Shown here: positions 1 to 64,000 of the stretch, piece by piece
How positions within the stretch are numbered: the first letter of the stretch is position 1
Layout: the number at the start of each line of letters is the position of its first letter
IMG/VR virus record: IMGVR_UViG_3300030109_004543
Length of the DNA stretch: 64,000 nucleotides
Strand: one strand, 5' to 3'
From: an uncultured virus (IMG/VR IMGVR_UViG_3300030109_004543)
Lineage: Duplodnaviria > Heunggongvirae > Uroviricota > Caudoviricetes
Notes under the pieces: model-generated
What the model was told of the DNA's origin: nothing
Seen by the model: the letters and a program-made list of their open reading frames with translations, nothing else
The model's database searches: none
Translations under genes and position numbers: made by a program

Positions 1-139
1 GTCTGTTTAATTCCTCATTAAAAATCTGAATTAATTTGGGGGGTTTTATTGAATATCTTATATTATCAATAATTCCCCAATCTCGGCTTCCAAAAATCCT
101 ATCTAGAAACTCATCTATTTTAATTAAAAAGTTTTTCAT
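1..139 (-). CDS. Partial hypothetical protein running off the left edge (MKNFLIKIDEFLDRIFG...)
   Basis: ATG at 139 (minus), AGGAG RBS at 146-150, frame open to window edge; hand-translated. Confidence 0.55.
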   Translation of the reverse strand, partial: MKNFLIKIDEFLDRIFGSRDWGIIDNIRYSIKPPKLIQIFNEELNR

Positions 140-140
140 G

Positions 141-479
141 TTACACTCCTATTTTTAGTTTAAAAGAATCCCATTCTGTTTCAAATCCATAATCTATTAA
201 GTGATTATTAATAGAATCCCCATATTTTATTAATAATATAAATTCTTTAGACTTTTTTTCAACATCATCAATTGACATAAATTCGTCTGATTCTGATAAC
301 TTTTTATGTTCTACTAAACTTAAAAGTATTTCAGTTAAAAGAGTATTGGCTTTTGTTGAAATGTTTTCAAAGTATTTTTTTGTTATTAAATTTGTATTGA
401 TTTCCATATCTGAAATAAAATCAAATTCTGAATTTAATTTTAATGTTTGTGATTTTAATTCTTTAAAACTTACATTCAT
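141..479 (-). CDS. Hypothetical protein
   Basis: 112-aa ORF, start overlaps stop of upstream gene, GAGGTG RBS. Confidence 0.7.
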   Translation of the reverse strand: MNVSFKELKSQTLKLNSEFDFISDMEINTNLITKKYFENISTKANTLLTEILLSLVEHKKLSESDEFMSIDDVEKKSKEFILLIKYGDSINNHLIDYGFETEWDSFKLKIGV

Positions 480-673
480 TTTTTATACACCTCATTAATT
501 AATTTTTTATTTTTAATTTCTAATACTGTTTTTAATGCATATAATTGACCTTCATACAATAAAATCATACTTCTTCGTAGTTCCTCACTATGGTCAAGAT
601 TATTCTCCTCATATTCATTTATCATTTTCATGACCCATTTTTTATAGTCTTTGATTTCTTTAATTTTTAGCAT
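476..673 (-). CDS. Hypothetical protein
   Basis: 65-aa ORF, GAGGAG RBS at 682-687, promoter directly upstream. Confidence 0.75.
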   Translation of the reverse strand: MLKIKEIKDYKKWVMKMINEYEENNLDHSEELRRSMILLYEGQLYALKTVLEIKNKKLINEVYKK

Positions 674-713
674 TGCAATTTCTCCTCAAAAATTTATTTT
701 TTATATACTTATA

Positions 714-742
714 ATTATAAACCTATTACTTGACAATTGCAA
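714..742 (-). promoter_or_regulatory. Sigma70-type promoter TTGCAA-17-TATAAT
   Basis: Minus strand ttgcaa-ttgtcaagtaataggtt-tataat, upstream of the 673 gene. Confidence 0.65.
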
Positions 743-749
743 TAGGTTT

Positions 750-914
750 TTATGCTATTTTTATATGTTTTTTGTAATCTTTACCATTTGTTGCATATGG
801 GAAACTTGTATAATGACCATAACAACAATGAGCTTTGTGATTTTTACAAACACATGCTTTTTTCATAAAATCAGAATCTGATTTTTTTGATCTTTTTAAA
901 CAACTACACATCAT
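750..914 (-). CDS. Small Cys/His-rich protein, 54 aa (MMCSCLKRSKK...CVCKNHKAHCCYGH...)
   Basis: Hand-translated, AGGAG RBS at 921-925; below ORF-track cutoff. Confidence 0.6.
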   Translation of the reverse strand: MMCSCLKRSKKSDSDFMKKACVCKNHKAHCCYGHYTSFPYATNGKDYKKHIKIA

Positions 915-917
915 AAT

Positions 918-1046
918 TTACTCCTTCTCACTTGTGATGATTTTTCCATTGTCTAGAATTATCACTAACATTGGGTTGGCTTTGTCATCTGATAGGTTGT
1001 AAATCCTGCCACCATTAGTGCCTATTCGTATTTCTTGACTATCCAT
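918..1046 (-). CDS. Small hypothetical protein, 42 aa (MDSQEIRIGTNGGRIYNL...)
   Basis: Hand-translated, AGGT RBS-like element, abuts next gene. Confidence 0.55.
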   Translation of the reverse strand: MDSQEIRIGTNGGRIYNLSDDKANPMLVIILDNGKIITSEKE

Positions 1047-1081
1047 TTTTTTCTACCTTGAAATTAATATTGATACTTACT

Positions 1082-1111
1082 ATTTTAATTCATTTAAAAC
1101 TAATTTGTCAA
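1082..1111 (-). promoter_or_regulatory. Sigma70-type promoter TTGACA-18-TAAAAT for the leftward operon
   Basis: tgtcaa at 1106-1111 and atttta at 1082-1087 on the plus strand. Confidence 0.5.
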
Positions 1112-1366
1112 GTAGTTTTTTATCCTTTTTTGTTAGTTATTTTTTTCACAAACTATCCCATTCTTAGACATGAGACAAAGTATTTTTTATTTTCTCTTGA
1201 CATTTTTATTCTTAGAGTGGTTACAGCTGCCCTAAAAATGACCCCCCCGGTTATAGTGTTTTTGCGTTATTTATATCTATTAACATCCATACTATCTCTT
1301 CCGGAAAAATTTTTTTTATTTTTGAATATCTTTCCCTTCAGTAGCTTAAATTTTTTATAATATAAT

Positions 1367-1375
1367 AGTATAATA
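1367..1375 (+). promoter_or_regulatory. AGTATAATA putative late promoter motif
   Basis: Recurrent 9-mer 20 nt upstream of ATG 1395 (AAGGAG RBS). Confidence 0.55.
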
Positions 1376-1394
1376 GACCTATAAGGAGTACGAT

Positions 1395-1571
1395 ATGAAA
1401 TATATAAAAGAGTATTTTCCAATATTATTAATTTTATTTGGTGGGATAATGGCTGATTTATTCAATGGATTGGATACTGAGATAATAACATTAGAGATAA
1501 TATCTTGGACATCTGTTGCTGTTGGTGTAATAGGTTCAGCTAGAATCGTATGGTTTAAGATTAAGAAGTAA
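1395..1571 (+). CDS. Small membrane protein, 58 aa, two hydrophobic segments
   Basis: Hand-translated MKYIKEYFPILLILFGG...WFKIKK; AAGGAG RBS. Confidence 0.65.
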   Translation: MKYIKEYFPILLILFGGIMADLFNGLDTEIITLEIISWTSVAVGVIGSARIVWFKIKK

Positions 1572-1678
1572 TGAATTGGAAACAAAAATTTATTGAAGGC
1601 ATATTAATACTTCTAGTGTTAGTTATACTTAGAGGTGTCTTTAAAGGGACTAAGGAAGAAGATGACGATAGAGATTGA
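1571..1678 (+). CDS. Small single-TM protein, 35 aa
   Basis: TAATG coupling; MNWKQKFIEGILILLVLVILRG... Confidence 0.5.
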   Translation: MNWKQKFIEGILILLVLVILRGVFKGTKEEDDDRD

Positions 1679-2045
1679 GAAACAAAAATACAAAGGTAAA
1701 AGAGTAAAAAGCCCTAAAGGTGGATTAACAGCTGCTGGTAGAAAATACTTCAAAAGAAAAGAAGGTTCTAACCTAAAACCCGGAGTCAAGGGTAAAGCTG
1801 ATACTCCTACGAAAAAGCGTAGGAAGGGTAGTTTCTTAGCTCGACATTATGGTGGCCCAGCTAAACCTTTAAAAGACAAGAAAGGTAGACCAACACGACA
1901 TGCATTACAAGCTAGGGCTTGGGGAGAAGCAGCTCCTTCAAGTCAATCTGCTGCTAAGGCTCTAGGAGCTAAAGGCAGAAGAATGCTTGATGCATACCAA
2001 CGATCAAAGAATGTAAAGAAATTCGTAAAGTTTGTAAATGACTGA
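1662..2045 (+). CDS. Highly basic phage protein (DUF6321-like)
   Basis: KSPKGGLTAAGRKYF...NLKPGVK...RKGSFLAR...RAWG pattern recalled from phage DUF6321 proteins; ATG 1662 has an RBS. Confidence 0.65.
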   Translation: MTIEIEKQKYKGKRVKSPKGGLTAAGRKYFKRKEGSNLKPGVKGKADTPTKKRRKGSFLARHYGGPAKPLKDKKGRPTRHALQARAWGEAAPSSQSAAKALGAKGRRMLDAYQRSKNVKKFVKFVND

Positions 2046-2301
2046 TTTAGTTATAAAATATTATTATGAGTGTTGTCCTTCTTGTACAAATTACAGAGAT
2101 ACAGCTTTTAAGACCAGCGAAGAAATAAAACATGCCCATCCTAACTACAGCAGAATTGTAGAGTTAGATTTGGTGAATGATGAATTCGCAGTTGAAAGGT
2201 ATTCCAATTACAGTACAGGTTCTGACAAAGAAGTTATCTTCTCCAAGAATTCAGCAGGTAGGTTACCTAACGAAGGAGAGATATTGACATTACTAGAATA
2301 A
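2038..2301 (+). CDS. Hypothetical protein with CxxC, possible thioredoxin-like fold
   Basis: YYECCPSC after an N-terminal beta strand. Confidence 0.5.
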   Translation: MTDLVIKYYYECCPSCTNYRDTAFKTSEEIKHAHPNYSRIVELDLVNDEFAVERYSNYSTGSDKEVIFSKNSAGRLPNEGEILTLLE

Positions 2302-2368
2302 TAAAATTTCCGGGGGTCGGCCCTTTCAGCATAGTTGGTTTTAGAAATTATATACATAGGAGAAGAAA

Positions 2369-2863
2369 GTGACAAGCAATTTTATAGATGAGAAAGAGAA
2401 AACAGCTTTAGCAGATTTAGATTATTCATTAGGATTGATAAAGAATAATAAAGAAGTTTGCTGGAGAAAAGTTAAGAATGAACAAGGAGTAGAAGAAGAG
2501 CAGTTAAATCCTGTAACAGCAATGTTAATCATGGCTACTCAGTTGGTAGGCATAGATAAAATAACAGAAAAGACTTTAAAAGAGTTTTTAACACGATTAA
2601 AGATGATGGAAGCGATTGGAAATGTTTTAATTGTAGACCCTGAAGGACAAGTCAGGAATCATAACGAACATGAATTAAAGCTTCACATGGGTTTAAGTAC
2701 TACAGCCCATCGATTAGACAAGCGAAAATTCAGGAATCGAATTTCTAATTGGGTAGAAACTAGAGCTCAAGAGATAAAAGATTCAGAATCTGCTAGTATA
2801 ATAAATCAGGAGGAAAATAATGCAGATACGGAAACAGGGGACTCACCCAAAAAGAATAACTAA
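2369..2863 (+). CDS. Hypothetical protein
   Basis: 164-aa ORF, GTG start, AGGAG RBS. Confidence 0.7.
   Translation: MTSNFIDEKEKTALADLDYSLGLIKNNKEVCWRKVKNEQGVEEEQLNPVTAMLIMATQLVGIDKITEKTLKEFLTRLKMMEAIGNVLIVDPEGQVRNHNEHELKLHMGLSTTAHRLDKRKFRNRISNWVETRAQEIKDSESASIINQEENNADTETGDSPKKNN
2795..2803 (+). promoter_or_regulatory. AGTATAATA putative late promoter motif
   Basis: Just upstream of the AGGAGG RBS of the HNH gene. Confidence 0.55.
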
Positions 2864-3254
2864 ATATGACGTACAACAGAGAATAGCTAAAAAACGAGAT
2901 GTTTTTGATTATTTAGGTAGAAATCCTAAAGAGGATATGCAAACCGATAAACTAAAAATTCGGTTAATTAGAGAAGGCATGCTAAAACCTAAATGTGATG
3001 ATTGTGATAGAGATCAATGGAGAGACGAAACTATTACTCTTGAATTAGATCATATAGATGGAAATAAAGAAAACAACTCTTTAGCAAATCTTCGGCTGCT
3101 TTGCCCCAATTGTCACTCTCAAACTCCTGAATATAGAAGTAGAGTAGGACAAACCCAAGAAGACAGAGACCAAAGAAGTAAAGATTACAGACAAAATATG
3201 GATCAGATAATAGCTGATGGAATAAAATTAAGAGAGAAACGATTAGGAGAATAA
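2820..3254 (+). CDS. HNH endonuclease
   Basis: CDDC...LELDHIDGNKENNSLANLRLLCPNCH motif. Confidence 0.9.
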   Translation: MQIRKQGTHPKRITKYDVQQRIAKKRDVFDYLGRNPKEDMQTDKLKIRLIREGMLKPKCDDCDRDQWRDETITLELDHIDGNKENNSLANLRLLCPNCHSQTPEYRSRVGQTQEDRDQRSKDYRQNMDQIIADGIKLREKRLGE

Positions 3255-3255
3255 A

Positions 3256-3723
3256 ATGGATTTTAAAAACATGAAGGTATCAATCGGTATTGTCATAACC
3301 ATTATAGCTCAAGCTTTTGGAATAATTTGGTATGTAGCCCAATTAGATAGTACTGTAGGAAATTTAAATACAACTGTATATGCTCTTGAAGAGCAAGCTA
3401 CTAGTGTAGATATTGCAGTTTTAAACTCAGATGTAGATAATCTTAAAGAAGAACTTTTAGATTTAAAACGCATGATCGAAATACTTTCTGAAGAACTAAA
3501 AGATAAAGAATTTGATAGTTCTCATTTAGAAAGATCGATAGAACATCTAGAAGAAGAATATATTAAATTAGAAGACGAAGTAGATGCTTTGGAAGCTAAG
3601 GATTTAGTAATAGAAAACGAGATGAGAACTATAATGTCGGATCACTCAAGTTTTGGAGACATTCTAAAAGATTTGGGCAAGGGTGGTTATGCAGACAATA
3701 GACATTATGGGGACTATAAATGA
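3256..3723 (+). CDS. N-terminal TM plus coiled-coil protein
   Basis: Hydrophobic N-terminus then heptad repeats; paralog of 4014..4724. Confidence 0.7.
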   Translation: MDFKNMKVSIGIVITIIAQAFGIIWYVAQLDSTVGNLNTTVYALEEQATSVDIAVLNSDVDNLKEELLDLKRMIEILSEELKDKEFDSSHLERSIEHLEEEYIKLEDEVDALEAKDLVIENEMRTIMSDHSSFGDILKDLGKGGYADNRHYGDYK

Positions 3724-4004
3724 GTGCCATACATAAATGGAGATGGACAGCTTTAATCGTATATTTAATTATTTGTGTATATGATTTTATGGTAGTTCCT
3801 ATTTATTATGGGGTAGCTAGAATGGGATTAGATTTAGCTGATTATATGAGTCATTTGCAAGAGATTGAAGACCCATTAGTACAAATGGAGTATTTAAAGA
3901 AACTTGTATCACAACACGAACCATTTACTCTGAAAGGTGGTGGACTATTCCACTTGTCATTCGGAGCTTTATTAACAGGAAGCGTGTTCGGAAAAGAGAA
4001 ATAG
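3720..4004 (+). CDS. Putative holin (GTA 3TM-holin-like membrane protein)
   Basis: WRW..LIVYLIICVYDF...P...PFTLKGGGLFHLSFGALL...EK pattern. Confidence 0.5.
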   Translation: MSAIHKWRWTALIVYLIICVYDFMVVPIYYGVARMGLDLADYMSHLQEIEDPLVQMEYLKKLVSQHEPFTLKGGGLFHLSFGALLTGSVFGKEK

Positions 4005-4013
4005 GAGCTTATA

Positions 4014-4724
4014 TTGAAATTTATTAAAGACACTAAAATAACTGTAGGAATGGCAATGGCCGTGATTATGCAGGCTAGTGGTGTTATTTGGTATATCGCC
4101 CAGCTTGACTCTAATGTAACTAGCTTACAAAATAATATACAGGTTCAGGCCGGACAAATCAATACTTTAAATGTTCAAATTAGTCAATTATCAAAAGATT
4201 TTAATATATCTTTAAATTCTGAGATCGATAAACTACAAGACGATCAAAGTTATACTAAAGAAAAAGTGTCTTCAATTGAAACAAAAGTGTCTAGTTTAAC
4301 TGACAATGGGATTAAAGATGACATATCTTTTGTAAAAGAGAGAGTGGCTTACTTAGAAGCTACTTCAAATGATGTTATGGAATTAGAACATAAATTGGCA
4401 ACTGTAAAAGATGACATCACTAATATTAGCAATCTTATGTTAAACATCGAAAATACTTTAAACGATATAGAACCAAACGATTATAAATATGAACTTGATA
4501 ATTTAGAGTATGAATTGAAATCTGATCTCTCAGAGTTAGACTCTTCTATTGATTCTGTGGAGAGTAAAATAACTGAAATAGAAATGTCTATTTTAAACCT
4601 TGTAAGAAATAATGATTTCGTATACACTACTATGGTAAGTCAAAATGAATTAAATCAATTGAAAGATGAGATCAATCTCTTAAAGGAAAGAGTTACTTGG
4701 CTTGAAGCAACACCAAATTATTAA
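4014..4724 (+). CDS. N-terminal TM plus long coiled-coil protein
   Basis: TTG start with AGGAG RBS; G.IWY.AQLDS.V shared with 3256..3723. Confidence 0.7.
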   Translation: MKFIKDTKITVGMAMAVIMQASGVIWYIAQLDSNVTSLQNNIQVQAGQINTLNVQISQLSKDFNISLNSEIDKLQDDQSYTKEKVSSIETKVSSLTDNGIKDDISFVKERVAYLEATSNDVMELEHKLATVKDDITNISNLMLNIENTLNDIEPNDYKYELDNLEYELKSDLSELDSSIDSVESKITEIEMSILNLVRNNDFVYTTMVSQNELNQLKDEINLLKERVTWLEATPNY

Positions 4725-4734
4725 AGGATAGAGG

Positions 4735-5004
4735 ATGAAAGCAGAAGATATAAAAGAACATTTAGCTGAGTTGAATGAAGAAGCTATACTATACGATGAT
4801 TATGACGAGGCTTTAATAGGGATAGGACATAGAAATGGTTCCGGTGCTATAGCAGCTTATGACCTAGATAAAGTTTTTAAAGAACTTGAGAAGATGTTAG
4901 GGCCTGATTGTTCAGAAGAAGATGTTATTGAATATTTTGATTTTAACGTAATGGGTACATGGGCCGGAGAATATACACCCATATTTATAGAGGTGATGAA
5001 ATGA
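4735..5004 (+). CDS. Conserved phage hypothetical protein
   Basis: DDYDEALIG...AYD...EYFDFNV.G.W.GE.TPIF pattern common in phages. Confidence 0.7.
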   Translation: MKAEDIKEHLAELNEEAILYDDYDEALIGIGHRNGSGAIAAYDLDKVFKELEKMLGPDCSEEDVIEYFDFNVMGTWAGEYTPIFIEVMK

Positions 5005-5165
5005 AGACAGAAATTCCTTTAAAACCATGTAAATTTATAGTATCTGTTGAGTTTGAAGCTCATGAAAAACTCTCAGATGAAGAAGTAAAACAAGTTTTAT
5101 TTGACAAATTAAGTACAAAAACTAGAGTATTTAAAGAAGTTGAAGTTTTATGGCGAGTTGAATAA
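5001..5165 (+). CDS. Hypothetical protein
   Basis: ATG at 5001 after GAGGTG RBS, coupled to both neighbours. Confidence 0.6.
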   Translation: MKTEIPLKPCKFIVSVEFEAHEKLSDEEVKQVLFDKLSTKTRVFKEVEVLWRVE

Positions 5166-5347
5166 TGCCTAGATATTCTTATCATTGTAAAGAATGTGAT
5201 ATAACTTTTGAAAAAAGAGAGAGTTATAACAGTAATGACACAATAGATTGTGAAAAATGTAATAAGATATCTGCAGTTAGACAATTTAGTCCACCTTTGA
5301 TAATTTTTAAAGGAGATGGTTGGTATGTTAACAGAAAAGATAAATAA
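5165..5347 (+). CDS. FmdB-family zinc-ribbon protein
   Basis: MPRYSYHCKEC...FE...CEKC...FSPPLIIFKGDGWY. Confidence 0.85.
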   Translation: MPRYSYHCKECDITFEKRESYNSNDTIDCEKCNKISAVRQFSPPLIIFKGDGWYVNRKDK

Positions 5348-5348
5348 A

Positions 5349-5485
5349 TTGTCAAGTTATGTAATATATAATATATATAGTATAGTAATAAAGAATATAG
5401 TACTAAAGAGTATAGTACTATTAGAGTATATAATAGTATTAGTACTTTATATATTATTTATATTATATATTACATGAGTTGACAA
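5349..5485. repeat. AT-rich element: 27-bp inverted repeat enclosing three tandem 15-bp repeats (candidate origin)
   Basis: Arms 5349-5375 and 5459-5485 (2 mismatches); TATAGTA(A/C)TA units at 5381, 5396, 5411. Confidence 0.75.
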
Positions 5486-5506
5486 ATTAAAAATTCTTTA
5501 AAGTTT

Positions 5507-5515
5507 AGTATAATA
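5507..5515 (+). promoter_or_regulatory. AGTATAATA putative late promoter motif
   Basis: Intergenic, 30 nt upstream of the nuclease gene. Confidence 0.6.
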
Positions 5516-5544
5516 ATATAGAACCATAAGTTAAGGAGAATATA

Positions 5545-5901
5545 GTGTTTGAATATAAAGCGAATTTAGTTAAAGTTGTTGATGGAGATACCATTGATGT
5601 TGATTTAGATTTAGGTTTTGGAGTTTGGCTAAAGAAACAAAGAGTTAGACTTTATGGAATAAATACTCCGGAAAGCCGGACAAGAGACTTAGAAGAGAAA
5701 AAAAGGGGTTTAGCTGCTAAGGATAGAGTTGTAGAGCTTATAGAGAATTGTGAAGAATTAAGCATAAAAACTATAATAAACAAAAAAGCTAGAGGAAAAT
5801 ATGGAAGAATTCTAGCTGATATCTTGGCTGATGGAATTAATGTCAATCAACTCCTAGTTTCTGAAGGTCATGCTGTCGAATACTTTGGAGGGAAAAGATG
5901 A
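5545..5901 (+). CDS. Thermonuclease (staphylococcal nuclease-like)
   Basis: VVDGDTID...RVRLYGINTPE...GKYGRILA...NQLLVSEGHA. Confidence 0.9.
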   Translation: MFEYKANLVKVVDGDTIDVDLDLGFGVWLKKQRVRLYGINTPESRTRDLEEKKRGLAAKDRVVELIENCEELSIKTIINKKARGKYGRILADILADGINVNQLLVSEGHAVEYFGGKR

Positions 5902-7220
5902 TCAACAAAATTAAAAATAAAATAAAGAGCCTAACTTTTAAAAGTGTCTTAAAAGGTGTAGGTAAACTTTTTTTAAATACATTCACTATAGCTACGCTGA
6001 GTATAGGTACTATGGGATTATTTTTATCCTATATAAATCCAACTGCGTATATAGCTCAACAATTTCCAAATTTACAAATGGGAGCTTACACACTTGAAAC
6101 CTTATTTGCTGATGTCAAATATTGGCAATCATTAGGGTATATAGCATGGTCTATATCAGGTGGAACAATAGCTTTAGGATTAGCTATGCATATAAGAAGC
6201 TTAGGTAAAGTGATTAGAGCAATTAAAGCTAGCCCAAGAGCAATAATTAACTTCCCTATGAATACTTACAAAAAAGTAAGAGCAGGGAGAGATTGGTTAC
6301 TAACTAAAATAAATTATCTTAACGAAGAATCAGCTAAATGGAGAACAGCTTTTAATATAGCTAAATCACCTTATAGCTTACTCAGATCATTAGGCTTTAG
6401 TCCACAAATGGCTGTAGGTCTTCTTTTTGCAGGTAGTTCAGTAGGTGGTGGTGTAATTGTTAATGAAACTGTATTAAAAGATAGAACTTTTGAGAATGGA
6501 GATGCAGGATACTACAACAGTAACAATGCTACAGGAAATATCAATATTCCTGATGAAACCTTAGAACAAGCTTTAGAAAGACAAGATTCTGACAACACGC
6601 TTAGAATTATTGTAGGAACTTTACCAATCCAAGAAGTATCAATTCAAAATGTGAGTATAGGTACTGCTTATAACTCATCAACTTTGCCACAAGGTAAAAG
6701 TGAAGCAATCCTTGTAGAAGGGACAAACTCAGGTGGTGTTTCGACTTATTTAGAAGTTGGAGAATTAATATTTGAAAAGAATAGGTGTAAACAGCTAATC
6801 GTGGAAAACGTCACAAGTCATACTATCGAGATCATTGGCAACCTATCAGATGGACAGAGTATCACTCAAAGTGCTGGAACAGGATTAAGGAGAGCAATAA
6901 TAGGTGGACATTTCCAAAGCAAGTCGCTAAAAACTGATTATGGTTTGTATGACCGAATTCATTTGTCAGCCGACACTAACAATGTCAATGGAAAAATTGG
7001 CAAGTTAGTAATGTCTAACATAGTGAGTAAGGGAGGAACCTGTAACCTTAAAAGAATTAAAGCTGATACTATTAGAATTAATCACAATAGGATAGGAGCA
7101 GGTGACGGATTCGCAGCAAAAGATTTCAAAATCGAATCTTCGGTAAATGCCGTTCATTGGATTGTTGACGATAATGCAGAATTATTAACATCAGAACCTG
7201 CGAGCTTGCCTACAGAATAA
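5898..7220 (+). CDS. Membrane-anchored protein with beta-rich C-terminal domain
   Basis: Several hydrophobic segments, then a Gly/Asn/Ile-rich region. Confidence 0.7.
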   Translation: MINKIKNKIKSLTFKSVLKGVGKLFLNTFTIATLSIGTMGLFLSYINPTAYIAQQFPNLQMGAYTLETLFADVKYWQSLGYIAWSISGGTIALGLAMHIRSLGKVIRAIKASPRAIINFPMNTYKKVRAGRDWLLTKINYLNEESAKWRTAFNIAKSPYSLLRSLGFSPQMAVGLLFAGSSVGGGVIVNETVLKDRTFENGDAGYYNSNNATGNINIPDETLEQALERQDSDNTLRIIVGTLPIQEVSIQNVSIGTAYNSSTLPQGKSEAILVEGTNSGGVSTYLEVGELIFEKNRCKQLIVENVTSHTIEIIGNLSDGQSITQSAGTGLRRAIIGGHFQSKSLKTDYGLYDRIHLSADTNNVNGKIGKLVMSNIVSKGGTCNLKRIKADTIRINHNRIGAGDGFAAKDFKIESSVNAVHWIVDDNAELLTSEPASLPTE

Positions 7221-7241
7221 TAAATGAGGATAGAAAAATAG

Positions 7242-10200
7242 ATGACTACAAAAGAATTCGTAGAGAAATATAAGAAAGTCTATGAGTCTCTTATAAACGA
7301 TCCGTACACTAAAGAAACGGATACTAAAACAAGAGAACAAGTAGCCTCTGAAGAAGCTCAACAAAGAGTAAAACAATCTATGAATAATGAAAAAGCTCTT
7401 AGTATGGCAGCTGAACTGTCTTCTGTTGAAAAATTTACAAGTTTTGTAACTAAACAAGAAGTAGATTTAGACGATATTATCTATGGAACTCCTAGTCGAC
7501 CTCAATTAAAAAGAATGAAGAAACCTGTAGAACTATTTGATCTTAAACTAGAAGATTTGGATGTTAAAGAACCACCATCTAATTCTAGTAAAGAAACAAT
7601 ACAAGAATTAAGAACTTTACAGGATCAGACTAAAAATGTAGATGACGATCTAAAGAAAACTATAAATAGACAAGATGAAGATGTTGTAACAGATTTTATT
7701 GTTTATTGCGATAAAAATAATTTAACATATGATAAAGCATTCTTAGACCAAGTAATAAAAGAGACGGCTTCTTATGTAAGCCATTTAAAATATAAATTTA
7801 ATAGACCTAGACCACGACAATTAGGAGAATTAGTAGATATTCCAATTATTCAACAAGAAGGAAAAGCTTCTAATACGCCTTCATATCCATCCGGCCATAC
7901 TATCCAAGCTAGAGTTGTGGCTTTATTTTTAGGTAGAGAACACCCAAAACATAGAGAAGAACTTCTAAAATTAGCTGAAGAGATTGGGGTAAATAGAATA
8001 AGAGGTGGATTTCACTATACTAGCGATCATGAAGCAGGTAGAGTAGTAGCCAATAATTTATGGGCAAGCCTGTTAAATAGAATTAGAAGTATGAAAAAAG
8101 CTTTTGGCTCTGACCCAATGACAGAACTGATAAAAGATTATATGGAATCTAGAAAAGAAAAATGGGGAAATATAACTAAGATAGGTAATTTTGTAACTGA
8201 AGAAACCCTACAAAAAGATGAGTTTAGCGATAACATAAAAAACGAAGAGAACCATATAAAGAAAGTTAGAGAACTAACAGAAGAATACAAAAAAGATGAA
8301 AAACACAGTATTCCAAAACAAGGACATCTATGGTACGATACAATTAATCAAGAAGTATATTCTGAGCAAGCAATTAATTTTAATGATTTAGATACTAGAG
8401 GTAAGATATCAAGCAGCAGAATAAGACCTGTAAACTATGAAACAGGAGAATTATTAATATACGATGATTATAGAAAAAATATTGGTGTGAATACCTATGT
8501 TGATGGTATTGCACAAAAACCTAAAGCAACACCTAAACCTAAGACTAAGAAAAAAACTAAAAAAGTTCCAACAGACAGAACATTATCTTCAAAAGAAACT
8601 AAAGAAACGAAGAAAAAGGTAGTAATACCTGCTGTACATAAACTAACCTCACAAGCTAGGAAACATTTATTGGAAAACTTGGGACAAAAAGCGTTTACTA
8701 GAAGGTTAAATGCAGGAAAATTCGATGATATTAAAAATATAGGCGATGCTAGAAAACATGTAGAAGATAACCCTATTAGACAGACTAAACCTAAAACAGA
8801 AACTACTACAGATGAGGCTCCTACTACAACTGAAACAGATACTACTACGCCTACTACAGCTGAAACAGAAACTAGTACTCCTGAACCTACAACAGATACT
8901 ACTACAACTAAAACAGGAGAAGCTGATACCCCTACTACTACAACTGCAACAAAAAAACCTAAAGCGACACCTAAACCTAAAAAAGAAACAGCAGTAGAAG
9001 AACCTAAGACTGATGACCCTATTCAAGATGCTATAAATGAATTGGGGCCTAGAGTACAAGAATTATATGAAAATTCAGTAGATGAAGAAGATAGAGATGT
9101 ACATACTTTAGAAAGATGGACTAACCATCACCTAAGAAGAAAAAAAGATGCTGACGAATTAGTAAACCATGTTATATCTGAAAATAAGAAGAATAGAAAT
9201 GCTAAAGCTAAAGAAGAAGCTGCAGCAAAAGCTCAACAAGAAAAAGAAGCTGAAACTGAAAAAGCAAAAGAAGAGAAGGAAAAAACTGCAAAAGCAGAAG
9301 TCGAACAAAAAGAACAAGATGACGCTGAAAAACAAAGACAGGATACTATAAGTTCTCATAAACAAAGACTTTCTGACATAGGGGCTTCGGAAAGAGTAGA
9401 AGATACCTTTAAAAAACCTATTGAAGATATGACTCAAGAAGAATTAAATTTAGCAGAAAGTGAGATAGACTCTGCTGAAAAAGACTTTGTAAAACAAAGA
9501 AGTATTGATTTACATAAAGATAGACATCTACCTCCTACAAAATCCCATGAAATGTTATCTACCCCTAAAGAGATAAAAGACAAAGATAAAGCAGATTTAA
9601 ATAAGATAAAAGAATCTTTAGGATCAGATTATAGAAACAGCACTAAAATGAAACAAAACATGACTTCAGATGCGATGAATTATTTAAAATTACGAGCTAA
9701 ATATTCCGATAGTTTAGACCCTAAATCAAAAAGTTATAGTAAGGAATTTGCAGAAGAGATGAATCAATGGCAAAATTCACTAGAAATAATATCTAACGAG
9801 GGAAAAAGACTAGGCGAAAGAAGCCTAAAAAGAAAAGCAGCTGGTAAACTTGTAGGAAAAGCATTCAGAGGAAATTGGCTACCTGAAGAAGTAACGCTTG
9901 AACTAGGAAGAGATGTGATAAGACTCATGGCAAAGCATAAGAAAGAAGATGGAACAATAGATAAAAAAGCTTTACACGCTGAACTAGAAGAAAAACATCA
10001 ATCTTTTAGAGAACGAGAAAAACTTTCTACTTCAGCATTTGAAGCCTCTGTATCAGATGAAGATTCCTTATCAGGAGAAGAGTCTGTATCAGGACAAGAT
10101 AAACCTTCAAAAGAAGACGTTAAACTAATAGGTCAAACTCGACCATCTCCTAAAACAGGAATTCCACAGATATATGTACCCGGAAAAGGAGAAGGTTGGA

Positions 10201-10484
10201 CAAACATTAGAACAAAAAAGAAGGGGCAGCTTGTAGATGAACAAGGATTAGAAGCTAAAGCGAGACAAAAAATTCAAGCTTATGCAACTAAACATAATAT
10301 AAAGCTTCCAAAATTAAAAAAACCTAAACAAACAGAACCTAAAGGTAAGGGAAAAACAGCGACAGAAAGACTAAAGAACTTTTTAGAGGGTGATGGTAAA
10401 GGTTCAGCCTTAGCTAGAGTTGCAGCAGCAGGAATAGGAGCCGTAGCACAAGTAGCTAGAGCCCCTGAAGAAAAAAAGGAGTAA
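7242..10484 (+). CDS. Large charged protein with N-terminal PAP2 (acid phosphatase/haloperoxidase) domain
   Basis: KYKFNRPRP, PSYPSGH, NRIRGGFHYTSD motifs; Thr/Pro- and Glu/Lys-rich linkers follow. Confidence 0.8.
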   Translation: MTTKEFVEKYKKVYESLINDPYTKETDTKTREQVASEEAQQRVKQSMNNEKALSMAAELSSVEKFTSFVTKQEVDLDDIIYGTPSRPQLKRMKKPVELFDLKLEDLDVKEPPSNSSKETIQELRTLQDQTKNVDDDLKKTINRQDEDVVTDFIVYCDKNNLTYDKAFLDQVIKETASYVSHLKYKFNRPRPRQLGELVDIPIIQQEGKASNTPSYPSGHTIQARVVALFLGREHPKHREELLKLAEEIGVNRIRGGFHYTSDHEAGRVVANNLWASLLNRIRSMKKAFGSDPMTELIKDYMESRKEKWGNITKIGNFVTEETLQKDEFSDNIKNEENHIKKVRELTEEYKKDEKHSIPKQGHLWYDTINQEVYSEQAINFNDLDTRGKISSSRIRPVNYETGELLIYDDYRKNIGVNTYVDGIAQKPKATPKPKTKKKTKKVPTDRTLSSKETKETKKKVVIPAVHKLTSQARKHLLENLGQKAFTRRLNAGKFDDIKNIGDARKHVEDNPIRQTKPKTETTTDEAPTTTETDTTTPTTAETETSTPEPTTDTTTTKTGEADTPTTTTATKKPKATPKPKKETAVEEPKTDDPIQDAINELGPRVQELYENSVDEEDRDVHTLERWTNHHLRRKKDADELVNHVISENKKNRNAKAKEEAAAKAQQEKEAETEKAKEEKEKTAKAEVEQKEQDDAEKQRQDTISSHKQRLSDIGASERVEDTFKKPIEDMTQEELNLAESEIDSAEKDFVKQRSIDLHKDRHLPPTKSHEMLSTPKEIKDKDKADLNKIKESLGSDYRNSTKMKQNMTSDAMNYLKLRAKYSDSLDPKSKSYSKEFAEEMNQWQNSLEIISNEGKRLGERSLKRKAAGKLVGKAFRGNWLPEEVTLELGRDVIRLMAKHKKEDGTIDKKALHAELEEKHQSFREREKLSTSAFEASVSDEDSLSGEESVSGQDKPSKEDVKLIGQTRPSPKTGIPQIYVPGKGEGWTNIRTKKKGQLVDEQGLEAKARQKIQAYATKHNIKLPKLKKPKQTEPKGKGKTATERLKNFLEGDGKGSALARVAAAGIGAVAQVARAPEEKKE

Positions 10485-10488
10485 CTTT

Positions 10489-10497
10489 AGTATAATA
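10489..10497 (+). promoter_or_regulatory. AGTATAATA putative late promoter motif
   Basis: Lies in a 30-nt intergenic gap. Confidence 0.65.
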
Positions 10498-10514
10498 TAT
10501 TAGAGAGGATTTTT

Positions 10515-11438
10515 ATGGATACATTAAATAAAAGCATATTAACTTTAACCAACCTATTAAAACAAGGTCGGTATAAAAAAGGCGATAGAAAAAAAGATAG
10601 ACAAGCTAATTACAACTATCCTAGAACAAACCCACCCGGTGGAACATATAATAAATGGGATGTTTGGGCTTATGCTAACTACGATGGTAGATTTAGTGGG
10701 AATCAACACAAAAAAAACCCCCAATGGAAAAAAGCTGCTCAGGCAGTATGGGCAAAATTTAACAGCTCAGGAAAAGATACAGCATATGAGAGAGAGACAG
10801 GTAAGTCAGATAAAGATGCGAAAGGGGGAACAAAAAAATTAGGTGGTACAGGCAAGAAACAAGCTCAAAATAGTGCAAAAGCTGCTGGAACTATATACAC
10901 TCCTAAAGCAAATAAAACTTATAGACAAACTATGAAAAAAGCCGTACCTGAAAATAATCCTACAGGAGCTCAGAAAAGAGCTTCCGAAAGAAAAATTTTA
11001 AATGCAATGAGAAGAAAATCTACAGATATGAATTCTTATGACGAATTAAAAGGATTTTGGAAAGATAATTCCGATACTTATACAAAAAGAAAACCTGTTG
11101 CTTTAAATGTTAAAAAAGACCATGCTTTAGTACCTCCAAGACAAGGAAATGTATGGGATGCTGTAAAACATAGATGGGTAAGCCCTGATAATTATGGAAA
11201 AAATGTTACTGATGTTCAAGGAAAAGCCTACAGAGCAAGAGCTGGTGGGGCCGGTGGACAAGGTAAAAAATCAGTCGGTGGACATGGAGGAGGAGTACAG
11301 AGAAGAATTACAGCAGGTAGAAAACACAGACATTTCTCCGATACAGGAGCTAGAACTGCTCATGAAACTATAAGAACTAAAGCAGGTAAAACCCAAAGAA
11401 CAGCTAGAAAAGCTAGAAGATTTAAGACCAAAGGATAA
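10515..11438 (+). CDS. Highly basic Lys/Arg/Gly-rich protein, possible internal head protein
   Basis: Composition; leader ending LLKQ. Confidence 0.65.
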   Translation: MDTLNKSILTLTNLLKQGRYKKGDRKKDRQANYNYPRTNPPGGTYNKWDVWAYANYDGRFSGNQHKKNPQWKKAAQAVWAKFNSSGKDTAYERETGKSDKDAKGGTKKLGGTGKKQAQNSAKAAGTIYTPKANKTYRQTMKKAVPENNPTGAQKRASERKILNAMRRKSTDMNSYDELKGFWKDNSDTYTKRKPVALNVKKDHALVPPRQGNVWDAVKHRWVSPDNYGKNVTDVQGKAYRARAGGAGGQGKKSVGGHGGGVQRRITAGRKHRHFSDTGARTAHETIRTKAGKTQRTARKARRFKTKG

Positions 11439-11440
11439 AA

Positions 11441-12445
11441 ATGAAGATAAATAATTTTTTTAATAAGAGAAAGCCAAAAAAATTGGCTTCTTCTAAGATT
11501 GTTTTAAATAACGAATATGAAGAGAGTAAGCTTAAAGAAGAAGTTACCTCTGCAAAAAAAGCTCTTAATCAATATAAAGAGACAGACAAATTAAACGAAC
11601 AATTAACAAATAGAAACAATTCTTTAGTAGAAGCCAATAAAGATTATGTCGAAGAAAATGAAAAATTTAGGGCTGAAGTTATAGATTTAAAAGCTAAATT
11701 AGAAGAAGCCCATCTAACCAACGCTAGAATCCCTGAATTAGAAGAAAAATTAAATGAAACAACAGGACAATTAAATACAGCCAAAGCAAAAGAAAGAGAT
11801 TTAAATTTAGCTCAGATAAAACTAATCTCAGAAAAAAATGCTTTAGGTACTCAAGCAACAGAATTTGGAAAAGAGAACAAAATTTTTAAAGAAGATAATA
11901 AAAATTTAAAAAACGATCATGATTCCATGAAAAATGATTATGATTTAATGAAAAAAGACTTATCTGAACACAAAAGTTTTACTCGTAAATTAAGTATACT
12001 ATATAAAGAGGGGGTAAAAAAACTAGACTCTTTTGCCCAACAAAAAGATTTTTGGGAAAAGAAAGCTGAAGAAAGAGAAAAGCAATTAAAAGAAGCAAAA
12101 AGATTAGAGAAAGAGTTAAGAACTTGGGTTTCTGATTTGGAAATTTCAGAAGGAGATAAGAATTCTAAATTTAAAAATTCTTCAAAGAAGGTAACTGTGT
12201 TACAAAATATAATAAAAAATATGGAGAATAATATTGATGGTTTAACAGATGAATTAGAGTTTACTACTGAACTTCTAAAAGAACTGAAAATAAGAGCCAG
12301 CAAACCTTCGTACATGTCTGAAAGCATGATAGCTAGAACAGAAGGTTTTAAAATACCTTTTGCTCACGAAGCAGAACCAAGAAAATATTTAGGTAATTCA
12401 AAACAAACTTTATTTAAGTTTAAAAGTAAGGAGACAGTAAAATGA
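11441..12445 (+). CDS. Long coiled-coil protein
   Basis: Continuous heptad pattern. Confidence 0.7.
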   Translation: MKINNFFNKRKPKKLASSKIVLNNEYEESKLKEEVTSAKKALNQYKETDKLNEQLTNRNNSLVEANKDYVEENEKFRAEVIDLKAKLEEAHLTNARIPELEEKLNETTGQLNTAKAKERDLNLAQIKLISEKNALGTQATEFGKENKIFKEDNKNLKNDHDSMKNDYDLMKKDLSEHKSFTRKLSILYKEGVKKLDSFAQQKDFWEKKAEEREKQLKEAKRLEKELRTWVSDLEISEGDKNSKFKNSSKKVTVLQNIIKNMENNIDGLTDELEFTTELLKELKIRASKPSYMSESMIARTEGFKIPFAHEAEPRKYLGNSKQTLFKFKSKETVK

Positions 12446-12765
12446 CAACAAGACCTTGGCGACAAGAAATAGAACTGCTTCAAAACTATCCTAAACATAA
12501 AACATTTACTTTTACAACTAGTGGTAGTTCTGCTGAAGATGCAGTAACTCTAGCAGGAGTAATGGAAGAATGTAATAAAGTATCCTTTGTGGTTGAATCT
12601 GCAGATGCGTATATAGCTTTTGACGAAACTGCTACTTCAAGCTCAATGTTAATTCCACAAAACGAAGGATATTTTGATGATGGGATATGGTTTGGAACAA
12701 AAATTAGCATTATACGAGCAGGTGGAACTAATGCTAGAATTAGAGGAATTATTTGGGGGAGATAA
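12442..12765 (+). CDS. Small beta-rich putative virion protein
   Basis: AYIAFDETAT...KISII...RGIIWG resembles the C-terminus of 54218..55168. Confidence 0.65.
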   Translation: MTTRPWRQEIELLQNYPKHKTFTFTTSGSSAEDAVTLAGVMEECNKVSFVVESADAYIAFDETATSSSMLIPQNEGYFDDGIWFGTKISIIRAGGTNARIRGIIWGR

Positions 12766-15700
12766 ATGCCTAAAATAAGGAGAACAGGTGGTCTAACAAG
12801 GGGAAACCTTTTTGATACAAACATCAAGGCTACTTCTATAGACGAAGACATTTTTAGTGATCAGGAACTATTAGATGAAACTGCAAACGATAGTGATTTA
12901 GTCTTAGTTCTTGATGTATCTGAAACACCTGATAAAATTAAATATATAACTAGAAATAATCTTATAGGTGAAGGGCTTGTAACGATTAATAATAACACAG
13001 ATAACTTTATAGTAACTGCAACAGGCTCTGATTTAAATGGTGAAGCTAATTTAACCTTTGATGGTACTATACTTGTTAATGATGGTGGAGAAATAAATCT
13101 AGATATATCTTCAGGAGACCCACATATGAGTTTTCAAATTGGGGGTTCCGATAAATTTACTCTAGGTGTAGACGATTCCGATAGCGATAAATTTAAAATA
13201 GACTCAGGAAGTACTGTAGGGGCTTCTACTTTAGTTACTTTAGATAGTTCAGGTAATTTAATTGTAGCAGGAGATTTAACTGTATCAGGTGATGATCTTA
13301 CTATGGGAACAAACACTAGTGGTTATGTTCTTGTAGCTGATGGTACAAACTATAACCCTGTAGCAATTAGTGGAGATATAACATTAGCTTCAAATGGAGC
13401 AGTAGCTATAGGATCAGGTGTGATTGTAGATGCAGATGTAAATGCAAGTGCTGCAATAGCTGTATCTAAAACAGCTTTGACAGCTGGAACTAATATTTCT
13501 TTATCAACAAATACTTTAAATGTTGATGATGCTTTTCTTGTAAATGATGGGGATGATGCTACTACAGGTACAATAACCTCAGCAGGATTAATAGTAGATG
13601 GGAATAAAAATGTAACTCCGGGTGATGGAGCATTTATGCATTTAGATACAGCAACTGTTACTGATACTAATACTTCAGGTTCAGGAACTGCTGCAAAATA
13701 TACGCATGTAAATATAGAAGCTCCAACTTTAGCAGCTACTAATTCATCAGTAACTACAAGTGATGCAGCTACTTTATATATTAATGCAGCAACAACGGCT
13801 GGTTCAAACCAAACTATTACAAGAAATTGGGCTATGTGGGTCGATGCAGGAAATGCAAGATTTGATGGCTCTATATATTCAGGAACTACACATGCAATAG
13901 ATTCTAGTGGCTTAGTACAAGTCGCTAACCAATCAAATATCACAGGAGTTGGTACAATTAGTTCAGGAACTTGGCAAGGAACAGCGATAGCTTCAGCTTA
14001 TATAGCAGGAGATGCTATTACAGGAGCTAAGATTGCAGACGATGCAATAGATAGCGAACATTATACAGATGGTTCAATAGACACAGCTCATATAGCAGCT
14101 AGTCAAGTAACACATGCCAAACTAGCAGATGATATAGTTTCAGGTCAAGACGAGATTACTTCAGGATTTGCTGCAGCTGACGAGTTAATGTATTCAGATG
14201 ATGGAACTATTAAAAGAGTTGGTTTAGATACATTAGCTACAAAATTATTTTCGGTTGCTAGTGCTGGGACAGTAGCTCAAGCAAGCGATCATATGCTTTT
14301 CTTAGATGGGGGAGCAACAGGAGACGTTATCGTTGAAAGTATAGATGATTTTCTTTCTGCAATAGCTGGTTCAGGTATATCCGTATCAAGTTCTCAGCTT
14401 ACTTCTGCATCAGGAGCTGTAACAGCCTTGAACAATGCTACTGCAAATGAATTAGTAACAGTAGGAGCAACAACAACTGAACTTGACGCAGAGACAGCCC
14501 TAACATTTGATGGTTCAGATTTAAAATTACTTGAAGCTGTAAACAATGGAAATCCATCTGTTTCAGTAGGTGGAGCCGATGCAGAAAGATTAATAATACA
14601 ATCAGTATTTGATTCAGGAGCACAAACCTTAGATTATGTAGAATTTGCTACAGCAGCAGCTTCATCTTCATCAAACAAAGGAAAATTTGTATTTGATGTA
14701 GATGGTACAGATATTTTAGATATTGATGACTCAGGAATAAATCTTGCGTCAGGCAAAACTTTTAGAATTAATGGAAGTGAAATATCTTCTGCTGTAATTA
14801 CAGCATTAAATAATGCTACTGCAAACGAACTTGTTACTATAGGATCAACTACTACAGAGTTGGATGCCGAAGCTAATTTAACGTATGCTAGTGATGTTTT
14901 AACTACAACATCATCTTCAGCTAATTTACCAAGATTAGATATTATAAATACTCATGCTGATGCAACAGCAGGTATGATAAAATTCGTTAAAGACCCGGGC
15001 TCAGGACAAGGAGCAGATAATGATATAATGGGTACGATTACTTGGTATGGAACTGATGCAGGTAATAATGCAGCAGAAGAATTAGCAAGAATGGAAGCCT
15101 ATGTCATAGAAGCAGATCATGGCTCTGAGGCAGGGGGAATTAAATTTTATGTAGCTGAAAACGATGCTACAATGACAGCAGGATTACAAGTTCTTGGAGT
15201 TAAAGATGCTGATGGCGAGATAGATGTAACTATAGGGGCCGGTGCAGCTTCAACCACAACAATAGCTGGTACACTAACAATGGGTAGTACAAACTTTGTT
15301 AATAATTCAGGAGTAATTCAAGTAGCTTCACAAACCAATATTACAGGTGTCGGTACTATAGGTACAGGTACTTGGGAAGCAACAGATATAGCAGTTGCTC
15401 ATGGTGGTACAGGAGCTTCATCTCTAACAGCTAATGCTGTTTTAACAGGAAATGGAACTTCGGCTATTCAGGCAGAATCTGATCTTTTATTTGCAAGCAA
15501 TAAATTAATACCTACAGCTTCAGCTCACGATGCAGCAGGTACAGCTTTAACTGTATCAGCAGGAGCAACTACAGCAGGTACAAGTAATAACCAAGCTGGT
15601 GGAGCCCTTACTTTTGAAGGTGGTCAAGGAAAAGGTTCAGGAGCAGGTGGAGATATAGTATTTAAAACTGCAAACGCTTCAGGCTCAGGAAGTTCCTTAA

Positions 15701-16974
15701 ACTCTCTTGCAACAGCTTTAACACTTAGTGACGATCTTTCATCCACATTTGTTGGAGATATGAATGTAATTAGAGATGCAAATAATGCTGATGTAAAATT
15801 AACATTAGGTACTTCTGCAGCTGAATCACTTATAATCCAAGTATTAAATGGTAGCTCTAATAAAACAGCAGAAGAAGTACATTTCTCAACAGCTACAGCG
15901 TCAGCTACAGGAAATCATGGAAAGATGGTATTTGATGTTGACGGAACCGATATAGCAACAATAGATGATGGTGGTATCGACCTAGCTTCAGGAAAAACTT
16001 TTGCAATTAATGGGACAGATATAGTCTCTAGTCCAATTACTGCTTTAAATAGTGCGACTGCTAACGAATTAGTTACAGTAGGAAGCACTACAACTGAACT
16101 TGATGCTGAAGCAAACCTTACTTTTGCTAGCGATGTTCTAACTCTAGCCTCATCTACGGCTGATTTACCTAGAATAGATATTACTAATACCCACGCAGGA
16201 GGAACTGCAGGTAAAATAAGATTTAATAAAGATAGTGCTTCAGGAGCAGATGACGATGTTATGGGTACTATTGAGTGGTTTGGTACAGACGATTCAGATA
16301 ATACTCATGAATTACTAGCTTCTATGGAAGCTTATATAATAGAAGCTGATCATGGTTCAGAAGCAGCAGGAATTAAATTTAAAGTTGCTGAAAATGACGC
16401 AACTATAACTTCAGGATTAGAAATTTTAGGTGTCAAAGATGCTGACGGAGAAATTGATGTTAATATTGGAGCAGGAGCTGCTTCAACTACAACAATTAAA
16501 GGTACTCTGACTATGGGTAGTACAGCAGCTATGACTAATGCTGGACTAGTTTCAGTAGCTAATCAGTCTAATATTACAGGATTAGGAACTATTTCTTCAG
16601 GAGTATGGAATGGTACTGCAATAACCCACGCATATATAAACGATGATATAGTTTCAGGACAAGATGAAATAACAACAGGGTTTGCAGCAGCAGACGAATT
16701 AATGTACTCTGATGGGGGTACTATAAAGAGAGTAGGACTTGATACTATGGCTACCAAATTATTCTCAGTAGCGTCTGCAGGTACAGTAGCACAGGCTAGT
16801 GACCATATGTTATTCTTAGATGGTGGGGCTACAGGAGATGTAATAGTAGAATCAATAGATGATTTCTTATCAGCAATAGCAGGTAGTGGTATATCTGTAT
16901 CAAGTTCACAATTAACAGCTAGTGGTGGGGTATCGCAAGCAACAGCAACAGCCCTTTCAATAATATTTTATTAA
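12766..16974 (+). CDS. Long tail fibre-like protein with internal duplications
   Basis: 1402 aa, G/A/T/S/D-rich; GTISSGTWQG and AITGAKIADDAI fibre repeats. Confidence 0.8.
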   Translation: MPKIRRTGGLTRGNLFDTNIKATSIDEDIFSDQELLDETANDSDLVLVLDVSETPDKIKYITRNNLIGEGLVTINNNTDNFIVTATGSDLNGEANLTFDGTILVNDGGEINLDISSGDPHMSFQIGGSDKFTLGVDDSDSDKFKIDSGSTVGASTLVTLDSSGNLIVAGDLTVSGDDLTMGTNTSGYVLVADGTNYNPVAISGDITLASNGAVAIGSGVIVDADVNASAAIAVSKTALTAGTNISLSTNTLNVDDAFLVNDGDDATTGTITSAGLIVDGNKNVTPGDGAFMHLDTATVTDTNTSGSGTAAKYTHVNIEAPTLAATNSSVTTSDAATLYINAATTAGSNQTITRNWAMWVDAGNARFDGSIYSGTTHAIDSSGLVQVANQSNITGVGTISSGTWQGTAIASAYIAGDAITGAKIADDAIDSEHYTDGSIDTAHIAASQVTHAKLADDIVSGQDEITSGFAAADELMYSDDGTIKRVGLDTLATKLFSVASAGTVAQASDHMLFLDGGATGDVIVESIDDFLSAIAGSGISVSSSQLTSASGAVTALNNATANELVTVGATTTELDAETALTFDGSDLKLLEAVNNGNPSVSVGGADAERLIIQSVFDSGAQTLDYVEFATAAASSSSNKGKFVFDVDGTDILDIDDSGINLASGKTFRINGSEISSAVITALNNATANELVTIGSTTTELDAEANLTYASDVLTTTSSSANLPRLDIINTHADATAGMIKFVKDPGSGQGADNDIMGTITWYGTDAGNNAAEELARMEAYVIEADHGSEAGGIKFYVAENDATMTAGLQVLGVKDADGEIDVTIGAGAASTTTIAGTLTMGSTNFVNNSGVIQVASQTNITGVGTIGTGTWEATDIAVAHGGTGASSLTANAVLTGNGTSAIQAESDLLFASNKLIPTASAHDAAGTALTVSAGATTAGTSNNQAGGALTFEGGQGKGSGAGGDIVFKTANASGSGSSLNSLATALTLSDDLSSTFVGDMNVIRDANNADVKLTLGTSAAESLIIQVLNGSSNKTAEEVHFSTATASATGNHGKMVFDVDGTDIATIDDGGIDLASGKTFAINGTDIVSSPITALNSATANELVTVGSTTTELDAEANLTFASDVLTLASSTADLPRIDITNTHAGGTAGKIRFNKDSASGADDDVMGTIEWFGTDDSDNTHELLASMEAYIIEADHGSEAAGIKFKVAENDATITSGLEILGVKDADGEIDVNIGAGAASTTTIKGTLTMGSTAAMTNAGLVSVANQSNITGLGTISSGVWNGTAITHAYINDDIVSGQDEITTGFAAADELMYSDGGTIKRVGLDTMATKLFSVASAGTVAQASDHMLFLDGGATGDVIVESIDDFLSAIAGSGISVSSSQLTASGGVSQATATALSIIFY

Positions 16975-16986
16975 TAGGAGAATAAT

Positions 16987-17382
16987 ATGGCAAATCCAAA
17001 TATAGCAGCAGCAGCCTCAATCCATTTTCAAAATGGTGGGTGGTCGTTAAATTCAAACAGTACAGGTACGGCAATAATCTTAACTGTAGCATCAGAATAT
17101 GCATTAAAAATAAATTCACTTTATGTTTGTAATACACAAGCAACAGACGAAACAGTTACTATTACTTTTGGAAGTATAGGAGCATTAACAGGAGCAGCCC
17201 ATAATAATGACTCAAGTGCTACTCCAAGTTTAGTAAGTGGATTAACTATTCCTGCAAACACTACTGTTCAAATTATAGACAATCCAATTTACATGGTTGA
17301 AAGTGATACTATGTCAGCATTTGGTGGAACAGATGATGATGACTTAAAAGTATTTGCATCGTGGGAAGCCTTTATTGATTAA
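16987..17382 (+). CDS. Fibre-associated structural protein
   Basis: Beta-rich MANPNI... protein directly after the fibre gene. Confidence 0.6.
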   Translation: MANPNIAAAASIHFQNGGWSLNSNSTGTAIILTVASEYALKINSLYVCNTQATDETVTITFGSIGALTGAAHNNDSSATPSLVSGLTIPANTTVQIIDNPIYMVESDTMSAFGGTDDDDLKVFASWEAFID

Positions 17383-17390
17383 GGAGTAAT

Positions 17391-18548
17391 ATGAATTATT
17401 TAGGAACACACCCATTAGAAGGAGCTACTCTTGTTTCATCTACTGATATAACTAGTAACACGGCTAGCGTATCTTTAACAGGTATTTTTGACCCTGAAGT
17501 TATGTACTTTATTCACGCTATAGATTACAGACCTAAAAATAACCAACGAACTTTAATGTATCGTTGGTTAGATGATAGTGGAGCTATATCTTTTACTAAC
17601 ATGCAAGAAAGTGGTTTGTATGGAGGTAGTGGAGGAGCAGGTAGTTCAGGTGGAGTATATTCAACAAACAGAACAGGTGGGTATACAAACTTTGGAAGTG
17701 GTACAGGTAACGGAAGTGATGAACATGGCATGGGAGAAATGTGGTGTGTACCTAATACGGCTAATGAAAAATTAGCTTTTTGTTCTTTCTCTTTGCATGG
17801 TGGAGCAGATGAAAGTTATTGGGGTTATTTTGTACAAGCCTCAAGATTAAATTCTTCAGCTACTAGAGCAACAGGTATTGAGTTTGTGTGTGATAATAAT
17901 TCAGGTGGTCATCAAATTAACAATGTATCTATACGAGTATATAAACTAGGAACAAAAATTAATCCCTTACGATCTTTAAAGCGAAGGCATACAGATAATT
18001 GGGTTAAGTCTAATTACATTGGAGGAGTTGTCAAGGGACAAGGTTGGACTAAAGTAGCACAAATGACAGCAGCAGACGGAGATTCTGCATTAGATTTTAC
18101 AGATGTTTTTACTAGTGATTACAAAAGATATGTAATTACAGGAACAGATTGCAGACCTTCAACAGATAGTAAGAATTTAATATTTCAATACAGAGATGCT
18201 AGTGGTTTAAATTCAAGTACTTATGTAAGTACTTTTCACAGTTCAGATGCTAATGGAAGTACAGGACAAGGTCATGCAGATGACCAAACTGTTGGATTAA
18301 TTTTAAATAATGTAGGAACTAACGGAAATGAAGCAGGACATTTTACATGTTTTCTTGACCCTATAACCAGCCTTACTCCTAAACATTTGATGTACAGAAG
18401 CGTAGCTCAAATGGCAGATACAACTACAAGATATATTACAGGACAAGTAGCTTACAATGATGCAACTGTTATGACCGGAATTAAATGGTATTGGAGTAGT
18501 GGGAATTGGGAGAGTGGAACTATAAAAATATATGGAGTAGATAACTAA
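17391..18548 (+). CDS. Fibre-tip/receptor-binding candidate with two tandem related domains
   Basis: Two units ending TGI.F/W...I(R/K)(V/I)Y. Confidence 0.6.
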   Translation: MNYLGTHPLEGATLVSSTDITSNTASVSLTGIFDPEVMYFIHAIDYRPKNNQRTLMYRWLDDSGAISFTNMQESGLYGGSGGAGSSGGVYSTNRTGGYTNFGSGTGNGSDEHGMGEMWCVPNTANEKLAFCSFSLHGGADESYWGYFVQASRLNSSATRATGIEFVCDNNSGGHQINNVSIRVYKLGTKINPLRSLKRRHTDNWVKSNYIGGVVKGQGWTKVAQMTAADGDSALDFTDVFTSDYKRYVITGTDCRPSTDSKNLIFQYRDASGLNSSTYVSTFHSSDANGSTGQGHADDQTVGLILNNVGTNGNEAGHFTCFLDPITSLTPKHLMYRSVAQMADTTTRYITGQVAYNDATVMTGIKWYWSSGNWESGTIKIYGVDN

Positions 18549-19114
18549 TGGGATATTATGGTAAAAGTAACGCAGCTAATCCTGCATTAATAGCAGCTAC
18601 AGAAGTATCTTCTGCTACGGCTTCGGTTACATTTGACCGAGTGTTTAAAGGAGAAACTAATCATTACAAATTAGTGATTGTAGACTTAACTGTAGATAAT
18701 GCAGACTGTGATGTCAGAACTTTAAGAAGATTAAATGGTAGTGATGTTACTACTGAAATGGACACAATGGGAATAGCAAATGAAATGCAGGCTAGTGGAG
18801 CTAGTGGTAATTTTACTAATGCAACAACAGCAGGATTAAATCAATTTGACAGAAATGAAACAGGTAGTGATTCTACAAGACACACCTTGTCAGCAATAGC
18901 AGATTATTTTCCTAATGTAGCAAATATGCCTTCAATGTTTCATCAATCAGTAAGCATAGGGGCAGGTTCTAATTCAATAGGAAGTGCAGGTAATGGTTTT
19001 TGGTTTGAAAGATCAAATCAACTAATAGGCTCTACTGCTTTTGATGGTATTAGAATCCACACAAGTGAGGGGAATATAGCAAGTGGAAAATTTTATATAT
19101 ATGCAATGGTATAA
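18548..19114 (+). CDS. Single-domain relative of 17391..18548
   Basis: ASVTFD.VF...DGIRI...GNIASGKFYIY. Confidence 0.6.
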   Translation: MGYYGKSNAANPALIAATEVSSATASVTFDRVFKGETNHYKLVIVDLTVDNADCDVRTLRRLNGSDVTTEMDTMGIANEMQASGASGNFTNATTAGLNQFDRNETGSDSTRHTLSAIADYFPNVANMPSMFHQSVSIGAGSNSIGSAGNGFWFERSNQLIGSTAFDGIRIHTSEGNIASGKFYIYAMV

Positions 19115-19124
19115 GGAGTAAATT

Positions 19125-19451
19125 ATGGCAACAAAAGCAGAACATGTAACACAGTTTAAATCAGATAATGCAGAGCTTTATAAGAATGTTAATGGGGCAA
19201 GAATAAAACTAAGTGACTCAGAGTATGATGCTCAGATAGATGAGTGGGCAACTAATGCAGCAGCACAAGATGTTAAAAATACTGTGATTGCAGATGGTGG
19301 AAGTCATGCAGATTACAAAGCAATAAGAAAAGATGCTTATATTTCTGCATTAGGAGATGCTTACGATCAGCTAGATTATATTTACCACAATGGTCTTGAT
19401 GCTTGGAAGGTAGAGATCAAAAAGGTAAAAGACAAATATACAAAACCATGA
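19125..19451 (+). CDS. Tail fibre assembly chaperone-like protein
   Basis: R..AY...DQLDYIYHNGLDAWK..I..VKDKY.KP terminal pattern; position after fibre genes. Confidence 0.6.
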   Translation: MATKAEHVTQFKSDNAELYKNVNGARIKLSDSEYDAQIDEWATNAAAQDVKNTVIADGGSHADYKAIRKDAYISALGDAYDQLDYIYHNGLDAWKVEIKKVKDKYTKP

Positions 19452-19480
19452 TAAAAGTATTGATAATTATCGTACTTTTA

Positions 19481-19489
19481 AGTATAATA
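19481..19489 (+). promoter_or_regulatory. AGTATAATA promoter motif (this copy also has TTGATA 17 bp upstream)
   Basis: Intergenic; TTGATA at 19460-19465. Confidence 0.6.
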
Positions 19490-19524
19490 ATAAGAAGGAT
19501 ATATAAAAGTTCAGAGGAGTTATA

Positions 19525-19743
19525 ATGACAACTATTAATCCTGAAGAAGATATAAAGAATCTTCAAGCAAAAGCAACAGTTTTACTAGACAATTTAAAAG
19601 CATTAGATAGTCAAAGACAACAAACTATTACAGACATTCAACAGTTGAATGGAGCAATAGCATATTTAAGAGCAAAACAAGAAGAAGAAGCTGAAGAAAC
19701 AGAAGAGGAAAAGCCTGAAACAGAAGAAAAATCCAACGATTAA
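19525..19743 (+). CDS. Small coiled-coil protein with acidic tail
   Basis: GAGGAG RBS, 72 aa. Confidence 0.7.
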   Translation: MTTINPEEDIKNLQAKATVLLDNLKALDSQRQQTITDIQQLNGAIAYLRAKQEEEAEETEEEKPETEEKSND

Positions 19744-19753
19744 AGGAATTTAA

Positions 19754-20875
19754 ATGGCAACCTTAGCTAAATCAGATTTTGATAAAGTATTCACTTACGA
19801 TGGAAGTGCTTATACTGATGTTACTTTAGAATCTCAATCACCAGCAGGAACATCTTTTACCATTTTAGGTGGAACTTCCCATTTTTTATATATGGGAGAT
19901 TCCATTAAGTTTGATATGGCAACTTTTGATGTAGATACTGCAGGAAGTTTGGGAACTTTAAAGTGGGAATACCACAATGGCTCTGATTGGACAGAGTTTA
20001 CACCCTCATCAGCTAGATATCAACTAGACCCAAACGATAATGAAGGGTCTCAATATGATTTTTCTAAGGATGGAGCAGAGATTTTTCCAAGTAATGTATT
20101 ATCTGCTGATTGGTCTACAGTTTCTGTGAATGGGCAAAGTAAATATTGGGTTAGATGTTCTTCTCCAACTAGTGTTGACTCTTCCCCAACAATGAAAAGA
20201 ATACAAATGAGGTCATATCAAGCCTATTGTACTACAAAAGACGTATTTCAATTACTACAATTAGGGAATATAACAGGAACAAGTAACTTTACATCCTCTA
20301 CTACCCCTAGTTTAAATACTGTAGAGAGCTATATTATGGAAGCTCAGTCAAGAATTGACTATGTAACAAGAAAATCATGGAGACCAAACGTAATTTGGAA
20401 CGAATACCATGAATTTAACTTAAATGGGTTCAAATTAGACCGATTTCCTGTTTATAAAGTCAATGAATTAGAAGTTTGGAGTGGTGGAGATTGGACTTCC
20501 AAGACTCAAGGGCGAAAAAACGATTATTTTTTCGTTCCTGACACAGGAATGGTACATTTTTCTCGATATTTCTTACTTCCAGCTAGATTTACGTCTTATA
20601 ATGCTCCTGTTTGGAGATGGGGAGGTGGAGAATTCACCATGCCTATTAAAGTTTCGTATTTATATGGTGAAAATATAGCTACAGACACTAGAGAAGGGGC
20701 TGCTGTTACTGATATATGTAAAAAAATGGCAGCAATAGATGTACTTACTACTACAGACTTCGGAGGACTAGCAGTAAGTGGTATGGATAGAGTACAAATG
20801 AGTGAAAAGATAAATGTATACGAAAGAGAAATAGCAGATACATTAGACAGTCTAAAAGCATTTGAGGTATTTTAA
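19754..20875 (+). CDS. Head-tail adaptor/neck protein with N-terminal beta domain
   Basis: AYCTTKDV...ESYIMEAQSRIDY...VSYLYG helical adaptor pattern; synteny. Confidence 0.6.
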   Translation: MATLAKSDFDKVFTYDGSAYTDVTLESQSPAGTSFTILGGTSHFLYMGDSIKFDMATFDVDTAGSLGTLKWEYHNGSDWTEFTPSSARYQLDPNDNEGSQYDFSKDGAEIFPSNVLSADWSTVSVNGQSKYWVRCSSPTSVDSSPTMKRIQMRSYQAYCTTKDVFQLLQLGNITGTSNFTSSTTPSLNTVESYIMEAQSRIDYVTRKSWRPNVIWNEYHEFNLNGFKLDRFPVYKVNELEVWSGGDWTSKTQGRKNDYFFVPDTGMVHFSRYFLLPARFTSYNAPVWRWGGGEFTMPIKVSYLYGENIATDTREGAAVTDICKKMAAIDVLTTTDFGGLAVSGMDRVQMSEKINVYEREIADTLDSLKAFEVF

Positions 20876-21315
20876 TGGCAACTGAACCATTACCGATAAA
20901 TGAATTTATAACCGACTTAGAAGGTCAATGGACAGCTTCTAATGTGTCTAAACCTGCATTTATAGAAGTAACAGGGGCTAATGAACCTATAAGATTTAAC
21001 TTAAATGTTAATGATCATATAATCGGTAGAGCAGGAAGTCCAGCTGTTCAAGAAACTCCTATAGGAAATTGGACTTATGGAAATAGAGTATATAATCTAG
21101 AACTAGAAGTCCATACTTTAAATAGTAGACAGAGATTATATGATTTAATGAGGGAAATTAGAAGGATTTGCCATGCTAGAGCTAGCAGTTTAACTAATTT
21201 TCAAAGAATACAGTTTATGGATTTTACAGAACTTACTGCAGAACAAGTAAATTTATGGAGTGGTACTGTTAATTTACAGTTACAAAACTATGCAGTTACG
21301 TTAGAAACAACGTAA
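20875..21315 (+). CDS. Putative tail terminator/completion protein
   Basis: Size and position just upstream of the tube gene. Confidence 0.55.
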   Translation: MATEPLPINEFITDLEGQWTASNVSKPAFIEVTGANEPIRFNLNVNDHIIGRAGSPAVQETPIGNWTYGNRVYNLELEVHTLNSRQRLYDLMREIRRICHARASSLTNFQRIQFMDFTELTAEQVNLWSGTVNLQLQNYAVTLETT

Positions 21316-21320
21316 ATTAC

Positions 21321-21329
21321 AGTATAATA
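21321..21329 (+). promoter_or_regulatory. AGTATAATA putative late promoter motif
   Basis: 31-nt gap, before the AGGAGG RBS of the tube gene. Confidence 0.7.
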
Positions 21330-21346
21330 ATACAGGAGGAAATAAA

Positions 21347-23092
21347 ATGGCAATATACAGAGCAGATCAAGCAATTGTGACTTTTGCTGCTGAAGCAGCC
21401 CAAGGTGGTATACCTGAAGGGGCTAGTGCAGTTACTGATGGTACAGGAGATACTTTACTAAATATGTCTAGTGGATTACCTGCAGGGTCACGAAGTATAA
21501 CAGTTGATTCAACAAGTGGTATAACTGCAGGAGAATTTATTCAAATTGGACCGGATATCGAAAGCGAAACAAATATTTATAGAAATGCTGAAGTAAGAAG
21601 AGTGGAATTTGTAGAAGGTACAACAGATGGTACATTACATTTAGATACTCCTACAGCATTTTTTCATGTTGATAACTCTAAAGTACAAGTTGTAACAGCA
21701 GTTACAGATACTGATGATGATAAAATTATGACTTTTATTCCCGGTGTATATGAAACTGTAGATGTTCCTGATCCTGAAATGACTATAGAACCTAGATATC
21801 TTTTAGGAACCTCTTCAAATAGAAATTATTATACTCAATATAAAAGTTCACAATCATATAGTGGAGGTATAGGATCATTTACATTATTAAATGGTTGGCC
21901 ATTAAGATTTCCAATAGGAAAAATAACTTCTATACCTGATTCAGGAACAACTCTTACGGCAAGAACCGATTTAAATGGGAACCATAAAAAAGGAGATATG
22001 TGGATAAATGTAGATAGTGCTACAAATTTAGCTGCAGGAGACTTGATTACGATTGATTATGAAGCTACTCCAACTTCAACAAGCGTTTGTGAAGTAAGAA
22101 GACTTGTAGCTGTAAGTGGTACTACTCGTTTTAAATTAAATTATCCTTTACAATTTGACCACACAGCAGGCTCTTCTAGTAATCAGATTAGAGAGATAGC
22201 TTCTACTCCATCTTTTTATCAACACGATATTTGGGAAACAGTAGATTTAGATTCTATATCTTGGAATGTGTTGTTAAGAGATAGCTCAGGAACAGAAGCA
22301 AACGATCTTATTAGAAGATATTTTGGGGGCAAAGTAGGAAGTACTTCTATTTCAGCTTCTGAAGAAGGAATGTTAACTATGAGTTGGGATGGTATAACCT
22401 TTTTAGGAATGAACCACAACCAAGCAGACCATTCAGGATTAGGAGAAGACTATGTTTCTAGTCAGGCAATGCCCGGTTTTGGTCTAATGCAGACAATAGA
22501 TGATGCGAATATGACAGGAGCAATAGCCGATACTGATTCTTCTCGTGCTTTAAGAGATAGAGGTTATCCAACAACTAATCCTTATTTCTTTAGTAATGGT
22601 ACTGTTTCTTTATTTGGAACAGATTTCGCAAGAGTAAGAGACTTTAATATAAGTATTGACAATGCTGTAGAATCTAGATACTATATAAGTACTAGACATG
22701 GAAAATTACAAAGAGGGCCGAGTGAAACTAGAGAAGGACAAAGAAGTTATAATATGTCAGCTACCTTAGCCTTGCCTGATAGTACTGCTGCAACTGCAGA
22801 TACGGCTACGCTATTTAAAGAGTTACTTCTAGAAGGAGATTATGGTACAAATGCAAGCCCTTCAAACAAAGGATTTAATATATCCTTAACTTTTACTAGA
22901 GCAACTAATGATAGTATAACTATAAGTATTCCAGCAGATGGGGTGGCAAACGCAGGAGGAAATGGATCAGGAGCCTTTCTAACATCAGCTACTCACAATG
23001 TAGGTGGAAGTGGAGCTCTTGAAGTAGATGCTAGCATGATTTTTAGAAATATGAAGATTCAGATAAAGGATAGTGTACCCCTTTATCCATAA
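21347..23092 (+). CDS. Major tail tube protein with two inserted beta domains
   Basis: FNISIDN...REGQRSYNMSATL tube-like C-terminus; precedes chaperone and tape measure. Confidence 0.7.
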   Translation: MAIYRADQAIVTFAAEAAQGGIPEGASAVTDGTGDTLLNMSSGLPAGSRSITVDSTSGITAGEFIQIGPDIESETNIYRNAEVRRVEFVEGTTDGTLHLDTPTAFFHVDNSKVQVVTAVTDTDDDKIMTFIPGVYETVDVPDPEMTIEPRYLLGTSSNRNYYTQYKSSQSYSGGIGSFTLLNGWPLRFPIGKITSIPDSGTTLTARTDLNGNHKKGDMWINVDSATNLAAGDLITIDYEATPTSTSVCEVRRLVAVSGTTRFKLNYPLQFDHTAGSSSNQIREIASTPSFYQHDIWETVDLDSISWNVLLRDSSGTEANDLIRRYFGGKVGSTSISASEEGMLTMSWDGITFLGMNHNQADHSGLGEDYVSSQAMPGFGLMQTIDDANMTGAIADTDSSRALRDRGYPTTNPYFFSNGTVSLFGTDFARVRDFNISIDNAVESRYYISTRHGKLQRGPSETREGQRSYNMSATLALPDSTAATADTATLFKELLLEGDYGTNASPSNKGFNISLTFTRATNDSITISIPADGVANAGGNGSGAFLTSATHNVGGSGALEVDASMIFRNMKIQIKDSVPLYP

Positions 23093-23101
23093 GGAGAAAG
23101 A

Positions 23102-23482
23102 ATGACAAGTGAAGTTAAACCTGCTTTTGATTATCAAAAGTATGTAGTAAGTACAGATTTAATAACTAAAACAGTAAAGATAGAAGAAACAGGAGAAGAA
23201 TTTGAAGTCAAGATAAAAAATCTATCTTGGAGTAAAAAGAATCAAATCGTTTCAAAATATGTTAAATGGTCTTCAGAGGGAGTTTCTTCTTTTGATACTG
23301 AAGGATATATGAGAGAAGTTTTGAAAGAAATTCTAGTTCAAGCTCCGTGGGGCAATACAACAGAAACCTTTTTAATTTCTATAGATAGTAGATTAGGAGC
23401 TGCCTTAGAAAAAGTAGTTCCAGCAGCTTTTGAAGACTCTAAAATTCCTGAAGATAAAAAAAAAGAATCGAGTGGAACCTAA
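23102..23482 (+). CDS. Tail assembly chaperone (gpG-like)
   Basis: Between tube and tape measure, ends at an A9 slippery run. Confidence 0.75.
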   Translation: MTSEVKPAFDYQKYVVSTDLITKTVKIEETGEEFEVKIKNLSWSKKNQIVSKYVKWSSEGVSSFDTEGYMREVLKEILVQAPWGNTTETFLISIDSRLGAALEKVVPAAFEDSKIPEDKKKESSGT

Positions 23483-23673
23483 AAGCTAGAAAAAATAGTT
23501 TAGATGAAACTGTTTTTCTAACTCATTGGATGACTAAAATAAAACTTTTAAGTCTAGGAATAGATTACGACAGGATTGATACACTTTCTTCAGAAGAAGT
23601 AGAATCTTTACTTTTAGTAGATGAGATTATAAGAAATAGAGAGAATGAGGAAGCTCTTAAAAATAGTTTTTAA
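23456..23673 (+). CDS. -1 frameshift extension of the tail chaperone (gpGT-like)
   Basis: A9 at 23456-23464; -1 frame reads RIEWNLKARK...LKNSF to TAA 23671-23673. Confidence 0.75.
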
Positions 23674-23684
23674 AAGGAATATAA

Positions 23685-24869
23685 ATGTCAGAATCAACTT
23701 TTACCATAATAAATAAAAACATAGCAGCTATGGCATCGGCAGGAGTGCCGGGCCAACAGCAAATCGATGCAGTTTTAGCTACGATTGATAAAAGACTTAA
23801 ATCAATACAGGATAATATACAGCCTAGAAATTTTTTGAAGAAAATTACAAGACCCATTCAAAATTTAGGTAAAAACATGTTTAAAGGATTCTTTGGAGGC
23901 TTTACAATTGGGTCTTTAATAAAACAATCCCAAGTTTTTACTGCTACGGCAGGATCGTTCTTCCAAATTATAGGAGCTATGATTGATACTATTCTTGCTC
24001 CTTTAGCCCCATCTCTATCTAAAGTTATTACTGCTTCTGCAGATGTAGGTATAAAAGCAGCTAGAGGTGTAGCTAAAATATCCGGAGCAGTTATAGGCCC
24101 TATTCTAGATCAAATACCGAAAATTATAGAAGGAATCGCTTACATGGTACCTAAAACGCTTGAATTCTTATTTAATGTTGGGAAGTTTATTAAAGACTTA
24201 ATATCGCAAGGCAGTATAACAGGAGTTATAATATTTGCTATTAGAAAGCTTTGGGAGGGATTACAGTATGCAGGAACTAAAGTTTATGAGGCTGTATTAG
24301 TGCCTCTATGGGATAAATTTAAAGCGTGGTGGAACAGAACCCTGCCGAGTGCTTTTGGAGGAGGAAAAGAAGAACCAATTAAACATGCTGAACGTGCTAT
24401 GCAAGCAACTCAGGATATTGCAGACTTCTCAACAACTGATTATACACATAAGGGAGTAACATATAAGGCTACAAAAGTAAAATCTGCTTTTATAAAAGAA
24501 CCGGCTACTGCAGCAGAGAAGGTAGCTAATTTAATGACAGGAGCTGCTTTAGTAAAAGATATATACTCAGGTTATCATAGAGGTGGAGAGGGGTCATTCG
24601 GAGCAGGAAGTATATTTGATGAAAAAGGAGGAGGAGCAGTAGGAATGAAACAGGCTGTGAGAAAAATAACCGATGCAGTCAATAATCCTTCTGCATTTAA
24701 AGCCGAGCTTGCTGGTATCGTGACTGACAAACAATTTAAAGATATGATGAACATTGCTGCAGGACAACAATACGCAGATGATGATATAACTAGAACTAAA
24801 ATGCTAGCAGAAGGTAGCCGTAATAAATTCGGTTTTGGTGGTGGAGACAACTTTTATTTTCCCAATTAA
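23685..24869 (+). CDS. Short tape measure protein
   Basis: Follows G/GT pair; amphipathic and hydrophobic helices with spaced Trp/Phe. Confidence 0.7.
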   Translation: MSESTFTIINKNIAAMASAGVPGQQQIDAVLATIDKRLKSIQDNIQPRNFLKKITRPIQNLGKNMFKGFFGGFTIGSLIKQSQVFTATAGSFFQIIGAMIDTILAPLAPSLSKVITASADVGIKAARGVAKISGAVIGPILDQIPKIIEGIAYMVPKTLEFLFNVGKFIKDLISQGSITGVIIFAIRKLWEGLQYAGTKVYEAVLVPLWDKFKAWWNRTLPSAFGGGKEEPIKHAERAMQATQDIADFSTTDYTHKGVTYKATKVKSAFIKEPATAAEKVANLMTGAALVKDIYSGYHRGGEGSFGAGSIFDEKGGGAVGMKQAVRKITDAVNNPSAFKAELAGIVTDKQFKDMMNIAAGQQYADDDITRTKMLAEGSRNKFGFGGGDNFYFPN

Positions 24870-24895
24870 ATAATTGAATCAAAGGAATATTATTA

Positions 24896-25576
24896 ATGAG
24901 TTTAAGTATATTATTAAGAGATGGAAATCATGCTGGAAGTGAGAATTCAGCTACTAACAGATTTGCTTTACAAGCAGATAGGTTTTCAGTTACTATGACA
25001 AAAACCCCTATACAAATACCCATACCTCAAAGTAGACCTGAAATAATAGACTTAGGAGTAGTAAGACCTAATATATCTATTTCAGGAGTAATAGATACAG
25101 TAGGCTTACCTAGTTCAGCAGATGCAACGACTAACCATATGCAAGAATTAACATATACTTTGTATAATACTCAAAATACTACGAATTTTTCTGAGCAAAA
25201 ATATTATATCCCATATAAAAATGTTTTAGAAGATTTTGTATTTTATGTACATTTTTCTTCTTCAGACACCCCTATACAAATAGAAGTATTGGGACAAGAC
25301 CCAGCTGCAGGTTATTATCACACCACGCCTACAGGATCAAACCATACAGGTGGAGCTGTATATAATGTAGCTATTCAAAACGCTTCTTTTAATTTATCAG
25401 CAGGTAAAGAGAACAGATATGATTACTCACTCTCTTTTGTAGCAACAACAAGGTTAGACCAACACTCAAGTGCTTCTGCGATAACTTACGACCAAACTAA
25501 TTATTCTTATACTAGAGGGGTTAATAATGAAGGAATATCAGGTGGTCGTGGTGGTGGAGGATTAGCAGATATATAA
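24896..25576 (+). CDS. Distal tail/hub-like protein
   Basis: Position after tape measure; IDLG...ISISGVI...RYDYSLSF. Confidence 0.55.
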   Translation: MSLSILLRDGNHAGSENSATNRFALQADRFSVTMTKTPIQIPIPQSRPEIIDLGVVRPNISISGVIDTVGLPSSADATTNHMQELTYTLYNTQNTTNFSEQKYYIPYKNVLEDFVFYVHFSSSDTPIQIEVLGQDPAAGYYHTTPTGSNHTGGAVYNVAIQNASFNLSAGKENRYDYSLSFVATTRLDQHSSASAITYDQTNYSYTRGVNNEGISGGRGGGGLADI

Positions 25577-28500
25577 TGGCACAGATAACTAAATTTCAAT
25601 ATTGGGATGGCTCTAGATGGAAAAGACCCCTTAGAGAAGGCCAAGAAGCTTATTTAGGGTGTATTATAACAGATTTAATTGGACAACCTAGAACAGCTGT
25701 AGTAAGAGTACAAGATACTCCTACTAATCCTTACTCATCAACAGTAGACAGTAGAAAAGGTTATTTTAATGGTGTTTTTACTGAATTTACAGATATAAAA
25801 ATAACTGATATAGAAACACATTCAATATTATTTGCAGGTAAAATATATAATGTTGAAGAAACAGCAAGTGAAACAACAGGTACAGAGTTAATAATTACTT
25901 GTATAGATGCTTTACAACAACTTCAAGATTTCCAAACAGATTCTTGGAGACATACAGCCGATAATTTAGAAGGGTTTTCAGATAATTTAACTAAAAGATC
26001 AGATGTAATAACTAGAGGAATTAGAAACTCAGGAATTATAGACATTGAAGATTCAATAAATAGTGATCATGAGTTCATAAAAAATTCTAGTGCTAAATTC
26101 ACTAAGTCTCCCACCTTAATGGGATCAACATCTAAAATAGATTTAACTAAAGATGGAAGATCATTAATTAATTCTATAGCTAAATTAGCTGCTTCAGAAC
26201 CACATTCTCATACTACAGCCCTAACAGCTGGAATTAATACATCTGTAGCTACTATTGTAGTAGAAGATACTTCAGGATTTCCGACAGCAGGAAAAATATT
26301 AATAGGAACAGAAATAATTGAATATACAGGTCTTACATTAGGTACAAGTTTTACAGGTTGTGTAAGAGGCTCTAATAATACTACAGCAGCTTCACATAGT
26401 GATAATGATGTAGTTAAATCGTTATTTGAAGGAAGTCATGGATTTAATTATTATGCAGACCCTAATGTAAAAACAGCACAACAAAATGTCCCTGCTCCAG
26501 CTCAAACATTAAATTATTTTCAAAAATTTACTAGACCTTCTTCTGATTCAGGTGGAGCTCCATTAAAAGCTAAGGGGCTTACTGTAGCTTATACAGCTGA
26601 TTCAGGATATAGAGCTACGGAGCATAACAGTCAAAATCAAAATATAAAAGCGAAAGTATCAGGAAGTATTGCTTATAACGATACTACTATTGAATTAGAT
26701 AATGCTCTTACTTTTCCAAGCGATGGAGGTGTGATTTATATAGATAGTGAATATATTGAATATGGCTCACATAACAAAGCTGTACCTACAATACTATCTG
26801 ATTGTGTAAGAGGTTCAGGGGCAGATTCTATGCCTAAAACAGCTTCAGGTTCTTTATTAGCTGAAGCTTTAGACGATTCAGAAACAGGGATAGATGTAGA
26901 TGATGGGACTGATTTTGCACAAGGAAATGTAATACAAGTTAAAGATGAAAGAATGTTTGTAACAGGAATTTCTTCAAATACTTTGACTGTAACTAGAGCA
27001 TATGATGGTACAACAGCTGTAACTCATGATGATAATACAGTAGTTTATATAGTAGGAACTACAGCAGCTGCTCATTTAAGTGATAAAACTGCTTACTATG
27101 TATCAAAAGCAAAAGCTTTAATGTATCCTAGCTTCTCTTTTACAGAAAAGAATACTGATTTATTCACAGAAGGAGTTGTATATTATCCTGAAACCGGTCT
27201 TGGAGATGATTCTATTCCATCAGGATATACAAAACATAAAACATTTGAATTATTGTATGCAAGAGAAATTAGTGGTGAATATCATTGGAGAGATTTATTG
27301 TTTGAGGGAGATGAGTTTATAAGTGCAGGAGGTATTTTATTAGCTGAAGCTTTAGATGATAGTGAAACAGACGTAACTGTAGATAGAGGAGATGCTTTTC
27401 AAGTAGGAGATGTCATTAAAATAGATAATGAAGAAATGTTAGTGACTAATATCGGAGGAGGAAATGTACTAACTGTAGTAAGAAACTATAATGGTACTAC
27501 TGCTGCAAGCCATTCAGATAATGCTACAATTACTATAAAGAAAACTTCTGAGTTTTTAAAACTGTCTTATGATAATGGAAATAATTTTATTGGAGTAAAA
27601 AAATGGGAAATCATCCAACCCCCTGATTCAGCAGGAGTTGGAGGATATTTAGGATCGGCTACAAACGAGATATGTAGAGTACAACATCAAACAAGTATAA
27701 CAGCAGCAACCAATGGATATGTATTAATTTCAGATTTACCTAGAGTTTCAACTACTTTAAATACTGCTTTAACAGCAGGGGCTAGTTCGGTAGTATTAAA
27801 AGATGCTACTTTATATGATGGAGATGATTTTCCAAACTTACATTGCATGTTAAGAATAGGAAAAGAAGATATAATTGTAAGCTCTTTAAGTACTAGAACA
27901 TATACAGTAGCTAAAAGGGGAGCTAATGGTACTACTGCAACTGAACATGCAGCAGGCTCTAGAGTAGATTTAATATTCTTCCCACCTATAGAACAACAAT
28001 TAAATGAAGCTCTAGATAATAGTGAAACTACTATAACTTTAGATGATGCTAGTGATTTACCAAGTGCAGGTGGGGCAATTCTGATAGACAACGAAATCAT
28101 AACTTATACAGGAATAAGTAGTGAGAATTTAACAGGTTGTACAAGAGGAGTAGGTTCTACAGTAGCAGCGACTCATGATGATAATACTAAAGTATATTTA
28201 TTAACTCAAATGGTAGGAAATACTTCAGGAATAACCTCTTATATAAAACCTAAAGAAGGGAGACTAAGAGAAAAATATGGAATGCCTAGAGTAAAAAGAG
28301 TTAGATTAACAGGTATAAATAATAAAAAGGATATAAGAGAAGCAATTACAGCTTCTTTAATTAATAGTCATCAAACAAATGGTCTTAATGGGCTTTTTGC
28401 TATAACTAAATATCCCTATTCAACTATAGTAGGAAAAACTAGCAATCTTTCTACAGGACATGGAGCAGATATAGCCTTATTATCTAATTCAGCACATTAT

Positions 28501-29901
28501 ATAGACCCTAGAAAATGGGGTATAAAAACAGGAATGGCTATAGAAAAATATGAAGATATCAATTTTACTAAAGATCCGGCCCAAACTACAGTAAGAACTG
28601 CTATATCATCTTCAACTGCTATGACAGGATCAGGCACAATAGATGCTAATACAACTGCAAACTTCCCATCTTCAGGAACTATTGAGATAGGAAACGAATT
28701 ATTTGATTATAGTGGTAAAACATCAAATACTTTTACAGGAGTACAAAGAAATGAAGCCCATACTTATACTATAGATGAAGATCATGCAGCAGGAGTCGTA
28801 ATAAAAGAAGTATGGCCTCATGCATATATTTCAGATGTATTAGATGATAGAACAGATAAAACAGCAAGTGCTTCAGGAACTATTCAAGGAATTCAAATAA
28901 ATGGGAGAACAACTGAAGAGTGGGCAGATGATACAACATTAGCTGCAGGACAGTTTGTAAAAGTACATGTACCAATTAGAGCAGGAGATATAGTAAGAAT
29001 AGACAATGATATAGCAAACATAGACCATGATCATTTGGTTTCTAGTCTAACTTTTACAGATTTAAATAGTGTTTTAAGAACAGAGTTTGAAACTATTAAA
29101 AAAGAAACTGCAAGTATAATGAAATATCCTAGTACAGCTGAACTTTTAAGTAATGAAATTGTTGAAAGAAGTATTTATCATACTAAACGAAATAGATCAC
29201 AACAAAAATTTGCTTTAGGAAAAGATACTAATGAACCTATGCATATTTCAAATATGGCTCCATCAGGATCATTATTAAATGGGGCGATATCAAATACTAC
29301 AGATACAACAGTTACTGTAGATAATGGAGCCCATTTCTCTACAGGACAAATATTATGTGTTTCTAATGCTACAGCTACCGAACATATGGTAGTAACAAAT
29401 GTTTCAAGCCATGACCTTACAGTAGTAAGAGGTTTTAATGGAGCTTCAGCCCATGCAGATGATGTAGCTGTTTTTGTTCAAAGATCAAAAGAAATTCGTT
29501 GGGGCTATAGTTCAAGTCAACCACATAAAGAACAACCAGCAGCTTCTAGAACATTGATATTAGATACAGGCGAAGAATATGTAATTAGAGCAGGTTCAAG
29601 CAAAGACTCAGATATGTTAAACGCTGATATGGGATTAAATAGTCATTATATATTATATTGGAATGATGAACATCCAAATGAATTTCAAATACAAACTATA
29701 ATAGATTGGACATCTACAGACTTCCCTCAAGATTCAGTAGTGATAGCTATTATAAAGGGAGGAGCATCAAATCAAGATCAGGCTAATGGAGGAGATGTAG
29801 CTGAAGTACATACTTTTGCAACAAATCAGATGATCCCCACTACTTACAATATTAAATTTGTTGATGCAGACACAGAACATTCACATCTATTTCATTTCTA
29901 A
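25576..29901 (+). CDS. Tail tip protein with about eight copies of a 65-70 aa beta domain
   Basis: Tal-like N-terminus (ILFAGKIYNVE...ITCIDAL); repeated L..ALD.SET.I.VD...E.I..T....LT..RG..GTTAA.H.D. Confidence 0.7.
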   Translation: MAQITKFQYWDGSRWKRPLREGQEAYLGCIITDLIGQPRTAVVRVQDTPTNPYSSTVDSRKGYFNGVFTEFTDIKITDIETHSILFAGKIYNVEETASETTGTELIITCIDALQQLQDFQTDSWRHTADNLEGFSDNLTKRSDVITRGIRNSGIIDIEDSINSDHEFIKNSSAKFTKSPTLMGSTSKIDLTKDGRSLINSIAKLAASEPHSHTTALTAGINTSVATIVVEDTSGFPTAGKILIGTEIIEYTGLTLGTSFTGCVRGSNNTTAASHSDNDVVKSLFEGSHGFNYYADPNVKTAQQNVPAPAQTLNYFQKFTRPSSDSGGAPLKAKGLTVAYTADSGYRATEHNSQNQNIKAKVSGSIAYNDTTIELDNALTFPSDGGVIYIDSEYIEYGSHNKAVPTILSDCVRGSGADSMPKTASGSLLAEALDDSETGIDVDDGTDFAQGNVIQVKDERMFVTGISSNTLTVTRAYDGTTAVTHDDNTVVYIVGTTAAAHLSDKTAYYVSKAKALMYPSFSFTEKNTDLFTEGVVYYPETGLGDDSIPSGYTKHKTFELLYAREISGEYHWRDLLFEGDEFISAGGILLAEALDDSETDVTVDRGDAFQVGDVIKIDNEEMLVTNIGGGNVLTVVRNYNGTTAASHSDNATITIKKTSEFLKLSYDNGNNFIGVKKWEIIQPPDSAGVGGYLGSATNEICRVQHQTSITAATNGYVLISDLPRVSTTLNTALTAGASSVVLKDATLYDGDDFPNLHCMLRIGKEDIIVSSLSTRTYTVAKRGANGTTATEHAAGSRVDLIFFPPIEQQLNEALDNSETTITLDDASDLPSAGGAILIDNEIITYTGISSENLTGCTRGVGSTVAATHDDNTKVYLLTQMVGNTSGITSYIKPKEGRLREKYGMPRVKRVRLTGINNKKDIREAITASLINSHQTNGLNGLFAITKYPYSTIVGKTSNLSTGHGADIALLSNSAHYIDPRKWGIKTGMAIEKYEDINFTKDPAQTTVRTAISSSTAMTGSGTIDANTTANFPSSGTIEIGNELFDYSGKTSNTFTGVQRNEAHTYTIDEDHAAGVVIKEVWPHAYISDVLDDRTDKTASASGTIQGIQINGRTTEEWADDTTLAAGQFVKVHVPIRAGDIVRIDNDIANIDHDHLVSSLTFTDLNSVLRTEFETIKKETASIMKYPSTAELLSNEIVERSIYHTKRNRSQQKFALGKDTNEPMHISNMAPSGSLLNGAISNTTDTTVTVDNGAHFSTGQILCVSNATATEHMVVTNVSSHDLTVVRGFNGASAHADDVAVFVQRSKEIRWGYSSSQPHKEQPAASRTLILDTGEEYVIRAGSSKDSDMLNADMGLNSHYILYWNDEHPNEFQIQTIIDWTSTDFPQDSVVIAIIKGGASNQDQANGGDVAEVHTFATNQMIPTTYNIKFVDADTEHSHLFHF

Positions 29902-29907
29902 TTGATT

Positions 29908-30342
29908 ATGCCTGCAAAAATACCCACAAAAACTAAAGTTATACGTTTTAAAACGAAAAATCCTTTTATGCGTACTAGTGAGATAGCCAAAAAAATGGGG
30001 TACACAAGAAGTTATGTACATAAAGTTTTAAAACAACATGAAATGAACACTAGAATTCCAAGTTTATTAAGAAGTAGGCCTGTATACTGCGTTCAATGTA
30101 AAAAATTAGCTAAAATAATTAAAAGAGGTTATCGTTATGATGCGAAAAAAGCAACGAAAACCTTCTGTTCTACTACTTGTAGAACAAATTATTATGAGAT
30201 AGAATTAACATGTATTTATTGCGAAGAACCTTTTATAAAATTAAGGTCTCAAATAAAACAAGCTTACAAATCAGGCTCGAAAGGCATATTTTGTAGAAAA
30301 ATCTGTGAAGTAAGATATAAAAAGTTTAAAGGTAAAGGTTAA
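29908..30342 (+). CDS. HTH plus Cys-rich zinc-finger protein
   Basis: TSEIAKKMGYTRSYVHKVL HTH; CVQC, FCSTTC, CIYC, FCRKIC. Confidence 0.7.
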   Translation: MPAKIPTKTKVIRFKTKNPFMRTSEIAKKMGYTRSYVHKVLKQHEMNTRIPSLLRSRPVYCVQCKKLAKIIKRGYRYDAKKATKTFCSTTCRTNYYEIELTCIYCEEPFIKLRSQIKQAYKSGSKGIFCRKICEVRYKKFKGKG

Positions 30343-30343
30343 A

Positions 30344-30877
30344 ATGGAAATTACAGATACATTAGTTGAACAATGGGAACCTAAAATACATAGAATCTTA
30401 GCGACTACTTCAATTCAAGGTATGGATAAAGAAGATTTAGTACAAGAATTGAGAATAGTGATTGTAAAAGCAGCTAAAAAATTCAATCCCAACAAAAAAA
30501 CTTCTTTCCATACTTACTTACATACAGCTATGATAAATACTATAAGAACTTTTATATCTCAAGCTCAGAAAAAAATACATGCTACTAGTATGGATAAGTT
30601 AATTATGTATAGTGAATCAGAGTATGTACCTTTTAAAATTTCTAAAGCTTTAGAAGACATAAGAGCTTCAGCCTTTATAGACGAGATTGAGATATTTGAT
30701 ATTCTAGATAATTTAAAGTTAACTGAAAAAGAAAAAAAGTACATAGAATTAAGATTTGAAGATTTAACAATGGTAGAAATTAGTGAGGATTTAGAAGAAT
30801 CGGCTTATAGAGTTAGAAATAAAATTAGAAAGAAATTTGAAAACTTATACAAGGAGAAGATTGAACATGCCTCTTAA
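30344..30877 (+). CDS. Phage-encoded sigma70-family sigma factor
   Basis: DKEDLVQE...AAKKFNPNKKTSFHTYL region 2; LTEKEK..IELRFEDLTMVEISEDL region 4. Confidence 0.85.
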   Translation: MEITDTLVEQWEPKIHRILATTSIQGMDKEDLVQELRIVIVKAAKKFNPNKKTSFHTYLHTAMINTIRTFISQAQKKIHATSMDKLIMYSESEYVPFKISKALEDIRASAFIDEIEIFDILDNLKLTEKEKKYIELRFEDLTMVEISEDLEESAYRVRNKIRKKFENLYKEKIEHAS

Positions 30878-31100
30878 AAACAGAAAGGGAAGTGGGGGGT
30901 TTTACAAAAAAGAAGAAGCAGAAAAAAGAATATATACTATTATAGGCTACAATAAAAAAACAAATAAAACATGGGAACAGGAAAAAACTACAAGTTTTAA
31001 AATAGCTAAAGAATATGTTGACAACAATACAAAAGATGATGTAGAATACTATGTATATTTAAAAAATAATAGTAATAGAATAATATACCCAATAGGATAA
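30867..31100 (+). CDS. Hypothetical protein
   Basis: ATG 30867 after AAGGAG. Confidence 0.6.
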   Translation: MPLKNRKGSGGFYKKEEAEKRIYTIIGYNKKTNKTWEQEKTTSFKIAKEYVDNNTKDDVEYYVYLKNNSNRIIYPIG

Positions 31101-31102
31101 CA

Positions 31103-32386
31103 ATGGAAAATAACGAGTTTATAGAATCAGGTTTAATTTTTAATTTAAATAGTAAAGTAGCTTTAAGAAAATTTAAATATTCTTCTTCAGATTTTGCTAA
31201 ACACGGCAAAGTATTTAAATGGTTAAACACATATGTAGATGAAAATGGAGAATTTCCTCCCCACTCTTTATTACAAGAGAATTTCCCTGAACTTAATCCG
31301 GAAGCTGCAGACAATAACCTAGACTATTTAATTGGAGTCTTTAAAAATCAAGTTACTTTTAGAGGAGCTGTCAAAGCCTTTCAAAATAACAAAGAGTTAT
31401 TACAAGAAAACCCTAAAAAAGCTATATCTCAAATAAGTTCTTTATTAGATGATGTTATGATTCATGGAGATGACGATATAGTAGAGTATGATAAAGGTAG
31501 CGATGAGAGATTTAAAGAGTGGATTAAAAGAAAAGAAGAGAAAGAAAACACGAAAAATGGTCTAAGAGGGGTAAAAACTCCTTTTAGTATGTTAAATAAG
31601 ATGGGAGTAGGGTGGTTACCCGGAGAATTGATAGCGTTTTATGCTCGACCAACTGTAGGAAAAACTTGGATGTGTGTAGATATAGCAGCTACAGCAGTTA
31701 AAGAAGGGATTAAAACTTTATTAATCTCTACTGAAATGCCTGTAGAAGCTATAAGTTTAAGATTAGATGTTGTATTAGGACATAAAATGGGGTATACCTT
31801 TTCCCACACAGGTTTAAGAACAGGTGGAGAGATAGAAGAAGACCACTATAAAGAGTTTTTATCTAAGCAAGATTCTAAAAACCTATTAATATGTGATCAT
31901 ATAGAAGGAGAATCTAGTATATCTTTAGAAGGTATAGCTAGTTTAATTAGAAAATACACTCCTGAATTGGTGGTTTTAGATGGAATATATCTTGTAACTA
32001 CTAAAAGTGGGAGTAAGAAACAAATGTGGGAGCAATCTCATTCTTTGTTTTATGGAATTAAAAACCTTTCATTATCCTTTAATATTCCAATAGTTGTTTC
32101 TACTCAAGCTACTAGAGAAGCAGCCGATACTGCAGCATTTCCAAGACCTGAACATGTAGCTTTTGGCGATGCTTTAATTAGAGCTGCAGATGTAGCCATT
32201 GCGATGAGAAAACCTGAATCAGGAATATCTGAGATAAGTTTATCAAGTCAACAAGAAGATAGAAAACGAGACATTAAATTTCAAAAGTATAGAGATGGTG
32301 AATTACCATCCTATCAAGTAAGTTTAAAATGGGATGTGGACAAAGGTATAATTGAAGAGTATAATAAATATGAGAATGATTATTAA
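31103..32386 (+). CDS. dnaB: DnaB-like replicative helicase
   Basis: Walker A ARPTVGKT, ISTEM, LVVLDGIYL, VVSTQATR, ADVAI. Confidence 0.9.
   Translation: MENNEFIESGLIFNLNSKVALRKFKYSSSDFAKHGKVFKWLNTYVDENGEFPPHSLLQENFPELNPEAADNNLDYLIGVFKNQVTFRGAVKAFQNNKELLQENPKKAISQISSLLDDVMIHGDDDIVEYDKGSDERFKEWIKRKEEKENTKNGLRGVKTPFSMLNKMGVGWLPGELIAFYARPTVGKTWMCVDIAATAVKEGIKTLLISTEMPVEAISLRLDVVLGHKMGYTFSHTGLRTGGEIEEDHYKEFLSKQDSKNLLICDHIEGESSISLEGIASLIRKYTPELVVLDGIYLVTTKSGSKKQMWEQSHSLFYGIKNLSLSFNIPIVVSTQATREAADTAAFPRPEHVAFGDALIRAADVAIAMRKPESGISEISLSSQQEDRKRDIKFQKYRDGELPSYQVSLKWDVDKGIIEEYNKYENDY
32358..32366 (+). promoter_or_regulatory. AGTATAATA motif in the helicase 3' end
   Basis: 42 nt upstream of small ORF 32408. 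Confidence 0.4.
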
Positions 32387-32407
32387 AGAGAAGTTAAAGG
32401 AGTAAAT

Positions 32408-32578
32408 ATGCTTAGAATGATTTTTAAGTACAGAAGTATTCTTCCGGAGCTCTTAGATTTAGTAGAAGTATCAGTTGCAAGTATGCAGGATGGTAAAATT
32501 TCTTCTAAAGAAAGAAGTGCTTTAATGAAGAAGTTTTGGGCTTTAGTAAAAGCTTTAGAAACATCAGCTAAGAAATAA
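32408..32578 (+). CDS. Small protein, 56 aa, with DGKISSKE motif
   Basis: Hand-translated, AAGGAG RBS, fills the helicase-primase gap. Confidence 0.7.
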   Translation: MLRMIFKYRSILPELLDLVEVSVASMQDGKISSKERSALMKKFWALVKALETSAKK

Positions 32579-32582
32579 GTAA

Positions 32583-33422
32583 ATGGCTGATTGGACATCA
32601 ACATTATTGAATATAGGAATAAATGTTCCTCTAGATAGAGATCAGTTCTCAATTCTATGCCCTTTTCATGATGATCAAAGGTCTTCTTGTTCTATCAATG
32701 TAGAAAAAGAAGCTTGGATTTGTTTCGCAGGTTGTGGATCAGGTTCATTAAAGACCTTTGCAGAGAAGTTAGGATATAATGTTGACATTGAATATGATGT
32801 AAATTTATTTGATGAGTTCTATGAACCTGAAGAAGAAGGAGAGTTACAAGAAGTTTCTCTACCTGAAGATTTTATATCGGAATCCTATCCAAATTGGATA
32901 TTCGATAGAGGATTTGACGAGGAAACCTTATTCAAATGGGGATGTGGAACGAATAAATATAATGATTTAATCATACCTATATATGATAATAGAAGTAGAT
33001 TAGTAGGTTGGGTTACTAGAAGAGTTAATGCAACTCCTAAATATCTATATTCGTATGGGTTAAAGAAATCTTTAGTTTTATTCGGTTCAAATAGAATTAA
33101 AAGTACTGATTATGTTTGTATTACCGAAGGTATTTTAGATGCCATGTGGTTAGACAAGCATGAACATCCTTCAGTAGCCATACTAGGAGCTCATTTATCT
33201 AGAAAGCAGGCAGACTTATTAGTAAATTTGCCTACACAAGAACTAGTTCTTTGTTTAGATAGTGATGAAACAGGTAAAAAAGCTACTGATTATGCCTTGA
33301 CAACGCTTTCTGAGGATGTTATAGTATCATTAATAGATTTACCAAAGCAGTTTAAAGATGTTCAAGAAATAAAAAACAAAGTAACATTAAATACAATTAT
33401 TAATAAAAGAAATTTTTGGTAA
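32583..33422 (+). CDS. dnaG: DNA primase (CHC2 zinc finger plus TOPRIM)
   Basis: CPFHDD...CFAGC; ITEGILDAM; LCLDSDETG. Confidence 0.9.
   Translation: MADWTSTLLNIGINVPLDRDQFSILCPFHDDQRSSCSINVEKEAWICFAGCGSGSLKTFAEKLGYNVDIEYDVNLFDEFYEPEEEGELQEVSLPEDFISESYPNWIFDRGFDEETLFKWGCGTNKYNDLIIPIYDNRSRLVGWVTRRVNATPKYLYSYGLKKSLVLFGSNRIKSTDYVCITEGILDAMWLDKHEHPSVAILGAHLSRKQADLLVNLPTQELVLCLDSDETGKKATDYALTTLSEDVIVSLIDLPKQFKDVQEIKNKVTLNTIINKRNFW
33297..33325 (+). promoter_or_regulatory. Sigma70-type promoter TTGACA-17-TATAGT with extended TG, inside the primase gene
   Basis: TTGACA 33297-33302, TG 33317-33318, TATAGT 33320-33325. Confidence 0.6.
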
Positions 33423-33437
33423 AAATAGGAGACAAAT

Positions 33438-34115
33438 ATGAGTGGAATAGCACGAATACAATCAAGAATACAAGAAAGATTACAAACCCAAAACGTAGAC
33501 ACAAAAGAATACTTTTTAAGAGCTGGAGACCAAGTTTTTCTCTCTGCAGCAGGAGATGGTAAAGAAGGAGACCCTTTCGTTTCTGAAATACAGATGCTGA
33601 CTTGGAGAGAAGGTAACAGATTTAAAAGCGTTTTAATAACAGAAAACGATGATGTCGATAAAATTAGAGTGGCTTTAAATGTGCCTGAAGATTCTAGAGT
33701 TCAAAAGAAATTTGCAATGTGGACATACATATATGAAGCTTTGCATGTAGAAAAAAGAGTAGATAGTTGGACAGCATTAGAAGGCCCTAGTGGTAAAACC
33801 CTATATAAAGAAGAACTTAATGATTTTAGAATAATGTCCTTGCCTTTTGGAAGAGGTGGATATCTTTGGAATCAATTAGTAGATATCTTTGAAGAATGGG
33901 GAAGCCTTAATAAAGGTGTAATACGAATAAAAAGAGATGGAACAGGATTAGATACTACTTATAGTATAGCAGCTTCTACTAGAGAACTTAGCAATCCTGA
34001 TAAAGATACTTCAGAATTAGTATCTGTAGACGAATATTTTAAAAATAGATATTCTGCAGATATTGGAACTGATTCTTCAGGTAAAAAATCTGAGGATTTA
34101 AGCCTGTTTGAATGA
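33438..34115 (+). CDS. Probable single-stranded DNA-binding protein
   Basis: IKRDGTGLDTTYSI motif, acidic/aromatic C-terminus (EDLSLFE), between primase and polymerase. Confidence 0.6.
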   Translation: MSGIARIQSRIQERLQTQNVDTKEYFLRAGDQVFLSAAGDGKEGDPFVSEIQMLTWREGNRFKSVLITENDDVDKIRVALNVPEDSRVQKKFAMWTYIYEALHVEKRVDSWTALEGPSGKTLYKEELNDFRIMSLPFGRGGYLWNQLVDIFEEWGSLNKGVIRIKRDGTGLDTTYSIAASTRELSNPDKDTSELVSVDEYFKNRYSADIGTDSSGKKSEDLSLFE

Positions 34116-36160
34116 TAGTAAATACAGAAAATTATCAAGAAGTTATTGATAAAATTCTCCCAAAGAAATCATGGATAGTAGATGTCGAAACCAATGGTTT
34201 AGACCCATTTCACGTTAACCGATTATGTGGAATAGGAATAGGAACAGAGGAAGGAGATACTTATTACTTTCCCTTTCGACATCAACAGGGTGGGAATCTA
34301 ATTATCAAGAAATATTTGAAACCTTTAATAGAGGTTATGAGTCAGAGAGAGACTCTAATCGGATATAACATTAAATTCGATTTAAAATTTCTAGAATTGG
34401 AAGGATTAGATACCGACAATATTAAACTAGTTGATGTCTTAGTAATGGTACGTTTAACTGAACCTACTACTATTCGTGATTTAGATTTAACTTCTACAAT
34501 ATTTAGAAGTTATGGGGAAAAAGCAGCTTCATACGACATAGAAACCAAGAAGATTTTAAAGTCTAATAAATGGCACAAGGATTTTTCTTTAGCTCCTGTA
34601 GATATACTAGGGGAATATTGCGAGCAAGATGTGAAATGGACTGCTAAATTACATGAAGATAGAATGCTAGATATAAAAGAAACTGATCAAATAGAATTAT
34701 TTGAAGCACAATGTGAATTAACAAGAGTATTAAATCACATGGAAAGAACAGGTATTCCAATTGATCTAAAGTATGCAAAAGATTTGATAGATAAATTAGA
34801 AGCTAGAAAACAAGAGGTAGAAAAACAAGTTAAAGTTTTACTAGACGATCCTGAAATAAATATAGGGAGTACTAAACAGCTAGGAGAAGCTCTTAATAAA
34901 AGAGGAATTAAATCCCCTGTAAAGACTCCTAAAGGAAAACAGTCTTGGAGTGAAGAAGCTTTAGCTAGGATAAACAATCCTATTGCTGGGTTAGTAAGAC
35001 AGTATAGAACTTTGGAAAAATTAAAGAGTACTTATGTAGAATCTTTAATAGAACCCTATGAAATTCCTATTCTACATTCTTCTTTCTGTAATTGGGGCAC
35101 TTTAACAGGCAGACTATCGTCTAGAGACCCTAACCTACAAAACATACCTAGAAATCATTTCAAATTATCTAATAGAAAGTTTGATACTGACGAAAGACAA
35201 GATATCATAAAAAGAATAAATGCTTCTCTGACTTCTAAGGGAGGAGAACCTATTGAAAATTTAGATGATGAAGTATTAGATACTTGGGGATTTATAGGAG
35301 ATGAGTCTTTTGACGAAACAGATACTAAAGAAATATCTATTAGAAGGTTATTTGTACCTAGAAAAGACTACACTTTAGTTTCTTTTGATTACTCTCAAAT
35401 GGAAGTAAGGGTATTTTTAAGCTATTTGAAAAATCCAAAATTTGACGACTTACTAAAGAAAGGAGATTTAGATTTTCATTCCGAAGCAGCTAAGTTAGCT
35501 TTTAATATCTCAGAGAACCATGTAGATTTTAAAACTTATAGACAAGCTGCTAAAGCTATTACCTTTGGAATTATATATGGAATAGGAAATAAAAAATTAG
35601 CCACACAATTAGGGGCTACAGTAGAAGAAGCAAAGAAATATAAAAAAGATTATTTTAAGAATATTGAAGGTTCAAGAGACTTTATTAATGGTGTAATGCA
35701 AGCAGTTTTAGATAGAGGATATTTATATAATAAGTATAAAAGGTTTTATGCTATTGAATCAAAATATGCTTACAAAGGAGTAAACTATTTAGTTCAAGGC
35801 ACTAGTGCTGATATTTTAAGCGAGAGGATGATAGAAGTACATAAATATTTACAAGATACGCAAAGTAATATACTATTACAAGTACATGACGAGATTATAT
35901 GTGAAATTCATAATGATGAGGTAAACACTATAACATACGAAATTAAAAATTTATTAGAAAACAATAGTTTAAATATCCCATTAAAAGTAGATGTGGAGGT
36001 TTGTGAACCTTCTTGGGCTTCAAAAAGAGATGTAACTTTTGTGAAACAAGGAGATTCTCATTGGGTTTTGGGAGGAAAGGTAGATTTATCAGATTTACCT
36101 TCTAGAAAAGAACCTGAAAAAATTGAAGATCATATCGATTGGGATACAGTAGGAGTTTAA
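34112..36160 (+). CDS. polA: Family A DNA polymerase with 3'-5' exonuclease
   Basis: DVETNGL, YNIKFD, YCEQD; TGRLSS..PNLQNIP; DYSQMEVR; KAITFGIIYG; QVHDE. Confidence 0.95.
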   Translation: MIVNTENYQEVIDKILPKKSWIVDVETNGLDPFHVNRLCGIGIGTEEGDTYYFPFRHQQGGNLIIKKYLKPLIEVMSQRETLIGYNIKFDLKFLELEGLDTDNIKLVDVLVMVRLTEPTTIRDLDLTSTIFRSYGEKAASYDIETKKILKSNKWHKDFSLAPVDILGEYCEQDVKWTAKLHEDRMLDIKETDQIELFEAQCELTRVLNHMERTGIPIDLKYAKDLIDKLEARKQEVEKQVKVLLDDPEINIGSTKQLGEALNKRGIKSPVKTPKGKQSWSEEALARINNPIAGLVRQYRTLEKLKSTYVESLIEPYEIPILHSSFCNWGTLTGRLSSRDPNLQNIPRNHFKLSNRKFDTDERQDIIKRINASLTSKGGEPIENLDDEVLDTWGFIGDESFDETDTKEISIRRLFVPRKDYTLVSFDYSQMEVRVFLSYLKNPKFDDLLKKGDLDFHSEAAKLAFNISENHVDFKTYRQAAKAITFGIIYGIGNKKLATQLGATVEEAKKYKKDYFKNIEGSRDFINGVMQAVLDRGYLYNKYKRFYAIESKYAYKGVNYLVQGTSADILSERMIEVHKYLQDTQSNILLQVHDEIICEIHNDEVNTITYEIKNLLENNSLNIPLKVDVEVCEPSWASKRDVTFVKQGDSHWVLGGKVDLSDLPSRKEPEKIEDHIDWDTVGV

Positions 36161-36162
36161 AT

Positions 36163-36756
36163 ATGATAAAATTACCTATGGAATTACCTTTTACAGAAGA
36201 GATGATATTAAAAGCAGAAAAACGAGCTAAAGAAATGGGGGCAATAAACAACTCTATTCTTGAGGGCGAAGGGAACAAAGCAGGATTTTTATCCGAAGAA
36301 GTCTTTTTAAAATACTTTTCAGATAGTACATTAGTTTCACAGTCAGAAGAACAGAGATATAAATTTGATATTATGCTTAAAGGTTTAAAATATGAACTTA
36401 AAACTATGCAAAGGACAGTTCCAGCCTCATTATCACACGAATGTTCTGTAGCTGAAACAAGTACGCATCAAGCCATGAAAGGGGGAGCAGATATGTATGT
36501 ATTTTTCAGCATAGAATTTGAGGATCAAGATAAAAAGGAAAACTTTGTTCCAAAAACTGTTTGGTTAATGGGATGCATATCTACAAAAAAGTTTTACGAG
36601 AAAGCAAAATTTTTGGGAAAAGGTACTATAGACCTTGATAATAATCATAAAGTATCACAAAATAAATATAATATCCAAGCGTGGAGATTAAAACATTTAA
36701 TAAAAAACGAGTTTCAAACTAACGATGGAATTGATTGGGACTCAGTAAAGGAGTAA
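36163..36756 (+). CDS. PD-(D/E)xK-like endonuclease
   Basis: GFLSEEVF...FDIML....ELKT. Confidence 0.55.
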   Translation: MIKLPMELPFTEEMILKAEKRAKEMGAINNSILEGEGNKAGFLSEEVFLKYFSDSTLVSQSEEQRYKFDIMLKGLKYELKTMQRTVPASLSHECSVAETSTHQAMKGGADMYVFFSIEFEDQDKKENFVPKTVWLMGCISTKKFYEKAKFLGKGTIDLDNNHKVSQNKYNIQAWRLKHLIKNEFQTNDGIDWDSVKE

Positions 36757-36758
36757 AA

Positions 36759-36980
36759 ATGGCAAAAATAGATATACACTTAGGATTTACATTCAGAGTT
36801 GGAGATGTAAATAGTAATCAATATAGTAGAGTCGATGTTACAATTGGCGATGTTGATACTGATTCACCTATAGAAGACCAACTAGATAAAAGTAAAGAGA
36901 CTGTAGACAAAGTTTGGGAAGAGGTAAGAAAACAAGTAGACAGTAAAATAGACGAGATTCTAGACGAGACGACAAAATAA
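36759..36980 (+). CDS. Hypothetical protein
   Basis: ATG 36759 after AAGGAG. Confidence 0.7.
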   Translation: MAKIDIHLGFTFRVGDVNSNQYSRVDVTIGDVDTDSPIEDQLDKSKETVDKVWEEVRKQVDSKIDEILDETTK

Positions 36981-37252
36981 TGTTTGATCCTAAAGAAACA
37001 GAAATTACAAGAGCAGAAGTTTTACACTCACTTTTAGCAGAGAGAGAAAGACAAGATGCCCTATGGGGAGATCAAACTAAAAACTCAGATACTAAGTGGT
37101 TAAACATCACTTCTAGAATAGTACATAAAATGTATGATATTGTTGATGAGGAAGATTCCCAAGATATTTTATATTCAGAAGTTATACAAGGGGCTTCTTT
37201 ATTAATGGCTTGGGCTGAATATTTAAGAAGAAAGAATTCAAAAGAGGAATAA
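36980..37252 (+). CDS. MazG-like helical protein, possibly degenerate
   Basis: ERERQDALWGDQ...W...EVIQGA...AWAE. Confidence 0.5.
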   Translation: MFDPKETEITRAEVLHSLLAERERQDALWGDQTKNSDTKWLNITSRIVHKMYDIVDEEDSQDILYSEVIQGASLLMAWAEYLRRKNSKEE

Positions 37253-37253
37253 A

Positions 37254-38204
37254 ATGGATAATGATAAACTATTTGAACGATTACAGAAAGCAAATCCTAA
37301 AGTAGAATTAAAAATAGGAGACGATGATGTATTTAATTATGAAAGAATTTCTTTTGGAGTACCTAAACTAGATAAATTAGTCGGTGGAGGAATACCAAAG
37401 AAGAGATTTAGTATGTTATTAGGACAAACTAATGTTGGAAAGTCTTTTTTAGCTTCACAGTTAGTAGCCAATGTTCAAAAAGATGGGGGAACAGCAGTAT
37501 GGATTGATACTGAACAATCTTTTGATCCTATATGGAATGAGAAAAATGGGGTTGATACGAGTAAAATTATAGTTCTACAACCTGCAAATGGGGAAGAAGG
37601 ACTTAATTTAGCTAGTTCAGCTTTGCAGGAAGGAGTAGATATCGTAGTAATAGATAGTTTTGCTGGTTTGGTTCCTGCAGCAGTTCAAGATGAAGAGTTT
37701 GGATATAATCCAATGGCTTGGCAAGCAAGGTTTCTAAACTCAGCTTTACCTAAACTATTAACACATTTAAAACATGGGTCAGCTTTAGTAGCAATAAACC
37801 AATTGAGAAGTAATGTAGGAAGAGTAACCTATAATAATATGCCCGGTGGGATAGGACAGCAGTTCTATTCTCATTTACAATTAGAAGTCAGAAGATCAGC
37901 TTGGATAGAAGAAGGCAAAGATAAAATAGGATTTGAAATGGAGATAAGATTAAAGAAAACTAAGCAGGGTGGAGACGATTGGGATTCAATTGTCTTACCT
38001 TATAAAGTGGGTGGAGGAATTGATTTAATAGAAGTTACTATTAACGAAGCTTTAGAAAAAGGTCTAATAAAACAATCAGGGGCTTGGTACTCTTATAACG
38101 ATCAGAGAATTCAAGGTAAAAATAGAGTAAGGCAATACTTTGTAGATAATCCAAATATGTACGAACAATTAACTAAAGAAGTAAGTAGTGACATATTACC
38201 ATAA
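37254..38204 (+). CDS. recA: RecA/UvsX-family recombinase
   Basis: GGGIPK, GQTNVGKS, IDTEQSFDP, VVIDSFAGL, INQLR, GAWYSY. Confidence 0.92.
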   Translation: MDNDKLFERLQKANPKVELKIGDDDVFNYERISFGVPKLDKLVGGGIPKKRFSMLLGQTNVGKSFLASQLVANVQKDGGTAVWIDTEQSFDPIWNEKNGVDTSKIIVLQPANGEEGLNLASSALQEGVDIVVIDSFAGLVPAAVQDEEFGYNPMAWQARFLNSALPKLLTHLKHGSALVAINQLRSNVGRVTYNNMPGGIGQQFYSHLQLEVRRSAWIEEGKDKIGFEMEIRLKKTKQGGDDWDSIVLPYKVGGGIDLIEVTINEALEKGLIKQSGAWYSYNDQRIQGKNRVRQYFVDNPNMYEQLTKEVSSDILP

Positions 38205-38517
38205 AGATTATACTCCACAAGAGAAAACCTTTGCTAAATGTATACAAGAATTTGGACTTCGCTACGAGACTCAATACTCTTTTCCACCCTATACAGTTGA
38301 TTTTTATATACCTGAAGTTAGATTAGTAATCGAGGCAGATGGAATGTTTGGACATTTAAAGAAAGCAGATGCTAAAAGAGATGCTAATCTACTAGAAGAT
38401 TATAGTAATGATATACGAAAGGTGTTTCATATATCAGAAACGAGCAAAAAGAAAATAATACCTTTAATAGAACAAGTTTTAAATGAAATTGAGGAGGAAG
38501 ATAGTGGCAGGAATTAG
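38188..38517 (+). CDS. DUF559/Vsr-like endonuclease
   Basis: QYSFPPYTVDFY...IEADG..H....D.KRD..L. Confidence 0.8.
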   Translation: MTYYHKDYTPQEKTFAKCIQEFGLRYETQYSFPPYTVDFYIPEVRLVIEADGMFGHLKKADAKRDANLLEDYSNDIRKVFHISETSKKKIIPLIEQVLNEIEEEDSGRN

Positions 38518-39166
38518 ACAAATAGGAGCTACAAGAAGAAGGACATCTAATCAAGATAGATGGCTTTTAAAATCAATGGATAATTTATTATCCTCAGATA
38601 AGGTTTTTGGTAAAAAGGGAGTATTTTACCCTTCTATAATATCTAATCCATGTGATAGATATGTATTTTTATCTTATAATGGGTTATTACCAGCTCAATC
38701 AATAGCAGGAAATCTGCAGAGAATATTTGATAATGGGAATTATTTAGAATATAGAATAAATAAATACTTTGAAAAGTTAGGAATAGTAAAAAGAAGGGAA
38801 GTCCCACTCAAATTAGAAACTCCAAACATATCAGGAAGACTAGACTTTATTATAACCCATCCTGAATATCATGAAGTTATATTAGAATTAAAATCTATTA
38901 ATACTAGAAACTTTGATTTGTTAAAACTAGCCCCAAAAGAAGATCATATGATTCAAATACAAATATATTTAAATTTAGCAGCTTATGATCACGGAATTGT
39001 TTTATATGAGAATAAAAATGATCAAAGATTAAAGGCTTTTCAGGTTGAAAAAGATGTTAAAATGTGGGATAATATATTAGAAAGATTATTTAAAATAATG
39101 GGCATGACAAGAATACCTGAAAAATGTACAGGTGAATCTTACTGTCAATGTAAACTAGTAAAATGA
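38504..39166 (+). CDS. Cas4-like PD-(D/E)xK exonuclease
   Basis: PS...CDR, GRLDF, ELKS, QIQIY, C-terminal Cys cluster; GTG start after GAGGAGG. Confidence 0.8.
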   Translation: MAGIRQIGATRRRTSNQDRWLLKSMDNLLSSDKVFGKKGVFYPSIISNPCDRYVFLSYNGLLPAQSIAGNLQRIFDNGNYLEYRINKYFEKLGIVKRREVPLKLETPNISGRLDFIITHPEYHEVILELKSINTRNFDLLKLAPKEDHMIQIQIYLNLAAYDHGIVLYENKNDQRLKAFQVEKDVKMWDNILERLFKIMGMTRIPEKCTGESYCQCKLVK

Positions 39167-39176
39167 GGAGAAGTAA

Positions 39177-39692
39177 ATGTCACCTATAAGAACTTTAGGA
39201 AATATAAGCAAATACGTTTCAAGTTTACCTATCCCTAAGTTAGATTTTGAAGAGGTTTTTAGTGAAATAAAAGACGGAGATGAAAGACCTAAACTTAAAG
39301 TAGCTGATGTAATAGAGCTTAGTGATAAAGAACTAGAAAAAATTTTTTATTATTATGGAGCAGGGAAAGCCTTTTTAGAGGTGGAACTATCTGACATAGA
39401 ATCTAAAAAAGCTTTAATAGAAGATATATATAATGATTCTTTTGCTACTATATCATATAAAATAGTAGATAAAAGAGCAAAAGAAGGACTAACAAAACTT
39501 AATAAAGAAGGTTTAGAAGGGGCAGCCCTCTCTGAATCCGAAGAACTTAGAAAATATAAAGAACAAATGAGAGAAGCAATAGGAAGACAGATAGTAATAA
39601 AAGGTGAGTTAGACTCTTATACTTCCCTGTTTCTCACAATATCTAGGATTATTACACTAAGAACAAGCGATAAAAAGGAGTATAATAGATAA
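39177..39692 (+). CDS. Helical protein, possible UvsY-like recombination mediator
   Basis: Coiled-coil ending ISRIITLR, in the recombination cluster. Confidence 0.45.
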   Translation: MSPIRTLGNISKYVSSLPIPKLDFEEVFSEIKDGDERPKLKVADVIELSDKELEKIFYYYGAGKAFLEVELSDIESKKALIEDIYNDSFATISYKIVDKRAKEGLTKLNKEGLEGAALSESEELRKYKEQMREAIGRQIVIKGELDSYTSLFLTISRIITLRTSDKKEYNR

Positions 39693-39898
39693 TGGATGTT
39701 TCAGAATTTATACATGAATGGGATGATTACGCAGTAAATGATCTAATAAAAGACTTATCTAAAACTGTAAGTGGTATGAAATATGCTGCTTATAAAGAAG
39801 ATGCTGATTTAATGTTAGACATTCTTTCAGAAGCACAAATGTGTTTAGATGCGTTAGAGTCTGTAATGTTAGATAAACCTAATACCAATCAAGAATGA
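39692..39898 (+). CDS. Hypothetical protein
   Basis: 68 aa, coupled, AAGGAG RBS. Confidence 0.65.
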   Translation: MDVSEFIHEWDDYAVNDLIKDLSKTVSGMKYAAYKEDADLMLDILSEAQMCLDALESVMLDKPNTNQE

Positions 39899-40413
39899 AA
39901 AATTTTATAGGAATTGATTGTTCAAGTAAAGCTATACATTCTGTATGGTTAGGTAATGGTGGGTCTATACTAAAACAAGAAAAGTGGGAACATAAAGGAA
40001 AGGATTTTGAAGAAAGATTTCTTAATTTTATGTCAGACTTTGACGCTTATTTAAGTACAATAAACAAAGAGGCAGAAGCAGCTGTAGAAGCAGCTATCTT
40101 TATTCAAAATCCTAAATCTACTATAGCATTAGCTTCAGTAGTAGGATGTGTAAAATATCTTTGCTATAAGTATGGAATTAATTGTATTCCAATAGACAAT
40201 ACTAAATGGAAAAAAGATATTATAGGAAAAGGAAATGCCTCTAAAATAGAAATAAAAGCTTTCGCTGAGAAACATTGGGGAGAGACTTTTGAAGAACAGG
40301 ATTTTGCAGATGCAGCCTGTATAGCATTATGGATAAAAAGAAAATTCGAGTCGGAGAAAACTGATGAACAAGAAAAGCAAAAAGACGAAAAAAGAAGATT
40401 TACCAAAGGATAG
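39895..40413 (+). CDS. ruvC: RuvC-like Holliday junction resolvase
   Basis: IGIDCS, AVE, WKK.IIGKGNASK, DFADAACIA. Confidence 0.85.
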   Translation: MKNFIGIDCSSKAIHSVWLGNGGSILKQEKWEHKGKDFEERFLNFMSDFDAYLSTINKEAEAAVEAAIFIQNPKSTIALASVVGCVKYLCYKYGINCIPIDNTKWKKDIIGKGNASKIEIKAFAEKHWGETFEEQDFADAACIALWIKRKFESEKTDEQEKQKDEKRRFTKG

Positions 40414-40828
40414 TTTACCTGAAGGGGTTACACAAGAAGACTTATTTAAAGAATATGGAAAATTAGTTTGGTGTGATTTCAACGATTGTTTTTGGAATTC
40501 AAGACCTAAAGGATTAAAAAGAACTGTGGGAAGTGTTTTAAATAATAGATATTATAGACCTTTAGGAACTAAAGATGAATCTTGGGTTGGAATTTGTGGA
40601 AGACCTAACGAAATAGCAATTAGATTTCAAAGAAGAATGACAAAAGGAGGAGCTAAACAAGAGTCTCCAATCTGTTTCGTACCTGCTAAAAATGGTAAAA
40701 CAGGCCACATGGATTTCTCAAAACTATTACAATCTGATGGAACACCTTTTGGTGGAAGTTTGAATTCTCAAGCTGTACACCCTGAAGAACATTTAAATTA
40801 CGATATGTATGAAGATCAGAGGCCTTAA
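40364..40828 (+). CDS. Hypothetical protein with four Cys
   Basis: WCDFNDCFWN...GIC...PIC. Confidence 0.7.
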   Translation: MNKKSKKTKKEDLPKDSLPEGVTQEDLFKEYGKLVWCDFNDCFWNSRPKGLKRTVGSVLNNRYYRPLGTKDESWVGICGRPNEIAIRFQRRMTKGGAKQESPICFVPAKNGKTGHMDFSKLLQSDGTPFGGSLNSQAVHPEEHLNYDMYEDQRP

Positions 40829-40829
40829 T

Positions 40830-41327
40830 ATGCCAAAAGTATTACCTAAAAAAATGAAAGATCAGGCTCAAAAATTATATTTAGAGGGCAAAACAATTAG
40901 CGAAGTATACGAAGAACTAGTTAAAAAATACCCTGAAGAAAAAATTGCTAAATCTACAGTTTATTCTTGGCCTACAAGAAATGATTGGAAAACAGACTTT
41001 AAAGAAATTCAAATAAAAGCTAAAAAAGAAATACAAGAATCTGAAAGTCAAAGACTAGCTAGAACAAATCTAGAACACTTAGATGAATATACGACTCTTA
41101 GAAGTAAAGCCTTAGCAGAATTAGGTATATTAGAATTTAAAACTGCTGAAGGAGCTGCTAAAGCCCTAGATATGGGTATACAAGGAGAAAGAAAAGTAAT
41201 GGATGGTCTAATTAATTTGAATTTTGTTCAAGATATAATAAGTGTTCTCGTAGATGAAATTGAAGATAAAGAATTATTAAGAAAAATAAGCCTAAAAATA
41301 AAAGGTGTTTTACAAGAACATGAATAA
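40830..41327 (+). CDS. Terminase small subunit
   Basis: N-terminal HTH (AQKLYLEG...STVYSW...W), directly upstream of the large subunit. Confidence 0.7.
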   Translation: MPKVLPKKMKDQAQKLYLEGKTISEVYEELVKKYPEEKIAKSTVYSWPTRNDWKTDFKEIQIKAKKEIQESESQRLARTNLEHLDEYTTLRSKALAELGILEFKTAEGAAKALDMGIQGERKVMDGLINLNFVQDIISVLVDEIEDKELLRKISLKIKGVLQEHE

Positions 41328-42990
41328 AAAAGTAGACTTTAAACAATTAATTTCATATACAGATGCTTTTGAAAAATTAGCAGATGGATTAGTATCTTCT
41401 GATGGAAAAACATATATAGGAGATTTTCATTCTTTTTTAAGAGACGTTTGGTCTCAAAGTTTTGATCATCCTGAATATTTTAATGCTTGGCATATAGGGG
41501 TTTTAGCCGATGATATAGAAAGATGTTTAGATGAGGGGAAAAATTTAGTAGCTGTTCTTCCAAGATTTCATTTTAAGTCTACTATTCTAGGACATGCTTT
41601 TAGTGTATGGAGATTATTACAATCAAAAAGAGATATGTCAGTTCTTTATCTATCATTTAGTGATGGAATGGCTAGATATCATTTATCAGAAATAAATAAA
41701 ACAGTACAGAGAAATCCTATTTTAACTAGTATGATGGTAAACAGATCACCAAAAGCAGATTTTTCTTTTAGATATTATATAAATAAAAACCCTATGGAAA
41801 TTATGCATGGGGGATTGTTTTCCTTCAAAAGAGGGATGCACGTCAATGGAGCTTTGATAGCTGATGACGTATTAAGAGACCCTGAAAACCCTTTGAACAT
41901 GGGGCAGATAACAAAAGTAGAAGATCACTTTATGACAGAATCAATGTTTATACCATTAAAAGGAGTTCCTGTTATTGTATTAGGAACCCCTATGATGCCG
42001 GGAGATTTATTAAGCAAGCTGCAAAATGATGAAAGATTTATAGCTAGAACATTACCTGCTTTAGACCCAACTCCAAAAAGAAGAGTATTAATGCCTGAAT
42101 TATATGACGAAAAATGGTTATTAAATCAACAGAAAGCAAGACCTAAATCTTTTGCTTCAGAGTTTTTATTGCAACCACACTTCTCTACTGAATCTTATTT
42201 TGAAGAAGACCAAATTACTGCTTGTGAAGACGAAAAATTATTGAATTTATCGTATAATAAGATATATCAAAAATCTATAGATGAACAAATATTTGGGGGA
42301 TTTGATGTCGGTAAAAAAAGACATCCTTCTCACTTAGTTCTATTCAGTAGAATAGGAGACGAAGTAAAACAAATCCATTCCTCCTTTTTAGATGGGTGGA
42401 ATTATACAGACCAAGTAGATTATCTGAATGAAGTAGCTGAAAACTACCAATTAGATGGAGGATATGTAGATAATACTAGAGGAGAATTAGAAGACAGGGG
42501 TTTGCATAGACTTTGGAGATCAATGTCTTTTACAAGAAAGTCTAAAAATACAATGGCTCAAGTCTTTGAGAAGTTTATAGTATCAGGAAAACTAAAGTTA
42601 ATACAAGACGAGAGGCAGAAGCAACAAATAATCTCAGTTAACAATGAGTTAAAAGCCCCTGAAACCCCAATGGGTCATGGAGATGCTTTCTTCTCAATAG
42701 CTATGGCTTTACAGGCTATACACGAAACAGGAGAATTTAAATACGAAAATATAGGAAGTGTTTCAGATTGGTTAGATGCGATATCACCTGATGAATCGCC
42801 TAAACCGAAAGAACATCCTGTACTTAAAAAATTAAAGTTTGAAGGGGACACTAAAACAACAATCTCGATTGATGGAGTTCAGGAAAGAGATATGGAATCA
42901 TTAAACCCTAACTGTAGGGAACAGTTTTGTGTACCGGAATTTTGGGTTCTAGAAAATAAATTATGTTTATATTGCAATTACAGAGGATAA
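41320..42990 (+). CDS. terL: Terminase large subunit
   Basis: LPRFHFKST Walker A, LIADD, VLGTP, GGFDVG, HGDAFFSIAMA. Confidence 0.9.
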   Translation: MNKKVDFKQLISYTDAFEKLADGLVSSDGKTYIGDFHSFLRDVWSQSFDHPEYFNAWHIGVLADDIERCLDEGKNLVAVLPRFHFKSTILGHAFSVWRLLQSKRDMSVLYLSFSDGMARYHLSEINKTVQRNPILTSMMVNRSPKADFSFRYYINKNPMEIMHGGLFSFKRGMHVNGALIADDVLRDPENPLNMGQITKVEDHFMTESMFIPLKGVPVIVLGTPMMPGDLLSKLQNDERFIARTLPALDPTPKRRVLMPELYDEKWLLNQQKARPKSFASEFLLQPHFSTESYFEEDQITACEDEKLLNLSYNKIYQKSIDEQIFGGFDVGKKRHPSHLVLFSRIGDEVKQIHSSFLDGWNYTDQVDYLNEVAENYQLDGGYVDNTRGELEDRGLHRLWRSMSFTRKSKNTMAQVFEKFIVSGKLKLIQDERQKQQIISVNNELKAPETPMGHGDAFFSIAMALQAIHETGEFKYENIGSVSDWLDAISPDESPKPKEHPVLKKLKFEGDTKTTISIDGVQERDMESLNPNCREQFCVPEFWVLENKLCLYCNYRG

Positions 42991-42999
42991 GGAGTAGAA

Positions 43000-44874
43000 A
43001 TGGATAATATAACAACATCTCTTAATGAACAAACAGAAGAAATCGGAGAGTCTGAATCAGAACTGACCGAACAAGCCGAAGTAGTATTAAACCATAGGTA
43101 TTATTTAAAAGATACTGAGGGAGAAGTTACTGAAAATAGTTCAGAATTATTTAGAAGAGTAGCGAAAGCTGTATCTTCTATAGAAAAAAGTTATAAAATT
43201 TTACCTGTAGAATCAGAATTACTAGAAAAAGATTTCTATTCTATGATGTCAAAATTAGAATTTATCCCTAACTCACCTACATTAATGAATGCAGGAACAG
43301 AACAAGGTACATTATCAGCTTGTTTCGTACTTCCACTAGAAGACTCTATGGAAGACATAATGAAAACAGCTCATGATATAGCTATGGTTCAAAAATTTGG
43401 TGGTGGTACAGGATTTGCCTTATCACATTTAAGACCAAAAGGAGATAAAATAAAAACTACTCATGGGATTGCTTGTGGGCCTATAGCTGTTTTAAAAACT
43501 TTATCTCAAGTATCTTCTATGATTACTCAAGGTGGAAAAAGAGATGGAGCAAATATGGCAGTAATGGCTGTATCACATCCTGATATTGAAGAGTTTATTT
43601 CTTGTAAAGCTGTAGAAGGCGATATACATAATTTTAATATTTCAGTTGGTGTAGATACCAAGTTCATGGAAGCTGTAAAGAATAATACTAGTTATCCTCT
43701 TGTTAATCCAAACACTAAACAGATTACTAAATGGATAGATGCAAGAGAATTGTTTAGTACTATAGTAGATGGGGCTTGGAGAAACGGAGAACCCGGTATG
43801 ATTTTCTTGGACAAAGTAAACGAAGATAATGTTGTTATAGATACTCTCGGAGAAATGGTTGCAACTAATCCTTGTGGGGAACAACCACTTTTAGGAAATG
43901 AAAGTTGTAATTTAGGCTCAATAAACCTAGCTAAATTTTATAGGAATGTTAAAGGAAGTTGGGAAGATAAAATAGATTGGGATAATTTGAAAAAAGTTAC
44001 TACTCTATCTACACATTTCTTAGACAATGTAATTGATGCAAATAAATATGCTACTAAAGATATAGAAAATATGACGAAATCTACTCGAAAGATAGGGTTA
44101 GGTGTCATGGGATTTGCAGATTTACTAATCCAATTAAGAATTCCTTATAATACCGAACTAGCTAGAGAAGTCGGAGAATACATAATGAAATTTATTAGAG
44201 AAAACTCTGATTTTTATTCTAAACATTTAGCTAATCTTAGAGGAGTATATCCTGCAGGAGAAGGGAATGATGAATATAGGAATGCTTGTAGAATGACAGT
44301 AGCTCCAACAGGAACTATTTCTATGATTGCAGGTTGTTCTAGTGGAATAGAACCTTCTTTTGCGTTGGTGTGGAAGAAAGCTAATATACTAGAAGGTAAA
44401 ACTTTATACTATTCTAATAAGTATTTTGAAGAAGATGCGAAAAAATACGGATTTTATTCAGAAGATTTAATGGAATATTTATCTAATGGGGGTTCTTTAC
44501 AAGATAGAGATGAAGTTCCACAATGGATAAAGAGTGTATATATTACTTCCCCTGAAATTTCACCTGAAGCTCATGTATTAATGCAATCAGCTTTTCAAAA
44601 ATCTGTTGATTCAGGTATATCTAAAACAATTAATTTCCCAAATGAAGCTACTAGAGAAGATGTTCAAGAAGCTTACTTGTTAGCATGGGAAACAGGATGT
44701 AAAGGTATAACTGTTTATAGAGCAGGTAGCAGAGAAAAAGAAGTATTAGTAAAAGGAACTGATAAAAAAGAAGAAGAGGAAGTTTTTATGTGTTGTGATT
44801 CTCCTAATATAGTAGAAGAGTCAGGATGTGAAACTTGTAAGGTGTGTGGTTGGAGTCTTTGTCATGTTGCATAA
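43000..44874 (+). CDS. nrdJ: Class II (B12-dependent) ribonucleotide reductase
   Basis: PNSPTLMNAG, SACFV, TNPCGEQPL, SCNLGS, APTGTIS, C-terminal CETCKVCGWSLC; no beta-subunit gene. Confidence 0.9.
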   Translation: MDNITTSLNEQTEEIGESESELTEQAEVVLNHRYYLKDTEGEVTENSSELFRRVAKAVSSIEKSYKILPVESELLEKDFYSMMSKLEFIPNSPTLMNAGTEQGTLSACFVLPLEDSMEDIMKTAHDIAMVQKFGGGTGFALSHLRPKGDKIKTTHGIACGPIAVLKTLSQVSSMITQGGKRDGANMAVMAVSHPDIEEFISCKAVEGDIHNFNISVGVDTKFMEAVKNNTSYPLVNPNTKQITKWIDARELFSTIVDGAWRNGEPGMIFLDKVNEDNVVIDTLGEMVATNPCGEQPLLGNESCNLGSINLAKFYRNVKGSWEDKIDWDNLKKVTTLSTHFLDNVIDANKYATKDIENMTKSTRKIGLGVMGFADLLIQLRIPYNTELAREVGEYIMKFIRENSDFYSKHLANLRGVYPAGEGNDEYRNACRMTVAPTGTISMIAGCSSGIEPSFALVWKKANILEGKTLYYSNKYFEEDAKKYGFYSEDLMEYLSNGGSLQDRDEVPQWIKSVYITSPEISPEAHVLMQSAFQKSVDSGISKTINFPNEATREDVQEAYLLAWETGCKGITVYRAGSREKEVLVKGTDKKEEEEVFMCCDSPNIVEESGCETCKVCGWSLCHVA

Positions 44875-45301
44875 AGAAATATTTTTAGATATAATAAGTA
44901 AAGCAAAGAAAACAGCTAAAAAAAGAAATCCTGCTTTATGGTCTAGAATAAAATCTGCTGTAAAAGCAGGGAGTAAAGGTGGAAGAGCTGGTCAATGGTC
45001 TGCTCGTAAAGCCCAATTAGCAGTACAGAGATATAAAAAATCAGGTGGAGGATATAAAGGAAAGAAAACAGGTAAGACAGGATTAAGTAGATGGACTAAA
45101 CAGAAATGGGGAACTAAATCAGGTAAACCTAGTAGAAAGACAGGAGAAAGGTATTTACCTAAAAAAGCTAGACAAGCTTTATCTCCACAAGAATATGGAG
45201 CTAGTACAAGAGCTAAAAGGAAGGCTACTAAACAAGGGAAGCAATTCTCAGCCCAACCTAAAAAAATAGCTCGAAAAACAGCAAAGTACAGAAAAAAGTA
45301 A
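44864..45301 (+). CDS. Highly basic phage protein (DUF5872-like)
   Basis: GQWSARKAQL...YKKSGGGYKG...WTKQKWGTKSGK...ERYLPK; ATG 44864 after GGAG. Confidence 0.7.
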   Translation: MLHKEIFLDIISKAKKTAKKRNPALWSRIKSAVKAGSKGGRAGQWSARKAQLAVQRYKKSGGGYKGKKTGKTGLSRWTKQKWGTKSGKPSRKTGERYLPKKARQALSPQEYGASTRAKRKATKQGKQFSAQPKKIARKTAKYRKK

Positions 45302-45308
45302 AAAATTT

Positions 45309-45317
45309 AGTATAATA
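45309..45317 (+). promoter_or_regulatory. AGTATAATA putative late promoter motif
   Basis: 32-nt gap upstream of the portal operon. Confidence 0.7.
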
Positions 45318-45333
45318 TAAATAGGAGTATAGT

Positions 45334-45780
45334 ATGGCAGTAGGCAATATGCTTAGAGATAGAGACATTCAGTATGTGGCTATGAAAGATGAAACCACAC
45401 AAACGTGGAGAATTTTAGACACATGGCATGAAGAATTAAAGAATTTAGACCCGGATGATGACGTACCTGATGATAGTAAAGCAGTTAGTGTACTAACAGA
45501 AGGACAATTCTTGGCTATAGTAAAAGAAGCAGCTAGATTAGGAGTTTTACAGAATGTAAACCTTTCTAATGTCGAAGAAGTTGAAGAATTAGAAGATAAG
45601 ATTTTAGGTTTAGAAGAAGAAATATCAGATTTAAAAACTGATGCTACTAAACATGAAACAGAAAATAACATTTTAAAGCAAGAACCTACATCTGAAAGTT
45701 TTATGATAAAGAAATTAGCTATGAATAACATTATGAAACTTGCAGCTATAGATGATGTAAACAAACTTGCAGTAGATTAA
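45334..45780 (+). CDS. Hypothetical protein
   Basis: 148 aa, AGGAG RBS. Confidence 0.75.
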   Translation: MAVGNMLRDRDIQYVAMKDETTQTWRILDTWHEELKNLDPDDDVPDDSKAVSVLTEGQFLAIVKEAARLGVLQNVNLSNVEEVEELEDKILGLEEEISDLKTDATKHETENNILKQEPTSESFMIKKLAMNNIMKLAAIDDVNKLAVD

Positions 45781-45791
45781 AAGGTGAAAAT

Positions 45792-47732
45792 ATGGCAAAA
45801 TTAGGTGATTACCTTCCTGAAGTACCTCAAATAGTTAATCAAATGACTGAATTCAACGAGAATTTGAATTTATTACAGTTAATGAAATCAGATGGAGATA
45901 AAGCAACAGCCCCAACATTAGGTCTTGACCATGTAGTAAATACATGGGTCAGACACCAAATGGCTTATAGACAACAATTAGTAATGGATTTACAGACTAT
46001 TACTTATTCAGTTGCTGAAATAAGGTCTCCACTAGGACATATAACTAGTGAAGTATTTAGAAGAGGGGTAAAAATTCTTCCTAAAGTTGAAAATCCAAGC
46101 ATGGAAGAAAAAGAAAGACTAGAGAAATTAATTTTAGACTGTAATATTTTTGATCAGACTTTAGAAGAAGTGTTTAGACAGTTTCATTATGATGTAAATT
46201 CTATTGATGATGGATTTATTTATATAGTTAAAGAATATACATCTAGAGAAAACAACAGAATAACGTCTAGAGTTAAAGAAATAAGAAGATTAAATCCAGC
46301 TTTAGTAGAATTTGATTTAGATACTGCTGGATTACCAAAAAATTCACATTTTCTATGTCCAATACATAGAGAAGAAGTAAGCGAAAAACCCGGTATTTGT
46401 AAATCTTCAGGCTGTAGCCATAAATTATGGCCAGCTATGTATAAATATTATCATAGAAATCAACATGTATACTTATTTGATGGAGAAGTTATTCATGTTT
46501 CTAAGTTCTCTCCATCAGAAACATATGGTTGGTCGCCTATATTAACTATATTTGAAAAAGCTTTAACTCTTATAGGTATGGATAAAAATATTTATAGGTA
46601 TTTCTTCGAGAGAAAAATGCCAGCTTCTATGGTAATGGTAACAACAGACGATCCTGAGAGTCTAAGAAGGGAAAGAGCTCATATAGCAGCTCAAACTAGA
46701 ATAGACCCTAATTATATACCTATGGTAGCTGTATCTTCTAGAAACAATAGAGGTAGAGTTGATATGGTTAGACTGTTTCATACTCTACAAGAAATGGACT
46801 ACTTACCTGTTAGACAGGAAATAAGAGAAAGAGTAGCTGCAATGTGGGGTGTTACTCCTGCATGGCAAGGTACTCCTGATGCTTTCGGTGGTTTATCGAC
46901 ACAAACCCAACAATTAGTTGTTATGGGTCGTGTTGTAGAAGCAGATCAAAGATTATTCCATGAAAAAGTTATCCCCTTACTTATGAAAGCTTTATCTGTA
47001 GAAGATTGGGTTATTCAATTAGAACAACCTGAAGAAAAAGCTGAAGCAACTAGAATAAGTTTTGCTACACAAAGAGCTCAAATTGCCAATCAATATTTAC
47101 AGATGGGATTTGATGTAAAATTAAAACAGAGTGATGTTTCAATAGATGATGCTGAATTCTTAATAGCAGGTGAACCTGTTCCAACAGCTAAAATGCAAGG
47201 AGAACAAACAGCTATGGCCATTGAACAGCAAAAAGAACAAGCTGAACAAATGAAAGCTATGCAAGAAGGGGCAGGTGGAGAAGAAGGAGGAGGAGAAGAA
47301 ATGGAAAAATCTTTAAATATAGATGAAGGGGCTATAAGAACAGCTGTAGAAAAAGCTTTTACTCCTGATTTCCATGCTAAAGGCCCTGATAAAGAAAGAG
47401 ATATAGATGAATGGGCTAAGAAAAGAGAGAAAAAAGCTGAAGACAGAGCCTATGGTTTTAAAGATGTAGGAGGAAATCCTAAAAATTATCAAAAATCTTG
47501 GATAGAAGATTTATCAGATCAAGGATTTACATCTCCAATAATTAAATCTGTAACAGATGATGGGTCTCAAATGTGGTTCTCTCAAAATAATATTGATTAT
47601 GTAGCTTTATTATCTCCTTCAGGAGTAGTAAATGTAGAGAAAGCTTCTTTTACTCCTACAACTCCTTCAGTTTCATATAATCCAACAGGTTCAAATACTA
47701 GAAATAATAAAGAAGATGATGAGGAAGATTAA
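45792..47732 (+). CDS. Portal protein
   Basis: IRRLNP, EVIH...YGWSPI, YFF...P, EMDY....EIRERVAAMWGVTP; acidic C-terminal extension. Confidence 0.85.
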   Translation: MAKLGDYLPEVPQIVNQMTEFNENLNLLQLMKSDGDKATAPTLGLDHVVNTWVRHQMAYRQQLVMDLQTITYSVAEIRSPLGHITSEVFRRGVKILPKVENPSMEEKERLEKLILDCNIFDQTLEEVFRQFHYDVNSIDDGFIYIVKEYTSRENNRITSRVKEIRRLNPALVEFDLDTAGLPKNSHFLCPIHREEVSEKPGICKSSGCSHKLWPAMYKYYHRNQHVYLFDGEVIHVSKFSPSETYGWSPILTIFEKALTLIGMDKNIYRYFFERKMPASMVMVTTDDPESLRRERAHIAAQTRIDPNYIPMVAVSSRNNRGRVDMVRLFHTLQEMDYLPVRQEIRERVAAMWGVTPAWQGTPDAFGGLSTQTQQLVVMGRVVEADQRLFHEKVIPLLMKALSVEDWVIQLEQPEEKAEATRISFATQRAQIANQYLQMGFDVKLKQSDVSIDDAEFLIAGEPVPTAKMQGEQTAMAIEQQKEQAEQMKAMQEGAGGEEGGGEEMEKSLNIDEGAIRTAVEKAFTPDFHAKGPDKERDIDEWAKKREKKAEDRAYGFKDVGGNPKNYQKSWIEDLSDQGFTSPIIKSVTDDGSQMWFSQNNIDYVALLSPSGVVNVEKASFTPTTPSVSYNPTGSNTRNNKEDDEED

Positions 47733-48661
47733 TGCCAATTAAAAAAACCAATAAGGGATGGTATTGGGGAAGTAAAGGCCCCTTCAACTCTAAAAAGAAA
47801 GCCCAAGAAGTTGCTCAAGCAGCTTACGCTTCAGGATATAAGAAGAGTTTCCAAGAAGGAAATATAACTAAATTAATAGAAAGTATTGTATATGACCTGA
47901 GAAAAGAAAATGGGGGAGGTTTTAACGGAAGTAGTGGTACAGTTTTTACTTCAACTAATTCAGGAATCTTTACTCCTACTTATGGTAGTTCAAAGTCAAC
48001 ACGCAGACGGAAAAAGAAAATCCGTGATAAAAGAAGTAAAGGTCAAGGATTAATAAGTGCTAAAAAAAGATCAGGAGTAGAAAGACTTCAAAGATGGATG
48101 TCTGATAGATCACCTGTAAAAAAATTAAAGAAGGATGTTGAAATATCTAAAGGTAATCAATCAGGAATTCTTACAGGAAGTTCTTCAGGGTATCAAACCC
48201 AACCTGTAAACAATCCTATGCGAATAGATTGGCAAAAACCCCATAAAGATATGATTAGACATAAAGAGGATGACACGCCTAAATATGTAGAGAGAGGAGA
48301 AGAAGACGATAAAAAACAAAATTTATCTGTTATAGAACAAAACGATTTTGAAAGGAAGGTAACTGAAATGGATGATGATAACAAAAGAAAAACTAGAGGA
48401 AGAGACACTAAAGAATTAGATAACGAAGCTTCTGCAGCTGCAGGAGTAATGCAGTTATCAAAACAACCAAATAAATTTGGTAATCCTCAAGATGATGAAT
48501 TGTTGCGAGGAGCAAAAAAAGACAAATCAAAACAAAATGGAAAGGTAAATTTAGAGTTAGATGCTAATAAGCCTTTACATTCAATTGAAAAAGCGTTAGA
48601 ATTAGCAGATAAAGATGGAATAAGCATCTTTGAAGCATTAAGAAAAATAGATAATGAGTAA
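47732..48661 (+). CDS. Charged protein with basic N-terminal module, possible internal head protein
   Basis: MPIKK..KGWYWGSKG...KKKA...AAYASGY. Confidence 0.65.
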   Translation: MPIKKTNKGWYWGSKGPFNSKKKAQEVAQAAYASGYKKSFQEGNITKLIESIVYDLRKENGGGFNGSSGTVFTSTNSGIFTPTYGSSKSTRRRKKKIRDKRSKGQGLISAKKRSGVERLQRWMSDRSPVKKLKKDVEISKGNQSGILTGSSSGYQTQPVNNPMRIDWQKPHKDMIRHKEDDTPKYVERGEEDDKKQNLSVIEQNDFERKVTEMDDDNKRKTRGRDTKELDNEASAAAGVMQLSKQPNKFGNPQDDELLRGAKKDKSKQNGKVNLELDANKPLHSIEKALELADKDGISIFEALRKIDNE

Positions 48662-48938
48662 TATTTTATCTAAACAGGAGTGCCCTAAATGTACAGGGAA
48701 AATGTTTCTAAATCAAGATAAAGATTTACAATGTTTATATTGTGGAAAAATAATAGTTTTAAAGATTAGGAGAAGTTATGATACCGGAAAAGGCAAAATC
48801 AGAGATAATAAGAAAACACGCAATGGGGGAGACTTGGACAGCCATAAGGAATTGGTTGGAAGAAGAGTATGGGGTGAAGGTTCACAGAACAACCATTTCA
48901 AGATGGCACGCAAAAGAGGTTTATTCAAGACCTATTAA
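48654..48938 (+). CDS. Zinc-ribbon protein (3' half overlaps next gene)
   Basis: CPKC...CLYCG. Confidence 0.55.
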   Translation: MSNILSKQECPKCTGKMFLNQDKDLQCLYCGKIIVLKIRRSYDTGKGKIRDNKKTRNGGDLDSHKELVGRRVWGEGSQNNHFKMARKRGLFKTY

Positions 48939-50112
48939 AGAAGAAGAAGATATAGAAATTGAAGTAAACCTATCCGAAGAAGACAGGATAAAATTAGATA
49001 AAAAAGTTATCACTCATAAAGCTGAATCTAAATACTTTAAAAAAATGTATGAGAAGGTTTTAAAAGAGAATACAAGAGTCGATCTTATCATAGAAGCTAT
49101 TCAAAATTATGCCCCTGCTTTTAAAAGTCATCCTAAAATTAAATACCCAAAACCCAAAGGAAAAGTAAGAGGGAAAAGTCCTGTAACAGCTATTGCTCCT
49201 TTGACTGATACTCACGTTGGAGATGTTGTTCGTGCTGATCAAATGTTAGGATTAAATGCTTATGACATAGATATCTTTAATAAAAGGTTATATGGATGGG
49301 CTGAACAAGTATTGAATCTAACTAACTTTCAAAGAACTCATACAGAAGTCACTCATTTAGTAATTCCAATGCTTGGAGATATGATTAGTGGGGATATACA
49401 TGATGAGTTAGCTAGAACAAATGCAGACAATAATTTAGGTCAAATGATTAGAGGAGCCAATTTAATATCTCAAGCTTTAATGTATTTAGCTCCACACTAC
49501 GAAGAAATAAGAGTTCCTTGTATTGTAGGTAATCATGGTCGTATGACTAGAAAGATACCTGCTAAAGATAAATATTTAGATTGGGATTACATGTTGTATC
49601 AATGGGTAGCAACTTTTTGTAGAAATCAAAAGAATATAAAGTTTGAAATACCTAAAAGTTTTGCTCATATCTTTGAAGCAGCAAACAGAAAATTCCTTAT
49701 TTTACATGGAGATTCTATAAGTGGTTCAGGAAGTTTAGTAGGAATGAATAACTCAGCTGCTAAATTAAGAGGAGTATTGCAATATAGGAAAGGTCTAGAA
49801 GAAGAAGTATCTAGGCTTAATATAGATAGTGCTGCTCCGATAGGATATGATTTTGATACTGTTATGATGGGACATTTTCATAGAGTAGATGAGATAGATA
49901 TTGGTACAGGAGAGTTATTTATATGTGGAACTATGAAAGGTGGAGACGAATATGCCCTAAATAGACTTCATTTAATATCTAAACCTAAACAAATCATTAC
50001 TTGGTGGCATCCTAAATATGGATATCTAAGCAAGAATATTATATATTTAAACCGATATGATTCAAGCGAAGAAGCTTTTGAAGATGTTTTACCTGAAATT
50101 TGGGCTGACTAG
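48778..50112 (+). CDS. Calcineurin-like metallophosphoesterase with N-terminal HTH
   Basis: DTHVG, GDMISG, GNHGR, HGD, GHFH. Confidence 0.85.
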   Translation: MIPEKAKSEIIRKHAMGETWTAIRNWLEEEYGVKVHRTTISRWHAKEVYSRPIKEEEDIEIEVNLSEEDRIKLDKKVITHKAESKYFKKMYEKVLKENTRVDLIIEAIQNYAPAFKSHPKIKYPKPKGKVRGKSPVTAIAPLTDTHVGDVVRADQMLGLNAYDIDIFNKRLYGWAEQVLNLTNFQRTHTEVTHLVIPMLGDMISGDIHDELARTNADNNLGQMIRGANLISQALMYLAPHYEEIRVPCIVGNHGRMTRKIPAKDKYLDWDYMLYQWVATFCRNQKNIKFEIPKSFAHIFEAANRKFLILHGDSISGSGSLVGMNNSAAKLRGVLQYRKGLEEEVSRLNIDSAAPIGYDFDTVMMGHFHRVDEIDIGTGELFICGTMKGGDEYALNRLHLISKPKQIITWWHPKYGYLSKNIIYLNRYDSSEEAFEDVLPEIWAD

Positions 50113-50133
50113 GGGAAAAACGACCACTTCATT

Positions 50134-50142
50134 AGTATAATA
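50134..50142 (+). promoter_or_regulatory. AGTATAATA putative late promoter motif
   Basis: Intergenic. Confidence 0.65.
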
Positions 50143-50156
50143 TACAAGAGGTGGAA

Positions 50157-50615
50157 ATGTCTTTAGATAAAGTTTTCAAAAACACATTCAATAGATTTAA
50201 AATTGATACTTTACAAAAGGTAAAGGAATCTGCCCCTGTAAAAAGTGGAAATCTCAGAGATTCGATATCTGTAGCAGGAACTTATCCTAAAGCTGTTATC
50301 TCTGTAGCTGCTCCTTATTCATCTGAAGTTAATAAGGGAGTAGGCGAAGATAGAAAATTTACAGGAGATTATACAGTAAATAGAAAAGCTTATCAAAGAA
50401 GAACTAAGAATGGAAGAACGTCTTATGTACCAGCTTCTTCCTACACTCTTAGGGATAAGAGACCTGTACAAGTATCTGAAGGTGTATTTAGAACTCTCTC
50501 TGAAGTAAAAGGCTCAGAGGGTTCAGGATTTATAGATAAACACCTTGAAGATGCTAGCGAAAGATATGAAAAAATCTTAAAAGAAGAATTAGCAAAGTAT
50601 TATAGAGTTAAATAA
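50157..50615 (+). CDS. HK97 gp10-like neck/tail-completion protein
   Basis: APVKSGNLRDSI...APYS..VN.G. Confidence 0.7.
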   Translation: MSLDKVFKNTFNRFKIDTLQKVKESAPVKSGNLRDSISVAGTYPKAVISVAAPYSSEVNKGVGEDRKFTGDYTVNRKAYQRRTKNGRTSYVPASSYTLRDKRPVQVSEGVFRTLSEVKGSEGSGFIDKHLEDASERYEKILKEELAKYYRVK

Positions 50616-50625
50616 GGAGAAAATT

Positions 50626-50838
50626 ATGGCAGAACCTATAAAAATTACACCTGATCAAGAATATATAATGTCTAGACATTCTAAAATGGTAGGAAAAGTT
50701 TTAGATTTAATAGAAGCTTCTATGCCTGAAGGCAATCAATGTGAAAAAATGAAGAAATTAATTCAGCAACCCTTATATGATTATCGAAATGAGATGTTAA
50801 AATTCATTTCCGATGGTCAAAAAGTAGAAGATAACTAG
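50626..50838 (+). CDS. Hypothetical protein
   Basis: 70 aa, AAGGAG RBS. Confidence 0.75.
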   Translation: MAEPIKITPDQEYIMSRHSKMVGKVLDLIEASMPEGNQCEKMKKLIQQPLYDYRNEMLKFISDGQKVEDN

Positions 50839-50877
50839 CTATTTCCTATTCAATTTGTGAAATTTTTCACTTTTCAT

Positions 50878-50886
50878 AGTATAATA
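50878..50886 (+). promoter_or_regulatory. AGTATAATA putative late promoter of the scaffold/capsid operon
   Basis: Intergenic, about 110 nt upstream of the scaffold ATG. Confidence 0.65.
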
Positions 50887-50997
50887 TAACTGAGGGGTAT
50901 TATACCCTTTATTTTATAAATTATATTTAACGAAGGCCGGGAGTGGCTTAGACCAGCTTTCCAATTAAATAGTTAAGTTTTGGAATGGAGGAAACTT

Positions 50998-51849
50998 ATG
51001 TCCGATGAAATCTTAGCGAATCTAGAAAAACACATGGAAGGCAATCAGCTAGCTCTTGCTGCTGTAGCAGAAGTGTTACAAAAGATGGATGCTCGATTAC
51101 TGAAAGAAGAAGAAGACGAAGAAGAGAAAGAAATGGAAAAGGCAGCTGAAGCTGAACAAGATGCTTTAGTGAAGTCCGTTACTAATAGTGTTATCTCTGC
51201 GTTAAAAGCAGATCAAGGTATGGATGTAGATGGTGATAAAACTAGATCAGCCTCACAAGGCCCAGCAGGCCAAGCTGACGAAGAAAAACCAGCTAATCCT
51301 ACTACAAAAATAGAAGATCAGCAAGCAACAATTCAAGCTATGCAAAAAGCTGATGACGAAGAAGATGACGAAGATGCTGAAAAAGCAAGAATGAAAGCAG
51401 ATGATGGAATGAAAATGAAAGCAGATGACGACAAAGAAGAAGACGATGATGAAAAAGAAATGGCAAAAGCTAAAGCCATGGGTGATGACGATGACGATGA
51501 TGACGACATGGAAAAAGCTGAAGACGACACAATAACAGCAATGAGAAAAGAACTTGATGCACTTAAAAAACAATTAGGTGATGCAGAGTCTAATATCGAA
51601 AAAGCTGTTCAGGAAGAGTCTGAAAGCCGATTAAGAAAAATGGGATTCAGAGAAGAAACTTCTCTACAAGCCCCTAAACTTACTCATCCACTAGGAACAG
51701 ATGGTACTACACCTATCGTAAAAGGAGATAATCCTGAGAATACTGTAGACCAACTTGCTTCTCTTTCTTATAAAGAATTGAGAGACTTACAAAGTAAAAT
51801 TGAAATGGGCGATACCGATGGTGTTCCAAGAGAACTAATTGGTAAATAA
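50998..51849 (+). CDS. Capsid scaffolding protein
   Basis: Acidic coiled-coil directly upstream of the capsid gene, many x-x-KA/KS motifs; ATG after GGAGG. Confidence 0.75.
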   Translation: MSDEILANLEKHMEGNQLALAAVAEVLQKMDARLLKEEEDEEEKEMEKAAEAEQDALVKSVTNSVISALKADQGMDVDGDKTRSASQGPAGQADEEKPANPTTKIEDQQATIQAMQKADDEEDDEDAEKARMKADDGMKMKADDDKEEDDDEKEMAKAKAMGDDDDDDDDMEKAEDDTITAMRKELDALKKQLGDAESNIEKAVQEESESRLRKMGFREETSLQAPKLTHPLGTDGTTPIVKGDNPENTVDQLASLSYKELRDLQSKIEMGDTDGVPRELIGK

Positions 51850-51906
51850 TCATTACAATTTTTAATTATTTTATAAACACAGAAAAAACATGAGGAAATA
51901 AATATT

Positions 51907-53247
51907 ATGGCAAATCCATCCTTATCAGAATACGTTTCCCAAAGTCAAAGAGGCTTATACTCTTCAGTATTTGGCCCTGAATACTTAATGAAACAGACCT
52001 ACTTTACTGTAGATACTGCAACAGGCATATTCAATACGACTTACGGAAGAAAAGTATGGCAAGCTTTGAACAACCAAACTCGTGCTTTTAATGCAATACC
52101 AAGAACTGTATGGGGTAATACAGCTGGTTGGAGAATCAGAACTGACAGAGGTTCAGGAAGATCACGACCTGTAACAGAAACAGGTTCTCTACCTACTGTT
52201 GACGTTTCAAATATAGAAAGCGTCAGCTCCCTACCAAAGATTGTATCAACAACCTTTGGAGCATCAGTCAAGTCCGTATTTACTGCCCAATTAGAAGGTG
52301 GTGTAGGTGACGTATTAGCATTAGAAAACGAAAATGCTCAACTTGACCATGTAAAAGAAATGAACCAAGAATTATTAGCTGGTTCTGCATACCAATTATC
52401 AGGTGGTTCAACTACCACATCGGTACTTGGTTCAAACTCAACTGAAGCAGCCCACTTTAAAGTAGGCGACACAGTAGCTTTCTACGATGCTTCAGCTACA
52501 GCTAACATTAAAACAGACGCTAGTGTAACAGTATCTAGCGTATCTTCAGCAACAATTACTCACGGAGCTGCAGGTGTAACCCTAGCAGACGGAGACGTTA
52601 TTTTCGCTTTGAGAAGAGCTGGAATAACTTCCCTTGATGACATTGTGTCCGAAGATGGAATGGCAGTAGGTGGTGTAAATGCTTCACCTTCAGCTTATGA
52701 CTTAACAGTCGCAGGAAGAACAGCTGGGCAATGGAATGCAGCAGCTAGTGCTTCTTACAATAGTGGTACAGGAAGAGATTTATCTCTAAACCTTTTAGAT
52801 ACTGCTATCCAAAAAATCAGAACTAATGGTGGTGAACCTAAAGTAATCATCATGGGTCATGATCAGTACTTCAAGCTAGAGAGATTATTAAACTCTCAAC
52901 AGAGGTATATGGGACAAGAAGAATACCAAGTTGGTGTCGGATCAGAAAAGACTTTCCCCGGTACTAGAACAGGTCTTGTTCTTGCAACTTATCAGGGTAT
53001 TCCAATACTACCTGATGCAGATACTCCGAAGTCAATTAACTCTTCAGATACTGCTTTAGGTTCAAACGTTTACGTTTTGGATACCGACTATCTCGAAATC
53101 GCTATAGCTCAACCTACTCAGTATGTTGAGAATAGAGACTACTTCGCAGCCAATGCTTTGGTTGTAAGAGGTCTTCTTTACACTATGGGTGAAATGAGAT
53201 GTCACAACTTCTTTGTACAAGCAAAGATTGCTGACTTAAACAGCTAA
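51907..53247 (+). CDS. Major capsid protein (HK97 fold) with inserted beta domain
   Basis: Position; LLDTAIQKI...G.P.VIIM, YQGIPILPD, VYVLDT...GEM; followed by a strong terminator. Confidence 0.85.
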   Translation: MANPSLSEYVSQSQRGLYSSVFGPEYLMKQTYFTVDTATGIFNTTYGRKVWQALNNQTRAFNAIPRTVWGNTAGWRIRTDRGSGRSRPVTETGSLPTVDVSNIESVSSLPKIVSTTFGASVKSVFTAQLEGGVGDVLALENENAQLDHVKEMNQELLAGSAYQLSGGSTTTSVLGSNSTEAAHFKVGDTVAFYDASATANIKTDASVTVSSVSSATITHGAAGVTLADGDVIFALRRAGITSLDDIVSEDGMAVGGVNASPSAYDLTVAGRTAGQWNAAASASYNSGTGRDLSLNLLDTAIQKIRTNGGEPKVIIMGHDQYFKLERLLNSQQRYMGQEEYQVGVGSEKTFPGTRTGLVLATYQGIPILPDADTPKSINSSDTALGSNVYVLDTDYLEIAIAQPTQYVENRDYFAANALVVRGLLYTMGEMRCHNFFVQAKIADLNS

Positions 53248-53254
53248 AACATAT

Positions 53255-53298
53255 TTTATAAGGGGTGGAATTGATCTACCCCTTATAAATATCTTTTT
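53255..53298 (+). terminator. Intrinsic terminator after the capsid gene
   Basis: tttataaggggtgga / tctaccccttataaa stem followed by a T-rich tract. Confidence 0.8.
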
Positions 53299-53337
53299 AT
53301 TAATAAAAATTTAACCTTAAATATTAGGGGGAAATAA

Positions 53338-54132
53338 ATGGCATTATCAATAACAACGTCATCTAATGGAGTAGACTATCCATCAGGAGTTATAGGTGAC
53401 TTAAAATATAAGGTAATTGAGATTACATTTGACTCTTCATACGCTACAGGTGGTGAATCACTAACTGCTAGCGACATTGGATTTGATCAAATTGTATTAG
53501 CTCAAATAGAACCTACTGATGGAATGAAATTTGCTTATGACTATACAAACAGTAAAGTAAAAGCTTATGGAGTAGCTCCTCTTCCTGTAAAAATAAAAGA
53601 TGACGATTCAGCAGCTTCTAATGGAGTAGCTGTATATGCTCATATTGATACAATAGGAACAGATGCAGATAGAAAAATAGCTCATTTAGAATCAACTACA
53701 GCTAATAACGCTACTGTTTACTTTACAGGTACTTCTTCCAATAGTGCTACAGGTACTATGTGGGATGATGACGCAGCTTCTACTAATGGACTTCAAGTCT
53801 ATGTAGACGAGAATGGAGATACTGATTTATCAGGAGCTAAGTTCTTAGTCGATAACGACACTACAGAAACTGACTTATATGTTCCTTTGAGTGATGGTTC
53901 TTATTTAACTTTGTTCAATGACGACTCTGCTTCATCTAATGGAGTAGCTGTTTACTTTGATGACAATGCTTCTAACACTTATGATAAGTGGCTCTTGGTA
54001 ACACCAAGTAACGCTGATGTATCCGTTCATACATCTACAGTAGTAAGTGATAGATCAGAATCAGCTGAAGTACAAGCAACAGGAAACTTGTCATTACAGA
54101 CCAGCATAAGAGCTTTTATACTAGGTCATTAA
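53338..54132 (+). CDS. Head decoration protein with internal repeats
   Basis: FDSSYATGGESL decoration-like N-terminus; DDDSAASNGVAVY-like unit three times. Confidence 0.65.
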   Translation: MALSITTSSNGVDYPSGVIGDLKYKVIEITFDSSYATGGESLTASDIGFDQIVLAQIEPTDGMKFAYDYTNSKVKAYGVAPLPVKIKDDDSAASNGVAVYAHIDTIGTDADRKIAHLESTTANNATVYFTGTSSNSATGTMWDDDAASTNGLQVYVDENGDTDLSGAKFLVDNDTTETDLYVPLSDGSYLTLFNDDSASSNGVAVYFDDNASNTYDKWLLVTPSNADVSVHTSTVVSDRSESAEVQATGNLSLQTSIRAFILGH

Positions 54133-54145
54133 TAATTAATTTAGA

Positions 54146-54192
54146 GTATTGTATTGAATCATCAATGTAATCGTTGGTGATTCAAACAGTAC
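54146..54192 (+). other. Long RNA hairpin (about 21-bp stem with G-U pairs)
   Basis: gtattgt-a-ttgaatcatcaatg / taat / cgttggtgattcaa-acagtac. Confidence 0.7.
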
Positions 54193-54217
54193 ATATTTAT
54201 ATATATGAGGAGATCAA

Positions 54218-55168
54218 ATGTCCGAATTTAATTTTTCAGAGGGTTGGCATGGTTGGGAAAGAGACCCAAGCACTAGGACTAGTGTACATGCTATCACTAA
54301 ATACTATCCCTTTAGAGCTGCAACTTCTACAACTGCTTCGACTCTTTTTACTGTAGACAGAGGAATACCTTCTGTAAATTTGGTAACTAACCCAAGAATC
54401 GAAGATTCAGGTATTACTATGTATACTGCTACAGGCTCTGCTATCTCAAGAGATACAGGACAGTCGTCTTCAGGAGCAGCTTCCTTACTAGTTAATCCTG
54501 CAAACTCAGCAGCAGGAGAAGGCTTCTATTGGACATCAGATACATTAGCAGCTAATTATAATCAAGGGGAAAGCTTTCTAATGGCTACTTGTGAAGTCAG
54601 AGGGGCTTCTGCAAGTGGAACTGTACATATACAGATACAGGATTCAAGTGGAACTGCTTTAGCTACATCAGATACACATAGCTTAACTACAGGTTTCGTT
54701 AAAATATCAGTAGTTTATAAGCTACCTAAAACAAGTGACCCAGCAGCTTACAGAATAGCTGTTTTATCACAAACTCAACACAATATAAATTGGTATACAG
54801 ATAAAATTCATGTAGAACAAAGAGCAGATGGAAACGTAGTTGACTATGTTGACGGAGCTCAAGGACTTAATTATGAGTGGGAAGGAACAGCTGAAACAAC
54901 TAAATCAAGAAGAAGAGCTGGAATTGAAGTAATAAGAGGAATTTTTATTAGAAATGAATCTACTACAGCAGCTGATATAGTATATGTGGCTTTAGATCAA
55001 ACAGCTACAACAGCGACAGGAATATCAATCCCCGGTGCTGCAGCAAATGCAGGCCCCAACGAGTTTTACTCACAATGGCCATTAGACTTTAGGAATAAAG
55101 TTTCGGTCATAGCAGCCCAAAATACTCCCACAGTTAGTGGAGTTGTTTGGGGAATTCATTCAGGATAA
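54218..55168 (+). CDS. Structural protein with inserted carbohydrate-binding-module-like domain
   Basis: NLVTNPRIE...WYTDKIHVEQ...YVDG...WEG insert; C-terminus resembles 12442..12765. Confidence 0.6.
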   Translation: MSEFNFSEGWHGWERDPSTRTSVHAITKYYPFRAATSTTASTLFTVDRGIPSVNLVTNPRIEDSGITMYTATGSAISRDTGQSSSGAASLLVNPANSAAGEGFYWTSDTLAANYNQGESFLMATCEVRGASASGTVHIQIQDSSGTALATSDTHSLTTGFVKISVVYKLPKTSDPAAYRIAVLSQTQHNINWYTDKIHVEQRADGNVVDYVDGAQGLNYEWEGTAETTKSRRRAGIEVIRGIFIRNESTTAADIVYVALDQTATTATGISIPGAAANAGPNEFYSQWPLDFRNKVSVIAAQNTPTVSGVVWGIHSG

Positions 55169-55183
55169 TAAGGAGAATAATTT

Positions 55184-55648
55184 ATGGCTTCAACAATTTC
55201 AGCAGCGACATTAACAGTAACAATTACTGAAGCAGTAACCTTAAATGGTTACGATCAAGGCTCGTCAAACAGCTTAACTATATCTAGTGTTAACGAAGTA
55301 ATGAAAAGAATTGTAACTTGTACAGCGAGTCAAACTACAACTCTTGTAACTTTCGCTGCTAGTGTACATACATCAGTACATGCATTAGATGTGGAAGATA
55401 CTAAATATATTAGAATAACAAATAAAGATGATACCAATGCAATAGAACTAGCTGTAGTCGGAGCAGCAACATTATATCAAGTAGAGCTTGGAGCAGGGGA
55501 AAGCCATATATTGGGCAATCCTGATGCTGTAATGTTAGCTGAAGCTGATACAAGCCCAAGTTTTGGAACAATGGCAGACATAGCTAGTATTCAAGTAAAC
55601 CCCGGTGGCAATGCTGTAGATGTAGAACTATTTGTAGCTAGTGCATAA
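55184..55648 (+). CDS. Putative structural protein
   Basis: Beta-rich, KYIRITNKDDTN...VDVELFVASA; in head cluster. Confidence 0.65.
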   Translation: MASTISAATLTVTITEAVTLNGYDQGSSNSLTISSVNEVMKRIVTCTASQTTTLVTFAASVHTSVHALDVEDTKYIRITNKDDTNAIELAVVGAATLYQVELGAGESHILGNPDAVMLAEADTSPSFGTMADIASIQVNPGGNAVDVELFVASA

Positions 55649-55660
55649 AGGAAATAAATT

Positions 55661-56983
55661 ATGACAACTGAAATAGATAAAGATACTTGGTCTAAAGCTT
55701 TATACCAATTCGTAGAAGATGATGCTGAAATCCTTCCATTAGAGAAAGCAACTGATGGAAGAACTACAATGGATGAAATTGGGGGAGCTTTAGAAGAATA
55801 TAAAAAATTATTTAAAGCAGGAATAGCCTCGAAAGCTGAGATATTAACTCTATCAAGAGCTTTTCCTGATAGCCCTGAATATACCGAAGCTGCTAAACCT
55901 CTCCTAGATGGAGAACCTATGGTAGTTGGAGGACCGGCCTCTGTTGAATTAATCGATAGAGAAGGTCATATGATTACTTCAAATGCTTTAAAGAAAGCTT
56001 TTGGAAACTATATGAAGAGTTTTAGAACTAGAAATGCAATGGTTTTACACTCTGATGTTCAAGTAGGATGGTGTTTACCTGCTTATATAAGCAAAGGTGG
56101 ACAGATATTTAAAAGTGGTGTAGACGATAAAGGCTTGTTCTTTGTCTGTGAAATAAGAGATGATACTCGAATTGCTAAGAGAGTCATGGAACAAGTAAAC
56201 GAAGGAAAGCTAAAAAGCTATTCCATTGCAGGAAGTGCTACTAAAATAGAAAATGTACAGAAAGGTTTAGTACCATATATGAGAGTAGATGATATGGAAC
56301 TAGCTGAAGTAACTGTATGTGAAAAGGGTGTTAATCAATCAGCTTCTTTTGATTTATTGAAAGCTGAGGAAGACGAGAAAGAGAATGCAAAGGAAACTCA
56401 GGAAGAAATAAAAATAAAAATACCTGAGCTTAAAAAAGAACTATTTTTTAAATCAGATACTGAAATAGACTTCTTAACTACCTTTGTAAATTATAATGAT
56501 ACTATTATAAACAAGGCTAAAGACCCTTTAACATCTAAAGAAGCTTTCACTACTCTACACAATTATGGGGGAAGAGTGGAAGAACACAACGAATTATTAG
56601 ATAGAATGAAATTTCCTGATGAATTAGCCCCTGAAACATTAAGATATGCAACTGTAATACATGGAAAACAAAGCAAAGATGGGAAAAATATAGTATCTTA
56701 TAAACCCGGAATTGTAAATCAAGCAGGTGAAATGCTTGGAGATAAACATGATGAAGATGCTTCAACTTTTAAAACAAGTGATAAAAACAAATCTAGAAAA
56801 AAAGCAAATACAATCTCAATAACTAAAACCTTTCTAGAATTTGAAAAGAGATTTAAGAAGAAGAAGAAATCTAAGAAAGCAGGTATAGGAAATCTTGGCT
56901 GGGCTGCAGGAATATTAGCTGGTCTAGCTGCCCCTATAGCCCCTAAATACAATCCGGAAACATCGAGTTTTGAATGGAACTAA
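55661..56983 (+). CDS. Prohead maturation protease (HK97 family) with long extensions
   Basis: ASVELIDREGH.I...H....VG...GKLKSYSIAG...LAEVTVC..GVNQ.A.F. Confidence 0.85.
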   Translation: MTTEIDKDTWSKALYQFVEDDAEILPLEKATDGRTTMDEIGGALEEYKKLFKAGIASKAEILTLSRAFPDSPEYTEAAKPLLDGEPMVVGGPASVELIDREGHMITSNALKKAFGNYMKSFRTRNAMVLHSDVQVGWCLPAYISKGGQIFKSGVDDKGLFFVCEIRDDTRIAKRVMEQVNEGKLKSYSIAGSATKIENVQKGLVPYMRVDDMELAEVTVCEKGVNQSASFDLLKAEEDEKENAKETQEEIKIKIPELKKELFFKSDTEIDFLTTFVNYNDTIINKAKDPLTSKEAFTTLHNYGGRVEEHNELLDRMKFPDELAPETLRYATVIHGKQSKDGKNIVSYKPGIVNQAGEMLGDKHDEDASTFKTSDKNKSRKKANTISITKTFLEFEKRFKKKKKSKKAGIGNLGWAAGILAGLAAPIAPKYNPETSSFEWN

Positions 56984-57135
56984 CCATGTGGGCAGTAACA
57001 GATGATTATATGGCTCTCGCAGAGTGTGATTTAGGAGTTTGCAGTATAGACCATTGTATGTGGGAATGCGAATTTGAATGTATAGAAAATAGTATAAATG
57101 AAGAATGTAATTGTATGTGGGAAGGAGTATTATGA
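56974..57135 (+). CDS. Small acidic Cys-rich protein, 53 aa
   Basis: Hand-translated; 7 Cys; stop overlaps next ATG; weak RBS. Confidence 0.45.
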   Translation: MELTMWAVTDDYMALAECDLGVCSIDHCMWECEFECIENSINEECNCMWEGVL

Positions 57136-57266
57136 AAAAATGGAAAGCATCGTTATTAGCTACAGCAGTAGCAGGGACAACTATATTAGCAATAATAGGA
57201 TACCGAGAAGTACTTAATAGTATAGTTAACGGAATAACATTAGATTCATTAACAACAAATGAATAA
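57132..57266 (+). CDS. Small single-TM protein, 44 aa
   Basis: AAGGAG RBS; MKKWKASLLATAVAGTTILAIIGY... Confidence 0.6.
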   Translation: MKKWKASLLATAVAGTTILAIIGYREVLNSIVNGITLDSLTTNE

Positions 57267-57291
57267 AAGAAACACAGGAAAGAGATCAAAG

Positions 57292-57441
57292 ATGTCACCT
57301 TTTAAACCTCAAATTTTTGTAGCCTTAATATTACTGTCCATACTTGGTGGAGCAGGACTTTACTTTGGTCATATAGAAGTTACTACAGGTTGTACAGGTG
57401 GTGTAATTGCTCTATCAATGAAACTTTTAGAAAATGAATAA
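57292..57441 (+). CDS. Small two-TM protein (holin-like candidate)
   Basis: KPQIFVALILLSILGG...TGCTGGVIALSMKLLE. Confidence 0.6.
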   Translation: MSPFKPQIFVALILLSILGGAGLYFGHIEVTTGCTGGVIALSMKLLENE

Positions 57442-57451
57442 CGGAGGCATT

Positions 57452-57697
57452 ATGAATTTACCTTTACTCCCCTTTAGAATGGTTATACTTATCGTTACTG
57501 CGATTATCGGAGCTTTTGTCGGTGGTATAATTAGTGCTTTAAGACTTTTAATTAAATGTTCTTTCGATGGTAAAATAACTAAGAAAGAGCAGGAACAGGT
57601 GGAAAAGATCACTTGGGCTGCGACATGGAAATCTATGGGAGCAATTCCAATGATAACTGTATGTAGTGATTGTGGTGATGGTTGTACCTGTAAATAA
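57452..57697 (+). CDS. Membrane protein with DGKITKKE motif and Cys-rich tail
   Basis: ATG after GGAGG; TM helix; CSDCGDGCTC. Confidence 0.6.
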   Translation: MNLPLLPFRMVILIVTAIIGAFVGGIISALRLLIKCSFDGKITKKEQEQVEKITWAATWKSMGAIPMITVCSDCGDGCTCK

Positions 57698-57716
57698 TTA
57701 ATATTTAAATAAGATG

Positions 57717-57759
57717 AAAATTCCCTTTGGCTTTCTTACAAGTTGAAGGGAATTTTTTT
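57717..57759 (+). terminator. Intrinsic terminator ending the late head region
   Basis: aaaattccctttggctt / aagttgaagggaatttt stem ending in a T run. Confidence 0.8.
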
Positions 57760-57764
57760 ATGTA

Positions 57765-57794
57765 TTGACAAAGCTAGATTGATTCAGATATAAT
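57765..57794 (+). promoter_or_regulatory. Sigma70-type promoter TTGACA-18-TATAAT
   Basis: Directly after the terminator, upstream of the mom-like operon. Confidence 0.7.
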
Positions 57795-57886
57795 GTTTTT
57801 ATTACAAATTTAGTTTGGGAGAACTTAATGGGAAATTTAACACCACTATGGTGTTTACTTATATTAGCAACAATAGGATATTACTT

Positions 57887-58156
57887 GTGAGTAAATACGA
57901 AGACGAAATAAACGAGATACTAAATAGACAATATACTGTTAGTGAACTAAAAGAAAGGTTAGTTAAAACTAGAGAGTTATTGGCTATGGCAAATCAATGT
58001 GATAGAGGACAGGTTTTAAAAAGACATTTAAAACTATGTGAAACTCTATTAAGTTCTATTAGATGTCATGATTGTGTGAGGGAATTCGGAGATTCGATTA
58101 AGGAACTTAAGGAACTTTATGAGTATGAGAGTGACGATAATAAAGGTTATGTATGA
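57887..58156 (+). CDS. Hypothetical protein
   Basis: Probable GTG start 57887 within ORF 57815..58156. Confidence 0.55.
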   Translation: MSKYEDEINEILNRQYTVSELKERLVKTRELLAMANQCDRGQVLKRHLKLCETLLSSIRCHDCVREFGDSIKELKELYEYESDDNKGYV

Positions 58157-58755
58157 GTAAAGAAAACTTCAGCATAGATTTAATTACTAAACATGAAGCC
58201 TCAGAAGTATTAAGTAAGTTTCATTACTTAACATCTTTAAGCAGAGGTTTTAAATCAGGAATTAATTTTGGTTTATTTGATGAAGAAGGGTCGTTAAGGG
58301 GAGTCTGTATTTTTACAGGCTTTCCTGTACCTGAATTATCAAAAGGATTGTTTGGATTAGACAGGGAAGACCAAGAAGGTCTTTACGAGTTAAGCAGATT
58401 ATGTATGCATCCTAAAACACAGGAAGAGGAATATAATATTACTTCTTGGTTTGTAGCTAGATGTATAAAGGAATTAAAGAAGCAGGGAAAAGTAAGGGCT
58501 TTATTAAGTTATGCTGATACTGATTATCATAGTGGTATAATATATAGAGCTTTAAGTTTCGATTACTATGGGCTTACTGCCCCTAAGAAAGACTTTTATA
58601 TTAAAACATCTGAAGGAAGTTATCTAAAACATTCTAGGGGTAAGGTAAAAGGGTTAGAAGGAGAGTGGAGAGATAGGACAAGGAAACATAGATATTTAAA
58701 AGTATTTGATAAAAAATTAAAACCTAAGTGGGAGAAAATAAAATGGCAAATGTAA
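58153..58755 (+). CDS. mom: Mom-like DNA modification protein (GNAT fold)
   Basis: HYL, FGLF, ELSRL, LLSYAD...H.G.IYRA..F.Y.G, KHRY. Confidence 0.8.
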   Translation: MSKENFSIDLITKHEASEVLSKFHYLTSLSRGFKSGINFGLFDEEGSLRGVCIFTGFPVPELSKGLFGLDREDQEGLYELSRLCMHPKTQEEEYNITSWFVARCIKELKKQGKVRALLSYADTDYHSGIIYRALSFDYYGLTAPKKDFYIKTSEGSYLKHSRGKVKGLEGEWRDRTRKHRYLKVFDKKLKPKWEKIKWQM

Positions 58756-58904
58756 TGCAATATATGATTCAAAGACACGAAGAATATACAGCGAGAGTAG
58801 ACGAATTAGAGAAAAGATTACATGCTGTAGAGGAAAAAGTGGCTCAAATACAGTATAATATAGAAAGACTAGATGAGTTTTTACGAATAAAATTATCAGA
58901 TTAG
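58743..58904 (+). CDS. Small coiled-coil protein, 53 aa
   Basis: Hand-translated, GGAG RBS. Confidence 0.55.
   Translation: MANVMQYMIQRHEEYTARVDELEKRLHAVEEKVAQIQYNIERLDEFLRIKLSD
58852..58860 (+). promoter_or_regulatory. AGTATAATA motif
   Basis: 53 nt upstream of ORF 58913. Confidence 0.45.
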
Positions 58905-58912
58905 GAGTATTT

Positions 58913-59068
58913 ATGTATTCATTCTACGACAAATTTAAGGAATTGATAGGAGAAACTGTGTTCTTTAACAAAGCTTCTATCTCAAGACCCCCAACTGCTC
59001 ATGAAATCTACAAGAGATTTAACATAGAAGCTGAAGTCACGGAAGAAGACGAAGAAGATGATGAGTAA
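58913..59068 (+). CDS. Small protein with acidic tail, 51 aa
   Basis: AGGAG RBS; MYSFYDKFKELIGETVFFNKAS... Confidence 0.6.
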   Translation: MYSFYDKFKELIGETVFFNKASISRPPTAHEIYKRFNIEAEVTEEDEEDDE

Positions 59069-59183
59069 TTGGAAGAATAGAGATAAGAAAGTAGGGAAAA
59101 GAAAAGCTTATACCTTCAAAGCACATAAGAAGACTACCCCACAAGCAAAGAAAAACAAGACTTCTATAGGAAGACGAGTTTAA
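59061..59183 (+). CDS. Small basic protein, 40 aa
   Basis: Hand-translated, overlaps previous stop. Confidence 0.45.
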   Translation: MSNWKNRDKKVGKRKAYTFKAHKKTTPQAKKNKTSIGRRV

Positions 59184-59184
59184 A

Positions 59185-59352
59185 ATGAGTGGCTTCTCTT
59201 GGGCAAAATTTATTAAAAGTGGTTTTCCCCTACTCTGTTTAATTTCTAATTGTAAGAAATGGGAATTAGAAGTATGGGAAAGCAGGACTTCGTATCAAAA
59301 TACTTTGATAAGATGTACCAAATGTAATAGAATTATAGGTAAGATTAGGTAA
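59185..59352 (+). CDS. Small zinc-binding-like protein, 55 aa
   Basis: CLISNC...CTKC. Confidence 0.45.
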   Translation: MSGFSWAKFIKSGFPLLCLISNCKKWELEVWESRTSYQNTLIRCTKCNRIIGKIR

Positions 59353-59356
59353 GAAA

Positions 59357-59602
59357 ATGGATTTAATTGTAATATTTATGGGGCTTAATCTCTTGATTAA
59401 CCTCATTGCAGTACTTGTTTTAGGGTGGATTAATTTCAGAATCTACTTCATTTCCCAAGATATTTTAAAAGTTAGTGTTGACCTTTTAAATGAAACTGTT
59501 ATAATTAAAAAAGATACAAAGCATATTAAAGGTGAAACAATTTTAATAAAAGATGAAACTGTTGATATGCATAAAACGATAGGAAAGGATATAGATGTTT
59601 AA
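59357..59602 (+). CDS. TM plus coiled-coil protein
   Basis: Hydrophobic N-terminus, 81 aa. Confidence 0.6.
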   Translation: MDLIVIFMGLNLLINLIAVLVLGWINFRIYFISQDILKVSVDLLNETVIIKKDTKHIKGETILIKDETVDMHKTIGKDIDV

Positions 59603-59720
59603 AATAAAAAATACTTTTTGGTACAGAAGATTATTTTTAGGATTATTAGGAAGTATGCTTTCTATAGTATTTGGTTTAGGATTTATGATAGGATTTATAT
59701 TAGGAGCAGTATATGGGTAA
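59595..59720 (+). CDS. Small membrane protein, 41 aa
   Basis: Hand-translated, AAGGA RBS. Confidence 0.5.
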   Translation: MFKIKNTFWYRRLFLGLLGSMLSIVFGLGFMIGFILGAVYG

Positions 59721-59937
59721 AATAAGGATAACGAAGGAACATGCTGACAGGACTTCTCAACATATGGGGTTGATAGGGACAGTAATAAGAGAAGGAATAG
59801 AGGAAGAGGGACTTGCATATTTAAAGTCAGCAGGGGGAAAGATGTGGTGTAATTTAACAGGGGTTAACTCAGAAAATCTAATGAGAGTAATTATAGGAAA
59901 ATCCAACAGGAAATTTGATCCTAATGCCCTTATATAA
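59713..59937 (+). CDS. Hypothetical protein
   Basis: AGGAG RBS, 74 aa. Confidence 0.6.
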   Translation: MGKIRITKEHADRTSQHMGLIGTVIREGIEEEGLAYLKSAGGKMWCNLTGVNSENLMRVIIGKSNRKFDPNALI

Positions 59938-60250
59938 AGTATGTGTAAATAAAATTATAGTAGATACTTATGTGATAAAAGCAGAAGATGAGAATCATGC
60001 ATTCAGTCGTGTTAGAGAAGGGAAAGCATTTGTTTCTGATTCAACTAAATTAGATGGAGATGGGATAGAAGTTATCGAGATAAATCAAGAAGATGCAGAC
60101 AGGTGGTTTGACACGAACAAGGAAGATAGTGTATACTTTGAATTGACTGATGGAGTGTGGGTAGCGAATATTTATAAAAAAGAAATGGATAAAGACCATG
60201 CAGAAAAGTGGGGGAAAAATGAAGAAACTTTCAAACAAGATGATTCCTAA
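59924..60250 (+). CDS. Hypothetical protein
   Basis: ATG 59924 in ORF 59915..60250. Confidence 0.6.
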   Translation: MPLYKVCVNKIIVDTYVIKAEDENHAFSRVREGKAFVSDSTKLDGDGIEVIEINQEDADRWFDTNKEDSVYFELTDGVWVANIYKKEMDKDHAEKWGKNEETFKQDDS

Positions 60251-60362
60251 TTGGATAAAGAGGAAAAGGAAACAAAGGAAGCAAAAGGATTATGCTATGA
60301 GAACATTCCTTATAGTAGCCTTTCTTATTATACTTTTAGGGGCATACGATAACTGTACTGAT

Positions 60363-60391
60363 TTGATTCTTAGATGATTTCGTGGTATAAT
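60363..60391 (+). promoter_or_regulatory. Sigma70-type promoter TTGATT-17-TATAAT with extended TG
   Basis: 18 nt upstream of ATG 60409. Confidence 0.65.
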
Positions 60392-60408
60392 AGTATACAG
60401 AGGTACTT

Positions 60409-60993
60409 ATGAAACCAACAAAAATAGTTAAAGAATTAGATAAAGAACAAGGTATAACATACACAGTTACAATAACGGATTATCATAAATCCCCAAATAA
60501 CCCTGTTGTGCCTTATGACACAGATGTAGAAGTAATTACATATAAAAGAAAGAATACTCCTAAAGACTATCATGCTTGGGTCAAGAGATATTATAAACAA
60601 TATGAAGATAGAAAGGATTGGTACTACACTCGTAAATATCCTAAACTTGTTTATAAAGGTCAAAGAGTAAAAGGAGTATCTAAAAAGATTACAAGATATT
60701 TAAAAGAGAAGAAAGCTTTTTGGCTAACTGTTGTAGAAAAGAATAAAATAGAATATAGATGGTGGATTGATTCTTTTGGACATATATGTCAAGTAGATAC
60801 AGACCAAAAATTTTTAGGTGTAGGCATTCTTGGATATAGATATAAAGGTCAAATCCATTTAACTCAAGTATTAGATTTATTTACAACTACCGAAGGTACT
60901 AAAGTATCTATGGAAAAAATATTAAAACTTCTTAAACCTATTAAAAGTGAGCCTGTAAAAAGGAGAAGAAGTATTTCAAGGGGGAGAATATAA
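60409..60993 (+). CDS. Basic hypothetical protein
   Basis: 194 aa, GAGGT RBS. Confidence 0.7.
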   Translation: MKPTKIVKELDKEQGITYTVTITDYHKSPNNPVVPYDTDVEVITYKRKNTPKDYHAWVKRYYKQYEDRKDWYYTRKYPKLVYKGQRVKGVSKKITRYLKEKKAFWLTVVEKNKIEYRWWIDSFGHICQVDTDQKFLGVGILGYRYKGQIHLTQVLDLFTTTEGTKVSMEKILKLLKPIKSEPVKRRRSISRGRI

Positions 60994-61487
60994 TGAAATT
61001 TACAAATTTTGATCACAATGGATTCATAGAAATTGATATAGATAAACAGTTAGAGGACAATTTCGTAAAGCTTAAAATGGCTAATAGTGTAGAAGTCTTA
61101 CACCCTTTAGCAAAATTAGTATTCGATTTAGAAGTATTATTAAATTATATTATTTTTAGAGTTATGAATAATAAAACCAATGAGATGTTCTTTGTATCTA
61201 ATCAGATAGCTAATATACTCGCCTACATTGGATTCTCTCAGTTTGATGAATTAAAACCACAACTTGATAGAATAGAAAAAGGAAACATAGAAAACAAGAA
61301 TGAAGATATTTATGGAGAATACATTGGAGATTCTATACAAAGACTTTTAGGTATAGTACAAAGTTTTGAAGTAATCGATATAAAGGATTCAGAGAATACA
61401 GGTTTGACAGATGGGAAAATGAATGATAAGCTTAAAAATAAATGGGATACATTGTTAAAGGATATAATAGATGATAACCAAGAATAA
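60993..61487 (+). CDS. Hypothetical protein
   Basis: 164 aa, TAATG coupling. Confidence 0.7.
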   Translation: MKFTNFDHNGFIEIDIDKQLEDNFVKLKMANSVEVLHPLAKLVFDLEVLLNYIIFRVMNNKTNEMFFVSNQIANILAYIGFSQFDELKPQLDRIEKGNIENKNEDIYGEYIGDSIQRLLGIVQSFEVIDIKDSENTGLTDGKMNDKLKNKWDTLLKDIIDDNQE

Positions 61488-61878
61488 GAAAAGAGCAGAA
61501 AAGTTTGTAAATAATAATCTTCAGAGAAACCAATATCAAGGACATATCTCTTGGTGTATGGATTCAAAATGCTATGGAGTAAACTTCTTCTCTATTAAAT
61601 CTTATGACACTAAATGGATTAGTAGAATATTAAATGACCCTACTTTACAATATTCTTGTAGGTGGTGTGGGACAAAAGGACAGTTTAACTCTGTAATGTT
61701 TATGAATGGAGAACTTAATGCCAAGTTTTATAGAGAACTTAGAGAGGGGCAGATAGACAGATGTGTTACTTATATAAGTGGATTTCTATGGAAAATAGGA
61801 AACAAAGTTAGGAAAGAAAGTTTGAAAGAACTAATGAAGGAACTCTTAATTCATGAGGAGAGATTTGATGAAGATTAA
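61471..61878 (+). CDS. Hypothetical protein with Cys pairs
   Basis: CMDSKC, CRWC. Confidence 0.65.
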   Translation: MITKNKKRAEKFVNNNLQRNQYQGHISWCMDSKCYGVNFFSIKSYDTKWISRILNDPTLQYSCRWCGTKGQFNSVMFMNGELNAKFYRELREGQIDRCVTYISGFLWKIGNKVRKESLKELMKELLIHEERFDED

Positions 61879-62176
61879 AGATACTTGGGAAGATAGGAAT
61901 AGTTTTGACCAAGCTTTCTATTCATTAGCTGATGATTGGTCTAAGTATATGATTAGATGTGATCAGCTAGATGTAAAGGGTACAGACGATTCTAAAGATG
62001 ATGAAATTAACTATGGATTATTAGAGAATATAGTTTTCTATGTTTTAGGTACTTGGTTTCATGATGAAGGTCAACTTCATATAGATTTAGAGCATTGTTA
62101 TAAAACCGAGTGGGAAACCAAACTAGAAGAAGCCTTACATAAGTTTGAAGACTTAAGGAAAGGATATGACGAATAA
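61868..62176 (+). CDS. Acidic hypothetical protein
   Basis: ATG 61868 after GAGGAG. Confidence 0.65.
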   Translation: MKIKDTWEDRNSFDQAFYSLADDWSKYMIRCDQLDVKGTDDSKDDEINYGLLENIVFYVLGTWFHDEGQLHIDLEHCYKTEWETKLEEALHKFEDLRKGYDE

Positions 62177-62265
62177 TTTTAATCAACAACATTGTTCAGA
62201 TAAGAATTGTACTTTAACTAAGGAACAATTTGAACAATTACAAAAATATATAGGGAGTTTGGAAT

Positions 62266-62652
62266 ATGGACAAAACAGATTCTACGAAACCGAATATGAA
62301 GAAGCAAACGAAGAAGCAAGAAGAGAAGCCGAAGATTATAATTGAAAAGCTTGAGATAGAAGCTAAAGATTTACCTAAAGAGTTACCGAAAAAAACTGAG
62401 GTAAAAAAGGAAGAGGTACTGAAGCAAGGGGAAGCTAAATGTGATAGATGTAAGATGACCTTTGAAGAAAGACTTGCTTATAAAGTAGAGATGTCAGATA
62501 ATCTTCAATGGGGAGAGTATCAAGACAACGACAAAAACCTTACTGTATCTAATGCTATGAAAGAATTGGGATTTTACATAATCTGTGATACCTGCTATAA
62601 TACTTCTATTGATGGTAGTACAGGTAGCATAAGTCGTGAATGGTTTGAATAA
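62266..62652 (+). CDS. Hypothetical protein with two CxxC
   Basis: CDRC, CDTC; GGGAG RBS. Confidence 0.65.
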   Translation: MDKTDSTKPNMKKQTKKQEEKPKIIIEKLEIEAKDLPKELPKKTEVKKEEVLKQGEAKCDRCKMTFEERLAYKVEMSDNLQWGEYQDNDKNLTVSNAMKELGFYIICDTCYNTSIDGSTGSISREWFE

Positions 62653-62663
62653 TGAAGGGGTTT

Positions 62664-62692
62664 TTGACAAAATTAAAAAAATGGTTTAAACT
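62664..62692 (+). promoter_or_regulatory. Sigma70-type promoter TTGACA-17-TAAACT
   Basis: Upstream of gene 62746. Confidence 0.5.
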
Positions 62693-62745
62693 GTATGCAA
62701 AGAAATTTAAAAATATTTATTACACAATAGATTGGGAGAATTGAA

Positions 62746-63354
62746 ATGGCATGGAATAAGTTTCCAAAACAATTACAGATGTTTGGATTTCCGAAAGAAG
62801 TACAATTAGATTATGTTTTAAGAAAAGATGTAATCCTTGAAAAGCTAATTGATTTAGATATTCGAGATGAACAAACATATAATAATCAAGACTTTTATTT
62901 AGGTAGTGAGCAAAGACTTAAATATTTATTGATTACAACTGAAACTTTTTATTGGTCGCATGATGAGGAAGAAGATAATAAATACTATGATTGTATTAAT
63001 CTAGCTACCTTAGAAGTTAATAACTTTGATTTAGCTAAAGAACTTCTATTCATGGATTCAGTAGATTTATATCATTATGTAGAGATAGAAAAAAGTTATG
63101 AGTGGATAGGGGAAGACTACGAACATATAACAGACTATATAGATTTTGTTGAATACAGGCAAGATAAATACAGGTGGTTAAACCAATCTGAAAATTGGGA
63201 TAGCGATAAAATGAATATAGAAAGAGTAACCCTTAAAGAATTACTTGCAAGGTATAGACCACTAGAACATAGATATACAATGTCTGATGTTGCTATGGAT
63301 AGAATGGAAAAGGAATTAGTAGCACAGAACAGGGGGTATTATGCCCTTACCTAG
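62746..63354 (+). CDS. Acidic hypothetical protein
   Basis: 202 aa, GGGAG RBS. Confidence 0.7.
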   Translation: MAWNKFPKQLQMFGFPKEVQLDYVLRKDVILEKLIDLDIRDEQTYNNQDFYLGSEQRLKYLLITTETFYWSHDEEEDNKYYDCINLATLEVNNFDLAKELLFMDSVDLYHYVEIEKSYEWIGEDYEHITDYIDFVEYRQDKYRWLNQSENWDSDKMNIERVTLKELLARYRPLEHRYTMSDVAMDRMEKELVAQNRGYYALT

Positions 63355-63586
63355 AAGAGTAGAACAAGCAAGTAAAGAAAAGGTTATACAGGTTAGTCAG
63401 CAAATACTATTTGACACACTTAATGATATTAAGGTACAATTAGATTCGATTGATGATAAAGTATGGGAAGATATTGAAAAGGAACTTAATACTATAGAAG
63501 AACTTATTTCAAACCATGAACATATAGATTTAGAATATATGATTGATAATCAACTTAGATTAGAAGGAACAGGATTAAAAACATGA
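63341..63586 (+). CDS. Hypothetical protein
   Basis: 81 aa, overlaps both neighbours. Confidence 0.6.
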   Translation: MPLPRRVEQASKEKVIQVSQQILFDTLNDIKVQLDSIDDKVWEDIEKELNTIEELISNHEHIDLEYMIDNQLRLEGTGLKT

Positions 63587-63915
63587 GTAAAGATTTTAGC
63601 GAATACATAGATGATTATTGTGAAGATACTTATGGTCATACAAATTGGGCATACTTAGACACATTAACCAAAGAAGAACTAGAAGCTAACAAAGACAAAG
63701 GCGATATAGATAAACTTAATAATCTATTCTTTTATTATGAAGATGATAGTAACAATCTACAGATAGAAGCTATGTTAGAATCTAATGAATACATTGATGA
63801 ATATGGAAGGTTATTAAATGAATATGGTCATGTAGTAACTGACTTAAATGGGGAAGCTATTTATGTTGATGATGACAAGATGGAATATTATACAGTAAAA
63901 GAATATGAGGTTTAG
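63583..63915 (+). CDS. Acidic hypothetical protein
   Basis: 110 aa, ATGA coupling. Confidence 0.65.
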   Translation: MSKDFSEYIDDYCEDTYGHTNWAYLDTLTKEELEANKDKGDIDKLNNLFFYYEDDSNNLQIEAMLESNEYIDEYGRLLNEYGHVVTDLNGEAIYVDDDKMEYYTVKEYEV

Positions 63916-63916
63916 T

Positions 63917-64000
63917 ATGGATAAGGCAGAGTTATTTTTAAATGAATTAGAATCATTATTAGGTCGTTACTTTGATACAGATTGGAACTACGATTTTGAT
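63917..64000 (+). CDS. Partial hypothetical protein running off the right edge
   Basis: ATG 63917 after GAGG, open to window end. Confidence 0.5.
   Translation, partial: MDKAELFLNELESLLGRYFDTDWNYDFD

Follow-up and report, generated by a model that had tools for sequence, protein, structure and literature searches.

Short restriction-type words missing from an uncultured marine tailed phage that retains CCAG only as CCAGC

The window, i.e., the whole 64,000-nucleotide stretch of DNA analysed here, comes from an uncultured marine tailed phage and covers about 64 kb of its genome of roughly 80 kb; CCAG was found in the window only as CCAGC. The best explanation (probability of about 0.8) is that the phage was purged of many host restriction endonuclease sites, the CCAGC-only state being the sum of three separate purges at different lineage depths: CCAG would be left only as CCAGC because the losses of three words (CCWGG, CCAGT, and CCAGA) were stacked. 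CCAGD is not one motif, and it is absent along with more than a dozen other short words. The case is an extreme, lineage-specific one of known restriction-site avoidance and no new kind of defence or counter-defence; we infer that the selective agents were host restriction-modification (R-M) enzymes. A preliminary description of the sequence had also invoked host defence. Selection by host DNA-targeting defences stands as the best reading, while both mechanisms proposed there, a CCAGD-targeting system and shielding by a Mom-like gene, had to be given up.

Counts of CCAG and other avoided words

The exact count on both strands gave 24 CCAG and 28 CTGG, all 52 of which read CCAGC/GCTGG; CCAGA, CCAGG, CCAGT, and their complements each had a count of zero. 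This agreed with the preliminary description, in which CCAG was said to occur only as CCAGC, and the sites cited there (2114, 19841, 22931, 36421, and 54101) were all among the 52 counted. The CCAGC at 2114..2118 (+ strand), for example, is one of the 24 on that strand, and the 28 GCTGG represent the other strand. Zero-order expectations for both strands were 65 (CCAGA), 32 (CCAGG), and 65 (CCAGT), and maximal-order Markov expectations were 14.7, 13.5, and 9.8, respectively. Synonymous-codon shuffles (n = 200), run over 88 ORFs called crudely (longest-ORF greedy), gave 75.0 ± 6.7 CCAGA (minimum 58), 71.8 ± 6.5 CCAGT (minimum 57), and 22.9 ± 3.1 CCAGG (minimum 16). The observed zeros were far below both the Markov and the codon-shuffled expectations. 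CCAGC was expected 80.0 ± 5.9 times in the same 200 shuffles, and its 52 copies correspond to 65%. The base following ACAG, GCAG, or TCAG was C in 412 of 1677 cases (24.6%), compared with 52 of 52 after CCAG (p ~2e-32). Avoidance of CCAGD held in all three frames and on both strands. A Type III-like scan for words missing from one strand only returned no 5-mer and one marginal 6-mer.

The codon counts upheld the earlier claims about Pro-Gly, Pro-Glu/Asp, Ser-Gly, Thr-Gly, and Pro-Ala pairs. Pro in Pro-Gly was written CCC (13) or CCG (4), with no CCT or CCA; five of the six Pro-Gly coordinates given earlier were correct to within a base, and the remaining one (10187) is actually at 10179. Ahead of GA, Pro was written CCT (68) or CCG (9), and CCA and CCC were not used. 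TCT-GG and ACT-GG were both at zero in the window, and CCA stood ahead of GC 18 times.

The window was also without CCGC, GCGC, CGCG, CASTG, ACSGT, CGWCG, GGACG, GAGCG, CCCGA, and CCCGT, as well as the 6-mers AGATCT, TTCGAA, and TACGTA. Near-zero words were GCACC (3), GGWCC (2 vs. 19 expected), and AGATCC (1), and GATC was partly depleted. Five of the avoided words (CCWGG, CASTG, ACSGT, CGWCG, and GGWCC) are palindromes of 5 bp whose middle base is S or W. CCCG was found only as CCCGG, a second stem like CCAG. Control words were at expectation (observed/expected: GGCC 34/32, CCGG 42/35, GTAC 179/173, and TTAA 666/669), as were the neighbouring words ACAGT (127/116) and CAATG (109/108).

Avoided words in related phages

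Relatives were collected from IMG/VR using the major capsid protein gene (51907..53247, + strand; Pfam SU10_MCP, E 1.9e-12; best 80 of 444 relatives) and, as a second, independent locus set, the family A DNA polymerase gene (34112..36160, + strand; Pfam DNA_pol_A, E 2.9e-80; best 80 of 305 relatives). Words were counted by script in the fetched sequences. The three words were independent of each other: among the best 80 of 444 and the best 80 of 305 relatives, CCWGG was absent from several clades, CCAGT only from the clade of the window (80–100% nucleotide identity), and CCAGA only from its nearest sub-lineage.

Among the loci from the best 80 of 444, group A (L003, L004, and L006; 27.2 kb) had a single CCAGA, and group B (six loci, 48.7 kb) had 47 CCAGA, no CCAGT, and no CCAGG. 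Groups C and E together (30 loci, 290 kb) had 521 CCAGA, 503 CCAGT, and neither CCAGG nor GGCC, and group D (39 loci, 292 kb) had all three CCAGD words and almost no GATC. CCAGA was the sole window-avoided word separating group B from the window and group A in this set. The separation of the words was replicated in the polymerase region (best 80 of 305 relatives). Across 15 B-type loci (80–91% nucleotide identity, 138.5 kb), CCAGA occurred 101 times (182 expected; 55%), and CCAGT (137 expected) and CCAGG (51 expected) were both at zero. With CCAGC at 65% of expectation in the window and 78% in the B-type loci, and CCAGA at 55% in the latter, the states are therefore graded and not binary. Avoidance of CCAGT appeared together with that of about ten unrelated words (CCGC, CASTG, ACSGT, GGACG, and others).

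The single asymmetric CCAGD target suggested in the preliminary description is contradicted by the CCAGA retained in B-type loci and by the CCAGA and CCAGT retained in groups C and E, and we know of no enzyme for CCAGD. The maximal zero motif of the window, WCKGG (= CCMGW; 173.5 expected), unites CCAGA, CCAGT, CCCGA, and CCCGT; as a single motif, it was rejected because B-type relatives hold CCAGA and lack the other three words. Family member G002 was without GGCC, GCGC, CCWGG, CGWCG, and TTCGAA, and G003 additionally without AGTACT, AAGCTT, ACTAGT, GAATGC, and AACGTT; G004 and G005 were without GATC, GGWCC, CCGG/CCSGG, and CTGCAG.

If the words were purged separately, the loss of CCWGG (an EcoRII-type palindrome), common to distant clades, would be the oldest. 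Avoidance of ACTGG/CCAGT (a BsrI-type asymmetric site) would date, like that of the roughly ten other words, from the origin of the window's clade, and the purge of CCAGA/TCTGG (known from Neisseria as a Type IIS target) would be the youngest, restricted to the window's immediate sub-lineage. Purging would have proceeded mostly through synonymous point changes, and CCAGC may have been kept because no enzyme encountered by the lineage cuts it.

At 50650..50654 (+ strand), the window, L004, and L006 have CCTGA, a third-codon-position change, and all six covering sister loci (L005, L032, and L007–L010) have CCAGA. The site at 50725-50729 behaves in the same way, and since both sites read CCAGA in all six covering B loci, the loss is derived. 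The window, L004, and L006 mostly have one common replacement (e.g., CCGGA or CCTGA) at 17 distinct positions that were formerly CCAGA/TCTGG, and at 11 of these only third codon positions differ. That the window differs at every one of the 39 aligned CCAGA sites is true by construction and describes only how the sites changed. L004 and L005 are about 92–93% identical over their common stretch, and L005 is almost fully collinear with the window over the compared region (19157 aligned bases of the 19583-base locus). Genomes with and without CCAGA are mixed in the capsid-gene tree, with L005 placed beside L004 and L032 and near the window, which is indicative of recombination or a very recent change.

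Known restriction systems and alternative explanations

Among the words avoided by the window, CCWGG, ACTGG, CCAGA, and CGWCG match known R-M recognition sequences: those of EcoRII (according to the cited part of PMC4081073), BsrI (PMC3017599), a Type IIS m5C R-M system of N. meningitidis (cited part of PMC7973814), and Hpy99I, respectively. The earlier statement that known enzymes cover two of the three missing CCAG words was too low, as CCAGA is also a documented target. The three missing CCAGD words coincide exactly with the recognition sequences of EcoRII/PspGI, BsrI, and the N. meningitidis system; the bacteria of origin are unrelated and non-marine, and the enzymes serve here only to illustrate that the words are separate known targets. 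No cognate enzyme was documented in this analysis for ACSGT, CCCGA, GGACG, GAGCG, or GCACC. Elimination of recognition sites is a strategy known from non-temperate dsDNA phages (Rusinov et al. 2018, PMC6286503), and in the cited part of that survey avoidance is strongest in dsDNA, apparently virulent phages and the repertoire is host-specific. As in the phages described there, short Type II sites are fully or almost fully eliminated from the window; unlike in them, the fully eliminated words are unusually many (at least 13), and many are asymmetric 4–5-mers (CCGC, CCAGA, ACTGG, GGACG, GAGCG, CCCGA, and CCCGT).

Alternatively, the target of a single host defence, or of a diversifying lineage of related nucleases that have CCAG or CC-G as their core, might have broadened in steps, first CCAGG, then CCAGK, and finally CCAGD, with the clades recording the steps. 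The states are indeed nested ({G}, {G,T}, {G,T,A}), but because tracking was confined to words avoided by the window, such nesting is built into the comparison. When sets of 10 GC-rich 5-mers were drawn, 1.4% of the sets had three with a common 4-mer stem, as the avoided words have here (a post hoc test), the WCKGG zero motif joins the CCAG and CCCG words, and EcoRII, PspGI, SsoII, and NgoMIV have a common structural framework for related CC..GG sites (cited part of PMC4081073); the shared CCAG stem would be compatible with related enzymes built on the same core. Against this, CCAGT avoidance arrives with the ten or so unrelated words, resembling a change of host repertoire, no single IUPAC motif covers the four words absent from B-type loci (CCAGT, CCCGA, CCCGT, and CCAGG) while leaving out CCAGA, which these loci have, and each word has a separate documented enzyme. 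We regard stepwise widening as quite unlikely. It is unlikely, too, that the CCAG-stem words and the parallel CCCGA/CCCGT are the imprint of one diversifying host nuclease lineage; if true, the nesting of the phage clades would trace how the recognition sequence of a defence evolved in nature, and the words without a cognate (ACSGT, CCCGA, GGACG, GAGCG, and GCACC) would predict that an uncultured marine bacterium has restriction specificities not described so far. A cause outside host defence, such as mutational bias (e.g., deamination at methylated CCWGG), codon-pair or translational constraint, or self-avoidance of the phage's own nucleases, is very doubtful. Several nucleases are encoded (HNH genes at 2820-3254 and 38188-38517 and an SNase-like gene at 5545-5901), and CCAGC and GATC are partly depleted too. 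However, mutational equilibrium or translation would not give exact zeros in every frame and on both strands, the avoided set differs between close relatives as collinear as L005, and more than a dozen unrelated words would require many self-nucleases.

The Mom-like gene noticed earlier at 58153..58755 (+ strand) was confirmed as a member of the Mom family, predicted to act in GNAT-type DNA adenine modification (Pfam PF25680, E 1.6e-22, 80.6 bits vs. a curated cut-off of 27.1, profile positions 2–190 of 202; PHROG 1384, E 4.7e-33). In phage Mu, Mom performs tRNA-dependent N6-carbamoylmethyl-adenine modification of A in SAS/SASNY (cited part of PMC13219725). The presence of the gene and the SAS context of the A in CCAGC would suit a host that targets CCAG generally and a phage enzyme that modifies the A of CAGC, so that only CCAGC is tolerated. 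SAS/SASNY ignores the fifth base, though, and CCAGA, CCAGG, and CCAGT would therefore be modified as much as CCAGC. L005 retains Mom (92% amino-acid identity), yet has 10 CCAGA in 19.6 kb. No Mom match was found in the five relative records searched, including G002 (99% complete) and G003 (100% complete), which have no CCAGG and keep 87–89 CCAGC; the pattern is thus not restricted to Mom carriers. Like Mu Mom, the predicted product keeps H58, Y59, R111, D149, and Y159; unlike it, S124 and R151 are unmatched, in a three-sequence MAFFT alignment that is uncertain at 24% identity. In Mu Mom, R111, S124, and R151 are essential, and D149 contributes strongly. The only match of the protein among PDB sequences, at E 0.15, was of no use. 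As judged from these sequences, the Mom-family gene does not track the CCAGC-only pattern, and shielding is extremely improbable.

If serial purging of host restriction sites is the explanation, the phage provides an unusually clean natural case of restriction-driven genome editing, in which genomes as similar as L004 and L005 are set apart by the complete purge of a single asymmetric 5-mer, CCAGA. As the substitutions are for the most part synonymous and common to the genomes, they are directly readable. Such "negative imprints" could be matched to the methylation motifs of co-occurring MAGs for host assignment of uncultured phages, and matched imprints could also predict which R-M systems operate in the sea.

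Genome features and host clues

The GC content of the window is 33%. No DNA methyltransferase was found in the 88 ORFs with PHROGs (E ≤ 1e-5) or, with Pfam, in the 50 of the 88 that were scanned. A search for tRNA genes in the window was negative, and 8 kb of it had no megablast match to isolated phages. A sigma-70 family gene (regions 2 and 4) at 30344..30877 (+ strand; Pfam Sigma70_r2 E 1.1e-13, Sigma70_r4 E 4e-5; PHROG 351) argues for a probable bacterial host. The capsid protein matched only haloarchaeal and methanogen tailed viruses in tblastn (nine records, 26–31% identity over less than half of the protein); with both the replication genes and the sigma factor being of bacterial type, these matches were not accepted as an indication of the host. 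The host links consisted only of contigs assigned to two MAGs by binning, one of Nitrosopelagicus and one of Dehalococcoidia, which disagree with each other and with the bacterial-type sigma factor of the phage.

CCAG contexts and other missing words in the window

The window (64,000 bases, 33.2% GC) contains 24 CCAG and 28 CTGG, and all 52 read CCAGC/GCTGG. By exact count on both strands, CCAGA, CCAGG, and CCAGT (collectively CCAGD) and their complements were each found 0 times. The preliminary description had stated, from copies found by eye, that CCAG occurs only as CCAGC; this holds over the whole window, and its example sites were all among the 52 copies counted. ACAG, GCAG, or TCAG was followed by C in 412 of 1677 cases, and CCAG in 52 of 52. 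Zero-order expectations for both strands were 65 CCAGA, 32 CCAGG, and 65 CCAGT, and maximal-order Markov expectations were 14.7, 13.5, and 9.8, respectively. For a codon-based null, synonymous codons were shuffled 200 times across a rough set of 88 ORF calls (97% coding; 82 of the ORFs on the plus strand), which gave 75.0 ± 6.7 CCAGA, 71.8 ± 6.5 CCAGT, and 22.9 ± 3.1 CCAGG, with minima of 58, 57, and 16. The absence of CCAGD far exceeds chance under each null model used. Thus, the 4–6-mer counts against shuffle and Markov expectation, by which the same description had proposed to check its claim, put CCAG[AGT] at 0, not near expectation. CCAGC itself was at 65% of expectation, as a side effect of the lower use of CCA before G.

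The codon pairs described as bending around these words were correct by codon counts in the window. Pro-Gly was written CCC-GG 13 times, CCG-GG 4 times, and never with CCT or CCA; Pro preceding GA or GT was never CCA; TCT-GG and ACT-GG were absent, and CCA-GC occurred 18 times. The Pro-Gly position reported at 10187 is at 10179, and all the others were accurate within a base. Because Pro-Gly is written without CCWGG, CCCGG/CCGGG was commoner than expected (22 vs. 8.9).

When all 4–6-mers of the window were compared with the synonymous-shuffle expectation, the absence of CCAGD was one part of a far larger purge. No copies were observed of CCGC (expected 61–62), GCGC (17–18), CGCG (4.9), CASTG (40), ACSGT (28), CCCGA (14–15), CCCGT (13–14), GGACG (14–15), CGWCG (13–14), GAGCG (12.5), AGATCT (23), TTCGAA (9.5), or TACGTA (7.8–8), and few of GCACC (3 vs. 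42–43), GGWCC (2 vs. 19), and AGATCC (1 vs. 34). Similar words (ACAGT, 127 vs. 116; CAATG, 109 vs. 108) and control words (GGCC, 34 vs. 32; CCGG, 42 vs. 35; GTAC, 179 vs. 173) were near expectation. CGWCG is the cut site of Hpy99I, and CCAGA, CASTG, CCGC, and CCCGT are the sites of BspNCI, TspRI, AciI, and BscGI, respectively; no cognate enzyme was documented here for ACSGT, CCCGA, GGACG, GAGCG, or GCACC.

AGCT was commoner than expected in the window (459 vs. 387, z 5.4) and GATC rarer (108 vs. 194), with a large share of the GATC deficit at RGATCY (AGATCT 0, AGATCC 1, GGATCC 0). The sole one-strand depletion found in the scan, marginal after multiple testing, was GCATCT on the plus strand (1 vs. 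14.5 expected; complement AGATGC 43 vs. 34).

Distribution of the CCAG words among relatives

IMG/VR held 444 relatives by the capsid gene and 305 by the polymerase gene, and the best 80 of each were examined. Two loci (L001 and L002; 32.0 kb, 99.9% nucleotide identity) represent the window's own strain, had no CCAGA, CCAGT, or CCAGG, and were not counted as independent evidence. Group A (L003, L004, and L006; 27.2 kb, 93–95% nucleotide identity) had 1 CCAGA, 0 CCAGT, and 0 CCAGG, and group B (L005, L007–L010, and L032; 48.7 kb, 87–91% nucleotide identity) had 47, 0, and 0. CCAGA was the sole window-avoided word distinguishing group B from the window and group A. The counts were 348, 372, and 0 in group C (22 loci, 198 kb, capsid 74–77%) and 173, 131, and 0 in group E (8 loci, 91.5 kb, capsid 65–67%); GGCC was also 0 in both. 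Group D (39 loci, 292 kb, GC 0.385–0.49) had 712, 651, and 492, with CCAGG missing from 4 of the 39 loci (L046, L069, L071, and L072) and only 54 GATC in 292 kb.

The split was replicated in the polymerase region, where loci L105–L107 and L109–L114 (80–88% identity) had between 1 and 13 CCAGA apiece with neither CCAGT nor CCAGG, and L104, L108, L115, and L120–L122 had none (L121 and L122, at 84% identity, being only ~2 kb each). CCAGD is therefore three words, not one. Over all 15 loci that bear CCAGA without CCAGT and CCAGG (B-type; 138.5 kb), there were 101 CCAGA (182 expected), 0 CCAGT (137), 0 CCAGG (51), and 116 CCAGC (148), which a single asymmetric host defence against CCAGD, as proposed in the preliminary description, does not accommodate. 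Of the three words, two long records of family members had CCAGG alone missing: G002 as a whole contained 119 CCAGA, 123 CCAGT, 0 CCAGG, and 87 CCAGC, and G003 contained 105, 86, 0, and 89.

Seventeen distinct window positions are CCAGA/TCTGG in some relative, and the window, L004, and L006 mostly carry the identical replacement: CCGGA at 45451, 48784, and 56954, and CCTGA at 50650 and 50725. The last two are CCAGA in all six group B loci covering both, and 11 of the 17 sites differ at the third codon position only, so that the CCAGA purge is derived in the A lineage and arose largely via synonymous changes. L004 (1 CCAGA) and L005 (10 CCAGA) are roughly equally distant from the window over the shared 43.5–57 kb stretch, in which they are 92.6% identical to each other, and genomes with and without CCAGA are intermingled in the capsid-gene tree. 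CCAGA status thus varies between genomes that are very closely related, via recent selection, recombination, or both. Over 43.5–57 kb, the local identity of L004, L005, and L032 to the window ranged from 84% to 98% per kb; this variation, together with a capsid-gene tree that ignores CCAGA status, suggests mosaic recombination among co-occurring strains.

Candidate causes of the pattern

The words that were missing altogether differed from clade to clade of the phage family (long records G002–G005; loci L082–L097). G002 was without GGCC, GCGC, CCWGG, CGWCG, and TTCGAA. Over 68% of its length, G003 matches G002 at 77% identity; beyond the G002 set it was without AGTACT, AAGCTT, ACTAGT, GAATGC, and AACGTT, of which G002 retains the first four (10–23 copies each); AACGTT is missing there too. 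G004 and G005 were without GATC, GGWCC, CCGG or CCSGG, CTGCAG, and more, and TTCGAA was 0 in all four long records. Such clade-specific sets are the behaviour expected under selection by changing host restriction-modification repertoires.

The CCAG observation is real and striking, and its cause is probably ordinary: we put at about 0.8 the probability that the CCAGC-only pattern combines several restriction-site purges, independent of one another, in a genome from which more than a dozen words were eliminated. In the sources cited, CCWGG is the recognition sequence of EcoRII/PspGI (PMC4081073), ACTGG that of BsrI (PMC3017599), and CCAGA the target of a Type IIS system that includes an m5C methyltransferase in N. 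meningitidis (PMC7973814), so that each is a documented, separate target. According to Rusinov et al. 2018 (PMC6286503), site elimination hardly extends beyond orthodox Type II sites and non-temperate dsDNA phages. Less probably, a family of enzymes sharing one core lies behind the three words, since three avoided 5-mers on one 4-mer stem are an unlikely chance outcome (1.4% of random draws of 10 GC-rich 5-mers; a post hoc test) and a second stem behaves alike, CCCG being present in the window only as CCCGG; however, given the B-type genomes, no single IUPAC motif covers the whole avoided set.

The preliminary description had also proposed that a Mom-like modification shields CCAGC. The candidate writer, a predicted Mom-family gene at 58153–58755 (plus strand; Pfam Mom, E 1.6e-22; also PHROG 1384), encodes a protein 24% identical to Mu Mom, in which H58, Y59, R111, D149, and Y159 are conserved, whereas the essential S124 and R151 of Mu Mom are not matched in the alignment at this identity. 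Shielding was not supported. Mu Mom acts on the A in SAS/SASNY (PMC13219725), a context insensitive to the fifth base of CCAGN. L005 retains Mom (92% identity) yet bears CCAGA, and G002 and G003, among the five relatives' records searched, none of which gave a Mom match, are without CCWGG yet keep CCAGC. The pattern therefore does not track Mom among relatives, and the gene's suggested role as writer is not borne out. Its closest isolated-phage homologue is in Roseobacter phage CRP-212 (H40; 57% identity), where the matching stretch is annotated only as a hypothetical or pyrophosphohydrolase-domain protein.

Gene content and related records

By its predicted genes, the window is a tailed phage. 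Pfam and PHROGs matches comprised a large terminase, portal, prohead protease, SU10/HK97-type capsid protein, and tail tube; a family A DNA polymerase, DnaB-like helicase, DnaG-type primase, bacterial-type RecA, and ribonucleotide reductase; and sigma-70 family and Mom-family proteins. No DNA methyltransferase was found among the 88 ORFs with PHROGs or among the 50 of 88 scanned with Pfam, no tRNA genes by tRNA search, and no close isolated phage by megablast. A limited search of the literature on restriction-site avoidance returned nothing on this phage lineage. Complete relatives are 81–82 kb, and the nearest relative record is 61 kb and ~79% complete.

The capsid protein (51907–53247) matched, among isolated viruses, only haloarchaeal and methanogen (Methanofastidiosa) tailed viruses, at 26–31% identity over less than half of the protein; these matches stand against the bacterial-type replication genes and the sigma-70 family gene (30344–30877). 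One relative's contig (L100; 87,326 bases) was binned in a Candidatus Nitrosopelagicus MAG and two short ones (L101 and L102) in a Dehalococcoidia MAG; these bins conflict mutually and with the phage sigma factor, and are probably binning artefacts. L100 has 40% GC and is without CCAGG, GCGC, and GATC. A 1080-aa structural/tail-region protein (7242–10484, plus strand) carries a PAP2 domain at residues 179–270 (Pfam, E 1.2e-9), of the acid phosphatase/lipid phosphatase superfamily, which is unusual in a virion-module protein.
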